Source: Chiloscyllium plagiosum
Taxonomy: Eukaryota
DNA: 64,000 nucleotides
Reading direction: 5' to 3'
Assembly: GCF_004010195.1 (NCBI RefSeq)
Contig: NC_057755.1
Span: 6,059,474-6,123,473, forward strand
Under the pieces are notes generated by a model. The model did no database searches. It was not told the origin of the DNA and saw only the letters and a list, made by a program, of their open reading frames with translations. The translations under genes and the position numbers were made by a program. Positions within the stretch are counted from its first letter, which is position 1. Every line of letters starts with the position of its first letter. Shown here one piece after another: positions 1 through 64,000 of this stretch.

Positions 1-614
1 CTCATCCATCCAAGTATGCATCAGCTATGTTGGTAAAGAAGAGGATTTCTACATCTTATTCGATCCCTTTCAAAATGTCCTGTGGCAGATTATTCACTTC
101 CATGACTCTGTCATCAGGACAGAAACTTTTAATTTTAGAGTCTCTTCTGTCAGCAAAAATCCCTGTGCCTTTCTCCAATGTACAATTCGTTACACACGTT
201 ATCTTGCTAATCTTCTTCCATACCACATAACAGAATGGCTTACTGAAAGAAAAGTTCATGCAACTCATGGTCACATTCACTTTCCTCGGACACCAGTGAT
301 GGCAAGGATCAGGTCATAGACTTTCCTGACCACAGAAAATGTTTACACGATTTTCTGTATGCAGTTTCTTGCCGTTTGTTGCTGAGGACAAACTCTATGA
401 GTGAACATCTGTGGCAGCACATTCCCAGAGAGTTGGATTTATACCCGTAGAATTGCCAGGGGCACACAGTGGTAGCAATATCGCAAGTTTAACTTCATGC
501 CTGTTATTAACATATACATAACGACATTCAATTAAACCCAGAATGTGGCAGAAAATATTTTGCTCTGGGATCCGAATCAATGCGCCAAATATCGCAATTA
601 TATAGGCATTGAGT

Positions 615-1035
615 AATACAGCATGGAAACAGACCATTCTGTCCACCTCGCCCATGCTGACCAGATTTCATGAAATGAACTTGTACCTTTTTCCTGCGTA
701 TGATCCAATATTCCTTTAAACTTTTATTATTCATGTACCCATAAATGTCCTTTCAAACTTCTAATTGTACTCAGCTCTAACCACTTCCTCCAGCAGACCG
801 TTTCATATACACACCAGACACTGTTTGAGAAAAGTTGCCCCTCAGGTCCCGTTTAAATCTTTCCCCTCAAATCTTAACCATCTGTTCTCTCGTTTTGGAC
901 TCCCCTACCATGGGGAGAGGACCTTGGCTATTCACTCTGTCCTTGCCCCTCATGATTATATCAACTTCCTATGCTCCAGGTTATATGGCTCCAGCCTATC
1001 CAGAATCTCCCGATAAATAAAATCCTTCAGTCCCA
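615..1035 (-). mobile_element. CR1 LINE 3' fragment
   Basis: Reverse-complement CR1 3' end motifs (ccacttcctccagcag...gaaaagttgcccctcagg...aaatctttcccctc), similar to the better preserved CR1 ends in this window. Confidence 0.7.
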
Positions 1036-1817
1036 GAAACGGACTTGATTAGAAAGGGGACCAAGGATTATGGGGAGATGCAGGAGAACAGAATTTGGAA
1101 ACATATCAGCAATGTTCGAATTTCATGTCAGATTCGATAGGTTGAATTGCCTCATTTGTTTCTATACCTTATGATTTTATGCACATTTCACACTGTCCTA
1201 ATGATCTGACATGCATTGAGATTGTATTCGTCCCTCAGATGCATTGCTAATTGTACTATCCATCTCACACAGGCTCACACACCTTAGTCCCCTTTGTGGT
1301 CTCAATATTCTTTCCTTGAAAAGCTTTATTATTGTAATAGTTCCAGGCAGCTACACTTCTCCAAAGCCTTCAACGACGTCACAGCCCTGCATAAAGGTCA
1401 GCATGAGGTTATCACAATAGAATGCATTGTCTGTGATCACTTTTTGCCAGATTAATCCAATAACACACTTTACATCAATGTGAAGTCTCAAACCATGTAA
1501 AAACTCGATCAAATGCAGCGCATCAAAGTGTTCGAACAGTTTTAACACCAAGTAGACTATTCAAACATGTTGAGAGCCTTCAATGGACGGAGCATTTTCA
1601 ACAGATCGAAAGGGATGCATATACTCCAATTGAGAAATGATAGATCAGGGTGCTTTCTGGATGATATAAAGTTAAATGCAGTAGATGTCCAAGCAGACTT
1701 GGGCATTCATAAAGAATCATGGAATCCTCCGGGTTTCCCCTTTCATCCATCCTACCAATCCATTTGCAATTTGATGGCACGATTCACATTGTCTGCAATG
1801 CTGCCTAAATTTGACAT

Positions 1818-1912
1818 AGAGTCCTGGTGAAAGGCTTTTGTCCGAAATGTCGATTTTCGTGCTCCTCGGATGCTGCTTGACCTGCTGTGCTTTTCCAGCA
1901 CCACTCTAATCT
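1818..1912 (+). mobile_element. Penelope-like element terminal repeat fragment with degenerate hammerhead motif
   Basis: agagtc-ctggtga-a-aggcttttgtcc-gaaatgtc-gatttt followed by ctcctcggatgctgcttgacctgctgtgcttttccagcacc, the same tail that ends the PLE at 54557-54647. Confidence 0.75.
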
Positions 1913-2212
1913 GCACTTGTCATGGAGTCATCCAGTCAGTGTCCTACAGCACGGAAAGAGGCCCTTCAACCTACACCGGACTATGCCACTCAAAAAGTCT
2001 GTCTGTACTGACCCTATTTCCCTGCACCTTGCCCACATCCTTCTTATCCTTTCCCAGCCATGGACTGCTCCAAGAGCCTTTTAAATGTTAGTACTGTAAC
2101 CGCCTCAACAAATTACGCTGGCAGCTCATTCAGTACGCCAAACTCTGTGTTGAAAAACAAAGATGCCCCTCTGGATCCCTTTCTTTCTGTCCCCTCTACC
2201 CGTAAACTGATG

Positions 2213-2468
2213 GCGAATTAATGTTGCTGGAAGAGCACAGCAGTTCAGGCAGCACCCGAGGAGCAGTAAAATCGACGTTTTGGGCAAAAGCCTTTCATCA
2301 GGAATACAGGCAGAGAGACTGAACGGTGGAGAGCCTGTATTCCTGATGAAGGGCTTTTGCCCAAACTTCGATTTTACTGCTCCTCGGATGCTGCCTGAAC
2401 TGCTGTGCTCTTCCAGCACCACTATTCCAGAATCTGGTTTCCAGCATCCGCAGTCATTGTTTTTACCT
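2213..2468. mobile_element. Palindromic PLE terminal-repeat insertion (about 90-bp inverted arms) with 10-bp TSD
   Basis: Arms 2222-2311 and 2333-2421 are near-perfect reverse complements. The insertion is flanked by the direct repeat taaactgatg at 2203-2212 and 2469-2478. Confidence 0.85.
2337..2375 (+). ncRNA. Minimal type I hammerhead ribozyme motif (mutated)
   Basis: tc-CTGATGA-a-GGGC-tttt-GCCC-(g missing)AAAC-ttc-ga. A mirror copy lies on the minus strand at about 2268-2306 (CTGATGA-a-aggc-tttt-gccc-aaaacgtc-ga). Confidence 0.7.
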
Positions 2469-3324
2469 TAAACTGATGCCCTCTCGTCCTCCAATCACCA
2501 AAGCTGGGAAAAGGACTGAGTGCTTCCTCCTTGTCCATGCCTCTCGTGATCTTATACACCTCTTTATGCCACCCATTTCTCCTATAGTTCCCTGCCAAGT
2601 GCAGGGAAATAGGGTGAGTGAGGATTGACATATTCGTCGGCATAGACCCGTTTGGACCGAAGGGCATGTTTCTGTGCTGTAGGACTCTATGAATCAATGA
2701 GAAGATTGATAGGAAGCAGCTGTTCCCCTCAGTTGAAACGTTAAAGGCAAGGGGCATTGTTTCAAAGTTCATGGTTGTTGCTTTGGAGAAGATGGAGGAA
2801 GAGATTTTCCACTCAGAAGGTGGTAGGGGTCCGGAATGACCTGTCTGGGAGGAAAACACAACCAGGAATCATCATAATCTTTAAAAAGTACCTGGGTGAC
2901 CACCCGAAATGTCGCAACGTTAATGTGCAAAGTTCTGGAGTATGGGAGTAGTGCAGATATTTGCGCATAAATTCCATGGGCTCAAAAGTCTCCTGTATGC
3001 TGTACGACTCTGTGACTATTGTAAATATCAGGTTGACATAGACGAGTTGGACTGAAGGGTCTGTTTCCTTGATGAGCATCTCTATGACTCTATGATACCT
3101 TATGAAGCCTATTGCGAAGGTGAGAAGCATGACGAGATGCAAAGACAAGTTAAGTGAGAGGGATTATCGGGCAGACTCGGTATAATTTGGGAGAATATCA
3201 AGATAATAGGAAGAATACAAACAGTAATATAAATATAGAATAATTGCAGAATTGTTCAATACAGTAGATCTCGGTATTCTGGTAAGAATTACATTACCTT
3301 CGTTGCACAAGCAACACGTCACTG

Positions 3325-3617
3325 GATTAAATTCCCTACGGTATGAAAACAGACTATTTTGCCCAACAAGTCCACACCGACCCTCCAAAGAGTAAACCAC
3401 CCAGACCCATTCCTCTCCATTTAACCCCAACAAACACATTGGACAGTTTAGTATGAGCAATTCACGTGACGTGCACGAAATTGGACTGTGGGAGGAAACT
3501 GGAGCACCCAGTGGATACCCACGCAAACACAGGGAGAACGTGCAAAGTTCCCACAGAGAGTCGCTACAGTCTGGAATCGAACACAGGTCCCTGGCACTGT
3601 GAGCCACCGTGCCGCCC
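3325..3617 (-). mobile_element. tRNA-derived SINE (HE1/V-SINE-like)
   Basis: ggactgtgggaggaaactggagcacccagtgga...gtgcaaagttcccacaga...ggaatcgaacacaggtccctggcactgtgag. Contains a reverse B-box and a LINE-like tail, and has several copies in this window. Confidence 0.8.
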
Positions 3618-3924
3618 TGAATGCAAAGGTTAATGAAATGTTATCTCTATTACATCAAGGAACTGAACATAACAAGTCCAGTTGTTACATATCAGTCATG
3701 CAGTATAACAGTTAAACCGCAAGCTGAATGCTGTATTCCGTTTTAATAGTTTCACAGAAGGAAGATTGCAAAAGAATTGGCAACATTTGAAATTAGGTTT
3801 CCTGGAATTTGCAGCTTATTTTACAGGGAAAGATTGTCAGGTTTATCGTGTTACCACTGGAGTTTGGAAAGGGAAAGGCGTAGTTAGATCGGTGTATATA
3901 AGACTGTGTTAACTTTTATTAGCT

Positions 3925-4490
3925 AAGAGACTGAGTCTTGGCGCCATGAGGTCATGCTGCAGCTGTAGACATTTCTGGTGTAATTGCGCTTGGAGAATTG
4001 TGCTCAGTTCTGGTCACCACATTATAGGAAGGACATGGAAGCTCTGGAACGAGTTCATTAACTAGGATGTTGCCTGGTATGGAGGGGAGGTCTTACGAAG
4101 AAAGACTGTGGGACTTAAGGCTGTTTTCGCTGCAGAGAAGTTTGAGAGGTGACATAATAGAGACATATATGATAATCAGAGGGTGAGAGCCGTTTTTCTC
4201 GGATGGTGATGGTTAGCACGATGGGACATAGCTTTAAATTGAGGGGTGGTACATATAGAACAAATGTCAGAGGTAAGTTTCTTTATCTGAGTGTAGTAGG
4301 GGCGTGGAACTCACTACATGCAACAGCAGTAGACTCTCCAACTTTAGGGGCATTTAACTGGTCATTAGACAGACATATGGATGCAAATGGAATAGTGTAC
4401 ATCGGATGGGCTCGGATTGGTTTCAGAGGTTGGTGCAACATTGAGGTCCGAAGGACCTGTAATGCACTGCAGTGTTCGATGTTCTGTGTT
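3925..4490 (+). mobile_element. CR1 LINE 3' fragment
   Basis: Degenerate LENCAQFWSPHYRKDMEALER and GHSFKLRGG...VVGAWNSL, ending in a tgttcgatgttctgtg tail. Confidence 0.85.
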
Positions 4491-4744
4491 TGGAGATCTT
4501 AATGCACTTAACAAAGTACACACGGTCAGGACATTTATTTATTCTTGATTGTTCCAACACTACAGGGAACTCTGTTAAAAATGAAATACGCACTGTGAGG
4601 ATATTGATTAAAGCCTTTTATTCTCTCAAGATAGTCTCTCTGCCTCAGAAGGTAGTGGACGCTGAAGCATTGGTCATTGTTAAAGTGCCAGAGGACAATT
4701 ATGGAGAGACCTGTGTGTGTATAGAGAGATCTGTGTGTTCAGTT

Positions 4745-5465
4745 CCATTGTTTTTGGAGAGATCTGGGTGCTCAGGTCCATTATTTCCTGAAGGTGGCAA
4801 CGCAGCTTAGTGGAGTGATCAACGTGGCATACGGCATGTTTTGCTTCATTGGACGATGTATTGAGTACAAGAGTTGGCAGGTAATGTTACAGTTCCGTAT
4901 GAATTTGGTTAGACAGCATTTGGAATGTGGCGTACAATTCTGGTGACCACATTACCAAAAGGATGCGGATGCTTTGAAGAGATTGCAGAGGACGTTTCTC
5001 AGGATGCTGCCTGGTATGGAGCGCGATATTTATGAGGATAGGTTGAATAGATAAATATTATTTTCGAAATACGGAGGTTGAGGGGGAAAGTGATGGTGTT
5101 CAACAAAATCATGAGATGTATAGACAGGGTGGAGAGTGAGAAGCTTTATCCCAGAGTGTGGAACTGAACGGCAAGTGGTCACGAGTTCAAAGTGAGAGGA
5201 AAACGATTTTGGGAAGGTATGTGTGGAAAGATCTTTACATAAAGGATGGTGGGGACATTGAACACAATACCAGCAGAGGTTGTAGAGGTGCGAACGATAG
5301 CGTCACTTAAGATCTATTTGGGCAGTTACAAGAATGGGCAGCGAGCAAAGGGATACAGACCTTTAGATAACTGGCAGCAGTTTTAGGTAGAGGATCTGGA
5401 TCAGCACATGCTTGGCGCGCAGAAGGGCCCGTTCCAGTTGAGTATTTTCTTTGTTATTTGATTTT
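4745..5465 (+). mobile_element. CR1 LINE 3' fragment (second subfamily)
   Basis: Degenerate EYKSWQVMLQ and QFW*PHYQKDADALKRLQR motifs, ending in a ttctttgtt-type tail. Confidence 0.8.
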
Positions 5466-6099
5466 CGCCCCGGTATCCTTCCACAATCAAACAATGTGCA
5501 GTTCAGGTGAATTGGTGGTGCTAAACTGCCCATAGTGTTCGTTGCATTGGTCAGGCGTAATTATAGTCTACGGGAATTGGACTGGGTGAGTTATTTTTCA
5601 GAGGGTCGCTGCGGACTTGTTGGATCAAATGACCTGCTTCTTCACTGTAGGAAGGTAATTTACATCCAGACAAATTCTTGCCAAGTATAGGAATCGGATA
5701 TTATCATCAATAGATGGAAACATAAATATCAGGGAAAACACAATTAGTTGTGACATCAGAGAATCACAGAGGAGGCCAGAAGAAACATAATCTTTCCTTC
5801 ACGGTGAAATCACCAACTCATAAGTCAGGGCTATAGATTTCAGTCTCCAGACTGTGCCTGATCCTTAAATATAAGTTCCTAGCTGAGTCCTTCTTCTGGT
5901 CTTGTCCCACAGCAATCACCCTGTTCACGATCTGAATTTGGCCGATCAGAGAGCCATGATTTCTCATTGGGAATAATAAGAAATAGTATGTCAAGAAGTC
6001 TAAAGATTATATTATGTATATAGCTGTACATATGTGTGAATGACACCTGGATTTGCCCCTGTAGTTCTATGTCAGGCGATTGATTCTGCAACTTGACTA

Positions 6100-6380
6100 A
6101 TCACAAGCCAACCACTCTCTCACACTCATGTTTAGGCGCACACACACAAACACTCACGTATACACACACATTCGCACACACACACACAGCGACACTTGCA
6201 TATGCTGTTCTAAACACACATGTACACACATACGTGCACACTTGTCCACACACACACTCAGTCACATACAAAGTCACATACAGAATTGCACAGAGACAAA
6301 AGCAAACTCTCTGATAAACATACACAGACGCAGTCACTCTCACACGCATACAGTAACACAAACACACAGGCACATAAACA
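6100..6380. repeat. Degenerate (CA)n microsatellite; paralogous copy at about 14555-14800
   Basis: CA-rich tract that produces the His/Thr-rich spurious ORFs. Confidence 0.85.
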
Positions 6381-6540
6381 TAGCGCTTCAAAAATAGCTC
6401 AATTCTTCTAACTTTCTGATGTACCTCCACCCAAAACAAATTGAAAATGCCCGTTTCTCATTGGTATGGTTTACCTCTGAGAATGAGATGCATATCTCAT
6501 TCATAACTTGGAAGCATTTCCACGTGCCTCTGTGACATTT

Positions 6541-9064
6541 TCAGTTATGATTCTGAATCAGTTTATTAATTGATATAATTGGGAATATCACAAACTTTGT
6601 TAACTGTTTTCAAAACTTGTATTTGTGCAGCAGTTCAAAACCTGTAGCATATCAACAACATTTTCAAAAATGTTTTCTGAATCTGTGTAATATTTATGAT
6701 TCTTTCGTCGAATGATGTAATATAAAAAGTGTATAACATAAGTCAGCCACAAAAGAATGAAACTGCCGGATGTTGTGAAGAGTAAAATCACAGACCTCCT
6801 TCTGCTCTCCATCCCTGGGTCACTACGACTCGTTCTCTTGCTCTGACCCATCAATCCATTTGGGACTCGACTTGCCACTAAAATGTGTCTCATTGTAAGA
6901 GCATTGAGCAACAGAATTAAAACAAATGGAAGCAATGGAGTGAAGACTTCATCAAACCAACCGAAACCCACCCATCCAGGTTGAAAAAAAGTACTCTGGT
7001 TTTACTTCACAGTACCAGGGGACATGTGCAATGATCAATCGAGGTTCAAGTATGAAGTAAATTGGAACATTTTTTAAACAGAACAGAATGCAGTCAGTCA
7101 TTACAATTCCTACTGCAGCTTTCTGTGTACAAAGGTTTGCTTTCAATGTCTGGCAACAAATGGCCACAAATCTATCAAAGGAGATAATGACAGTGAACCA
7201 TACAGAACAGTCAGTGGCTACCCTATTCACAACATTAATAACAGTGCATACTGGAGTAATATCCTGGAAAGAACCAAAGAAATAATAATAATGAATCCTC
7301 CACAGAATAATATCACTGGTAATGAATAGCAGATCTGCCGAAGCCATGGCCACCATCTAGAAAGTGGTGCACTTCGAGAGACCACACCGTCCCCGAGAGA
7401 GGATGATAATCACCACCAAATTAACTGCAAGACAGAAAGGAAAAACCGTATCTGTTACCTTAATTAGTTCTTTAGGCCAGTGAGTACGATGCAGTATTTT
7501 AGTACCAAATCCCAATTAGAATTTAAAATGCCAATCAACATCAATGTTAACAATTATCATCATGTGTTTCACATACCTCTCGATTGAGGACTACTCCATT
7601 AATTAATGATATACAGATGATTACATGGCAATTTTCACATTTGAAAGTAATTGCTGTGACTGATTTGGCTTGTCTTGTAGGCATTGCATTTAGGATGAAA
7701 CAATCTTATTAGACATTACCCAAGACAAAGAGATGACAAGGCTGAATGGGAAGCTAATAGACATTATAAGGTTCTGTGGGGCAGGGAAATGCATGAATAC
7801 GGTGAATACATTCAGTCTTTTTTCCCAGGGTTGGGTAGTCGAGGGCATTAGATAAGGTGAGATGACAAAGAATGAATGGGAATGTGAGGGGATTTTTATC
7901 ATGAAGAGTGGTAGGCATGTGGCACTCAGAAGGTGGTAGGGTACTGAAATAGACTATCTGGAATTTCAACACAAGGAAACCTCATCATCTTTAAAAAGTA
8001 CCTGGGTGACCACTTTAAATGTCCTAGCATTTTAGGCTGTGGGCAACGTTCTGGAGAGGAATTTGTGCATTAAGATGAACCCAAACATCATTCGCTCTCT
8101 GCTGTACGACTCTATGACAATGATAAATATTGTCAACAACATATTGTCATGTGGATCAAGTGTTGCTGTCTGGTGACCAAGAAACAATCTCGCTCCTAGC
8201 TCTGGTATTTACAAATTATACAATATCTAACGCTCCAACCTTATACCACAACTGAGAAAAACATTCAATTTATTCAATTTCATCCAATTTACTGAAGATA
8301 TTACTCATTGCACTCGGTAAGATATGTGTTCTCAAATTCCAATGTTTGTCATAATAAAGTACAGTTGTCACTCGTCACCGGGTTTTAAATCAATGAGCGA
8401 GAGCTGCAGATTGATTAGTATTAAATATAATGACACTGAACTATCCATACGCACAGGTCTCCTCTAGGTTTTGGGCTGATAGTTTGTAACAAAAATCTCA
8501 GAAAGTGCCTGCATGATTTCCTAAACAATATAATTCCACAGGCATAGACTTTCCCAAGACAGAAAAAAGGCAGCATGGCATTTTGCTCCTGAAATTGAAT
8601 CTTGCTCGCTTGAATTTCACACTGACCAGTACTGAAAGGAAAAAAAAACCCCTCAGAAATGTCCGTGTCCTCAGGAGCCATTTCGCCAACCCATTTCCAT
8701 AAAAGGTGATAAATTGTGAACTTCAACAAAATGTTGATCTTCATTTACTCCAATGGAATAAAACTCAAAATTCAGGAGACATTTGAAAACTAAGGAGTTT
8801 TGTATTCAGTAGCGAAATCTTAAGGTTCAACTTCAATAGGATAAAACTTAAAGTTCAGGAAACCTTTAAAACTAAGGAGCCTTAAATTCTGTAAATAAAT
8901 AAAAAGACCCTCACACGTATTTTTTTTTAAATTTAACTTGAAATATAAACGACAGATCCCCATTTATACACATATATACATCACATCAATGACTCACCAG
9001 GAACATCCAGAACAGCAAGTGATGCATAATAGATTCTCATTGCACGAATAAATGTAACAAACAT
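6541..9064 (-). pseudogene. GPR139-like class A GPCR pseudogene, copy A (exon 1 9064-8998; exon 2 7424-6541)
   Basis: Exon 1 reads MFVTFIRAMRIYYASLAVLDVP with a GTGAG donor. After a ttgcag acceptor come VNLVVIIILSRGRCGLSKCTT, AMASADL, DCSVWFTV..SFDRFVAICC, LPFVLILLLNALT, DPGMESRRRSVILL and NCCTNT. There is an in-frame stop at 7357-7359, a frameshift in the A-run near 6985 and a deletion after TM7. Confidence 0.9.
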
Positions 9065-9190
9065 GTTTCCATACAAGGTTACTATCACCCCATGCTGTGG
9101 GAGCTTCTCTGCATCAAATACTGAGTTATGACAATCACCGAAACTTTAATTTGTACCAGGTTTGCACCTCCAGGGAATACTGAAATTACC

Positions 9191-12100
9191 ACATCGTCAG
9201 TGGGGCAGAAATGGTTGCTTGATGTTCCAGGGTTTAAACCGTTTAAAAAGAACAGGGAGGGTGGAAAAAGAGTGAGCATTGCAAATCAGAGAGTGCATTA
9301 AAGCTACAGAAACGAAGGTTGTTGAGGACGGTTTGTCTACTGAGTCGGTATGAGTGGAAGTTAGGAACAGCAAGGGAATAGCCACCACATTGGGGGTTTT
9401 CTACAGACCACCTAATTTCAGTAGAGAGATTGAAGATCTCACAGGCGGGCAGATTCTGGAAAAATGCAAAAGTAGCAGGGTTGTTGTTAAGGGTGATTTC
9501 AAATTTCCCAATGGCGACTGGAACCTCCGAAATGTAGAGGGTTTGGATTGAACCAATTTTGTCAGGTGTGTTCAGGAGGGTTTCCTTACTCTGTACCTCA
9601 GACTGACCGAATAGGGGAGAGGCCATTTTGGATTTGATGCTTGGCAACGAGCCATGACAGGTGTCAGATCTCGCGGTGGGAGAGCACTTTGGACAGTGAT
9701 CAAAACTGCATCACATTTAGCATAGCTTTGGAAAGTGAAAGGAGCAATTACAGAGTGACGATATTTAATTGGGGAAAAGGAAATTATAACGCTTTCAGAC
9801 AGGAGTTGGGAAGTAAAGACTGGGAGCAATTGTTCCACTGAATGGGCACAGACAACATGTGGAGACTATTTAAGGAGCAGTTGTTGCGAGTGATGCACAA
9901 ATTTGTTCCTCTGAGGCAGGTAATGTGAGAGTATGATTGACGAGATTAAGATTACGGTAAGTCACGGATAGTAGTGGGAAAGTGTGTGTGGAGTCAGAGG
10001 ACATATGGGAAGCACTAAATGCACTTTTCGACAGTATTCACTCTAGAAAACGACATGTCGTCGAGGAGACTACTGAGATACAGACTACTAGACTTGGTGG
10101 AATTGAGGGTCACAAGGAAGAGGTATTCGAAATCCCGCAGAGTGAGAAAATAGAAAACTCCCCTGGGCAGGATGGGATTTATCGTAGGATCATCTGGGAA
10201 TTCAGGGAGGAGATTGCCGAGCCTTTGACATTGATCTTTAAATCGTTATTGTCTACAGGAATAGTGCCAAAAGATTGGAAGATAGCAAATGTGTTTCCCC
10301 TGTTCAAGAAGGGGAGTAGAGACAGCCCTGATAATTATAGACCAGTGACTCTTACTTCAATTGTTGGTAAAGAGTTGGTAAAGCTCATAAGAGATACGAT
10401 TTATAATCATCTAGAAAAGAATAAATTGATTAGGGATATGCAGCATGGTTTTGTGAAGGGTAGGTCGTGCCTCACAAAACCTATTGAGTTATTTGAGAAG
10501 GTGATCAAACAGGTAGATGAGAGTAAACCGATTGATGTGGTGTATATGGATTTCAGCAAGGCATTCGATAAGGTTCGCCATAGTCGGCTACTGTAAAAAA
10601 TGCAGAGGAATGGGATTATGGGATTTATAGCATTTTGGATCAGTAATTGCCTTGCTGAAAGAAGACAGAGGATGGTGGTTGATGGAAAATGTTCATTCTG
10701 GAGTGAGGTTGTCAGTGGTGTACCGTGATGGTCGGTGTTGCGTCCACTGCTGTTCGTCATTTTTATACACGACCTGGATGAGAGTGTAGGAGGGTGGGTT
10801 AGTAAATTTGCCGGTGAGACTAAGGTCGTTGGAGTTATGGGTAGTGACGAAGGATGTTGTAGGTTACAGAGAGACATAGAAGTGCTGCAGAGCTGGGCTG
10901 AGAGGTGGCAAATGGAGTTTAATGCGGACAAGTGTGAGGTGATTCACTTTGGCTGGAGTAACCAGAATGCAAAGCACCGGGCTAATGAAAAGATTCTTGG
11001 AAGTTTAGATGAGCAGAGAAATCTCGGTATTCAGGTACACAGATCCTTGAAAGTTGCCACCCAGGTTGACAGGGTTGTAAAGAAGGCATACAGTGTATTA
11101 GCTTTTATTAGTAGAGGGATCGATTTTCGGAATCATGAGGTTATGCTACAGCTGTACAAAATTCTGATGCGGCCGCACTTGGAGTATTGTGTACAGTTCT
11201 GGTCACCACATTATAAGAAGGATGTGGAAGCTTTGGAAATGGTGCAGCAGAGATTTACTGGGGTGTTGCCTCGTATGGAGGGAAGGTCCTACGAGGAAAG
11301 GCTTATGGACTTGAGGCTGATTTCGTTGGAGAGAAGAAGGTTGAGAGATGACTTAATAAAGACATATAAGATCATCAGAGGGTGAGATACGGTGGCCAGG
11401 GAGAGCCTTTTTCCAAGTATGGTGACGGTGAGCACGAGGGGGCATAGTTTTAAATTGAGGGGTGATAGATATAGGACAGATGTCAGAGGTAGTTTCTTTA
11501 CTCAGAGAATAGTAAGGGTGTGGAATGCTTTGCCTGCAATTATAGTAGATTCGCCAATTTTAAGTGCATTTAAGTCGTCATTGTACAAACATATGGACGT
11601 ACATGGAACAGCATAGGTTAGACGGACTTCAGATTGGTATGAATGGTTGGCGCAACATCGAGAGCCAAGGGGCCTGTACTGCGCTGCAATGTTCTATGTT
11701 CTAAGAGGTAAGATTAAGGAACGTTGGATGACGAGAACAGTGGAATTTCTAGTCAAAAGGAAGAAGGCAGCTTAGGTAAGGTGGAGGATGCAAGGATCTA
11801 GCACAGCTTTAGAGACTTACAGGCTTGTTGGAAAGGAGCTCAGAACTGAACTGAGGAGAGCCAGGAGGGGGCACGAAAAAGGCTTTGCAAGAAGAATTAA
11901 GGAGAACCCAAAGGCGTTTTACTCATACATGAGGAAAAAGAAAATGATCAGGAAGAAGGTAAGGCCGATCAGAGATAGCGGGGGGAACTTGTGTGTCGAG
12001 TCTGAGCAGATAAGGAAAGCTCTAAATGAGTTTTTGCTTCGGTTTCCACCAAGGTAAGGGAACTTGTTATATATTAAAACTTAGAGGAGCTGGGATACAG

Positions 12101-13730
12101 TCTTGACCAGATCAAGTTTGATGAAGCTGATGTGCTGGAAATTGTGGAAAACATTAAAATTGATAAGTCCCCAGGACTAGACCAGATTTATCCTAGGCAG
12201 CTCCGGGAAGCGAGAAAGGAGGTTGCTAAGCCGCTCGCGAGGATATTGGCCTCCTCACTCTCCATGGGTGTGGTACCGGAGGATTGGATGGAGGCGAATG
12301 TGGTTCCTCTTTTCAAAAAGGGTAACAGGGAAAGAATTGGTAACTACAGATCAGTCAGTCTTACGTCTGTGATCAGCAAAGTTTTGGAAAGAATTCTGAG
12401 GGATAGGATTTATGACTATTTGGCAAAGCACAGTGTGATTAAAGGCAGTCAGCACGGCTTTGTGAGGAGCAGGTCATGCCTCACAAATATTATTGAGTTC
12501 TTTGAGGAGGTGTTAAGACAGGTCGACGATGGTAGAGCCGTGAATGTGGTGTATATGGATTTCAGCAAGGCATTTGATCGGGTTCCCCATGGAAGCCTCA
12601 TTCGTAAAGTCAGGAAGTATGGGATACAGGGAGATTTGGCTATCTGGATTCAGAATTGGCTGGCTGTCAGAAGGCAGAGAGTGGTTGTAGATGGGAAGTA
12701 TTCTGCCTGGAAGACAGTGTTGAGTGGGGTCCAGCAGGGTTCTGTACTTGGGTGTCTGCTCTTTGTAGTTTTTATAAATGACTTGGAAGAGGGTTCGAGG
12801 GGTGCGTTAGTAAATTTACAGATGACACAAATGTTGGAGGTGTTGTCGATAGTACAGAGGGCTACTGCAGACTGCAGCGCGACATAGACAGAATGCAGAG
12901 CGGCTGAGAAATGGCAGATGGAGTTCGACCGGGATAAATGCGAATTGACGCATTTTGGAAGGTCGAACTCGAATGCTGAAGGTAGGATTGAAGACAGGAT
13001 TCTTGGCAGCGTGGAGAAACAGAGGGATCTGGGTGTGCAAGTAAATAGATTCCTCAAAGTTGCCACCCAAACGGATAGGGTTCTTTAGAAAGCATATGGT
13101 GTTTAGGTTTTCATTAACGGGGGATAGAGTTTAAGAGCCGTGAGATATTGCTGTAGCTCTACAAGTCGCCGGTGAGGCCACACTTGGAATATTGTGTCCA
13201 GTTCTGGTTGCCTGGTTGCCTACTATAGGAAATATACAGAGGTTTGGAGAGGGTGCAAAGAAGGTTTACCACGATGCTGCCTGGACTGGAGGGCTTCCCT
13301 TATGAAGAAAGGTTGAATAGGCTTGGACTTTACTCTCTGGAGAGAAGGAGGAAGAGAGGAGACGTTATAGAGGTGTCCAAAATAATGAGAGGAATAGATA
13401 GAGTCAATAGCTAGAGACGTTTCCGCAGGGAAGGATTGAAAGTTAGGAGAAGTCATAGAATGAAGATATTGGGAGGAAGGTATAAAGGAGACGTCAGACT
13501 TAGTTTTTTTTTACACAGAGAGTTGTGAATGCATGGAATGTGTTACCAGCGGTGGTGGTGGAAGCAGAGTCATTGGTGACATGTAAGCGACTGCTGGACT
13601 TACACATGGATGGCAGTGAGTTAAGGGAGCATAGATTGTTACTATATTTTACAGTAGAAATAAATCTCGGCACAACATCGTGGGCCAAAGGGCCTGTTCT
13701 GTACTGTACTTTGCTATGTTCAATGTTCTA
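9191..13730 (+). mobile_element. CR1 LINE (APE + RT), 5'-truncated, split by a nested CR1
   Basis: APE motifs (LGVFYRPPN, GDFKFP) at 9191-9923. The reading resumes in frame at 11705 (PLRQV|RGKIKERWMT) and includes RT motifs (QHGF, VYMDFSKAFD) and a tgttcaatgttcta tail. Confidence 0.9.
9924..11702 (+). mobile_element. CR1 LINE nested inside another CR1
   Basis: ORFs 9982-10596 and 10735-11385 give RT motifs (NYRPVTLTS, QHGFVKGRSC, YMDFSKAFD, LEYCVQFWSP). It has its own aatgttctatgttct tail and a possible short TSD, taa. Confidence 0.9.
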
Positions 13731-13960
13731 TAAGCCAGGACTGTAGATTTCAGTCTCCAGACTGTGCCTGATTCTTAAATATACGTTCCTCGCCGAGTCC
13801 TTCTCCTGGTCTTGTGCCACAGCAATCACACTTAGCACTATATGAATTTGGCTGGTCAGAAAGCCGTGATTTCTCACTGGAATAATAAGAAATATGATTT
13901 TAAAACGCCTAAAAATTACATGTATTTATATAGCTCAACATATGGGTGATATGATAGCTA

Positions 13961-14480
13961 TCCTCCCCTATCAGCTTTCCGTAGAGACCACTCCCTCCGC
14001 GACTCCCNNNNNNNNNNNNNNNNNNNNNNNNNNNNNNNNNNNNNNNNNNNNNNNNNNNNNNNNNNNNNNNNNNNNNNNNNNNNNNNNNNNNNNNNNNNNN
14101 NNNNNNNNNNNNNNNNNNNNNNNNNNNNNNNNNNNNNNNNNNNNNNNNNNNNNNNNNNNNNNNNNNNNNNNNNNNNNNNNNNNNNNNNNNNNNNNNNNNN
14201 NNNNNNNNNNNNNNNNNNNNNNNNNNNNNNNNNNNNNNNNNNNNNNNNNNNNNNNNNNNNNNNNNNNNNNNNNNNNNNNNNNNNNNNNNNNNNNNNNNNN
14301 NNNNNNNNNNNNNNNNNNNNNNNNNNNNNNNNNNNNNNNNNNNNNNNNNNNNNNNNNNNNNNNNNNNNNNNNNNNNNNNNNNNNNNNNNNNNNNNNNNNN
14401 NNNCTGACCTGCTGTGCTGTTCCAGCAATAAAGTTTCAACTTTGATCTCCAGCATCTGCAGACCTCACTTTCCCCTCCTA
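13961..14480 (+). mobile_element. 5'-truncated Penelope-like element spanning an assembly gap, 12-bp TSD
   Basis: PPLSAFRRDHSLRDS lies before the N-run (14008-14403) and the PLE tail ctgacctgctgtgctgttccagc follows it. TSD atatgatagcta at 13949-13960 and 14481-14492. Absent from the paralogous site near 6040. Confidence 0.85.
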
Positions 14481-14970
14481 ATATGATAGCTAGACTTGCC
14501 CATGTAGTTCTACGTCAGGCGATTGATTCTGCAACTTGATGACTATTCACAAGCCAAACACTCTCTCTCACACTCATATTTAGACACACACATACAGAGA
14601 CACTTGCATACGCAGTCCCAAACACATACGTACACACATACATTCACCCTAATCCACACACACACACACACACACACTCAGTCAAATACAAAGTAAAATA
14701 CAGAAGTGTACACAGAGACACACGCAAACACTCTTGTAATCATTCACAGACGCAATCACTCTCACACGCATACAATTACACAAACACACAGATACGTATA
14801 CATAAAGCTTCATAAAATAGCTGAGTTCTTCTAACTTTCTGATGAACCTCCACCCAAACCAGATTGAACAATGCCCGCTTCTCATTGGTGTTGTTTACCT
14901 CTGAGAATGAGGTGCATATCTCATTCATTAATTGGAAGCATTTCTACGTGCCTCTGTGATATTTTCAGTT

Positions 14971-17704
14971 TTATTTACGAATCAGTTTATTAATTGATGT
15001 AATTGGTAATTTCACCAACTTTGTTAACTGTTCTCTAAACTTAGACTGAGTCACCCCATAGATAAATGTGTTTGTGCAGCAGTTTAAAACATGAAGCATA
15101 TCGCCAACATTTTCAAAAATATTTTCTGAATCGTGTCGTCTTTGGGATCCATTCGTGTAATATAATATAAAAATCCGATAACATAAATCAGCCACAAAAG
15201 AATGAAACTGCCGGATATTGTGAAGAGTAAAATCAAGATTTACACATCCTCTCCATCTCTGAGTCAATATGACTCATTTTCTTGCTCTGACCCATCAATC
15301 CTTTACGGACACGACCTGCCACTAAAATGTGTCTAACTGTAAGAGCATTGAGCAGCAGAATTAAAACAAATGGAAGAAATTGATTTAAGACTGCATCAAA
15401 CCAATCGAATCCCACCCATCCAGGCTGAATAAAGTACTCTGGCTTGACATCACAGAACCAGTGGACATGTCAATGATCAATCGAGGTTCAAGTATGAAGT
15501 AATTTGGAACATTCTTTAGACAGAGCAGAATGCTGGCTGTCATTAGAATTCCTATGGCAGTTTTCTGAGTACAAAAGTTTGCTTTCAATGTCTGGCAACA
15601 AATGGCCACAAATCTATCAAAGGAGAAAATGACAGTGAACCATACAGAATAGTCAGTGGCTACCCTACTCAGAACATTAATAATACTGCATACTGGAGTA
15701 ATGTCCAGAAAAGAACCTGGGAAATGATAATAACTGATCCGCCACAGAATAATCTCAGTGTAATGAAAAACAGATCTGCTAAAGCCATGGCCATCAGGTA
15801 GAGAGTGGTGCACTTTGAGAGACCACACTGTCCCCAAAAGTGGATCATAATCACCACCAAATTAACTGCCAGACAGAAAGGAAAAATATTATCTGTAACC
15901 TTAATTAGTTCTTTAGCCCAGTGAGTAGGATGCAGTATTTTAGTATCAAATCTCAATCAGAATTTAAAATGTCAAGCTGCTTCAATGTTAACAATTATCA
16001 TTATGTGATCCACAAAACTCTCAATTGAGGACTACGCCATTGATTAATGATGTATAGATGATTACATGGCAATTTTCACATTTAAAAACAATTGGTGTGA
16101 CGGATTTAATTTGTCTGTTTTGGCATTGCATTAACATATGAAGCAGTCTATTTAGACGTTACACGAGACACAAAGAAGTTTAAGGGTAGCTAATAGATTT
16201 GTATACGATTCTGTGGGGCATGGAAAGGCATGAATACGGTGAATTCACCTTAGGTAAGGTGAGTTGACAAAGAATGAAAGGGAATGTGATGGGCTTTTTT
16301 AACATGGAGAGTGGTACACATGTGGCATGAGCTGTGAGCAAAGGTGGTTGATCCAGTACCTTAGAACATTTGAAAGGCATTTGGACAAATACATTGATAG
16401 GAAAAATTAGAAGGACATGGGCCAAGTGTAGGGAAATGGGGTTACTGTGGATGGACATTTGGTCAGCATTGACCACTTTGTGCTGAAAGGCCTGTCTCTG
16501 TACTGTCGGTCTCTAAGATTCCATTACTCTATGATAGGATGGATATAAAGTATCTGTTCCCCTCAGCCGAAGGGTTAATGACCTTACTTTAAAGTGAAAG
16601 GCACGAGATTTTGAGAAGATTCGCAGAAGTTTTTTTTTTCACTCAGAAAGTGGTAGGGTTCTGAAATGTACTCTCTGGAAGGGCAACACTAGCAGAAAAT
16701 CTCATCAGCTTTAAAATGTATCAAGCTGAGCACATCAAATGTCTCAGCATTGAAGGCTATGGACCACGTTCTGGAGAGCTTTTGGTGCATCATTCACTCA
16801 AGAGACTCCTCTCTACCTTATGATTCTATGATTATGATGAATATTGTCAACAATATGTTGTCAGGTGGATCAAGTGTTTCTGTCTGGCGAGCAAGTTACA
16901 ATCTCACTCCAAGCTCTGTTATCTTCAAATTATACAATATCTAACTCTCCGATCTTATACTACAACTGAGCAAAGCAATCAATTGATTCCATTTCATCCA
17001 ATTTACTGAAGATATTACTCATTGCCCTCGGTCAGTTATGTGTTCTCCATTTCCACTGTCTCTCTTAATGAAGTACAGTTGTTTGTCCTCACGGGGGTGT
17101 AACTCACTGAGCAGCAGCTACAGATTGATTAATATTACATATAAGAACACTGAATAATCCAAAGTACAGGTTCTCTCCAGGATACCCAGGTTTTGAGCTG
17201 TGAGTGTGAAACGAAAATCTCACCAAGTGCCTGCACGATTTCCTAAACAATACAATTCCACATTCATAGACATTCCCAAGACAGACAAAAAGGCAGGAAG
17301 GCATTTTGCTTCAGAAATTGAATCTTAATCAGTTGAATTTTACACTGACAAGTACTGAAAGGAAAAAAAAATCCCTCAGAAATTTCTCTGTCCTCAGGAA
17401 CATTTTGCCAGCCCTAGTCATTTCTATAAAAGGTGAAAAATTGTGATCTCAAGGAAAAGGTTCATCTTCATTTACTTCTATGGAATAAAACTTAAATTTC
17501 AGGAGACTTTTAAAAACTAAGCAGTTTTGACTTCAGTAGCTAAACCAGAAGGCCCTCGCATGTAGTTTTGCCATTCAAGTTGAAACATAAACGACAGATC
17601 ATTTCTCAAACATAACTTCATCACATCAATGATTCACCAGGTACACCCGGAACAGCAAGTGTTGCATAATAGATTTTCATGACACGAATAAATGCATCAA
17701 ACAT
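14971..17704 (-). pseudogene. GPR139-like GPCR pseudogene, copy B (exon 1 17704-17638; exon 2 15865-14971)
   Basis: Exon 1 reads MFDAFIRVMKIYYATLAVPGVP with a GT donor. Exon 2 has VNLVVIMI..GQCGLSKCTTLYLMAMALADL, SFDRFVAICC and NCCTNTFIYGVTQSKFREQL. At least three frameshifts (about 15760, 15465, 15240). Confidence 0.9.
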
Positions 17705-19319
17705 GTTTCCATTCAAAGTTACTGTCCCTCAGTGCATTCAGAACTTCTCTGCATCAAATACCGAGTTATGACAATCACCGACACTTTAATTTGTACCAGG
17801 TTTGCACTTCGAGGGAATTCTGAAATTACAAAATCTTCAAATTAAATTTACAAAAGCACAAATTAACGCAGCTACAACTGCAAGTTGACTCGCTGTTGTG
17901 CTAAAGTATATTTAGCATTTGGCGTCACGAATATAATTTGGCTGATCATATTTAGCTCATGCATCAATGTTAATGTTGTTTTTCAGAAAGTGGTGTTTGC
18001 TGAAAAACACAAGCATTTTGCATTCATGCTGTCATAATTTTCTGAAGTTTGTTGTTACCCTTCAGTAGTTAACATCCAAGTATGAGCTCATCTTGCTCAG
18101 GGTTTCTGCCCAGCCCTCTGCGATGTGACTATGCTTGTGAATGTGTGCTTTTTCAATCAACTTATTGATTACATTTAAATAGATAATTGAGTTCCAATAT
18201 GCACCTCGATACCTTATTTTGGCATTGTTCAAATTTAGGATTTGAGATGACCCATTGTGCAACCTGGGTTTGCTTATCATTCTGAATACAATTTTAAACA
18301 GCATTGGGCATGTTGAAATTGAACTTAAAAACGAAAATGGGAGCTCATTGAATTCCCACTCTACTCAGTAACCTTACATCTGACTGAATACTGAGAGGAA
18401 ATCTGACTGACCTGTTCTGCAGGTCCTGAGAGAAACTGCACAAGGGTGAAATATACTTGGCATTGTTTCCATTAATTCTGTGACATGATTCACCAAGTAA
18501 TGATTATTATCTCAGTAAATATGGAAGCAGCTCTATTCCTCTGTATCAATGTCACGACCTCAGCAATGCTTCCTGCTTCTGTAAACCTAACCAGCAGATG
18601 CAACCCGCCCTGATCTGTCAAACACATGCACTCTCAATCTCTGGCTGATTGTTTCTTCTTCACCATTTTCTTCACAATTGGTCCATTCATCATCTATATT
18701 AGTGCACAGAGATGTTCACTCAATAACCTTCATATTATACACAACTGCTCAGTTTTAACTTCTTTTCACTTCACCTGAGGAAGTACTTCGACAGCTTATT
18801 ATTTCAAATAAGCCTATTGGACCATAACCTGTGTCGCAAGATTTCAGACTTCGTTATATTTCAAGGCAGCATTGTGTTCATAATTAACCTTTGTATCTTT
18901 GATTATAATAGTTATTATAAGGTGCTGGAGGAACTCGGTAGATATGGCAGCATCTGTGTAGACAGAAACAAACTGAACATTTCCAGTCTTGCGATGAGCA
19001 TGCAGGTGCTGTAAAACATAGAACCGTCGGAAATAGATGCAGGACTTGGCCATTCCTGCCACCTATGTGGGAAGAGTGCTCATACTGTTGGGGGAGTCCG
19101 AAACTGCGAGGTCACAGTCCGAGAATAAGGGACAAACCATTAAGGACTGAAGGATCATACCCGATCATGCATTCCCAATTTCACATTCACACATTGTCTC
19201 CATACCAGTTGATACTGTGAATGACAATAGCCACGTGCAGCTTTCTCCAGATGAAGGAACTGAGAGCAAAAGCAGAAGTGATTATGTTGCAGCTTTCTCA
19301 AGAGGTGGTGAAGGCACAC

Positions 19320-19850
19320 CTGGAGTAATCCGTGCCGTTTTGATCGCTTTTCTCGAGAAAGGATGTGATGGTACTGGAGAGGGAGCAGGGGTTCACTGGG
19401 TTGATTCCAGAGTTGGAGGGAGTGGTTTGCTTATCAGGAGAGACTGAGTTGACTGGGATTATATTCATTGGAATTTAGGAAAATGAAGCGAGAATCCTAA
19501 AGAAACATGCAAAAGGTTGAAGAGCATAGATAAGATCGAAACAGGCAGGATACATGAACTGGATCCAGAAATATAACCTCAAAATTAGGGGGAAACAGAT
19601 TTAGAACTGAGTTGAGAAGGAACGTCTTCACCCAGAGGGTTGCAAATCTGTGGAATACACTGCCCCGTGAAGTAGTTGAGCTTCCACATTCAATGTTTTC
19701 AGAGTTAAGATGTATAGATTCTTGAACAGTAAAGGATTGAGAGAATACAGTCAGAGGGCAGGTAAGTGGAGCTGAGGCCACAGAAACATCAGCCATAATC
19801 GCATTGAATGGTGTATGTCCGGACACGGTGCTGAACCCTTCTGTTAGTGC
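19320..19850 (+). mobile_element. Old CR1 LINE 3' fragment
   Basis: Degenerate ...FRTELRRNVFTQRVANLWNTLP motif and 3' UTR. Confidence 0.7.
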
Positions 19851-20544
19851 AACCAATACTCAGAAAAGCTCACCACGCCTTTCATCTTTCCTGGATTGTC
19901 AGATGCAAAATGTTTTTGGGTTTCGATTTGATTAGTTCCTGAAGAAATAGGAAGTCATACACGACTTAGAGCCACATCTGCCTCAGTCTGTTTTACCAAT
20001 CAAGTGCAGCTAAACTCCGTCATGACTTTGACTGACATTTACACTTTTGCAGTCGATTGTTCTCTCTGGAACTAGGAAGACCCAAGTTATAGTTTAACCC
20101 CTTGGGAAGTGACGTTGTATTGGTATTTCTGCTGGGCTTGTAATCCAACATTAGTAGTGATTTTGTCTAAAATCGAGAAGGTTTGGGTTCATGATCCAGA
20201 TTGATTAGAAAAAATGCCACCAGTTGCTGATCTCCATTCTGAAAAGCATTTCTCTATTGCCACTCTCTGTCTTCTATAATATTTCGTCAAGTTTATATAC
20301 ATCTTGACTTGCCCATTTCCCTGCTGGTACGTCCTGGTGGCTTTATGATGCAGTGTGAAGACAATGGTATGAGTTCAACTCCCACACAGTGCTGGGTTTT
20401 CAACAAAAGACTCATCTCCCGGCTTCTCCCCTCACCAGTGGCCGAGTGAATCTGAGGAGAAACCACTATGAGCTCTCTCTAACGAGGGGTAAAGCTTTTT
20501 GACCTGCTGAGGCTTTGGCAGCATTAACTTTTATCTGCCAAAGC

Positions 20545-20940
20545 AAACTGTAGCTCGTTTTGGAGGAATTTTACTTTATCTCCTGCCTGGGCATCCTACA
20601 GCCCTGAAGACTAAAAATGGGTTTAGCCAAATTGAAGTAACTTCCCTTCCCATCCCCTAACTCCCTTCCCAGTCCCTCCAGGTCCCTTCTATGGCTCCCT
20701 GCAACCAACTGGATTCATTTCTTACGTTGTCCAACCAGATTGTACCATTTACCTGACTTCAGGGATCCCCACTTCACAACACTGATCACACTGCCCCCTT
20801 TATCTGCAGCTCCTCCTACACCTATTCCCAATCCTGATGTAAGGTTAAACCCAAAAAGTCGACTTCTGCACTTCCTGACTTGCTGCCTGACTTGCTGTGT
20901 TCTTCCAGCATCCTGCCTATCAACTCTGTCGGACACATGT
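20545..20940 (+). mobile_element. Penelope-like element 3' end with degenerate hammerhead motif (20830-20865)
   Basis: Remnant of the C-terminal LG.LQP motif, a pyrimidine-rich UTR, then aatc-ctgatgt-aaggttaaaccc-aaaaagtc-gact and the ctgcctgacttgctgtgttcttccagc tail. Confidence 0.6.
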
Positions 20941-20944
20941 TGAT

Positions 20945-21260
20945 ATCCATGCCCAGTCCAATATGAGCTGAAAGCCTGCAGCAATGGAGAGAAGCAAGGC
21001 AACCTAAAGATGCAGAACAGACGAAGTCCGTCATATTTCTTATCAGCATCTCTGCTCGATTGATACTTCTATGGTTGATATTTCGCATTTTCTTTTCGTT
21101 ACACCTTTGGAAAAGCATGTTAAACAGAGTCTTAAATGATTTTGCAAAGTTTTGGATTCATGTAATGGAATTTGAATTGCTGTCAAATACAATTATTTAT
21201 ACAGCAGCTCAGGCTAAGTTCAGGGAGAAAATTAAGTATAGTTGGAAATCGCTGGTTTAA
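20945..21260 (+). pseudogene. GPR139-like GPCR pseudogene fragment, copy C (ICL3 to C-terminus)
   Basis: LKACSNGEKQGNLKMQNRR, then a frameshift, then SVIFLISISARLILLWL...NTIIYTAAQAKFREKIK, homologous to copies A and B. Confidence 0.8.
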
Positions 21261-24044
21261 TAACTTACACAATTAATGCATAGCATGCATATTTGAGAGT
21301 GTACCGTCTGTGTCACAATGTGTGTAGCCAGTAAATGCCAGATTTATACTTGACCAACGTATGAAATGCATTGCAGTCAAAGTTTACCCGGCATTGCGAA
21401 TAGATATTATTGGGCTGCAAGGAAATTGAGGGCATTTCGTTCCGCTCAGGATGATATACATTCGAAATATTCACTCCTGCGCAAGTGAAAATTACATCTT
21501 TTCAGATGAGCTTCGAATGAATGTCAAAGAAAATCACAAATGATAAAAAAACCTCAGTAGTCAATTGATTAGAAATAATCTAAAATATATTTGCAGTGAC
21601 GCTGATCCCTGCCTCTGAAATGGTTTATTTCTATTCGATGGCCTTGAGCATTATTGCAACACTATTTTTGAAGTGATACCAGTTATCCATCATCCTTTAC
21701 TTCGGTCTATCACCAATAAATCACAAATCCAGCTCGCTGGGACATTATTGCTTTCCATTGCCAGCTCTGCCTGCACTGTATTCAAGATTATTTATCTGTC
21801 TGGCATATTCATCCTGCTCTCCATTGCCCTGATTGGACAGGTGTTCGCCTATCCACCATTTGTTTGGAGAAGCTTTGTGAGTCAATTAAAGAAATATCCT
21901 CTTTCACCCACACCTGGGCGTGGAAATAGTATCATGCTCACTTCTTGAGAATGTAAATTAAATAGGCTGTCATAATTCATATCATTTTCGGCAAACTTTT
22001 CAAGATAAAAATGCAAGAAATTCCAAGAGTATTGAACAACCAAAAATATTTCACAGTACAACTAATAACAAAGTGCAGTTAATATGGAATATCAAAAAGT
22101 GCAAATATCATCTTGCAAAAGTAAGAAATGCGTTTTGAGTGTTTAGTTGGATTGAGTCCATCTCCAACCTTTGTCCAGTTTTCATTTGTAACTGGACAGA
22201 ACTGAACTTAATCAGTAATTATGCGTCTACGTAAAGATGTTTTATTAATAAAATACATTTTCGAAATAAAGCAAATAAGTACAGTATATAAATATGGAAG
22301 ACACAATAATTTCCTTTCTTGTCACTTAATTGATGGTGTCGTCTTCACTCTTGCTTCTATTTTCGTCATAGGCTGTTATTCTGGCAATTTGAAAACAGCT
22401 CTCATAATGTTGTACTGTCAATGGCATCATTAAAGTTCAATGGACGTTTTTTTTAAAAAAAATATCACGCTGGGCCGAATGTCCTCATTCTAATTTGTAG
22501 CAATTTTGTGATTCTGTGCATTAAGTGACTGTATTCGTTGAACTGATTATTCACAGTTGCCGGTGGCAGATTTACTTCAGAGAAAACGAAAATGGTCTGA
22601 CGAATGTCCACACAACATGACAATGTAAAGCATAAATGCTCTCATTCATAGAAGAATCTGGGAACATCGATAGTTGCATCGTTGAATCTGTGATGATGGA
22701 ATTGATACTGTGAGATTAGTTTCAATGTGTGTTTTTTTTTCTATTTTAACATTGATCGAAATGGTGCCAGGGCTGAACGCCAAGTCGAAATGAAACGAAC
22801 GGTAATTATGTCAAGTTCATACTCTGCTTGCTGTCATTTAAAAAAAATAATGTGGAGAACATAATGTCGACCAATGTTGCAAGTGCAATACTATCAATAT
22901 AATCCCACATTGGTGTCAAGTAAGTGGCTCTGCGATTTGATCAACACAGAACTGAAAATGGAACCCTTACTTGCACAGAGACGGGAGACATTATTGATTC
23001 TGGAAGGGCCTTTCGTGTGCAGGATGTCCAGAAATTCTGCTACATGATCCTTCCTGCCTTTGGTCTGCCTTGCAAATGAAAAGACACATTTCACCACATT
23101 AAAATTTTAAATCATGCCTGATAATTATACATGGTGATCACTTCATGCAGTCACTTACTTGTTCAAATGTCTAGTTTTGACTTCGAACTATTGTTCCTCC
23201 TCTTAGATGATAATAAACCGCTGTATGTTAATCACAAACGTTCCAATATTGATTTGCTGCCTTCAGTGCAATGTCCTGTAGTGTTCAAATGGACAACAAC
23301 TAATGTAAAATTACTGAGGCACGACATTACGGGGAGTATATTCATATCGATCTGCAAAACCCATGCCACAATGATGTTAGGAGATTTTATCACGCTGTTC
23401 TTGTTTTTTGTCAATATCTATCAGGGTATAATCGCTCTGAGTACAATACATTAAATGTCACTCAATAAAATATTATTAAAATTTTGAAATTGCATTTTTT
23501 CTGATGTGCCTTTATGTTCAATTGGGCATCTTTGACTTTATTTTATAAATTATAATACAACAGGGGATTCATGTAATTGCAACATTTTTCAGTGAGTTTA
23601 AAGTAATCAACTTCAAGTCAATCCCAAGAACTAATCGCAAACAATTGACAATGCACAAGCAAAGTTCAATAGAGATCATTGAATTAAATTAGGATCTCGT
23701 CAAAAGTGCAGCTATTCTCAATAGGAAACAACTGTTTGGTCACAGTCAGACTCATTGTATTTCACGCACCTTTAGAGTTTCTGTGTGAGCATGGGATAAA
23801 CGTAATGATGAGACGAGGTAACATCACGGTGAGACGAGGTCACCTAAAAGTGAATCCGAGTTGCAAATGGTCTATGGAAAAAAGCAATAATAGTGAGTTC
23901 AGTAGGAATGCATCTGAAATATCGCCAAATATTTCCCAAGAAATTATAATAGGAAATACGTTTGCAATTCTTAAGAAATATGTTTTTTAATCAATTCTGA
24001 AATAGTCTCGCTATGGTTCTGTAAAGTTCAAAAACCCTGGTAAC

Positions 24045-24190
24045 TAATCGCCATCTTTCTACAGTGAACAACAACTGGCAGCTCCTTACCATTTTCGAAA
24101 GGGTACACACTCTGGCAGCTCATTGCCATCGTTCTACAGTGACCGAGCCCTGGCAGCTCATTGCCATAGCTCTTGAGGGTACAGAACATG
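24045..24190. repeat. Short tandem repeat (about 37-bp unit, about 75-bp dimer)
   Basis: ctggcagctc(a/c)tt(g/a)ccat occurs three times; ttctacagtga and gggtaca each occur twice. Confidence 0.7.
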
Positions 24191-24904
24191 GAAGAAAGCT
24201 GCTTCATTTTTCAAGTGCCTTCATTTATCACTTCAACATTGTGGTTTTCGCTGATGGTTGTGATACGTTCTTCCATTTATTAACAACACGTACATATAGT
24301 ACCGTTTGGACATAGTTATTTGTGACTTTCTTTTAACAAAAAGGAAGTAAAATGTTTGAACGAGAGCACATAAACTACCACAAAGTATCAATTGAATGCC
24401 AATGAAGAGCACTGCAGAATCAATCAGGAATGTATTAACGTCTGTAATGGTGGAGTAAACAAAAAAAAATGTTCTGTAACTTTAATTTTGTTTTCATTTT
24501 GTCGGAGTTGTGCAGTCTTCTCTCTGCATAATGTGTAATTTCAGACGAATGGAATACATCGCAGCACCATGAACGGTTTACTTTTGCATTCAATGAGAAA
24601 CATGACGTGGACATCACGTACCTGTTCTGCAATGCAAAAGCGAATTAATATTTCATATTTCCTGAAGATTAACAGCCTGGGGCTCACCATTGGCCAAACA
24701 CTGCTGTAAGCACAATATAACCAATGACATTTGACATGATATAAATGAATGGTGCTGCACTTTTATCGTCACAAAAGAAAAGACAAAGAGATTAATCACA
24801 GTACAACGCGAAATACATGAACGTAGAAATGTCTTTGCAAATGTATGACCTTAAAAAAAGTGTACTACATGACCCTTGCTGTGGTTGGCCTGCTTGGTAA
24901 GTGA

Positions 24905-25655
24905 GAATAATAAACGAAGATCTGTGCATGTTGCACTGCGCTTGATAATTTCACGTTTTGATCACAACTGTACACGCTGTAGGTTAGGCAGTCAATTGTT
25001 GAATCAAATGAGATTTTTTTTCTGGAATTGCATTCTATCTCTTCGGCTGTTAGTTATTCTCTGCTTGTACCCCCAAATGCTTTCTGTATCTATTTACCGC
25101 CTTTGTGCGATGCTTTACAATGTTAGAAAGGATAGCACGAATATTCTCAGGAAGACATCTGGAAACATCTGTTCCTGTAGATTTATGTTCACTGACACAA
25201 ACAGTTCTCTGCCAAGCTGTTGTCGTTTTGTGGATCTCCATATATTTACAGTTATTTTTTTTTCTCTCTCTGGAAGTAATGAAGAACAGATCTGTAAATG
25301 TTTCACTGCAGTATATAGTTTTACGCTTTGATCACAAATGTAGACGTTATTCATCAGGCAGTCAATTGTTGGATCAAATGAGATGATTTGTGACTATAAT
25401 TTCATTCTATGTCTTCAGATGTTAGTTATTCTTTGCTTGAATCCCAAATGATTTCTGGCAATTATTTACTGCCGTTTGTGTAATGCCGTGCAGTATTAGA
25501 AAGGACAGCATGAACATTGTGAGGAAGACATCTGGAAACATCTGTTCATGTAGATTTCTGTTCACTGTCACGAACAGTTCTCTGACATGCTGGTGTCTTT
25601 TTGTGGATCTCCATTTATTTACATTTGCATTTTCTTTCTCACTGGAAGTAATGAA
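24905..25655. repeat. Two-copy tandem duplication, about 370-bp unit
   Basis: agatctgt at 24918 and 25288; gaagacatctggaaacatctgttc at about 25151 and 25524; both copies end in ctggaagtaatgaag. Confidence 0.85.
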
Positions 25656-25685
25656 GGTGGTTCAATTATGAAAAAGCACACATTT

Positions 25686-25815
25686 TAGCCCTGATGAAGG
25701 ACCTGTGTCAAAAATGTCGACTTTCCTGCTCCTCAGATGCTACCTGACCTGCGGTGCTATTTCAGCCCCAATCTAATCTTGAATGTGTTCGCCAGCATCG
25801 ACAGTACTCAGTTTT
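25686..25815 (+). mobile_element. PLE terminal repeat fragment with hammerhead motif
   Basis: agcc-CTGATGA-a-GGAC-ctgt-GTCA-aaaatgtc-gact followed by ttcctgctcctcagatgctacctgacctgc. Confidence 0.7.
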
Positions 25816-26244
25816 GCCACATATTAGTCAAACTTTCTGTTCTGTTCTGTTGCATTTTTCTTTTTATATGGTTATCATTGTGCAGATGTTGAAAATAAAT
25901 AGTCAATTTTTCATGAAGATTCATGGCTTTCACTGACCTATAATGCTTTTTGTAAAGTAGACTCATTTCCTTGACAGAAGTAACGGGTGAAAATGAATAG
26001 TGTAAAGAAAGGAGGCCAAGCAAGAAATATTGAAGTTGCACGGAGTGTGGCTGGTTCACAAGCAGACATGACCTGACCCAACCTTTGCAACAATTGCCAC
26101 CATGGGCTAATTCTGCAACTTGTGCAAGAAAATGCGATGGCTCATTCTGCTCCATTTCATAGAGAAATTAAGTGAGAACTGGAAGTAGATTCAGTGAATA
26201 CCAATTAAGTCATGTCTTTTTCAAAAGAGTGGTCATAGCTTCTT

Positions 26245-27020
26245 CAGATCACATAGTTGCACAACAAGTTCTTCTGTCTGACTAGTCCATGCCGATCAAA
26301 TATCCTAAATTCATCTAGTCCCATTTTGCAGCATTTAGCAAACATCGTCCTAAATTCTTCCTATTCAGGCACCCTCCAATTCCTTTGAAATATGGGAATT
26401 GTACAAGTGTACACCACTTCCAAAGGCAGCTAATTGCATACACGCATGATCTTCTGCATGAAAAGATTGTTCTTACTTCCTTTCTACATCGTTTCTCCAT
26501 CTCATTAAAACTATTCCCTGTGATTTTGCACTCCCCTTATCCTGGAAAAAAGACTGTGGCAACTATCTGCATCATCGTCCATCATGATTTTATCAACTTT
26601 AACCTCTGACATTACAGCAAAGAATATCCCATCCTACTCAGCCTTTCCCGATAGCTACACCTTTCCAACATTGGCAAGATACCTACAAATTGTTTCAGAA
26701 GCCTTGAAGGCTTTAAACACATCTGTAATATAGCTAGGAGAGCTGAATGTAATGCAATATTGCAAACGGGATCGAACAAATGACCTGTACACTCGCAACA
26801 TTACTTCAATGACTACTAATAAACACAAGTGTATGAACTTCCATGTTCACTCCATGTCTATCTGTGAATCCAGTTTTAAGAAACTGTGAATATACATGCT
26901 AAGCTCACTTTGGCTAGCAACAATGCCCCTAATCCTGCTCTAATTATCCTAACCAACGCACAATACCTCACTTATAGCTAAGTTAAAGACTCTCTGCCAC
27001 GACTCGGGCCAATAGCAAAA
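26245..27020 (-). mobile_element. Old CR1 LINE fragment
   Basis: Reverse-complement CR1 3' UTR (agtccatgccgatcaaatatcc...ctagtcccatttt) and degenerate ORF2 end. Confidence 0.65.
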
Positions 27021-27649
27021 GTGTGCGCAATCAGAAGTAAGTAATGGTACAGCATTCAACCACTATATGAAAATTGAATGCACTCGGAAATATTACGATG
27101 TGGTTGATTTTATTGGACAATCGACTTCTTCCGTATCCTCATGAACCCACAGGCTGGAGTCACAGATATAAATGAGAAAACACAGCTGCTTCCACAATGT
27201 TGCATCCAGTTATTTCAGATCGACACATGGATTCCATTGAACCAGTATCGGTATAATTAGGCATTCGACATTTCAAAGAATATCACCTTAAAATTACAAC
27301 AATATTCTTACCAGTGGAAACTGGTCTTGGGATTCCTTACTCGCTGAAATATTTTGTGAATAGACCAATTATGGGGACTCTGCTAATGCTTTCCAAAATG
27401 GTCTCAAGATTTACAGATATTAACTGCAGTTGTACATTGGTTATATTAAGGCCAACTTTCAGACTTTCTTTAGATATCTCTCCGTTATGTAAAAAGCATG
27501 ATAATTTTCATTCTGACATATTTGGATTGTCCTTATGCTTGCTCCACTAAGCAAGAGTCATGCATTCTACGCATCTAATTTCTAAGAATTTCCAAAGTGC
27601 CATTTCGCCATTGTTGCAATGTCAAATTTTTCAGAAGTTGCAACGGAGG

Positions 27650-27980
27650 GAGATAATGTCATAAATATAGTGTTTGGCATGTGTTACTTCACCAAACTGA
27701 TAAGTGAGTATAAAAGTTGCCAAATCCTGTGACAGCTGTATAAAACTTGAACTGAGTCACATTTCGAGAAATGTGTGCAGTTCTCGTGAATAAATGTGGC
27801 CTTGGGCAGTGTGCAAAATAGGTTGGTCCGCATTGGTGTGCATGAGCTTTAAGGAGCGATTAACAAAATTGGATTGTTTACCCGAAAGCACCGGAGGCTG
27901 TGGAGAGTCTTGATGGAAGTATATAAAATTATGGCGCATGGATAGAGTGAAAGGTCGGCGGCAACCTTTTCAGAGCTGAA
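27650..27980 (+). mobile_element. CR1 LINE fragment
   Basis: Degenerate QILxQLYKT...SHFEKCVQF and LMEVYKIMAHG motifs. Confidence 0.65.
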
Positions 27981-28060
27981 AATGTGTTGCTGGAAAAGCG
28001 CAGCAGGTCAGGCTGTGTCCACGGAGCAGGAGAATCGACGTTTCGGGCATGAGCCCTTCT
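27981..28060 (-). mobile_element. PLE terminal repeat fragment (right half of hammerhead intact)
   Basis: The reverse complement reads agaagggctcatgccc-GAAACGTC-gattctcctgctcc...cctgacctgctgcgcttttccagcaacac. Confidence 0.8.
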
Positions 28061-28067
28061 CCCCAAC

Positions 28068-28370
28068 GTGTTGAGCTTCTGCAGCAATGGAGAGAATAAC
28101 AGCGACGCAGAAATGGAAAGCAGGAGGAAATCTTTTATTTTACTTTTCACCGCATCCGTTAACTTTATACTTCTGTTGTTGATGTTGATCATAAATTTCT
28201 TTCATCACTCCTTTAAAGGAACGTTTTACAGAGTCCGACTTGGTATTACAAGATTTTGAATTTCATGCTGCAAAATTGAAGTTGTTGCACAAATACATTT
28301 ATATATGCAGCAAATCAGTCGAAGTTCAGAGTGAAAATAAAGAACACGTTGACATATCTGGTTTCATAAC
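28068..28370 (+). pseudogene. GPR139-like GPCR pseudogene fragment, copy D (ICL3 to C-terminus)
   Basis: CSNGENNSDAEMESRRKSFILLFTASVNFILL...FMLQN*SCCTNTFIYAANQSKFRVKIKN, with stops and frameshifts. Confidence 0.85.
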
Positions 28371-28389
28371 TTATAAAATTAATGACTGG

Positions 28390-29470
28390 CTTGTGCATTT
28401 GAGAGTGAGCCGGGCTATGTCAAAGGGTTTCCAGCCAGTATGTGCCAGGTTAACGCTTCACAATCGTATTAGGTTAATGGTTAAAGTTCTGATGGTGTTG
28501 CACATAGACATTGCGAGCCTGAATGTGAATTAAATACGTTGTCATAATACATATCATTTTCAGCAAACTTTACAAGATAAAAATGCAGGAGATTCTAAAG
28601 GTATGGAACAATCAAGAATATGGCACTGAACATCTTATTACAGAATGCAGTTATTATAAAATGTAAACATACATGCGCAAGTATTATCTTGTGCAATTAA
28701 GAAACATAAAACTTAACTGTTTTGTTCGGTTGAGTCAAACTTCAATGTCTGTTCACTTTTTAATATGCTGTTTAAATAACTATACTGCTTTAGTGATTAT
28801 GTATGAAAATTAAAAAAAAATCCTTTGAATAAAGAATATTTTTGAAATGAAGGAAATTAATACAGAATATAAATAAAGAAAACGCAAACATTCCCTTCCT
28901 CTCAATGAAGTTATATTTTCGTTTTTACTCTTACTTTGATTTCCTTCACATTGTGGCATTTTGAAGACTGGTAATACGATAAAAATATACAAAATATGAA
29001 AACCAAATGGTCGGAATGTCCCCATTCTAATTTGTAACAAATTCGATGATTTTGTGAATCACCTGGCTCTATTAATGAAACCGCTTATTCACGGTTGCCT
29101 CAAAATGCCAGTGGAGATTCTATCCAAAACCGTAATGTACAAGTCAAATGTTCTCATTCATAGAAAGACCTGAGAACATTGATGTATTGTATAAGTGAGT
29201 CTGTGATGTTTGATTTGGCACCACCTTTGTTTTCAACCTGTTTTGTTTTCTTTTAACGTTGATCAGAGTTATGCTGTTGAGGTTGAGTGCCAAGTAGATT
29301 TAAAATGGAACAGGAATTATATCAAATTCATATATGATTTTTTTTTCTCAAATTAAGGTTAGCAAACATAATGCTGATAAATGTTGCAAGTTCAATATGA
29401 GAAAAGAAATCCCACCAAGGTTCCAGTCAGGTCCTCTGGAATTTGATTGCCACTGAACTGAATGCAGAAG
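28390..29470. repeat. Older duplicated 3' flank shared with 21285-22965
   Basis: Colinear anchors, e.g. catatcattttc(a/g)gcaaacttt(a/t)caagataaaaatgca at about 28550 vs 21980 and aatg(t/c)tctcattcataga at about 29148 vs 22636. Confidence 0.8.
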
Positions 29471-29689
29471 CATTGCAAATTTTCAAAGTCCTCTATTTTA
29501 CCACTCATTCTAGTGCCGTCGAAAGCATTGATAACTATACGTGGTACTCAGTTCCAAGTAATCTCTGTGAATTGTGAATAATTGCTCTCCCAACACTGAC
29601 CCATGAGGCACAAAATTAGTTATTGTTTGCCAAACAGAATAGCACTCATTTTTACCTCTCCGCTTGTTTCCGATGATTTAACCAATTCT

Positions 29690-30095
29690 CTGGCCTTGCT
29701 AATACACTGCCAGCACAACATGCATCTTTATCTTATGCAGCAGCCTTTTGTGCACATTTATCGAATGTCTTTTGGAAATCTAGACACACCACATCTAATT
29801 TGACCCCGTTGTACACCATTCTCGTTATGGCTTAGAGAATTACAGAAGATTACTGAAGCACGACCTGTCCTTTATGATCCCATGCTACTTCTGCCCAAAG
29901 GGGCAGTTTTATTATCTGGATGCCCTCCTATTCCTTCCTTGATAATAGCCTCAACCATTTTCCTAACTACAGAAGTTAAGCAAACTGGTCCATAATTCAC
30001 CACCTTTTGTCTCCCTTTGTTTTTACAAATAGTGGTGTCACATCTGTTGTTTTCCAATCCGCTGGAGCTGCCCCAGAGATCAGTGAATTTGGGAA
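29690..30095 (-). mobile_element. CR1 RT internal fragment
   Basis: Minus-strand ORF NYGPVCLTSVVRKMVEAIIKE...QHG. Confidence 0.7.
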
Positions 30096-31004
30096 ATTAA
30101 AGACGTAAAGCCTAGCACCTCATTGCCACCGTTCTTCAGGGTACAACCTTCGACCCAAACATTATAAGCATTTTAATTTCTCAAGTCCCTTCCTTTATAA
30201 TGTTGGTATTGCAAAAACTTCTTGGATTTATTAACTGGCTCTACACATATTACAATTTTCCAGAGTTATTTGTGGTCAAATTTCTCGAAAAAAATTAAAT
30301 GGTTAAAAGAGAGCAGATGCTCTCTCACATTGCTGGAAACACAATGGGATCTTCCTGTTCCCTGTGTCTCCCATTTTTGTCCAATGCGGTGTTGGGGGTT
30401 GGTGGAGGAGATAAAGCTCCTTTACCAAGTATCATTGTAGGAGAAGTTGCAGGAGAATGAAGACACACAGTCAAAACGCCAGTGCACTCTGATGATGGGA
30501 GGAAACGTTTTTAATTTGGTCAGGTTCGAAAACCTGTGGAGGGCAGAAAAGCAGAGGGGGACAAAATGCGGGAAATTAGGGTCTCCCTACCAGCCACCCC
30601 ACCCCATTTTGAGTCCCCATAGTTCTGGGCACAATTGGCAGGGGACAAAATTTTTTGAGTGTGTATTCTGGGCGTACAATTTGGCTGGGGTGTGCAAAAT
30701 TGTGAGATGCAAAATTGTGGGCACTACAGGATGGGGACGGCAAATATGGAGGGGGAATCTGTGGGGGAGATCAGTTCATGTAAGGGAATAAAGCTACGAG
30801 GAGGCAATTAGACAGGAGTGTGAGGTGGGAGGGAGGAGATTTGATAAGGGGTGCAACACTGAGGACAGATACAATATCCCAGGGAAGGTAATGATGTGTG
30901 TATTTGGGGAAAGGGACAAACCTGGAGAAGATCAGATATTGCCACTTTCTCAGTGAGTGGGGGAGTGGGGAGCGAAAACTGTGGAACAATTTCCCATGGC
31001 CAAC

Positions 31005-31225
31005 GCGACACTAACCAGCATATCCCTGGACAGTATGGGACAATTTAGCACGGCCAACCCACCGTAACCTGCACATATCTGTACCCTACGGCCAATCCAC
31101 CCGAACTTTCACATTCCTGGACTATGGAAGGAAACCGGAGCACCCGGAGGAAATCCATGCAGAGGCGAAGAGAATGTGCAAATACCACACAGACAGACGC
31201 CCGAGGGAGGGAATCGAACCCGAGT
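31005..31225 (-). mobile_element. HE1/V-SINE-like SINE
   Basis: caatttagcacggccaa...ggaaggaaaccggagcacccggaggaaatcc...gggaatcgaaccc. Confidence 0.8.
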
Positions 31226-31394
31226 GGTGGGCATAAAGATATGGGGAAGACGTTAGGAGGGAGTCGGAGTTAGGACGTCTGGGCAGCTGGGCAAGACAGA
31301 CAGATAAAGAGAAAGAGATACTGATAGAAAGATAGAGAGGAACAAACAATAGAATGAGAGAAAGAGATAAAGAGAGAAAGAAAGAGAGATTGCC

Positions 31395-31650
31395 TGCAGT
31401 AGGATGTTACATTGTACCATTTGAGTTTGTGTCCTTCATTGTCTGTGTGGTTGGAAATGAGAGACAGTACTGGTGGTGAATGGCGATGGTGAGCTGATGT
31501 TTATGCATATGTATGGTCAATTTCTGACATATTTGTCCGATGTTGTGCTTACCTGTAGTCCATGCAGGTAAGCTTGTCGATTATATTCATGCTTTTGGAT
31601 GTGGGTATTGGCTCTCTAACTTCTGTGAGGTGCTGGTATATGGTGTTTAA
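31395..31650 (-). mobile_element. Penelope-clade GIY-YIG endonuclease fragment (second PLE lineage)
   Basis: Minus-strand reading IIDKLTCMD..KHNIGQICQKLTIHMHKHQL...ISNHTDNEGHKLKWYN resembles the PLE pattern VIYKIPC..C..YIGQT.R.L..R..EH...H.F.W.N. Confidence 0.65.
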
Positions 31651-31689
31651 TGGTTTGTGGGCAACTATGACTTCTTGATGTCTGTGTGC

Positions 31690-32171
31690 TACTGTGTGCT
31701 AGTGTATGTGTGTAAGTGTGTGTATGTGTGTGTGTGTCCGGGCACACGCGCTCAGACACGTCCATGTGTTGCGCATGTGGATAGACACATGAGCAAATGC
31801 ATACACTCACAAACACGCACAAGCACACACACACACACACACACAAAGAGAGAGAAAAAGAGAAACAGAAAGAGACAGAGGGAGAGAGATAAAGAGAGCA
31901 TAAGGCAGACAGGCAGGAAGGTGAATGGAAAGAAACACTGTCTATTGGAGGATCAGGCAGAAAGGGGAAGTGAGAGTGAAACAGAGACTGATACGGAGCG
32001 GGAAAGTGAGGGAGATAAAAGAGAGGGAGAGACAAAAATGAGGGAAGTGAGAGAGTCAGGAGACAATCCTCACCATCCCAGCTGCTCCCGAGCCATACTG
32101 TGCAATGCAAGACATGGAGAATTAAGGAAACATCACATCATTCCATCTGCACCTCGCTCCCTCTCCCCATG

Positions 32172-32215
<44 letters not shown>
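31690..32215. repeat. Compound (GT)n/(CA)n/(GA)n low-complexity region
   Basis: Visible dinucleotide tracts, including a pure (GT)n run at about 32174-32212. Confidence 0.85.
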
Positions 32216-34454
32216 TTGTGTGGAAGAGTTCAGCATGAGCTGAAGGATTAGGGGTTAGGGTGGGCTGAATGAATAAGGCCTGCGATTGGCAATGGATTGT
32301 CGGTCTGGGGGTTTAGGGCCTTCTCTGGTCTTGTGGCAAGAGGGAAATGCGTTGTTCAAACAGTGCTAGAGACATAGTATGAGATGGGGATTGTCCGGTT
32401 CTGATGTGAGGTCTCGTCCAGTCAAGGATCTTTATAAAGAAGGACATAAAGTACGTAGCAATAACGTTGAGGAATCCAGAAGAAGAGGGAGCATGATGGA
32501 TAGTGAGAGAATGAGGGAGATCAGGAGTTGGGAGGCTGGGTTAGGGGACTAAAGACAGATGATAAAGATAAATGCGACAAAATTAAGAATAAGTCCAAAT
32601 AAAAAGAGGAGGAATGCATGTTAATATTAAAGATAGAGTCTAAGCAGAGACTGCTAACATAAAAGATCATCCAAAATCCTGAAATGATAATGAATTTAAA
32701 AGTGGAAAAGGGAGATTAAGGGACAACAACATCATTTTGACAGGCAGAAAGAGTGTATTAATAACCATTTCTTGAAGATATACTTCATCTAGCGTTGGAA
32801 AAGAACATGATTCTGACCACTGACCACTAAGATGAGAAATGTTGTTCCTTTTTTCTCAAAGCTTGTTGTTTTCTCAAGGATAGTATTTCCTTGTTTCTTA
32901 TTCAGAAGGCTCCTAAACGCTCCCAGTTCCGATGAGGCAGACGTATTTTGCCTGATGTCTCATATAGTTACATATAAACTTAACAGAATAAAGGGTTTGA
33001 AAGGTCTTTTTGTTTATGTGTAGACATGACCTATATAATGAAACCAAAGTGGTGAGCTCTCTAGCTGAGCAGTGCAGTCCAGAACTAGTTGGGAGTTCAA
33101 CAGTAAGCTGCATGGAAACTTTCTCTCTCTGCCCTTCTGCCCTTCAGACGTCAACCTGTGAGCATTTTTTTTTTCCATTTTAACTATGTTCAAGGTTTTT
33201 GCTTATTGGGACCGTTGTGTATATTAGAAACAATATAATTAAGCCTGAGTTGGATAGACAGAGATTTGCAGGGTTTCTTTATTTTGTTCTTTGTGTTTCA
33301 TTGTGTAAGTTTGAGAGAAAATTTCTGTCTGTTTTAGAAGTCAACCTAGCTAGCTTACACCGGGTAATTCTCTCTGAACACTTACCAAAACAAATAGAAA
33401 ATGTATGGTCTGGGCTGCCTGCTTAGGGATGTTTTGAGTGGCCTGGCCTATTCCATAACACGTTGGGGGCTCCTTGCGTGATTTCAAACAGCTAGTGGTG
33501 TGTGTTAGTGTGTTTAGTTTGAGTGTTGGTTTGTTTGGGGAGGCAAAGCTTGGGATAGTAATGCCTCTTTCAGTCACCAAAAGTTTTCTGGAAGTGGATA
33601 CGGTGATTTTGGAAGTTTTCCAAAAGGTGAGGAAGAACAAGCTTCAGGAATTAGCAGACCAACTGGAATTGGAACTGTCTGCTTCTGTGAGGAATGAAGA
33701 GATAATTATAGCAGTAGCTCAGCATTTGAACTTGCTGGAGAAGCCATCAGAATTTATAGAGATGACAAGAATTCAATTGCCAATGAAGCAGCTTGAGTAA
33801 GAGGCGAGAAATAAAGAGAGGGCGACAGAAATTAAACGGGTTGAGTTACGACTAAAAGCAGATAAGAGAGATAGAGGGAGAGCAGCAGAACAAAGGGGAA
33901 ATAGAGAGGAGAGAAAGAAAAAGATAGAGCTTTTGAAATTCAAATACTGACACTTAAAAAGGAAGTTCAGTTTTAAAGGCTGCAGATCAAGGCTAATGAT
34001 CGGCTTATTGAGGAAGAGAGTGAGAATGAGCAAGCCCCTGGTAATCAGGAGCCAGTGAGAAACTGTTCAAGTATGTCCAAGCATTGCCTAAATTTTATGA
34101 GAACGATGTGGATTTTTTAAATCTCATTTGAAAATGTGGCTAAACAAATGCAGTGGACAGTGGCAATATGGGTTTTGTTGTTAAAAACGAAATCTGTAGG
34201 TAGGTCTAATGAGGTATTCGCATCACGACCAGAGGAGGTATCTGAACAGTGAAGTGGTGATAAACCCCATTTTAAGTCCATATAAGCTTATATCTGAAGC
34301 ATGCACACAACGTTTCAGGAATCCAACGAGTGACACTGGTCAAACCCATATTGTGTTTGAGTATTTTCGATAGGTGGATAAGGGAATTGGGCAAAACTAT
34401 GAAGTCCTTATGTCGGTAAACGTTTTGGATGGATTCAAGAATTGACTGCCTCAA

Positions 34455-34743
34455 TTGGATTAGATTATTTACAGTGTCGCATTTGGCCCAACAAGTCCAC
34501 ACTGATCCTCCAAAGGGCAACCCACCCAGACCAATTCCCCTAACGCTATGGGCCATTTAGCATGGTCAATTCACCTAACCTGCACATCTTTGTACTGAGG
34601 GAAGAAACCGGCACACCCAGAGGAAACTCAGGCAGAGACGGGGAGAATGTGCAAACTCCACACAGGCAGTTGGCCAAGGTGGGAATTGAATCCCATTATG
34701 CTGGCATTGTAAAGCAGCAGTGCTAACCACTGCGCCATCATGT
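34455..34743 (-). mobile_element. HE1/V-SINE-like SINE inserted in Gypsy gag
   Basis: ttcacctaacctgcacatctttg...gtgcaaactccacacag...gggaattgaatcc...gcagcagtgctaaccactgcgcc. Confidence 0.85.
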
Positions 34744-35941
34744 GGAAGAGCAGAGATTTAAGCGGCAAGCTCGCAGCTGAAGTGACTGATGATTATGAGC
34801 AGATTCATAAAACTTGGTTTGGCTTCCAGAATCAATGTCAGTCCATGAGGGATAGAACTTGGGGAAAAGGGTGATCCTCACGTGGAAAAGGAAAGGTAGA
34901 ACTAAATTAAGATCATAAGGATAACTTACTACAGGTTAAAAAAAACTTGCGGGGAGAACGAAGTCAAAAAGCTTCAGAGATTTCATTCTAATAAAGTGTA
35001 CCACATAGAATCACAGAGTTGGTGAGCTGGGAGAAAGTTGGATGTAGGAAAATTAGACAAGCTTGGATGTTTTGATGAACTAGTGAAAAAAAAAGCACAA
35101 GAGGAATTAGACAACTGCCTCAGCGTGTACAAGATGATCAGAGATTGGTTAAGGAGAAGTGCCAGATCTGCTTTAAAAAATGTAAATTCAAGGGTAATGT
35201 TTATTCATATAGGCCAGGAGTGGTAGGTAAGGAGTTTCCAATATTAAGGACACGGGATCATAACAGACTGTAATACTAAAGAATGAAGAGGTTTGTACTC
35301 CTGAAGGACTATTACCAGAAGTCGTACTGGAAACAGGAACTCATGGTGAGACAAAATAATGCTCAAGTATGTAAAGTGAGGCTAGAGAGTCCAGAAAAGA
35401 GTGAAGGTTTTGTGGTAGGAGGAGTACTGGATAAACTCTCATATCCAGGAATATTACTTACACTTGAAAATGATAAAGCTGACTCACTGGCTGCCTGCTC
35501 TGGTTGAAAAGCCAATGGAGATGCAGGAAACTGAAGAAATTATGAATGTTTTTTTCCAGGAATTTTCCCAGATTGTGTCATCGCAAGATCACAGAGGTAC
35601 AAGTTAATGTAGGGGAGTTCAAACGGCACAGATCAGGAAGCTGACATAGCTTTGTCCAAGACTTTTTATTTGATCAGATAAGAGTCACAGAGCAGGAGCT
35701 TCTAGATAAACGTGCCAGTGTCTTTAGTTCTACTAAGCTGATTGAATTACAGCAGAAAGATGAGAACTTAAAACAGTTGTATCAAAAGACATTTACAGAA
35801 GAGAGTGAAGGCATCCGTGTGTGTTATCACAAAATAAATGCTGCCTTATAGAGGAATGGAGACAATCACACATTCAAGCAGATGAAAAGTGGGCAGAGGT
35901 TCATCAAATTATTTTGGCAGTCGAGATTCAATACAAGGTCG

Positions 35942-36021
35942 GTAGTCGTGGCCACGTGGTTTAGGCGAATACGAGTAGTAATTCATTGGGGTCTACGCAG
36001 GTTCGAATCCCGCCGAATGCA
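35942..36021 (+). tRNA. tRNA-Ser(AGA)-derived pseudogene/retrocopy
   Basis: gtagtcgtggcc..gtggtt.aggcga...tag.aa..cattggggtct..cgcaggttcgaatcc.gccga follows the vertebrate tRNA-Ser sequence (GTAGTCGTGGCCGAGTGGTTAAGGCG...GCAGGTTCGAATCCTGCCGACTAC). The anticodon arm is damaged. Confidence 0.8.
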
Positions 36022-38436
36022 GTTTGATTTCAGAATGTGTTAAGTGCATGCAAGACAATTTTCTGATTGAGTATGTAGATGTACCCACGAGAGGAAACTC
36101 TAAACTTGACTTATTCTTGGGAAATATGGCAGAGCAGGTGATTAAGGTGTCAGTGGGGAAGCACTTTGGGGCCAGCGACCATACTTCTATAAGATTTAAA
36201 ATAATGATGGAAAAGGCCAGAGCAAATCTAAACGCTGAAGTTCTAAATTGGAGAAAGGTCAATTTTGACGGTATTAGGTAAGAACTTTCAAAAGCTGATT
36301 GGGGGCTGATGTTCGCAGGTAAAGGGATGGCAGGCAAATGCGAAGCCTTCAGATATGAGATAACGAGAATCAACAGAAAGTATGCACCTGTGAGGGTGAA
36401 AAGAAATGCTGGTAGGTATGGGGAATGTTGGATGACTAAAGAAATTGAGGGTTTGGTTAAGAAAAAGAAGGAAGCAAATGTAAGGTATAGACAGGATAGA
36501 TCGAGGGAATCCTTAGAAGTGTACAAAGGAAGTAGGAATATATATAACAGGGAAATCAGAAGGGCAAAAAGGGAACATGAGATAGTTTTTGCAAATAGAA
36601 TTTATAAGAATCCAAAGAGTTTTTACAAATACATTAAGGACAAAAGAGTAACTCGGGAGAGAACAGGGCCTCACAGAGAGCAGTAAGGCGGCCTTCATGT
36701 GGAGCCACAGAAAATGGGGAGATACTAAATGAGTATTTTGCATGAATATATACTGTGGAAAAGGATACGGAAGATAGAGACTGTAGGGAAGTAGATGGTG
36801 ACATCGTGCAAAATGCCCATATTACAAAGCAGGAAGTGCTGAATGTCTTGAAATGCAAAAAAGTGGATAAAACCCCATGACCTGATCAGGTGTAACCTAG
36901 ATCTCTGTGGGAAGCTAGAGAAGTGATTGCTGGGCCCCTTGCTGAGATATTTGTATCATGGGTAGTCGCAGGTAAGGTACAGGAAGACCGGAGGTTGGCA
37001 AAAATGGTGCCACTGTTTAAAAGGATGGTAAGGAGAAGCCAGGGAACTATAGACCAGTGAGCCTGACGTCGGTGGTGTGCAAGTTGTTGGAGGGAATCCT
37101 GAGGGACAGGGTGTACATGTATTTGGCAAGGCAAGGACTGATTAGGGATAGTCAACATGGTTTTATGCCTGTTAAATCATGCCTCACAAACTCGATTGAA
37201 TTTTTTGAGGAAGTAACAAAGAGGGTTGATGAGGGCAGAGCGTCACCTACATAGACTTCATTAAGGCGTTCGACATGGTTCCCCATGGGAGACTAATTAG
37301 CAAGGTGAGATCTCACGGAACACAGGGAGAACTAGCCATTTGGATACAGAGCAGGTTCAAAAGTAGAAGACAGAAGGTGGTGGTGGAGTTTTGTTTTGCA
37401 GACTGAACGCTTGTAAGCAGTGGAGTGTGCCAAGGATCCGTGCTGAGTCCTCTACTTTTTGTCTGTTACATAAATAATTTGGATTCGAGCATAAGAGGTA
37501 CAGTTAGTAAGTTTGCTGATGACATCGAAATTGGAGGTGTAGTGAACAGCGAAGAGGGCTAACTCAGATTAAAAAAAGGATCTGGACCAGATGGGGCACT
37601 GGGCTGAGAAACGGCAGATGGAGTTTAATTCAGATAATTGCGAGGTGCTGCATTTTGGGAAAGCAAGTCTTAGCAGGACTTATACACTTAATGGTAAGGT
37701 ATGAGGGAGTGTTGCTGAACAAAGAGACTTTGGAGAGCAGGTTCATAGCTCATTGAAAGTGGAGTCGCTGCTATATAGGATAGTGAAGAAGACATTTGGT
37801 ATGCTTTCGTTTATTGGTCAGAGTATTGAGTAGAGGAGCTGGAGGTCATGTTGCGGCTGGACAGTACGTTGTTTCTGCCACTGTTGGAATATTGCGTGCA
37901 ATTCTGGTCTCCTTCCTATCAGAAAGTTGTTGTGAAACTTGAAAGGATTCAGAAAAGATTTACAAGGATGTTGGCAGGTTTGGAGAATTTGAGCTGTACG
38001 GAGAGGCTGAACAGGCTCTGGCTGTTTTCACTGGAGCGTCGGAGGCTGAGAGGTGACCTTATAGAGGTTCACAAAATTATGAGGGGCATGAATAGGATAA
38101 ATAGGCAAAGACTTTTCCGTGCTGTCGGGGAAATCCAGAACCAGAGGGCTTAGTTTTAGGGTGAGGGGGAAAGATATAAAAGAGACTTATTTGGCAACTT
38201 TTTCACACAGAGAGTGGTAAGGGTATGGAATAAGCTGACAGAGGAAGTGATGGAGGCTGGTACAATTGCAACAGTTAAGAGGCATTTGGTTGGGTATATG
38301 AATAGGAAGGGTTTGGAGGAATATGGGCCAGGTGCTGGCAGGTGGGAGTAGATTGGGTGGGGATATCTGGTCGGCATGGACGGGTTGGACCGAAGTATCT
38401 GTTTCCATGCTGTACATCTCTGTGACTCATTGACTC
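36022..38436 (+). mobile_element. CR1 LINE (APE end + RT), 5'-truncated, inserted in Gypsy pol
   Basis: CVKCMQDNFLIEYVDVPTRG..LDL, SLTSVVCKLLE, QHGF and LEYCVQFWSP motifs, ending in a ctctgtgactcattgactc tail. Confidence 0.9.
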
Positions 38437-41400
38437 TCGATGCTGCGTGTGGCGCATGAGATACCACATGGAGGTCATTTAGGGATGAGGAGAACACAGG
38501 CTAAAATACATAGACATTTTTTACTGACCTGTGCTACACGAGGGTTTTTGCCAGTAGTTGAATTTTGCCAGCCATGTCATACATGACAGCTAATCGGAAA
38601 ACCACAGGCAATAATAAATTCTGCACCTTTAATACCAATTCAAGCATTTAAGGAATCTTTCATAAGTGTTTTTATTTATTGAGTAGGTGTCCTATCACCT
38701 CAAAGAAGGAGTGTGAATAATTATCTATTAGCAATAATACATGTGTCGACTCGATGTCCAGAGGTAATCCCATTTCACAACATCACAGCTAAAGGGGTTG
38801 TAGAAGACTTACTTACTTTTTTCACTAAATACGAACTGCCACGAGAGATCTAATCAGATCAAGGATCAAACTTCACATCCAAGCTATTCACGGAGATTAT
38901 GGATAACTTGAGAATAATCGATTCAATTCTACTGAGTGCCATTCAGAATCGCAGGCGACACTGGAGAAATATCATCAAAAATAAAAGAGCATGTTTTGAG
39001 CTTATGTTCAGGGTTATCCAGGTGTTTGGATAAGGGTACTTCGCTTGCATTTATTGTGATAAGAGAGGCACCAAATTAATTGCTCAAATTCAGTCCATTT
39101 GAATTAATTTTTGGTCGTCAAGTAGGAGAACAGTTAAAGTTGATGAAGGAGAAATTAATAAATCAGAATGCAGAGACCTCTTGTTTGGTCTATGTGCCAA
39201 ATTTGAATGAATGACTAAACATAACTGGGGAGTTGGCTGGAGAACATTTAAAAGTATCACAGAATACAAGGAAAAATGAAGTGGATAAGAAATCTCAAAT
39301 TCACCACTTTGCAATTGCGGATTGTTGTTACTCCCAATAACAGGTGAGCCTTTAAAAGCCAGATTCAATGGACTTTATCAAATCGAAATGACATTGTGTG
39401 ACGTGAGCTACTTGACAGGGATTCCAGACAGGAAGAAATCTCACAGAGTGTGTCAATTGAATATGCTGTAATGGCATTTTGATCGGGAAGGAAAGCAAGA
39501 GGAAAACAGTGTTAATGATTATAGCACAGAAGGAAGAACCCAGTTCAGAGCAGTCTGAATTGGACGTTTCTCGAATCAAATTGGACAATGATGAAGTTGT
39601 CAAAAATTGGGATAAATTATTAAATTACTTTCCAGAAGAAAAGGAAAATGACCTGAAATAGTTTTTACTATCATTTGGGGAGATCTTCAGAAATAAACTA
39701 GAAAGTACGAACTTAATTGTGCCTGAGTTAAAGACATGAGATGTTGTTCCGATTAGGCCACATCCTTATACGCATAACCATCTGAAGTTGGCACAGGTTC
39801 AGAAGAAGATAGAGTGCATGCTCAAAAAATAGCATTATCAAAGTGAGTTACAGTGACTGGAGCGCAATAATAGTCATGGTGCCAAAGCCAGATCGTACCC
39901 AATGGATATGTGTGTATTATCACAAACTCAAAGCCGTTACAACGACATGTGCAATTAAATGATTGGAGGATTGTGTCGAGAAAGTGGGACATGCAACTTA
40001 CATTTCTAAGTTGGACTTGATCAGAGGCTGCTGGGAAGAACCTCTGTCAGAGAGAGCAAAGGCAATTTCGGCTTTCCTAACGCCAAATATGCGATGTTAG
40101 TTCAAGGATGCACCATTTGTTATGAAAAACGGTCCATCCATATTTCAGAGACTGACTAATAAGGTCATTACTGGATTACCCAACCTTTTGGTTTATTTTG
40201 ATGACCTGGTGATTTTTAGTCACTCATGGAAGGTACATTCACAGTATTTATTGGACATGATCAATCGGCTTTGGAAGGTAGGCTTGCTGGTAAACCTAGC
40301 TAAAAGTGAGTTCGCTGAATCCCGAGTCACCTTATGGGCCATGTTTTTGGAAATGGGCAAATGTCTCCACGGGATGCAATAACGAAAGTAATATGGGAAT
40401 TTTCCAAAACCGTTGACTAAAAAAGCCGTAGTATGGTTCCTGGGTTTGAGTGGATTTTACCAAAAATTTCTCCCGAACTTTAGCAGGGTGGCTGCTCCAC
40501 ATAGCGAATCGATAAGAAAGGGCAAGAAGTTTCAGTGGACAGCGACTTATCAAAAGGCATTTGGCAGCCTAAGCTGCGTTAACCACTGCCCAATTATTAG
40601 CCACACCAGATTACATGATGCTTTTCAAGGTGACTATCGATGCCAGTGATGTGGGTGTCAGTGTGGTGCCCCTGCAGGAGGTTTAACGAGGGAATCTGAA
40701 AGACCCAACGAGTATTTTCACCGGAAGTTGAACGTTCATCAACAGAAATATTCAACGGTGAAGAAGACTTCAAGCTTGGTGTTGGCATTGCAGTGTTTGA
40801 GTGTTTATAAAACCAGCATTGCATCTGAGACGATTGTATACACTGTTCAGAACCCATTGACATTTGTGAAAACATTTAAGGACAAAAATGCCACAAAGTT
40901 TCAATGGAGCTTGTTGTTTCAGCCATTAAATTTGACATGTTGTGCATGTTGCAGGTAGCGAGAATGTGATTGTTGATGCGTTATCAAAGCTCAAAAGAGA
41001 TGCGGAGATGTACGGTGGTGAGTGTCCCACAGTCTGAATTTACACGTGTTTGTGCATGTTTGCATGTTTATAGTTAGTATAATGTATGAGTGTTTCGACT
41101 ACTAACCAGGGTTTTGGGAGGTCAGTTGTCTAAAGGAGGTTAAAAATGAAGCCATCTTTTGGTATTGATTTTTTTTTAAGGGGGAGGTGTCACAAAGCTG
41201 GTTTGTTTGTTTTTTCTCAAAGCTGTTCCTTTTCTCAATGATACTATGCCCTTTTTTTTCCAGAGGAGCGTTAAACGTTCCCTGTGCCGATTAAACTGGC
41301 TTTGTACAGAGATTAAATATTATTGAGAGGTCTTTTTTGTTTATTTGTAAACAGATGAGACTTCAGGCCAAAGTGTTTAGTTTTAGAGGAGAACGCTATA

Positions 41401-42020
41401 ATGAAAGGGGAGTGGTCAGTTCTCCAGCTGAGCAGTTTAGTCCGGAACTAGTTGGGAGTTCAACAGTGACTGTTTTAAGGGGGTTTGCTTATGGGGACAG
41501 TTGTGCATATTCGGAAGAGCATGAGTAAGTCTGGTTTGGATAGACTGACTTCTGTTGGATTCATTTATTCTGTCCTTTGTGTTTCATTGTGTAATTTTGT
41601 GAATAAATGTCTGTCTGCTTTAAAAATTAGAATTCAACCTAGCTATCTTACTCCAGGTAATTCTCACGTACACTTTCCGAAACAAATTGTAAAATTATTA
41701 TCTCGATTGCCTGCTGAAGCATGTTTTGTGTGGTCTGCCCAAGTCCACAACAGTTGGAATATTCGGAGTATGTAGAATACTATGATGATGCAACCAGGGA
41801 ACTATCTCAATTATAAAGTGGTAGCAATCGAGGAGATGTATCCTTCGATTCAGAGGCAAGAATGTCTAGTTAGATAGGCATTCTTAGTTCTCTTCTAGGC
41901 CTTCTGAAAAACATTGGCAGTTTCGGTAAACTGGCAAAGTTTACAAGATACAGTCTCGTTAAAGTCAACTAGATAGATTCAGGTTAACTGTGAAATTGTG
42001 AAGGTAAAATCGATTTTAAA

Positions 42021-42852
42021 GCACAAAGAACAAAGAAAATTTGCAGCCCAGTAACAAGCCGTTCGGCCGTTCAAGCCTTAGCCAATCCAAATGTACCCTC
42101 TAAACCTGTCGGTCAATTCCTAAGCATCTGTATCCCTCTGCTCCCCACCTACTCGTGTATTTATCTAGACGCATCATAAATGAATCTACTGTGCCTGCCT
42201 CTACCACCTCTGCAGGCAACGGGTTCCAAACTGGCAGCACCCTCTGTGTGAGCTACTTGCCGCGTGTATCCCCCTTAAACTTTCAACCTCTCACCTTGAA
42301 AGCGTGACTTTTCGTTATTCAATCATTCACCCTGGGAAAAAAGCGTATCTCTATCCACCCTGTCTATACCCTTCATGATTTTATAAACCTCAATCAGATC
42401 CCCCCTCAATCTCCGCTTTTCTAATGAAAATAAACCTAACGTACTCAACCTTTCTTCATAGCTAGCACCTTTCATACCAGGCAACATCCTCGTAAACCTT
42501 CCATACACATTCACCAAAGTGTCCACATCCTTTTGGTAATGTGGTGACCAGAACTGTACACAGTACTCTAAATGCGGCCGAACGAATGTCTTGTACAATT
42601 TTAACATGACTTGCCAGCTCTTATGCTCAACACTCCGTCCAATGAAGGCAAGCATACTATATGACTTCTTGACCACTCTATCCACCTGTGCAGCAAACCT
42701 TCAGGGTATAATCACCTGCACTCCCAAATCTCTCTGCCCATCAACTTTTCCCAAGGCTCTTCCGTTCATTATATAATTCGCTCCAGGATTGATCTTGCTT
42801 AGCTGCATCCCCTCACACTTGTAATTAGTCTTACCTAATGCATCACCTCACA
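42021..42852 (-). mobile_element. CR1 LINE 3' fragment
   Basis: ORF 42323-42685 reads RPHLEYCVQFWSPHYQKD...RRLRGDLIEVYKIMKG; acaaagaacaaagaa tail. Confidence 0.9.
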
Positions 42853-43299
42853 TATGTGTCAATAGTTTGGCAAAACAGTAGAACACAGAACATACACCAT
42901 AGACAAATACAACACAGTTCAAACCGTTTGGCAATCGATGGTGTACCGGTCATCTGTTCTACATGATTCATGAACACAGTATCCAGCTGAAGGGTGACCG
43001 GAATTTAAAGTTTCAGAAAGTAAACTCAAGAAATATCGAGCAGTGTTTCAGTTAATAAAAGGTAATGCTCGCACAACCGAAATGCGGTTTCTAAATTTTC
43101 GAAACAAGACTTTTGAAACAGTTTAAAACTGAGTTGCGAAATAAGAAATGCAAATTGCTGCCTCTGGGAGTGATGTGCCGGCCCATTCATAGTAACAAAG
43201 CATAGGTACAAAGTCAGCAATAACTGGAACATATCACAAAGGTGCAGCAAGCATCATAAAATTTAACACATCTACGACTGGATTAATAAGGTGAGAAAA

Positions 43300-44475
43300 G
43301 TTGGCCAAAACAAACGTTTATGGAATGTTGTCGTAAGGGACTCTGAGAAAGACATCTTCAGGAAAATTACAGGGACAACTACTCATTTGGACACAGAACT
43401 GACTTGAATGTAGTAGACCGAGGGTGGTGCTGAAGGGTTGTCTTTCAGACTGCAGGTCAGTGACAAATGGTGTGTCATGAGGGTCGGTGCTGGTTCCACT
43501 GGGTTTTGTCATTTATACAAATAGTTTGTACATGAACATTGGAGATATGGATAGTAAGTTTGCAGAAGACGCCAAATTAGAGGTGTACTGGGCAGAGACG
43601 AAGGTTGTCTCAGGGAACATTGGAATCTTGATCAGATGAGCCCATGGGCCGAGGTGTGGCAGATGAACTTTAATATAGATAAATGTGAGGTGCTGCAGTT
43701 TGGTAAGGCAAATCAGGGCACGACATATGCACTTAATGGTAAGGTCCTCGGGAATGTTGCTTAACAAACAGACCATGGCGTGTAGGTTCATAGACCTTGA
43801 CATTTGATTCACAGGTCAATTGAATAGTGAAGAATGCATTTGGTGTGATTCCTTTTGTGATCAGTGCATCGAGTAAAAGAGTTGGGATAAAATGTTGCGA
43901 TTGTACAGTACATTGATTAGGCCTCTTTTTGGAATACTGTGTCAATTCTGTTGTCTGTTCAAAGGAAAAATGTTGTGGATCCTGAAAGGGTTAAGAAAAA
44001 ACTAACAAGGATTTGGCTAGGGTAGGAGGGTTTGATCCATAGGGAGTGGCTGAATAGGCTGGGGGAATTTTCCGTGTACTGTTAGAGAATGAGGAGTGGC
44101 CTGACAGAAATTTATAAAATTACGGACGGCATGGATAGGGTAAATAGGCGAGCTCATTTTCCAGGCGTGGGGAGTCTGGAATGTGAGGGCAGAAATTTAG
44201 GGTGAGATGAGAAAGATGTAAACGGGACATAAGGGCAACTTTTTTCACACAGAGGGTGGTGCGTATATGGAATTAACTACCAGGGGATATGGTAGAGGTG
44301 CGTAAAAGTACAGCACTTAAAAGCTATCTGAATTTAATATGAACAGGAAGGACGAAGATGGATATGGGCCAAGTGCTGGCAAATGGGACTAGATTCGGTT
44401 CGGACGTCTGGTCAGCATGGACGAGTTGGAGTGAAGGGTCTGATTCCGTGCTGTACATCTCTAAGGCTCCATGAG
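43300..44475 (+). mobile_element. CR1 LINE 3' fragment
   Basis: Degenerate RT C-terminal half (SKFAEDAKL, DKCEVLQFG) and 3' UTR. Confidence 0.8.
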
Positions 44476-45087
44476 TTTAAACAGACTGCTTGCTTAAACC
44501 AAACCAAACAAAACAAAAAGAAAACGCTGAACGTAGAGAACTGTCCTCTCCACCGTCATTATACAAGTGCATAAAAGAAGGACTAATCGCATTTTCAAGT
44601 AGAATTTCCGGAAGTTTTGCAACCTCTTCCTTTACAACCCCTCCCAAACAAAAGACGACCAAACTAACCTTGTTAAAAGGAGCATCATCGTCGCACAATA
44701 CAAACAAGAATTTCAATGTTTACGCTTGAACTTTGTTTTGTTACTTGTTTACTCTGTATAGAAGATCTTGTGCATCCATACCTTTGTAGCTAAGATGACA
44801 TCAGGAATGGCGACATTGTACAATTTTACCCTTTCGTCATGTACTTCTGCACTTGAATATACACGATAACAAAATAATTAATTCTCAGGAATTAGTGATT
44901 TTTATTCTTCAAATTAGATTCTACTGCATAATAATACTAAAAGGAAATTGGTTCATTTGATCACTGCAACTAATCAACTGGATTTGTATTCTCACCAGAA
45001 CTATAGCTTCTAAATAATAAGTACTTGTGATGACAATATTGTTGTATTTGGGCGGACAGAATCATTGCCTCCCTAGGAGCAGCCAGA

Positions 45088-47068
45088 TGTGCCTGAGACA
45101 GAATGAAACACTCAACAATCTTTCAAGTAGTGTGAATGTACTAGCCAATACTTGCGCTGTTGGCATTATTGGTAAGTCCTTGAGTCCAGTTATACTTGTG
45201 CAAAACGTTTTTTTAAAACTCTACACCATCATTCTTTGTGGAAATTTGACATGGTTTCAATGTCTTTGGTTATTTTCAAACTTTGCGTTTCTCGTTGTTT
45301 CACCAGTAGTTGATTTTTACTATTGTTCCCTTCCGTCTGCTGAAGCAGGTTGAATTATGAATGCTTTACACATAATTTAGTTCGAATACAGAACAGGCTG
45401 AGTCAGCATTTATTCTCCATGTGGAGCTTCACTTCAGAAGGCGGTGGATAGATGCCTTCTTAAACCACTGCAGACCAATTGGTCTAAGAGCATTACGAAG
45501 CACAGAAACAGAACCTTCGGTCTAACTCGTCCATGCCTTACACGTTTCCTGAATTGAACTTCTCTCTTTTTTTGCCTGTGTCCTGCTACAAACATTCTCT
45601 CCATGTAACTGTAAAAATGTCTTTTAAATGAACCAGCAAAACTGAAGGATCAGCGATGTGTTTCCAACCTACGAAGGTGAGTGGCTTGAAGGGTATTTGA
45701 ATTTTTCACCACATCTACTGTAATTGAGTTAATATATTAATCTGAGGCAATTGTTGCGAGTTAGCAGGCATGCATTGTGGCTCAATGATAAGCACTGCTG
45801 CCTCACAATGTAAGGTACCTGTCTTCAATTGCACCATCAGGTGACTGTCGGTGTGGAGTTTGCACATTTTATCCATGTGCGCGTGAATAGTGAATTGGTC
45901 ATACAAAATGTCCCATAGTGTTCAGGTATGTGTACGTAAGCTGCATTATTCAGGGAAAATGCAAAGTGACAGGATAGGGGAATGGGTTTGGTTTGAATAC
46001 TGTTTGGAGTGTCAATGTGTATGTGTTGGGCCAATTGGCCTGTTTCTACACTGTACATGTTCTATGTTAAGCTAATGTTTTTGCTGTGACTCTGATCACG
46101 AAGAGGACTCTCTTTCTTTATTTTTTGTCCAGTTAACTCCATGGCAATTGTGATCCTAATTCGAGGCAAGTGTGGAATTATGGGCTCTCTAAATGCGTTA
46201 CTCGGTATTTGTTGGCAACGACTTTTGCACATCGAGTTCTCTTCATCCTTAATATCTTACTGGACCGAGTTAACGTTCTGCATTTCCCGGTTAATTTCTT
46301 AACCATCACATCTTTGTTTGCCTTGAGAACTGTTGTGTTTCTTGCAGATCTATATGGGTCAGTTTCGTTCACAGTTGACTTCACATTTGGTCTGTTTGTA
46401 CTGATATGTTGCCAGAAACCACGAGCAAGATATTGTCACGATGAAACTATTTTTGTCGTTATAACAACTCCGGATGCCGTAGGCTGTTGTGATGAAGTAC
46501 TTCGTATTTTGTATTTTTCCCTGCGATTATTTTTGACAACGTACCGTCGGTTTTACATGATATTACCGGACTTTTATACATCATTATTTTGGAAAATGTG
46601 TGTATGGATAGACACCACATTTATACCGTTTCTTCCAATTATATTGATTTTGGTATTCAATGCTCTGCCTCTTAGGCACGTAATAGAAGCCAACCACATC
46701 CGCTCTCGCCTCCAGAGCCATGGAAATGGAGGGAATATACTGATCCAGAGGTGGCAAACTGGAGAAAATCCATCATCTTGCTCTTTGCATTGTCTGATCA
46801 TTTTATATTCCTCTGGATGACACATTTCATACGCCAATTCAGCTTTCAAAAAATAAGTTATAAGTATGATGTCAAGATTTTAAATGCTCCAACACTTGTC
46901 TGGCAAGAAATTGGATTCCTGCTACGTTTTCTGAATTCGTGCAACAGTATCTGCATTTATGCTCTTACACAGACTAAATTCAGAGAAGAGTTAATCACTG
47001 GAATAAAATATCCATTTACTCGGCTTGTTAAGATATGCAATCAGAATGCACGTCTGACGTCTCTTTGA
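45088..47068 (+). pseudogene. GPR139-like GPCR pseudogene, copy E (exon 1 ends 45171; exon 2 46133-47068)
   Basis: Exon 1 remnant Y*PILA/AVGII with a GTAAGT donor at 45172. After a tttgtccag acceptor come VNSMAIVILIRGKCG (frameshift) LSKCVTRYLLA, PFLPIILILVFNAL, RKSIILLFALS and NSCNSICIYALTQTKFREEL. The DRF motif is lost. The start position is approximate. Confidence 0.85.
45765..46070 (+). mobile_element. HE1/V-SINE-like SINE in the GPCR intron
   Basis: gtggctcaatgataagcactgctgcctcaca...gtgtggagtttgcacatt...ggcctgtttctacactgta. Confidence 0.75.
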
Positions 47069-48493
47069 AAATATATTTTCAGACATAAGTAGGATCTCTA
47101 CTTTGAAACGGCTTGAAGAACTTCCCCTGGCTGCATTAAATGAGAAGAATTCTATCTCCTACTAATTGGAAAGTAGCCACTTCGCCACTCAAATAGGACA
47201 ACATCCATTGTGCAAACAAAAAAACAGAGTTAGAACAATATTTCATGGGTGTCTGTCAAGGATGTTGCTGGTCAAAAGGCTGAGTCTTTGCTTTTGTGTT
47301 TCATGTTGAGACGTTTTGCAATTCCTGATGTATTTCAAGCTTTCGATTTTCTTATGAATAAGGTTATGTTATTGTGTTGAAAGGTCAGTGGCAGCCTCAT
47401 GTGAATATATTCTGTGGCTAACTACCACAGTGTGTCTTGAAAGAAAAGTCTGAAAATCTTCAAAACTGCTTTAAAACTGAGATCTGATTTCACCGGTATT
47501 ATTAGCAGCTGGCACCACCACATATGACTCTTTATTGTTATTTTCTTCTGTTTAATTCTGGCAAATTATGTACATCGTACAGTGGATGGTCACTGATCTC
47601 ACGTGATTTGAACAGATCCCTGAACATTGAGACTCAACACCAATATTCATTGTGAAAGAAATACTGAGCACGAGCACTATTTCTGAAGAAAATTCTTGAC
47701 CACTGAGATGCATTATGAAGGAAATCCTGAACCGGCCATCATGTGTTGAAGTAGAAGTATACAAAATGCATGATCTCCTTTGCTCAGTGGTTTAGTGCAT
47801 GATAAACGCATTGACTTACTCCCCACCGGTTATTAACTGAACCATTTGATAATTGGAACAGAAGGAATTTTCAAGTCACTGTCTCAAGTATTTCCTCTAT
47901 AGAAAAGTATGTGTGAAATTAGGTGACTCCGTGAAACATTGAGTAGGTGGTTATTAGACAACCAATAATAAAAAAAGAGGCCACATGGCCCATCAAAAGT
48001 GATCCACAGTTCAATAAGATCATGTCTGGTCTAACAATCTTCAACTTCACCTTCGTGCCAAGTCCCTGTAATGTTTGATTCCCCCACTGATCAAGAATCA
48101 GTCTCTCTCAGCCTTAAATATGCACAACGATTCTACCACCACCCCCCTCCCCACACAAACACAGCTGAGACATGAAGTTCCATAACTCATAAGCCGCTGA
48201 GGGAAGAAATTCCTACTCATCTCAATCTGAAATTGACACCCATTAATCCACTTGCCTGCATCAAGCAGCCCACTTGATTTCCACTGCATCTACAAACTTG
48301 CAGCTCCTCCTCCACCAACGGTCAGTTGCAGTTGTGTGTACCAGAGAGAAGATGCACTGAAAAAAAAGACATTTATCCTTCGGCAGCACCTTGCAAAACC
48401 ACAACCAATTTCATCCCAGACAACACATAAATGGGATCGCAATCCCCTTCAATGTTCCCTCCAATTCACTCACACGATCGAGCCCTCCAATTC

Positions 48494-48528
48494 CACCTGA
48501 TGAAGGAGCGTCGCTCAGAAAGCTAGTG
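48494..48528 (+). ncRNA. Minimal type I hammerhead ribozyme motif, second family
   Basis: cac-CTGATGA-ag-GAGC-gtc-GCTC-a-GAAA-gc-TA-gtg, with stem I cac/gtg and stem II gagc/gctc. It is followed by a repeat tail (aaacctgttggacta...) that also appears, degenerate, at about 18770-18850. Confidence 0.7.
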
Positions 48529-49287
48529 TGTTTCCAATTAAACCTGTTGGACTACTACCTGGTGTTGTGCGATTTTTAACTTTGTACACGCCAGTCCAAC
48601 ACCGGCATCTCCAAATCAAGTATAGGTAGAAAACGACACAGATGCACAGAAACTGAATGAGACGGGAACAGAAAGAGTTAAACAGAATGCAATACTGACA
48701 AACACAAATAGGAAAAGATAAGGAGAGGAAATGTTTGACCATTTACAACTCAACAACTGGCTGCAACAGAGAAATGTATATATCCCAGTTTTGTTTCAAT
48801 GCTGGTTATCATTTGAACAAACAAAGCAACACCATTAATGTTGGCATAATACAACACTCACATTCTTGTTGCTAATTAACGTAATCACAAATGTCATTTG
48901 GAGTCTCAGTCCTAAATATATCTTTCTTTCCCCAAGAACTGGATTAATTCATTTGTCTATTACAACAAATTACAAAGTGATGATGATTTAACTTCCTTTT
49001 TAAAAATTAGACGTGTCAGTTCAGCGTATATTACAGAGAGGCTGATCAAAGCCCAAAGTAGCTCCGGAAAATGCAATGAAGATGTTCGAAACATTTAACA
49101 ATGTCAGGAAATTTTACTACATGATTACGGCCAGCATTGGTGTTCCGGTTAAGTGAAAACTTTTTTTTTGTTATTTTTGAGTGGACATTAGACTGAAACC
49201 TGTGACTGATCATGCTACATGAACATCTTCTGATCACATAATCGTAACAATGTATTTTTCCATCAACAAACTGCATTATCTCCAGTT

Positions 49288-51956
49288 CATAGAACATAGA
49301 ACATTTACAGCGCAGTACAGGCCCTTCGGCCCTCGATGTTGCGCCGACCTGTCATACCAATCTGAAGCCCAACTAACCTACACTGTTCCATATACATCCA
49401 CAAGCTTGTCCAATGACGAATTAAATGTACTTAAAGTTGGCGAATCTACTACCATTGCAGGCAAAGCATTCCATAGCCTTATTACTCTCTGAGTAAAGAA
49501 ACTACTTCTGACATCTGTCCTATATCTATCACCCCTCAATTTAAAGCTCTGCCCCCTCGTTCTCACTGTCACCATACTTGGAAAAAGGCTCTCCCTGTCC
49601 ACCCTATCTAACCTTCTGATTATCTTATATGTCTCGATTAGGTCACCTCTCAACCGCCTTCTCTCTAACGAAATCAGCCTCAAGGCTCTCATCCTTTCCA
49701 CATTAGACCTTCCCTCCATACCAGGCAACATCCTAGCAAATCTTCTCTGCACCCTTTCCAAAGCTTCCACATCGTTCTTACAATGTGGTGACCAGAACAG
49801 TACACAATACTCCAAGTGCAGCAGCAACAGAGTTTTGTAAAGCTGTAGCATAATCTCATGGTTCTAGAACTCAGCCCCTCTATTAATAAAAGGTATGCCT
49901 TCTGCATAACCCTGTCAACCAGGATGGCAACTTTCAAGGATCTGTGTACCGGACACCGAGATCTCACTGCTCATCTACGCTACCAAGAATCTTACAATTA
50001 GCGCAGTACTTTGCATTCCGCTTACTCTGACCAAAGTGAATCACCTCACATTTTGCCGCATTAAACTCAATTTGCCACTTCTCAGCCCATCTCTACAGCT
50101 TATCTATGTCTCTCTGTAACCTAGAACATCCTTCGTCACTATCCACAACTCCAACGACCTTAGTGTCGTCTGCAAATTTACTAACCCTCCCTTCTACGTC
50201 CTCATCCAGGTCGTTTATAAAAATGACAAACACCAGTGGACACACCTCCGACCCTTGCGATACACCACTCGTAACTGTGCTCCAGAATGAACATTTCCCA
50301 TCAACTACCATCCTCTGTCTTCTTTCAGCAAGCCAATAACTGATCCAAACTGCTTTATCTCCCACAATCGCATTCTTACACATTTTGACCAAAAGCCTAC
50401 GTATCGAACGCTTTGCTGAAATCCATATACACTACATCAACCAATTTACTCTCATCTACCTGTTTGGTCACCTTCTCAAAGAACTCAATATGGTTTGTGA
50501 GGCACTACCTACCCTTCACAAAACCGTGCTGACTATACCTAATCAATTTATTCTTTTCCCCATGTTTATAAATCCGATCTCTTCTAACATTTTCCAACAC
50601 TTCACCAACAACTGAAGTACGGCTCACTGGTCTATAATTACCATGGTTGTCTCTAATCCCCTTCTTGAACTTGGGAACCACATTTGTTATCCTCCAGTCT
50701 TCTCGCACTATTCATGTAGACAACGACGATTTAATGATCAATGCCAAAAGCTCAGCAACCTCCTCCCTGGTTTCCCAGAGGATCCTAGGATAAATCCCAT
50801 CGGGCCTAGGGGACTTATCGATTTTCACACCATGCAGGATTTCTAATATCTCCTCCTTGTGAACCTCAACCACATCTAGTCTAGTAGCGTGCATCTCAGT
50901 ATTCTCCTCGACAACATTGTCGTTTCCTACAGTGAATGCTGTCGAAAAACATTCGTTAACTGCTTCCCCACGTCCTATGACTCCACACACAACTTCCCAC
51001 TACTATCATTGATTGGCCCTAATCTTACTCTCGTAATTCTTTTATTCCTTAAATACCCTAAGAGAGCCTTAGGGCTTCCCCTGATCCTATCCGCCAAAAA
51101 CTTCTCATGTCCACTCCTGGCTCTTCTGAGCTCTCTCTTTAGGACTTTCCTGGTTACCTTGTATCCCTCAAGCGCCCTAAATGAGCCTTCACATCTCATC
51201 CTAACATAAGCATTCTTCTTCCTCTTGACCAGAGATTCCGTTCCTTCGTAAACCATGGCTCCCGTGTTCTACAGCTGCCTCCCTGCCTGACAGGTACATA
51301 CTTATCTAGGACACACAGGATCTTTTCCTTGATTCCTCTTGACCAGAGAATCCGTTCCTTCGTAAACCATGGCTCCCGTGTTCTACAGCTTCCTCCCTGC
51401 CTGACAGGTACATACTTATCTAGGACACACAGGATCGTTTCCTTGAATGAGCTCCACATTTCTAATGTGCCCATCCCCTGCAGTTTCCTTCCTCATCCTA
51501 TGCTTCCTCAATCTTGCCTAATTACATCGTAATTGCCTTTCCCCCGGCTGCAACACTTGCCCAGTAGTATACATCTTTCCCTTTCTACCACTAAAGAAAA
51601 CTTAACAGAATTGTGATCGCTATCACCAAAGTGCTCACCTACTTCCAAGTCTAACACTTGGCAGGACTCATTACCCAGTTCCAAACCTAATGTGGCTTTG
51701 CCTATGTTGGCCTGTCTACATAGTATGTCAGGAAGCCCTCTTGCACGCTCTGGACAAAAACCTTACTCATCCATAGTACTCGTACTATAGTATTCCCAGT
51801 CAATATTTGGAAAGTTGAAGTCCCCCATGTCAACTACCCTGCTCTCTCACTCCTATCAAGAATCATCTTTGCTGTCCTTTCCTCTACATCTCTGGAACTA
51901 GTCGGAGGCCTATAGAAAACACCAAACAGGGTGACCTCTCATTTCCTGTTTCTAAC
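49288..51956 (-). mobile_element. CR1 LINE (APE + RT), 5'-truncated, with a 114-bp internal tandem duplication
   Basis: Minus-strand ORFs give FINDLDEDVEGRVSKFADDTK, NYRPVSRTS and LEYCVLFWSP; catagaacatagaaca tail. Confidence 0.92.
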
Positions 51957-52617
51957 AGTAATTTATTCCATCTTCAGAACTAAGGAGAATCGTGGTTTAT
52001 AATTCTCACTGAAATGTTATGGAGGATATTGTCTTTCTGGAACACCAATGAAGTTGAACATGACATCATTCCGGCAAGTCGCAGAATTCCTGGAGTATGA
52101 GGACTATTGCACAGTGCAAATTTGAATTGGGTATTAACAATATCTGCAGCCAATAATCTGGTCCCAGGTTAGCATGTCCAATAGTGAGTACCTGTCAGTG
52201 TAATCGCTTGTGATCCCGTCACGTGGAAGCTGTGGCATTTCCACATGCACCGCTTGCTACCTGGTGGCCTTGGAAATGGCAGATTTATTTGTGCTTAGTA
52301 TTGGAATTATCCCTTTGTGGGTCTGTTCATATTATTTCCCTGGGTCTTTCGTGGATATCACGCACATCAGTTGTGTTACCTCTTCCCTGCAGTCTGCTGC
52401 CATGAACTGCTTCTGTCTGATTCACTGTCACTTTTTCCAATGACCAGTTTGTGGCCATTTGTTGCCAGGAGCTGAAAAGAAAATATTGCACTATGAAAAC
52501 TGCAGCTGCTGTTCTAGTGGCAAACTGTATGCTGCTCTGTATAAGAAACACCCTACAAGTCTTTATTTATAAACCTGGGATGATGATTGATCATATATCT
52601 TGGCTTTGTGTTGTAAA

Positions 52618-54647
52618 CCTATGGCCCCTTGACAATGACCCCACCCCCCACCACCAAACCAGCATCTCCTCGACCATCCATAACCTCATCACCTCATGGG
52701 ATCTCCCATCCACTGCCTCCAAATTCATAGTCCCAGAACCCTGCTCCGCCCATTTCTACCTCCTGCCCAAAATTCACAAACCCAACTGCCCCGGCCGACC
52801 CATTTTCTCAGCCTGCTTCTGCCCCACCGAACTCATCTCTGCATACCTCGACACTGCCCTGACCCCTTAGTCCAAGAACTCCCAAACTATGCTCGGGACA
52901 CCACCCACGCCCTCCACCTCCTCCATGATGTTTGCTTCTCCGGCCCCCAATGCCTTATCTTCACGATGGACATCCAGTCCCTATACACTTCCATCCGACA
53001 TTCAGAAGGCCTGCTTCTTCCTCTCCCGCCGACCCAACCAGTACACTTCCACTGACACCCTCCTTCGACTGACTGAATGGTCCTCACTCTTAACAACTTC
53101 TCCTTCCAATTATCCCACTTCCTCTAAACCAAAGGAGTAGCTATGTGCACCCACATGGGCCCCAGCTATGCGTGCCTCTTCGTCGGATACGTGGACGACT
53201 AACTCCGCCCCCATGCCTAACTACGCCTCCACTCCTAGTTCCAGCCCCACACTAGGTCTTAGCTCCCAGCCCTGCCGTATTTTCAACATCCCTCCAGACC
53301 TCTCTCACTCTGAGGGTTAATGATCAGTCCTCAGCAGAGGCCTCACCTTTATCCCCGTGCGCCCTGATCAATGAGTTCGACATGCGGTTAGACATCGAGC
53401 ATTTCTTCCGCCGCCTTCACTGCTGCACCTACTTCTGCAATAAGGACTCTCGCCCACCCTCTGTAGACCACTTCTCCCGCCTCCAAAACACCCCATCCAC
53501 CTGGACACCCCGTGATGGCCCCTTACCCGCCCTCGATCTCTTCATATCCAACTGCCACATGGACACTTACTGCCTCAACTTGTCCACCCCTCACACCCAC
53601 TCTAACTTCTAACCCTCACAACGCGCAGCCCTCCACTCCCTCCGCTCCAACCCCAACTTCACCATCAAACCAGCAGACAAGGGATGCGCAGTGGTAGTTT
53701 GGCGCACCGATCTTTATATCGCTGAAGCGAGATACCAACTCACGGACACTTCCTCCGACTGCCCCCTTAACCATGACCCCATGTCCCGGCACCAAACCAT
53801 CATCTCCTAGACCATCCATAATCTCATCACCTCAGGGGATCTCCCATCCACCGCCTCCAACTTCATAGTCCCATAACCCCGCACCGCTCGTTTCTACCTC
53901 CTGCCCAAAATCCACCGCATCTCCTCAACTTCCCGCACCTCCGCCCGTAAACCCCGACCCTCCAATCGCCACCAGGACAGAACCCCACTGGCCCTCACCT
54001 TCCACCCCACCAACCTCCAGACACATCGTATCATCCTCCGTCATTTCCGCCATCTCTAAACAGACCTCACCAACAGGATATATTTCCCTCCCCACCCCTA
54101 TCAGCGTTCCGGAGAGACCACTCCCTCTGCGACTCCCTCATCAGGTCCACAGCCCCACCAACCCAACCTCCACTCCTGGCACCTTTCCCTGCAACCGCAA
54201 GAAGGGCAAAACTTGCGCCCACACCTCCCCCTCATCTCCCTCCAAGGCCCCGTTGGATCCTTCCATATCCTTTGCAAATTCACCTGCACTTCCACACGCA
54301 TCATTTACCGTTTCTGCTGCAGACGATGTGGTCTCCTATACATTGGGGAGACAGGCCGCCTACTTGCAGAACGTTTCAGGGAATACCTCTGGGACACCAC
54401 ACCAACCAAACCAACCGCCCTGAGGCTGAACACATTAATTCCCCCTCCCACTCCGCAAGGATATGCAAGTCAATGGCCTCCTCCATCGCCAGACCCTGGC
54501 CACACGACGCCTGGAGGAAGAGCACCTCATCTTCCGCCTAGGTACCCTCCAACCACCTGAAGAAGGGCTTATGCCCAAAATGTCGATTCTCCTGCTCCTC
54601 GGATGCTGCCTGAAACTGCTGCGCTTTTCCAGCACCACACTTTTCAA
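52618..54647 (+). mobile_element. Penelope-like retroelement (Neptune-type RT, Cys linker, GIY-YIG), rearranged, 14-bp TSD
   Basis: FYLLPKIHKPNCPGRPI, LIFTMDIQSLYTSI, KGVAM.THMGPSYACLF, IKPADKG, GTFPCNRKK.KTC and CGLLYIGETGRLLAERFRE. Terminal repeat with a hammerhead-like motif at 54557. TSD ctttgtgttgtaaa at 52604-52617 and 54648-54661. Confidence 0.92.
54552..54590 (+). ncRNA. Minimal type I hammerhead ribozyme motif at the PLE 3' terminus (mutated)
   Basis: CTGAAGA-a-GGGC-ttat-GCCC-aaaa-tg-TC-gattct. The G12 and stem III changes are consistent with CpG decay of GAAACGTC. Confidence 0.7.
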
Positions 54648-55104
54648 CTTTGTGTTGTAAAGGCAACCTCCTATACTCAGCCTGTATGAGTGGTATTCGA
54701 TTGGTTTGTTTCGGTTTTAATCGAATTGATCCTGTTCGTTTCTATTCTATTGTCCAATGCACTGATGTAAAGCATATTTTAGCGACAAATCGAGCCCATA
54801 AGGAGCGGATGCCTCAGAGCACGGCAGCAAATCTCAGACAAATTGTGTCTCACCTGAGAGCTGATATTGCACCCTGGTCTATACATTCCTGAATTTGATC
54901 AGGACAGAATGATATTTCTCTTCTTCCATCCATTGAAGTAAATGTTGATATCAGTTTTAAAAATTTTACGTGTGAGAGAGAGAGAGAGACAGAGTGATGT
55001 AACTATGTGTGTGTATGTGTGTGGTATTTAGAGTCCCCAGTAGAGGAGGATCATTCCGTGACTGTATATGAGTGAGTGACATTCACAGAGTCCAGCAGAC
55101 GGTT

Positions 55105-55750
55105 ATTAATGGCATTTTAATTCAAAAACATGTTTAATTCATAACAAAGTATGTACACAGCCACATACGCAGTTCGTTTCTGAGCAGCATATCAATAAAA
55201 CAAATAAACATTGGAGTTGGTCTATGTTCAATCTAGTCCAAGACATATCTTACAGAATAAGGCTATATTGCATGTTCTGAAGTACGGAGAATGTTCGATA
55301 CCTTAATGGACACTCATGCAACTTTGAGAGAGGGACCTCAGAGAGTAGTCATTATGACGTTGCTTCAGTGGCAGCTACCCAAGGGTTTTGTGTGTCCTGC
55401 AGCACATAGCCATGGATCTTCGAATGTGATAGACTGCGACACTCAGTCGGGTTCTGCTTTTTTTAAAGGACCAACAAGTTTGAAACAGACCAAACAGCAT
55501 CTTTCACCAAGTTGACGGCCCACCAGGAGAAGACATTGTTTTTCTCGGTGTGCATACTGCAGAACACAGACTCCGATATTATTGAGCTGCTCCGGATCAA
55601 CATCGGCACAAACTACTCCATCTTCTTCCAGATTTCTTTTACAAAGGCACATTCCAGCAGGAGTTGCGTTGTGTCTTCAGCTGAATCACCTCTGGGGGTT
55701 AAGGGATTCACACACCTCCTGTTGGAATGCATGTTTTCCTTGAATTGAAT
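55105..55750 (-). mobile_element. Tx1-type (L1 clade) LINE 3' fragment
   Basis: Minus-strand reading EDTTQLLLECAFVKEIWKKME...WAVNLVKDAVWSVSNLLV...TECRSLSHSKIHGYVLQD resembles the Tx1 ORF2 C-terminal zinc-knuckle region. Confidence 0.65.
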
Positions 55751-55999
55751 TTTAAGGTGATAGCTTAAGAAATAGCAATTCAGCTATAATACTACAAATA
55801 ATCAGATGAAAAGTCTAAGAGGCTTAACGGTCAAGGATGTTGTTTGCTGTCAGAGGGGAATCAGGTGTTTTGAACTTGTGGAGAAACTGCTTTGCCCCCT
55901 AGTCTTTGTTAAATACATATTAAACAAGTTAGACACTGAACAACCAGCCAGTAATATAAAATCAAATGTTCATCAATGCTGGTTCTATCACTACATATT

Positions 56000-56740
56000 T
56001 TTTCCACAGACTTAGGTAATGTTCTCAGTACTGGAGTTCAAATGCTACCAGGGCTGTTCAGGTGACTACAGTCTAATGGATTGCAAAGGGAATACGCGGA
56101 CAAAAGCATATCAACAGTTTACATCGATTGACAAGATCTAGCCAATTGACCACTGTCTGGGAAAATGGGAAATTGTCCATTTTGAGAGAAAGTATAATTG
56201 TTTTGAAAAAAAATTGAGGATGCGGAGCTGAGAGATTCATACAGTTGTGTGTTTTATCATGCATGAATCACAGAATTCTAGTACGTAGGTACAAGTATTC
56301 AGGAATGCTAGTAGAATGTTTTCTTCTATTAGGACGGCAATTGAATATAAAGGTACAAAGATTACACTTAGAACATATAACATAGAAAAGTACAGCACAG
56401 AACAGGACATTTGACTCATGATGCTGTGCCGAGGTTTAATCCTAATGTAAAATACAATAACATAACGTATGCACCCCTCAACTGACTGCAATCCATATGC
56501 ATGTCCAGCAGTCGCTTAAATGTCCCTAATACGTCTGCTTCCACCACGATTGTTGGCAACGCATTTCATGCATTTCCAACTCTCTGTGTAAAGAACCTAC
56601 TTCTGATGTCTCCACTATACCTTTCTCCAACTATCTTAAAACTATGACCCCTCGTAGCAGTCAATCCTGCCTGGGGAAAAGACTCTGGCTATTGACTCTA
56701 TCTATTCCTCTCATTCTCTTGTACACCTCAGATAAGGTTT
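56000..56740. mobile_element. Two adjoining CR1 fragments (+ 56000-56367; - 56368-56740)
   Basis: A degenerate RT segment followed by the reverse tail tagaacatataacatagaaaagtacagcacagaacagg. Confidence 0.7.
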
Positions 56741-56751
56741 ACCAGACAATA

Positions 56752-57430
56752 CAGAACAACCTCGATTACCTTAATAGCAATTAACTGAACATCAGATTAT
56801 CAGAAGGAGATCTCGAGGACACAATGGAAACGTTATATCAAAGGCGGGTTTCCAACACTGATCACGTATTTCTTTTTACAGTGATTAAAAGTAAACTCAA
56901 TGCTGCCGAGAACAGTCCTGGATTGATGCGAGTGCAGGCACCATCTCTAAATGACCGAGCTCCGATCATCTCTCTCTCTTCCCACACATTCCTTGGAGTT
57001 CTACTCAGTCATGTACCCTAAACACCGCTTCGCCAGACACTCTGTCTAACATTGCCCTGGGCAGTGGAAAAATAGAACCTGTCAAAGATTTGCAGTGAGG
57101 ATATGCGTGTGTGCTATTTGGAGACACAGCGCCAAAAGGCAGTAGCAGCTGCAGCAGTCCAGTTGTTGGTGTGCAGTTGGTACTATCCCGGAGAGTGGCA
57201 GGGGCGGATTGAGGGCGATGTTGGGGGCAGGTGAGGGCGCTGTTGAAGTTGACCGGGGGCGGAGGCGGGGGCACGGGCGCGGTGTGCTGCTGTCTAGACT
57301 TCTGAATGGGGAGCAGACTTCACTGAATACTCTGAGCACCAGAGGAAACATTGAATCAATTTACCGAATAATTAATTATCCAAAAAAAGTAGTGCCTGCG
57401 CATTTCATTTGGTTAATCGAGGTTGGAATG
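56752..57430. mobile_element. Tigger/pogo-like non-autonomous DNA transposon (MITE)
   Basis: Imperfect TIRs: (ta)cagaacaacctcgattacc at the left end and ggttaatcgaggttggaatg at the right end. No transposase ORF. Confidence 0.6.
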
Positions 57431-57679
57431 AGTAGTTTCTTATAACAGGAATTGTTGGGCAGGCGAGACTGGTATCAGTTTGACGATAAAACAGCAAGTT
57501 TTGACGAAACTCAGGAAGGTGAGATCCTCAGGGTTTTGACTTGGTTGCTTTGAGAAAGATATTTCTTCTTGTGTTTCCTGATTTCAATAACAGGAGGCAA
57601 ACATTTCAAACAGAGAGAAAGATAATTGTGAAGTACACCAACAGCTGAGATCGAACTGAATAGTAGAGGATGCGCAAGG

Positions 57680-58325
57680 AGGTGCTGCACTGTCAAAGTG
57701 TCAGTCCAAAGCGAACGCTGCACTGTCTGATATTTAGAAAATTTTCAGAAAATCAGTACTGAGGGAGTGCTGTATTGTCAGAGGATCAGTACTGAGGGAG
57801 TGATGCATTGTCTGAAAATCAGTACTGAAGGAAACTTGCTCTGTTGGACTGTCCATACTGAAGGATTGCTGCATTATCGGTGGGCCAGTACAGGTGGAGT
57901 GCTCCACCGTTGGAAGCTCTGTGCTGAGGAATTGCCGCCATGTCAGAAGGTCACTGCTGAGACAGTGCTGCAGTGTCGGAGAGATAGTGCTTCAGGAGTG
58001 CTGCACTGTCGAAGAATCAGTGCCAATGGAGTGTCATACTGTGGAGCATCAGTACTGAGTGAGTGCTGCACTTTTGGAGGGTCAGTACTGACTGAGCACT
58101 ACAATATCGGAGTGTCAATGCTGAGGGAGTGCCGCACTGTCGAAGGATCAGTATTGAGGGAGAGGCACTCTATTTGAGTTTATATACTAAGGCAGTCCCA
58201 CTCTGTTGTAGTGTCAGTTTTATGGAAGGGCCGCATTGTTCGAGTGACAGTACTGATAGAGTGCTGCATTGTCAAATTGGCTGGACTCAGAGAATGCTGA
58301 CTATCGATGTGTCGGTACTGAGAAG
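57680..58325. repeat. 33-bp minisatellite (consensus about cagtactgagggagtgctgcactgtcggagggt)
   Basis: cagtact recurs at 57754, 57787 and 57820 with period 33. Roughly 18-19 degenerate units with no unique spacers. Confidence 0.9.
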
Positions 58326-58639
58326 ATTAGTTTTTCAAATGCAGCATCGGATGTGCAACTGTCTTTGTAACTGCATTATTTTTGCCATAGTTCATGCATA
58401 CCTATTGAGTACTGTTTGGTTTTGGCACCATTACCATTGGTGAGCTCCAGTCACTGTAACTGTCTTCAATTATGTCGTCCTGGAGCACTTGTTCACTGTC
58501 CATCTGAACCTCTGCCAACTTTAGTGGGTGATGCCTATACGGAAGTTGGTTAATCAGAACAGCACCTCATATATCAGCATAATGCATAATTAGCTTCGTA
58601 CTTCCAAGTTTATTTCTATGTATCACCCAGTGTGAAAGC

Positions 58640-61600
58640 AATAACTTTTCAGATCACTTCAGCTACCCAGTGGAATTTGATTCAATAATTTATCCCAGAT
58701 TTTGATAACGTCCTCATTGTCCGATATAATTTGAGGAATTTCCAATTTAAAATCCTCTGAAATTGGCTGTGTTAGAACAAATAACAAGAACAAATAAGTA
58801 TCCTTTTATTTTCCTTACCTGTCAAATGACTTTTTCGAACATTCGTAAGACACATCATCTGCGATTTCATTCTCTCTGGAGTCCTTGTGACATAGTTCAC
58901 CTCATTCAATCACCTTCCGATGTGATGTAGTTCACTAAACCTTGCGTTTAAAAGTTTACCTATCACTGGAATACACATTAACACCTTATCACCGATTGCA
59001 AATTGCCAATTTTGATTTCATCCCTGTTTCCTGTTTAATTCTATGCTGCATTCAGTGAAAATATATTAACTAAGTTGTGACAAGTAATCTGAATATATGG
59101 TCTTTGAATTCTGGCCCATCAATTGCTCCTTAATCAATATTAGTGGTCCTCTCAAATCCTGTCTCAAAACTAATTCAAATGGACTGCACTTCTTTTGATT
59201 CATTTGGTGCATGTCTGATCGCAAAAGTAGAAACAGAATTACGTTATCCCAACCATCTGGACAGTCTTGGCTAAAAGTCCTCAACATGGTCTTTACCGTC
59301 TGATGCCACATTTATAGCTTTCCCTTCGATTTTGAATAATACACATTGGTGTCATAGAGTCATAGAGATGTACAGATCGGAAATGGACCCTTCGGTCCAA
59401 CTTGTCTGTGCTGACCAGATATCCCAACATAATCCAGTCCCACTTGATGACACTTGGCCAATATCCATCTAAACCGTTCCTATTCATATACCCATTCAAC
59501 TTCCGTTTAAATGTACAATTGTACTAGTCTACATCGCTTCCTCTGGCAGATCATTCCATGCACGCTCCACTTTCTGTGTTAGAACTTTGCCCCTTAGGTT
59601 TCTTTTGTATCATTTCCCCATCACCCTAAACCTATGTCCTCTAGTTCTGGATTCTCTCAGTGCAGCGGGAAGAATTTGTCTATTTATCCCAGGAACGTCC
59701 TTCATGATTTTGTAAACCTCCATGAGGTCAAACTTGAGCCTTCGAAGCTCCAGCAAAAAAAGCCCCAGCCTATTCAGCCTTTCCCTATAGCTTTAATCCT
59801 GCAACCCTGGCAACGTCCATGCAAATCTTTTCTGAACACTGACAAATTTCACAAGAGGAAGGTAGCCAGAATTGTACGTAATATTCCAAAAGTAGCCTAA
59901 ACAACGTCCTGTACAGCCGGAACATGACTTCCCTACTCCTGTACTCAGTGCTCTGACCAGTAAAGAAAACGCACCAACTGCCGTTTTTATTATTTTACCT
60001 GCCTTCGAGTCTACTTTCACGGAGCTATGAACCTGCACTCCAGGGTCGCTTTGATTTGAAACGTATTTTTTTCCCTCAGGTTCCTAAAATACAGGGATAA
60101 TTATTTAAGATGCAGGTTTTATCACTGCGGGTTTACACTTTCCTGAAATTTATAACATTTCTGGCAAAATTCAACAACATTTTTCTGGAGTACTTTCAGA
60201 GAAGGAAAAATGTTTTTGCATTTAAATTTGACTTTTTCTCAACCAGAAATGCCCCCCTACAGATAGTTCATGTCTTTCCCGCAAAATTTTCTTTCTATAA
60301 TCCTCTTGCAAAACGACTTGAACATTTGCCCGTTTCTCATCTGACTGAATATGTGATGATCTCCATTCCCCGGTTAAGATATCAGTTTAAAGATAGCAGC
60401 ATTCAGGGATACATCGAGATTAGTCTTTCATCTGTGTTTTTTTGAAACAATGGATTCCGTTTCTCATCCTTCTGCTGGAAATCAGTTACTTTTCTGAACT
60501 AATGATGTCTGATTTTTAGACTATTCGCTCCAAATTTGTCTCAAACATTAGATTATACCGTGTCTCTTCTAACTTGACTCTCACTTCCTTATCTGTATCA
60601 TTTGTTCTATCCTGTTTCAACTGGTGACTTCGTGGCCTGGTCATCACACAGTCAGAAAAATAACCCACGATAAGTGTCTTTTAATACTTCAGTTAACACT
60701 GGCTTTTCAACCGGTTTTTTTTTCAAACACAGCAGTCAGAACTCCTAGCTGTGAACCAGCTGTATCATTAGCAAGATCAAATTGTTTATCCTGAAGCTGA
60801 GAGGTTTTCTATAACTCCTACCACGACATCTCCACTCTTCACTGGGCACGCTAACCTGACTCTGCATTATTTTCTCTACTCTACTTTTTTCACAGTGGAT
60901 TCCAGTTATGAACACGTTTCCTTGCAACAGTCCTTCACAGGTATGTATCTCCTTATCTTTCAACATCAAAGCTTGAGAGGATCCTGTGTGTCTTAATACT
61001 GTAACCTCTTTACTTGCAGGTCCTGGTCTACATGAGCGAACTTATCGTTCACAGGTACATGGTTTATGAAGATTTGGTACTTCATCCTTAAATGACCTCC
61101 GACCAAATTGAACATTCTGATGCACAGCCTCCACAATGCTGAACGTTAACGCTTCAACAAAATTGGCTGGCTTATGCTGGTTTCCTATATCTGGATTCCC
61201 AGTGCGTTTCCTAACTCACTAACACTGATTTCAGGGATCTTACTTTCTTGCAATGAAAACACCGCAGCTTTTTAACTGCTCATTCCACTCGAAGAGTTTC
61301 CTGTTTATTCTGTTGCAATTTACCTCTATGATCTTCACCTTCAACTTTTCCCTTATTACCTGAGGAATTCTCTTCTCCCCAATTCTATCCCTCATGGAAT
61401 CCAAATCTGATTCATGAAACAACTCATAATCATCAGCCATTTCTCACTAACTCAGGAAATGAATTTGTGAACTCACTCAAAATAATCATTTCAGTAAGAA
61501 AGCAAAAAGTTTGCTTTGTTTTTAATGCCCTCATCCACAAATCAAAACTACTTTGTTTGATCCTTACAAGCAATTCCTTTATGCCTGGGACCCTCTGAAT

Positions 61601-61800
61601 TCTTCATCTAAATTGTACATTTTTGGGGTTCTGATGAAATTAAATATCAGCAAAAATGTAACTATTTAATACAAAATTGATTCCGTGCAACCTTTCACCC
61701 TCAACTTTACCTTCCACAGGTTATTACTACATCCTCGACCCTGACATCGCTCTGGAACTGCATCATTTGCATTCACCTTTCACTCTACGTTTTACCTCAC
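58640..61800 (-). mobile_element. Second Gypsy (Gmr1-like) remnant with gag, protease and integrase, interrupted by CR1
   Basis: gag MADDYELFH (61440); protease KEVTVLRHTGSSQAL (about 60990); integrase WHQTVKTMLR...CSPFELV..DLRGPLILIKE (59066-59311). Confidence 0.75.
59351..60055 (-). mobile_element. CR1 LINE 3' fragment
   Basis: gtcatagagtcatagagatgtacag tail and degenerate ORF2 end. Confidence 0.8.
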
Positions 61801-62939
61801 AGGCGCCCTGCTTTCTGAGCTATTTACCTCAAATCGTATATAGTTAAGATTTGACAACAGCTTGCCATGACCTTTTCCTGTCAGAATATGGTAGCTGACT
61901 GCTGTGATAAGAGAATGCAGCTTTTCTTCCAGTGGCGGTTCTGTGCTACAAACAAATTCTCAGAATGGAAGTATGGTTCTGCATTTCTTAGCAAGCCTTG
62001 GTTGCAATCTCCCCTTGGAAACGCAGAGCTGTTTTTTTTATCCAAAAAAAGGGAGGAGACCTGGAATGACAATCTAAGTGAGATTACAGATCCCTGGAAA
62101 ATCTGGCCTGTTATTCCTAATTTGCATCTCCGATACAACTGATTGTAGCTGTCAGATTTCTGGATAAGGATTCTCTATATTCTGTGAAGAACATGACTAA
62201 AATAGGACTGTGAATAGGACACAGTACCGTGAGCTACTTGTCAGTTTCACTTTCTCACCCATATCTCTTGATCCCCATATTGCCCAAACCCAAATGCATC
62301 AGTGCATCCACATCTGCCTGCAGTGAATTCGACAGATGATTTTTTCTCCCCATTTGTCGAAAATGGCTGACCCCATACCTTGAGAATTGATCCCGTTTTA
62401 ATCGAAGTCTCTCTCAAATTGAATACAATCAATGCATTTCCAAACTACTTCTCTCAATATCTTGGACTTCTCTTCACCTCCTAAATGTGTCCCCATCTTT
62501 CCTGCAACTCTATTTGAAAATTTCAAACTATGTTTCTGCCATATCACAGCTATAAATATGAATTAAATAGTTGCAAATGCCAGTTTATGGCTATTACCAT
62601 AGGGCACTATTCCGACTTATGTTTTCAACATTTCTGCAGGCCTTGATAAGGTTGTTCCCGCCATCCTCCTCCATTGCATTTCCTCTATCCAGATGAGGGT
62701 ATGTGCTGTTTGTCGGTTCCATTATTGCATATCAAAGTAATCAGTTGACTCTCTCTGCTATTTCTCACCATTATCATTCCTGCTTATGCTTTGAACGTTT
62801 CTGCCATCCTTGCCAAGGTTGTTCTCGCCATCCTCCGCCATTATGTTTCCTGTTTCCAAGTGAAGGGATGTCATTTTTCTCGGTTCCATTATTGCCTATC
62901 AAAGTAATCTGTTGTCTCTCTCTGCTGTTCCTCATCATT

Positions 62940-63125
62940 ACCATGGTATGTTCCTTGTCCCAGTCCACGTTTCATCTACACTCTGTACTTTTGCTCATCT
63001 TTCGTCATGATATCAGATTTTATATGTGTGCAGATAGCATACAATTGTTGCTGCAGAATTTCTCTATTTCCCCTCCATTGTGTCTTTGCTGTCAGCCCAA
63101 TTGTCTGACCTCCAGTTCTGATTGA
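62940..63125 (+). mobile_element. L2/CR1-group RT fragment
   Basis: IFRHDIRFYMCADSIQL resembles the RT motif FHMYADDTQL. Confidence 0.45.
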
Positions 63126-64000
63126 AGTGAATTTATTTAAAGAATACTCATTTCAAGGACCAAAATCCTTATCTTTGTCTCCAAACAGAACTCTATTCGC
63201 TCATTATGGGTTCCAGCCTCCTTCCCTGCTAGTGTTTAAATCTGAACTAGATTGTTCTACGCCCCTTCTCTATTTTGACTCTGATCTGATCATTTTATCA
63301 CACATAGCTTCTGTTTGTATATATTCTAAGAACAAGTGTCCATGGGGATGTGTGCACACACATGCAAGTGTTCATCTTACAATTAATGGTTCCAGATAGC
63401 AACAAGATTGACTTCATACCAAAGCAAATTTTAAAATCTAAATTTAAAATGGGTTCAAGTTCTGGAGTCTTCTGGAGTTTCGAAAAATTACAACTGACAT
63501 TTAACATTTGGACACTGGTTAATTTAGAACATAGCATTTCTTTCTGTTTTACTTTCACGAATTGATCTGCAATGTCTATGTTACACAATGCCATTACCAA
63601 CATTCCATCCGAAAGGTCCTCTGTTCAATATTATCTGATAATTGAGAGTAAAATGCATTTGTAATCACATTTCCTTTTTCTATTTTGCAGGATTGGAGGG
63701 GAATCACTTGCTGTTGGACTAAACCTTTACACTAAGCCTTTTTTTGGGGGGTTACAACTAAGTATGGCGAGACTGGTAAGAGCAATGCATTTGAATTGCC
63801 GAGATAAAGCAAAAGTTGAGTTTACCAATCAAAAGTTTACTTTTTGAAATAAACAGCATTTCTATGGATCATCCTGCACAAATAAAGAAGGCAGAAATCA
63901 AACGTTTCGAAAACAAATCAAATTTCTAGAGCTGGAACTATCTTATATTATTGTGAATACAAAGGTGAATTGCTGTGTAAAGCAATGCAGTCCTTGATAA

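Follow-up and report, generated by a model that had tools for sequence, protein, structure and literature searches.

Minimal hammerhead ribozymes carried by the terminal repeats (pLTRs) of Penelope-like elements (PLEs) were reported in 2014 to number thousands per genome, dispersed and for the most part occurring singly, with descriptor counts of ~4,000 in coelacanth and ~9,000 in Xenopus given in the consulted passages of that report (Cervera and de la Pena, 2014, PMC4209133). In PAc, a Poseidon element of the green anole, the ribozyme is protein-assisted and dispensable for insertion, which mainly uses unprocessed RNA as its template (PMC11167929). No dedicated description of Penelope hammerheads in cartilaginous fish was found in the literature searched.

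Here, we analysed a 64,000-nt stretch of DNA from a cartilaginous fish (the window), whose hammerhead-like sites share with the ribozymes of metazoan PLEs, as described in the consulted passages of PMC4209133, (i) a type I topology with no loop on helix III, (ii) a palindrome at 15.1-16.1, an extra base between positions 9 and 10.1, a G10.1-C11.1 pair and a short helix I and (iii) the presence of several families per genome, with copies mostly single and dispersed. They differ in their host, cartilaginous fish being unnamed in those passages (shark and skate terms are also absent from two supplementary files of the same report), in a copy density that appears much higher, in a helix II of 4-5 bp rather than the 7-8 bp of schistosome families and in a dominant family with a U-U mismatch in helix I. 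The associated reading frame resembles Neptune/Nematis-type endonuclease-bearing PLEs in its single ORF with reverse transcriptase (RT) followed by GIY-YIG, DKG motif, cysteine linker (in relatives), 5′ truncation, inverted pLTR and target duplications (PMC8557442), although the copy in the window is scrambled and dead, and the likeness is one of features rather than of phylogenetic placement. As in PAc (PMC11167929), the pLTR houses the ribozyme, inserted copies extend across the cut site, which an unprocessed template would predict, and no RNA ends were seen at that site in RNA-seq; PAc, however, belongs to a different clade and has an ORF that begins inside the ribozyme. Animal non-LTR retrozymes, in the consulted parts of their descriptions (10.64898/2026.07.22.740005; PMC7229834), are likewise short, non-coding and pLTR-related, with a type I hammerhead and dispersed monomers, but they are defined by tandem units that each have an intact ribozyme. 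The families seen here may overlap those of 10.64898/2026.07.22.740005, which, as far as consulted, includes one cartilaginous fish.

The sites in the window (Table 1) are very probably mutated pLTR copies of endonuclease-bearing Penelope-like retrotransposons bearing a minimal type I hammerhead motif for which cutting is predicted in the dimer only; they are likely to be inactive leftovers of insertion. This agrees with an earlier note on this DNA, which had recognised minimal type I hammerheads of Penelope-like termini, and it extends a known type of retroelement ribozyme to cartilaginous fish.

Table 1. Hammerhead-like sites and associated features in the window.
Feature	Position	Strand	Remarks
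Family A solo terminal-repeat piece	1822..1912	+	Core from 1824; predicted cut after 1851; defects A6G, G10.1A, C15.2U
Family A, left arm of head-to-head inverted pair	2219..2311	-	Core from 2301; defects G10.1A, G12A
Family A, right arm of inverted pair	2333..2456	+	Core from 2343; second box minus one base; palindrome broken
Second ORF-linked family A insertion	13961..14480	+	ORF piece 13962-14007, N gap 14008-14403, tail 14404-14480
Family B relic	18768..18854	+	First box at 18775; helix II collapsed
Weak relic, A-like tail, decayed second box	18921..18990 (approximate)	-	E 0.0024 against family A profile
Family A subfamily copy	20640..20922 (left end approximate)	+	Core at 20834; defects A9U, G10.1A, G12A, C15.2A
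Family A solo piece	25689..25817	+	Core at 25691; defects C11.1A, G12A, C15.2U
Family A copy cut within first core box	27971..28061	-	Helix II, second box and palindrome intact
Family B copy	48472..48612 (left end approximate)	+	Core at 48497, all core bases; AGCU palindrome; CUA triplet; 3-bp helix I
Target duplication, left copy	52604..52617	+	Exact 14 bp; 0/300 null
Dead, scrambled Penelope-like reading frame	52618..54555	+	Residues ~239-434, then 49-290, then 575-793 of 803-aa relative
Family A ribozyme motif and tail	54556..54647	+	Fused directly to ORF end; core at 54557; defects G12A, C15.2U
Target duplication, right copy	54648..54661	+	14 bp, exact pair; 0/300 null

The earlier note had listed at least seven copies, plus a half copy and a relic, at about one per 8 kb, and the census bears this out, with nine hammerhead-like sites at those positions (one per ~7-8 kb). 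Seven of these (1824+, 2301-, 2343+, 20834+, 25691+, 54557+ and the 5′-cut copy at ~28060-) form one repeat family, family A, with 77-94% pairwise identity; the other two (48497+ and the relic at 18775+) form family B, and a tenth family A tail sits behind an assembly gap. Not all family A copies are independent, since 2301 and 2343 are the two arms of one inverted duplication, which are 93.5% identical and fold as a single hairpin (-173 kcal/mol). CTGANGA alone is at chance level in the window (44 observed, 44.25 expected), whereas a composite hammerhead descriptor allowing up to two defects finds four sites against a shuffle mean of 0.28, a number reached in 0/60 shuffles. No site is defect-free by this descriptor, as the earlier note had said of every copy: 48497 has one defect, the remaining copies have at least two or fall outside the descriptor, and an intact core with paired helices I and II is absent in 9/9. 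An Rfam search of the window returned nine matches at E ≤10, with no hammerhead among them, and folding energies of monomers and dimers did not separate the window copies from intact relatives.

Several traits nevertheless recur. An extra unpaired A between positions 9 and 10.1, after the first box, is present in 9/9 window copies and 10/10 relatives. The G10.1-C11.1 pair, retained in only three of the seven family A copies and broken at 48497, where C11.1A disrupts the base of helix II, is found in 10/10 relatives and has no alternative among the rows listed from public sequencing runs. Helix III is reduced to a self-complementary 4-mer that differs between families, as previously noted, with self-duplex energies of -3.1 kcal/mol for ACGU, -4.5 for AGCU and +1.2 for AUGU mutants. 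Many of the mutations are, again as claimed, of CpG type, with CpG columns differing in 10 of 47 instances versus 36 of 414 elsewhere (six of the seven family A copies, 20834 being left out). The core diverges less (1/56) than the tail (23/258), but this was discarded as evidence because the copies had been located through their core in the first place and the count omits 20834.

Family A is the terminal repeat of a Penelope-like retroelement, on the sense strand beside an ORF with RT and GIY-YIG. It is joined to such a frame (tblastn) in two insertions with target duplications, 52618-54647 and 13961-14480. In the first, the motif at 54557 abuts ORF 52618..54555, confirming the suggestion that one copy lies directly at the end of an RT + GIY-YIG element. 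This frame has RT, then a C-terminal GIY-YIG, and a DKG motif, with Pfam scores below curated cut-offs (E 0.0085 for the weak GIY-YIG match); it is broken and has neither the YIDD region nor the 3′ UTR. The protein that matches it best, like the nearest relatives of that protein, comes from sharks and rays and has RT and GIY-YIG motifs. A CX2-5CxxC linker precedes the endonuclease in four of five relatives examined (the fifth ends before it) and is one cysteine short in the window copy. Receptor-gene paralogues near 15283-15649 and 6839-7211, which are uninterrupted, run collinear with the flanks of insertion 52604..54661. The second ORF-linked insertion, absent from the earlier note, has an exact 12-bp target duplication (13949-13960/14481-14492; 0/300 null), and its N gap covers the position of the ribozyme. 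Among nine sites tested for target duplications, these two are exact beyond all 300 nulls, one reaches 1% of null (the direct repeat 2200-2212/2466-2478, a 12/13 match lying 6-10 nt outside the inverted-pair arms) and six are not significant, including the weak candidates at 1822..1912 (1811-1823/1917-1929, 9% of null as good) and 25689..25817 (25679-25688/25818-25827, 9/10 match, 11% of null). Target duplication, 5′ truncation and inverted pLTR, all traits of endonuclease-bearing PLEs, are seen here.

The same motif plan occurs in invertebrate relatives of the reading frame, on the sense strand and within 1 kb downstream of the ORF in 14 of 39 loci, 13 of these at 89-135 nt downstream, whereas only one antisense motif and none inside the ORF were found in the same 39 loci. 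The strict descriptor had no match in the remaining 25, of which a looser scan recovers six. Pairing is less clear-cut. The earlier note had claimed covariation visible within the window, but in family A only one pair is changed on both sides (in helix II of 25691), which is equalled by 225/500 shuffles; MAFFT misplaces 20834, for which alignment by eye yields a second double change (C-G to U-A). Nor does helix I differ while staying paired, as had been proposed, its third pair being unpaired in 4/7 family A rows and its 5′ arm lost in the 28060 and 54557 copies. At 1824, the 'gagtc' arm may be duplicated target DNA, as it matches downstream DNA at 11/13 positions, a score equalled by 9% of random pairs. 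Across families (17 motifs), 39 cells change on both sides versus 13.3 when shuffled, with 0/500 shuffles reaching this value, although the test is partly circular since its 11 relatives were picked by a descriptor demanding paired stems or core; the strand and position control is free of that circularity. These data bear on whether the motif might be a chance look-alike in an ordinary repeat family, multiplied by copying. CTGANGA at chance frequency, the lack of a hammerhead in Rfam and the homology of the copies, which are therefore not independent trials, speak for this reading, but it is very improbable, since related ORFs are followed, in a constant position and on a constant strand, by motifs that share core, extra A, G10.1-C11.1 and palindrome while their paired stems differ, and family B shares the plan despite an unrelated tail.

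What the family looks like beyond the window was assessed in 4 of 24 matching public runs, for family A only, read against the 54557 copy. G12 accounts for 71%, 66% and 68% of contig depth in three organisms and 874/1298 RNA reads, C15.2 for 65%, 70% and 69% and 1147/1380 RNA reads, and the first core box is restored by loose ends; among the rows listed, those differing over 54557-54588 do so only at 54577 and 54581. The majority form reads CUGAUGA-A, 4-bp helix II, GAAA and ACGU palindrome with no loop. The earlier note had staked its claim on a consensus with CUGANGA/GAAA, and this stands, with G12 in the majority in 4/4 runs and ACGU in three organisms. Helix I of this majority (AUUC versus GAUU) consists of two pairs, a U-U mismatch and one pair, weaker than the 3-4 pairs of most relatives, so the majority form may itself be a poor cutter. 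Contig records on one 381-nt stretch range from 23,193 to 37,570 per run, and the copy number looks very large, although contig depth is not copy number. Exact tail patterns had no match in viral, metagenome and prokaryotic contigs.

Could some copies serve the host as functional ribozymes in the processing of read-through or receptor-gene transcripts? Family A sequence does occur in the RNA run (1775/12,955,460 records, both orientations) and 48497 keeps every core base. However, none of the nine copies is defect-free, none lies close to an intact partner on its own strand, the two nearest copies are opposite in orientation and fold as one long hairpin, and G12 is no commoner in RNA (67%) than in DNA (66-71%). 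We give this reading next to no chance, and the copies in the window probably have no function. The RNA run has no end pile-up and even depth across the cut site, which carries little weight, the library being a single-cell poly(A) one of which ~2% was read; a run search gave no RNA runs among listed holders of the 381-nt stretch.

Rather than self-cleaving RNA families that have themselves spread, as the earlier note had it, the hammerhead pieces look like passengers on retroelement ends. Each extends across the cut site, which suggests that the reverse-transcription template would be uncleaved (or re-ligated) RNA. Where an element is intact and in tandem, its transcript would contain two copies that pair via the palindrome and cut after GUC, a reaction that may be weak or aided by the element's protein. 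Reverse transcription by this protein would begin 60-150 nt 3′ of the cut site and usually end early, littering the genome with short ribozyme-bearing ends, in which methylated CpGs at C11.1-G12, palindrome and cut site would then decay fast.

A different origin for the short copies has to be weighed, namely that they are a separate non-autonomous element of ~90-150 bp (SINE-like or a non-LTR retrozyme), with its own RNA, a start immediately upstream of the ribozyme and mobilisation by the Penelope protein. Upstream similarity is lost within ~10 nt of the first core box in four of seven family A insertion events (two of these four depend on weak target duplications), and a fifth is cut inside the box; no such sharp 5′ boundary was seen in invertebrate relatives, whose extra pLTRs extend well upstream of the ribozyme in five of the seven copies with a close family match (in the other two, upstream likeness is seen by eye past an indel). 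Of the 12 back-joints listed (the best 12 of 26) into 54555-54558, 11 have ≤10 letters, mostly ending in ATT, and 5, 5 and 3 contigs contain head-to-tail joints with a period of 89 nt, but insertion into an older copy, cut at ATT, would explain the joints just as well (PMC11167929), and no joint, as the abundant small circular RNA of a retrozyme would give, is listed for the RNA run, whose library is poly(A)-selected. Depth over the motif is ~7, 3 and 7 times that of the best ORF-end bin, although contig depth gives no copy number, a 3′-end excess is already predicted by 5′ truncation alone (PMC8969392) and one tail may be common to several ORF subfamilies. Retrozymes are pLTR derivatives, according to the consulted part of 10.64898/2026.07.22.740005, yet the window has neither head-to-tail pairs nor tandem units with intact type I hammerheads, tandem joints are only few in public contigs, and 3′ ends differ from copy to copy. 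We therefore regard a separate element as decidedly unlikely.

A related but unlikely idea is that most copies are unit-length insertions from a fixed point (CATT) just before the ribozyme, making them a very abundant, Penelope-mobilised SINE-like shark element. Its whole body would then be an uncleaved hammerhead plus a reverse-transcription start site, and the weakened helix I would stop the template from cutting itself. The CATT presumably resembles a transcription initiator. Its ATT also matches the preference of the anole element's endonuclease (PMC11167929). If true, the purpose of the Penelope ribozyme would be testable by junction mapping in one genome. A copy population of this kind is useful for studying where Penelope elements begin and end their reverse transcription, and whether the ribozyme matters for jumping, which is still unclear (PMC8557442).

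Family B is likely, judging from its architecture, to be the end of a second Penelope-like element. Its tail is unrelated to that of family A (score 23, with shuffles up to 39), and the tail of the relic at 18775 alone identifies it, with a score of 49.5 against 39.5 for the next best of 2112 windows. With 120 related proteins (tblastn, E 1e-3), no frame was matched near 48497 or 18775, an outcome that solo ends would also give. In family A, the 20834 copy has ~200 nt of pyrimidine-rich sequence upstream, and the weak relic at ~18921-18990, on the minus strand and absent from the earlier note, is possibly a third family.

The feature is real, was correctly recognised and is of a kind described in 2014. 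All nine hammerhead-like sites named in the earlier note are present in the window, a stretch of animal DNA rich in repeats and interrupted by a single 396-base gap, and they belong to two unrelated repeat families, seven sites to family A (a minimal type I hammerhead in the terminal repeat, or pLTR, of a Penelope-like retroelement, PLE) and two to family B. In the window, CTGANGA on its own occurs at chance frequency (44 found, 44.25 expected); the full descriptor with up to two defects finds four sites versus 0.28 in shuffles, none of 60 of which reaches four. It yields no defect-free site, in keeping with the claim that every copy has at least one core or stem mutation, and the window copies are decayed. 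An Rfam search of the window (E up to 10) gave nine matches, no hammerhead among them. Since the 2301 and 2343 copies are arms of one inversion, they count as one event and no same-strand dimer is possible between them. The inverted pair (2200-2478) would fold into a hairpin of ~90 bp with a 23-nt centre, and a read-through transcript would be long double-stranded RNA. By eye, a short motif is common to 20976-20997 and 28078-28098, near the 20834 and 28060 copies, and the regions around these copies may be old paralogues.

Hammerhead-like sites, Penelope-like insertions and neighbouring features (window positions)
Feature	Position	Strand	Basis or remark
Family A sites	1824, 2343, 20834, 25691, 54557	+	
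Family A sites	2301, ~28060	-	
2301 and 2343 copies			the two arms of a head-to-head inversion (93.5% identity), folding into one -173 kcal/mol hairpin
Tenth family A tail	14404-14480	+	behind assembly gap
Weak relic	~18921-18990	-	similarity search
Family B sites	48497, 18775 (relic)	+	
PLE insertion 1	52618-54647	+	exact 14-bp target duplication at both ends
PLE insertion 2	13961-14480	+	exact 12-bp duplication; ORF piece joined to family A tail across gap
Broken single-exon rhodopsin-family receptor gene 1	6600-7356	-	Pfam 7tm_1
Broken receptor gene 2	15283-15861	-	Pfam 7tm_1
Broken receptor gene 3	46130-47070	+	by eye
Broken receptor gene 4	52250-52617 plus 54662-54900	+	blastn; split by PLE insertion
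LINE-type reverse transcriptase fragments	9961-12887, 49290-52000	both	several copies; Pfam RVT_1
tRNA-like stretch	35942-36021	+	Rfam 22.3 bits, below the 29-bit threshold

That the motif is carried by PLE termini holds for family A, with two bounded ORF-linked insertions in the window and further cases among 88 loci encoding protein relatives. Of these, 43 reach the ORF end, 39 with at least 300 nt beyond, and in these 39 the motif lies on the sense strand in 14, on the antisense strand in one and never within the ORF, a looser scan adding six. For family B, neither copy of which has a PLE ORF near it in the window, an origin as a PLE end is likely by its architecture. Eight of the PLE ORFs (L081-L088) come from a single assembly titled as a bacterial MAG, most likely animal DNA binned into it.

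PLE insertion 1 breaks a receptor-like gene; paralogues that lack the insertion and match Pfam 7tm_1 are collinear with both of its flanks. The reading frame of the insertion is broken, and its pieces do not follow their normal order: they correspond to residues ~239-434, then 49-290, then 575-793 of a relative of 803 aa, and the YIDD region is absent. For its endonuclease piece (54060-54557) the only longer protein match is a Chiloscyllium punctatum protein whose best relatives are in sharks and rays, then in marine invertebrates, which makes a cartilaginous fish the very likely host. In public reads, the ORF usually runs on beyond 54556 and a different sequence usually sits before the ribozyme, so the 54557 copy lacks both the 3' UTR and the helix I 5' arm. 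In two of the organisms sampled, contigs join the tail to the flank seen in the window, and the insertion is therefore common to them. Within this one insertion an ORF stretch is present twice (52622-52777 and 53760-53915), the two being only 87% identical, as if reverse transcription had switched from the RNA of one element to that of a different one.

The earlier note overstated covariation within the window. In family A it is not significant: a single pair has a double change, a count reached in 225 of 500 shuffles (20834 is mis-registered in this alignment, and setting it right by eye would add one further double change). Covariation shows up only across families, where 11 related-locus motifs and six window copies give 39 cells changed on both sides versus 13.3 when shuffled (0/500 shuffles). 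That test has some circularity, since a descriptor served to pick out the relatives. As for helix I, said to differ while staying paired, its third pair is unpaired in four of the seven family A rows; a subfamily with G-C there is indicated by the copies at 20834 and 25691. The dominant form in public reads sets an AUUC 5' arm against GAUU (54553-54556 / 54585-54588), a U-U mismatch at this pair. The 5' arm is missing at 28060 as at 54557, and at 1824 may be duplicated target DNA (11/13 match, a score reached by 9% of nulls).

Core position G12 is retained in only two of the seven family A window copies, so that the window majority alone would fail the core test of the earlier note (a consensus with CUGANGA and GAAA). 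In public reads the core is intact in the family A majority. Four of the 24 public runs listed for the stretch, three of DNA (three organisms) and one of RNA, were mapped on 54380-54760. The core base G12 makes up 71%, 66% and 68% of the contig depth and 874/1298 of the RNA reads, C15.2 65%, 70% and 69% and 1147/1380, shares that are likely lower bounds (the reference bears the mutant letters), and loose read ends bring back a complete first core box (CUGANGA). Each DNA run has 23,193 to 37,570 contig records on these 381 nt, a measure of great abundance, not of copy number. The RNA run places 1775 of 12,955,460 records there; they occur in either orientation and their ends do not pile up, which says little on cleavage for one single-cell poly(A) library of which ~2% was read. 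Public contigs also contain joints that lead, head to tail, from several points of the tail to the ribozyme start, mostly via ATT (54556-54644). Elsewhere in these genomes there may be short tandem ribozyme pairs, candidates for dimers.

As helix III lacks a loop, a single copy is unable to close it; its 4-mer is self-complementary. Monomers of such motifs do not cleave and dimers do so weakly, according to PMC4209133 and the review PMC6765202, and since no copy in the window has an intact same-strand partner, ribozyme activity of these copies is unlikely. All span the cut site, and each would therefore have been copied from uncleaved or re-ligated RNA. For an anole element, PMC11167929 describes a ribozyme that requires the element's protein and is dispensable for insertion, and reverse transcription that starts internally, on unprocessed RNA.

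Short pieces would arise by early termination of reverse transcription. It is doubtful that they are instead unit-length elements, the 5' junction just before the first core box marking either where the RNA starts or where the endonuclease cuts, a reading favoured by several window 5' junctions and by 11 of 12 back-joints among those listed from public contigs, which fall there. The CATT at this junction presumably resembles a transcription initiator. An internal promoter with an initiator is described for Penelope (PMC2377424), and inverted and solo pLTRs are described too (PMC3846280, PMC8557442). However, plain truncation alone predicts a surplus of 3' ends (PMC8969392), the joints are possibly insertions into older copies, and in invertebrate relatives extra pLTRs run well upstream. 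Of the CpGs there are three, at G12, at the helix III palindrome and at the cut site, and differences are found in 10/47 cases in CpG columns versus 36/414 elsewhere (six of the seven family A copies, without 20834), in line with decay driven by methylation. Retrozymes are reported in one cartilaginous fish (10.64898/2026.07.22.740005); literature searches pairing Penelope with sharks brought up nothing on this subject, judged by their listings.

The four broken receptor genes form a cluster, and two of them sit in a ~8.4-kb duplication. The LINE-type fragments are of a kind that we take to be CR1, and the tRNA-like stretch is possibly a SINE head.

Follow-up and report, generated by a model that had tools for sequence, protein, structure and literature searches.

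We analyzed a 64,000-nt stretch of Chiloscyllium plagiosum DNA (NC_057755.1, positions 6,059,474-6,123,473, forward strand), referred to as the window. A six-frame scan with a profile built from 72 full-length homologues detected six class A GPCR copies, A to F, every one of them disrupted (0/6 intact). The best profile E values were 4e-68 for A, 2e-66 for B, 6e-42 for E, 7e-27 for F, 6e-14 for C, and 1e-13 for D; the best unrelated matches in the same scan had E values above 1. Pfam 7tm_1 matched two pieces of A above the cut-off and B below it, and the other six of the nine pieces gave no match. An earlier sequence-only reading had proposed at least six copies at these positions and strands, all broken, and the profile scan and lesion mapping agree with it.

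Copies A and B lie on the minus strand. Coding exon 2 of A (6541-7424; Pfam 7tm_1 and profile) runs from TM1 to helix 8 and carries a TAG stop at 7357-7359, one extra base near 6990, and a 25-nt deletion near 6618. Its coding exon 1 (8998-9064; profile) keeps an intact phase-1 GT donor. Between A and B are decayed LINE-like reverse-transcriptase elements on the plus strand (9940-13560), recognized by RVT_1 matches and self-comparison. Coding exon 2 of B (14971-15865) covers the full span and has four 1-nt deletions, at 15760, 15470, 15234, and 15136; its coding exon 1 (17638-17704) also has an intact phase-1 GT donor.

The other four copies are on the plus strand. C is a heavily decayed 3′ remnant (20934-21260, the end of TM5 to helix 8) with a short repeat-element fragment at its 5′ edge. 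D is a 3′ remnant (28077-28387, ICL3 to helix 8) with two stops and one frameshift. A first exon at 24829-24896 (+), which has a consensus GT donor, one extra base in a run of A, and a TATAAAT at -89, is probably exon 1 of D. Coding exon 2 of E (46133-47068) covers the full span with five frame changes, and its DRF now reads GLF. In F, coding exon 1 (49082-49148) has lost its donor GT, and exon 2 is split into a 5′ part (52192-52617, TM1 to ECL2) with frameshifts and one stop and a 3′ part (54648-54832, ECL2 to TM5) with the second stop and a frameshift; we found no TM6-7 of F in the window. The two parts are separated within ECL2 by a 2-kb retroelement fragment (52618-54647, +) with a 14-bp target-site duplication at 52604 and 54648. 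We take this element to be Penelope-like; its GIY-YIG match is weak (E 0.0085, below the cut-off). The DR motif is lost from both E and F, as are 16 of 57 conserved residues in E and 8 of 35 in F.

In each gene, a short coding exon of 67 nt is followed, after a phase-1 intron, by a single long exon. A short phase-1 first exon had been attributed to A, B, and E. This held for A (9064-8998) and B (17704-17638), and D has one upstream (24829-24896); the exon at 49082-49148 is located past the 3′ end of the 46-kb copy (E) and so belongs to F. Profile, tblastn, and blastn searches of the window found no exon 1 for E. In the 1500 bases preceding six first exons, a 26-bp period occurred only as a two-copy hit before F, and peaks of lag-26 autocorrelation fall on CA-rich simple repeats. 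Two orphan first-exon remnants, both weak matches that have lost the donor, are present beyond the six copies. For one, at 23017-23071 (+; E 0.23), no exon 2 was found. The other, at 283-350 (-; E 7), would represent one more copy that extends past the edge of the window, and a TATAAAT at about -91 supports the weak match. Four motifs said to be shared by all copies were literally present only in part, with 2/4 in A, 3/4 in B, 2/4 in D, and 0/4 in C, E, and F; for C, only the last in-frame piece was compared.

Reads and contigs were compared with the lesions of copy A alone. The 25-nt deletion is spanned, and left unrestored, by contigs of a second study that carries the same species label and by contigs of a related organism, so it is no assembly error. 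Contig support for the extra base, which sits in a run of T, was mixed: it is absent from one same-species contig (depth 9.07 of 15.8). The stop codon was not covered by the contig rows returned. A single-cell run, of which 2 in 100 reads were read, gave eight reads on copy A, all partial and less than 95% alike. Summed contig depth at the DRFVAICC motif was rejected as a measure of copy number.

A and B are tandem duplicates, 84% alike in the exon and 77-84% in the intron and flanks. Their dN/dS of 0.61 (95% interval 0.41-0.95) would fit genes that stayed functional for a while once duplicated. D is a duplicate of C, and the downstream spacer is common to both. Copy E belongs to a different subfamily, sister to Stegostoma P0090, with a branch of 0.58 versus 0.13 for this intact sister. 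Self-comparison and domain search revealed retroelements filling the array. Copies were born by local duplication, as with A/B and C/D, and were killed by point lesions, deletions, and retroelement insertion, with many paralogues elsewhere remaining intact.

The window contributes dead copies only; working members are elsewhere. Among the matches listed, 119 of 120 homologues are from elasmobranchs (sharks, rays, and skates), 45 of them from Heterodontus on at least 17 distinct contigs, and 106 of 120 keep the TM2-TM7 core in one frame. At 50% identity, 139 clusters reach E 1e-30. These homologues are predicted models, and the counts are not a genome census. Near-identical tandem gene models have consecutive accessions, and copy number among the matches listed varies widely across species. 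No chimaera names appeared among the 120 listed homologues or the 30 clusters looked up, which does not imply absence. A metagenome contig scan for DNA of intact paralogues returned 18 loci, all at 25-33% identity and of no use for dN/dS. We found no literature description of this elasmobranch receptor family, and PMC12294341 and PMC13113109 did not bear on it. The sequence-only reading had stated that sharks carry many GPR139-like loci and had proposed tandem expansion with heavy pseudogenization; both the expansion and the pseudogenization are supported, and many paralogues elsewhere are intact.

Intact members are about 325 residues long, with seven helices and almost no N-terminal domain. 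PF00001 was present on all 120 listed homologues (one row also has PF10328), and the predicted seven-helix model has a pLDDT of 81.7. In 84 paralogues, the signaling motifs are nearly invariant: D3x49, R3x50, N5x58, and Y7x53 occur in all 84, W6x48 and N7x49 in 83, and C3x25 in 74; P6x50 occurs in only 10. In domain, predicted fold, and motifs, these are class A GPCRs.

The binding pocket of the shark paralogues varies far more than this signaling face. Across the 84 paralogues, the rate at pocket sites is 2.4 times that at other TM sites (1.64 versus 0.69, p 1.7e-7). Because the numbering of the pocket sites was counted from anchors, a few may be off by one. Extracellular loops have a rate of 1.57, intracellular loops 0.68, and the cytoplasmic half 0.47. 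The pocket also exceeds non-pocket sites of the outer half (1.06, p 0.003), and the excess is present in TM5-7 alone, which lie outside the search query (p 7e-5). Within single species, the pocket stands out less strongly from outer non-pocket sites (p 0.046, 0.012, and 0.093). In 22 amphibian orthologues (0.19 versus 0.74) and 98 ray-finned relatives (0.45 versus 0.67), pocket sites are the slowest. Among sixteen Heterodontus paralogues, identity is 73% overall and 51% within the pocket; for the amphibian orthologues, the figures are 76% and 98%. This sets paralogues beside orthologues and so does not compare like with like. All rates are at the amino-acid level, and we do not claim positive selection at the pocket. 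A hypervariable pocket with a conserved cytoplasmic half fits the earlier suggestion of variation resembling that of chemoreceptors or immune receptors.

We consider it probable, at roughly 70%, that the window represents part of a tandem array, now decayed, belonging to a ligand-diversified, birth-and-death sensing repertoire that underwent a large expansion in elasmobranchs. Judged by sequence, its members are one orphan class A GPCR lineage within the GPR139/FMRFamide-receptor superfamily. Each paralogue would have its own ligand, a small molecule or short peptide bound within the helical pocket, and all would signal through one shared G protein, which by analogy with GPR139 may be of the Gq type. 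Because the pockets are distinct and the G protein shared, we propose that the family forms a repertoire of sensors for outside chemicals.

As to where such a repertoire would act, we give roughly equal odds to chemosensory cells facing the outside and to cells of the immune system or of barriers. In the immune or barrier case, which is plausible but falls short of an even chance, leukocytes, gut, gill, and skin would use the receptors to detect peptides released by microbes or by damage, much like formyl-peptide and Mas-related receptors, and the family would play no part in smell or taste. A hypervariable pocket and fast gene turnover are typical of such immune families too, and the invertebrate relatives are peptide receptors. 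Catshark genes of the OR family are expressed in spleen and stomach (PMC11979771). This alternative concerns the site of action and not the repertoire itself.

More tentatively, the family could be an additional vertebrate chemoreceptor family, dominated by elasmobranchs and derived from one conserved orphan receptor that amphibians still possess, with olfactory, taste, or solitary chemosensory cells as candidate sites of expression and more genes than all known shark olfactory families together. Counting against the repertoire reading in general, the 50 genes with the highest specificity in a catshark brain-plus-olfactory library include no GPCR (PMC11979771). No other vertebrate group appears to have an olfactory repertoire as small as that of sharks, with a mean of 43.8 genes and a range of 20-62 (PMC10869828). 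Cartilaginous fishes are reported to carry fewer olfactory receptor genes than other vertebrates, in counts that cover known families only (PMC10869828, PMC11979771). The Heterodontus clusters of our family number at least 45, equal to the whole known shark olfactory repertoire. A chemoreceptor role, if true, would explain why this repertoire is small despite many sensory neurons. With its diversified pocket and fixed signaling face, and hidden under a misleading GPR139 label, the family is a direct candidate for a system of sensing or immune surveillance that has so far been missed.

We regard a mostly non-adaptive expansion, in which repeat-rich, recombination-prone arrays multiply copies and variation arises from relaxed selection, as unlikely. 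The lack of intact copies in the window, the retroelements throughout the array, and the wide differences in listed copy number between species would suit it. Relaxed selection, however, would not spare the cytoplasmic half while raising the pocket rate. Moreover, the deviation at 63 conserved sites has a median of 1.6% in database paralogues versus 6-33% in the window copies, and most listed homologues keep the core in frame.

Still less credible is that the family consists of duplicated GPR139/GPR142 orthologues sensing L-Trp, L-Phe, and related amino acids. Database names say GPR139, and the PDB entry closest in sequence is human GPR139 (E 2e-14 with a single sequence, 2e-18 with the profile), which is also, marginally, the first by fold. 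However, it is only 23% identical and scores 69.5 bits against the family profile, versus 221 for amphibian, 205 for coelacanth, 187 for teleost, and 145 for amphioxus receptors and 112-122 for unnamed invertebrate-type receptors. The pocket residues of GPR139 are given as D2x61, E3x29, E3x32, R6x51, and N7x38 (PMC12775434). The matching five sites are among the fastest in the shark paralogues, and, when mapped by eye, none of E3x32, R6x51, and N7x38 ranks in the top six residues at its site in the 84 paralogues. The close tie to aromatic amino-acid sensors drawn in the earlier reading is thus not supported: simple Trp/Phe sensing is probably not the function, and on sequence grounds the family is GPR139-like by label only.

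The idea that faulty assembly created the breaks, and that intact genes exist among the copies, deserves almost no credence: the extra bases in homopolymer runs of copy A (missing from one same-species contig) and the first exon of D would allow it, but the unrestored deletion in A, the target duplication flanking the insertion in F, the loss of most of the gene from C and D, and the lost conserved residues in E and F speak against it.

The preferred reading, a ligand-diversified elasmobranch repertoire, can be set against known receptors. Human GPR139 and GPR142 belong to the same class A superfamily branch, but GPR139 is a single conserved gene, whereas the shark family is a large array with pseudogenes. 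Three amphioxus-type queries returned 24 proteins and no true GPR139 or GPR142; our trees (LG+G4) were built without either, and the careful tree dropped 25 of 69 rows. In these trees, the sister of the elasmobranch expansion is a conserved amphibian receptor (support 98/96), named "probable GPR139" (Pleurodeles P0214, Xenopus P0281, and others) and 31% identical to P0002. It shares with the shark family a DPE...RRRS segment before TM6. Across 20 listed rows, each species contributes a single cluster, and the gene is apparently single-copy; its pocket is conserved, it keeps P6x50, K6x51, and N7x39, and it offers a route to the ancestral ligand. Single-copy coelacanth and ray-finned groups fall in the same broad chordate clade (99/98). 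By clade, these may be the GPR210 sets, although Ensembl ids were unmatched; GPR210A/B are gar, coelacanth, and fish orphans beside GPR139/142 in the study of Rinne et al. (2019, PMC6504862), in which neither sharks nor cartilaginous fish come up in the main text. GPR139/142 have a common origin with invertebrate FMRFamide-type receptors (PMC8514136). By profile, tree, and Atlas features, invertebrate FMRFamide, MIP/sex-peptide, and Srw-type receptors are the next relatives, about 25-33% identical and in a separate clade outside the chordate group. Nematode Srw expansions are a parallel. Among canonical chemoreceptor families (OR/TAAR/V1R/V2R/T1R/T2R), no olfactory-type Pfam was found on the 120 listed homologues. 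OR, TAAR, V1R, T2R, and FPR/MRGPR arrays are of unrelated lineage, and the shark family has two coding exons. Tandem clusters, pseudogenes, a variable pocket, and a conserved signaling face are hallmarks of chemoreceptor and FPR/MRGPR arrays, and in all four the shark family resembles them.

The six GPCR-like copies described in the sequence-only reading lie where it placed them, A and B on the minus strand and C, D, E and F on the plus strand, and every one is disrupted by lesions. With a profile built from 72 full-length homologues, the matches to A, B, E and F had E values between 4e-68 and 7e-27, those to the remnants C and D were near 1e-13, and unrelated matches lay above E 1. Copy A contains a stop codon (7357-7359) and, near 6990, an additional base; it has also lost the end of TM7 to a 25-nt deletion. 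B carries four 1-nt deletions. C and D retain the 3′ third alone. In E, whose exon 2 lies at 46133..47068, the frame changes five times and the DRF motif is gone. F no longer has its splice donor, contains two stops, and is interrupted by a 2-kb insertion flanked by a 14-bp target duplication. A run of 396 Ns (14008-14403) overlaps none of the copies. The four motifs said to be shared were recovered literally in part: two in A, three in B, two in D and none in C, E or F. At family-conserved sites, the window copies deviate at 6-33% of positions, compared to a median of 1.6% and a maximum of 27% for database paralogues. The locus is a graveyard of dead copies.

To examine the breaks in reads and contigs, we focused on copy A. 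Two contigs span the deletion without restoring the 25 bases: one (6480-6789; two other letters, one gap) comes from a second study with the same species label, the other (6581-7043; 33 other letters, one gap) from a related organism. We infer that A was already dead before these organisms diverged. The related organism lacks the extra base, as does one contig from a same-species run (depth 9.07 of 15.8), which may represent an allele or a paralogue. Summed contig depth in the bin containing DRFVAICC was 14,396, 38,129 and 40,080, versus about 11-25 in adjoining intron bins; these values give no copy number and are a sign of many similar copies only. Eight partial reads from a single-cell run fell on A, all below 95% identity, and reflect paralogues at most. 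Another contig (X1 record 1) is 89% identical to A across exon and intron (7196-7897); on this similarity, it is a paralogue outside the window, nearer to A than B is.

A and B are duplicates of a single unit spanning 3.4 kb or more; their similarity is 84% in exon 2 and 77-84% across the intron and flanks. Their dN/dS of 0.61 (interval 0.41-0.95; 282 codons) fits two copies that were at first both under constraint and later released. C and D have their 3′ end and spacer in common (65-70% similar). By its place in the tree, E is a member of another subfamily, where its partner is an intact protein of Stegostoma (support 100/99; branch 0.58 for E versus 0.13).

A short phase-1 first exon had been proposed for A, B and E. 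We found this 67-nt exon for A, B and F. Upstream of D lies a form of it that is one base longer (68 nt), and for E none was found in the window. The exon at 49082 is not the first exon of E, because it lies downstream of that copy. Remnants of two further first exons, both weaker matches, lie near 23017 and near 350 and suggest that the array comprises eight gene units and runs on leftward. TATAAAT occurs at -89 and -91 ahead of two of six first exons, and there is no TATA box within 500 bases upstream of the A or B first exon. No 26-bp array was seen ahead of the first exons. A and B may have an untranslated upstream exon. Their similarity extends 135 bases beyond the ATG on its upstream side and stops close to a CAG that resembles a splice acceptor (9064-9199 and 17704-17839, minus strand).

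The window also contains several repeats. Direct repeats at 32842-33466 and 41203-41757 (73-80% alike), with reverse transcriptase and RNase H matches at 40101-40955 and LINE pieces nested inside, delimit a probable decayed LTR retrotransposon (32842-41757), which occupies the expected site of E's first exon. A common 80-90 base repeat end lies at the 5′ break of C and D (20832-20910, 27971-28060) and at the end of the F insertion (54556-54641), in differing orientations; it recurs at 1822, 2222, 2342 and 25690. A 373-bp tandem duplication (81%; 24918-25656) begins just within the intron after D's first exon. Two-copy duplications of 114 bp (97%; 51219-51446, within a LINE in F's intron) and 167 bp (81%; 62609-62944) were also present, as was a 33-bp array of 12.5 copies (57741-58162), whose open frames of 115-148 codons had no Pfam match.

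Searching with TM2-TM4 of A yielded 163 matches. Of the 120 that were listed, 119 carry a shark, ray or skate name (Heterodontus, 45; Pristiophorus, 19; Heptranchias, 13; Mobula, 13; Scyliorhinus, 10), one is unnamed, and 106 contain TM2-TM7 in a single frame, bearing out the suggestion that shark genomes carry many such loci. A profile of 30 members retrieved 139 clusters at 50% identity (E up to 1e-30), and all 17 high-scoring clusters looked up were elasmobranch. These counts are lower bounds rather than a genome census. The loci appear in databases under automatic names, and we found no description of the expansion in a search of open-access main texts. The family is real, mislabelled and, so far as searched, undescribed.

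The proposed GPR139-like identity did not hold. Among PDB entries, human GPR139 (23% identical) is the closest by sequence and, by a negligible margin, also by fold. Against the family profile it scores 69.5 bits, below salamander (221), coelacanth (205), teleost (187), amphioxus (145) and unnamed invertebrate-type (112-122) receptors. Judged from these comparisons, the family is not GPR139. In excerpts of PMC8514136 and PMC12208981, GPR139/142 are grouped with FMRFamide and MIP receptors. In a careful tree of 44 rows, none a true GPR139/142, built under LG+G4 with TRH receptors as outgroup, one clade (98/96) unites the elasmobranch genes with an amphibian group; this clade is nested in a chordate clade (99/98) with amphioxus and two fish/coelacanth groups, and a quick 69-row tree agrees. 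Support for the elasmobranch genes to the exclusion of the amphibian gene is weak (83/68). The GPR210 sets of PMC6504862 probably correspond to these fish and coelacanth groups, with identifiers unmatched. The amphibian gene occurs once per species (20 of the 120 rows listed), suggesting that it is single-copy. This group, which includes Pleurodeles P0214, is a conserved orphan receptor of salamanders, a caecilian and frogs, wrongly labelled GPR139; no amniote was among the 120 rows listed. Several near-full-length GPCR frames on metagenome contigs (L001-L018), 25-33% identical to the family, are probably host animal DNA bearing its own expansion.

To measure pocket variation, we scored 28 positions that we take to be the canonical class A pocket, numbered by counting from anchors in the reference protein P0002. 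Across 84 elasmobranch proteins (75 of the 120 chosen by length, plus nine representatives), the mean relative rate in the pocket was 1.64, compared with 0.69 for the remaining TM sites (p 1.7e-7); extracellular loops averaged 1.57 and intracellular loops 0.68. The corresponding pocket rates were 0.19 versus 0.74 in 22 amphibian proteins and 0.45 versus 0.67 in 98 ray-finned proteins. The elasmobranch excess persists against outer-half non-pocket sites (1.06, p 0.003) and in TM5-7 alone (p 7e-5), a region that the search query did not cover; inside individual genera, the excess over outer sites is weaker (p 0.046, 0.012, 0.093). With overall identity matched, pocket residues are retained at 51% among 16 Heterodontus paralogues and at 98% among amphibian orthologues. 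Family sites at GPR139 residues E108, E105, D84, N271 and R244 (PMC12775434, in part) rank 1, 2, 4, 6 and 11 in rate among 193 TM sites. The family bears a clear signature of ligand diversification.

A structure model has seven helices, a very short N terminus and an ECL2 hairpin. The DR, N5x58 and NxxxY motifs are fixed in the family, and ICL3 and helix 8 are conserved, with a variable pocket. We favor, at a probability of roughly 0.7, a reading in which each paralogue would bind different small molecules or short peptides, all would drive one common G protein, and tandem duplication would generate new specificities while the majority of copies die, as in the window. The G protein would be Gq-type by analogy with GPR139 (PMC6367278, in part). 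As for olfactory receptors, cartilaginous fishes are counted at 43.8 genes, the fewest of any group, in PMC10869828, and eight OR-type and 35 V2R-type genes are listed for the catshark in PMC11979771.
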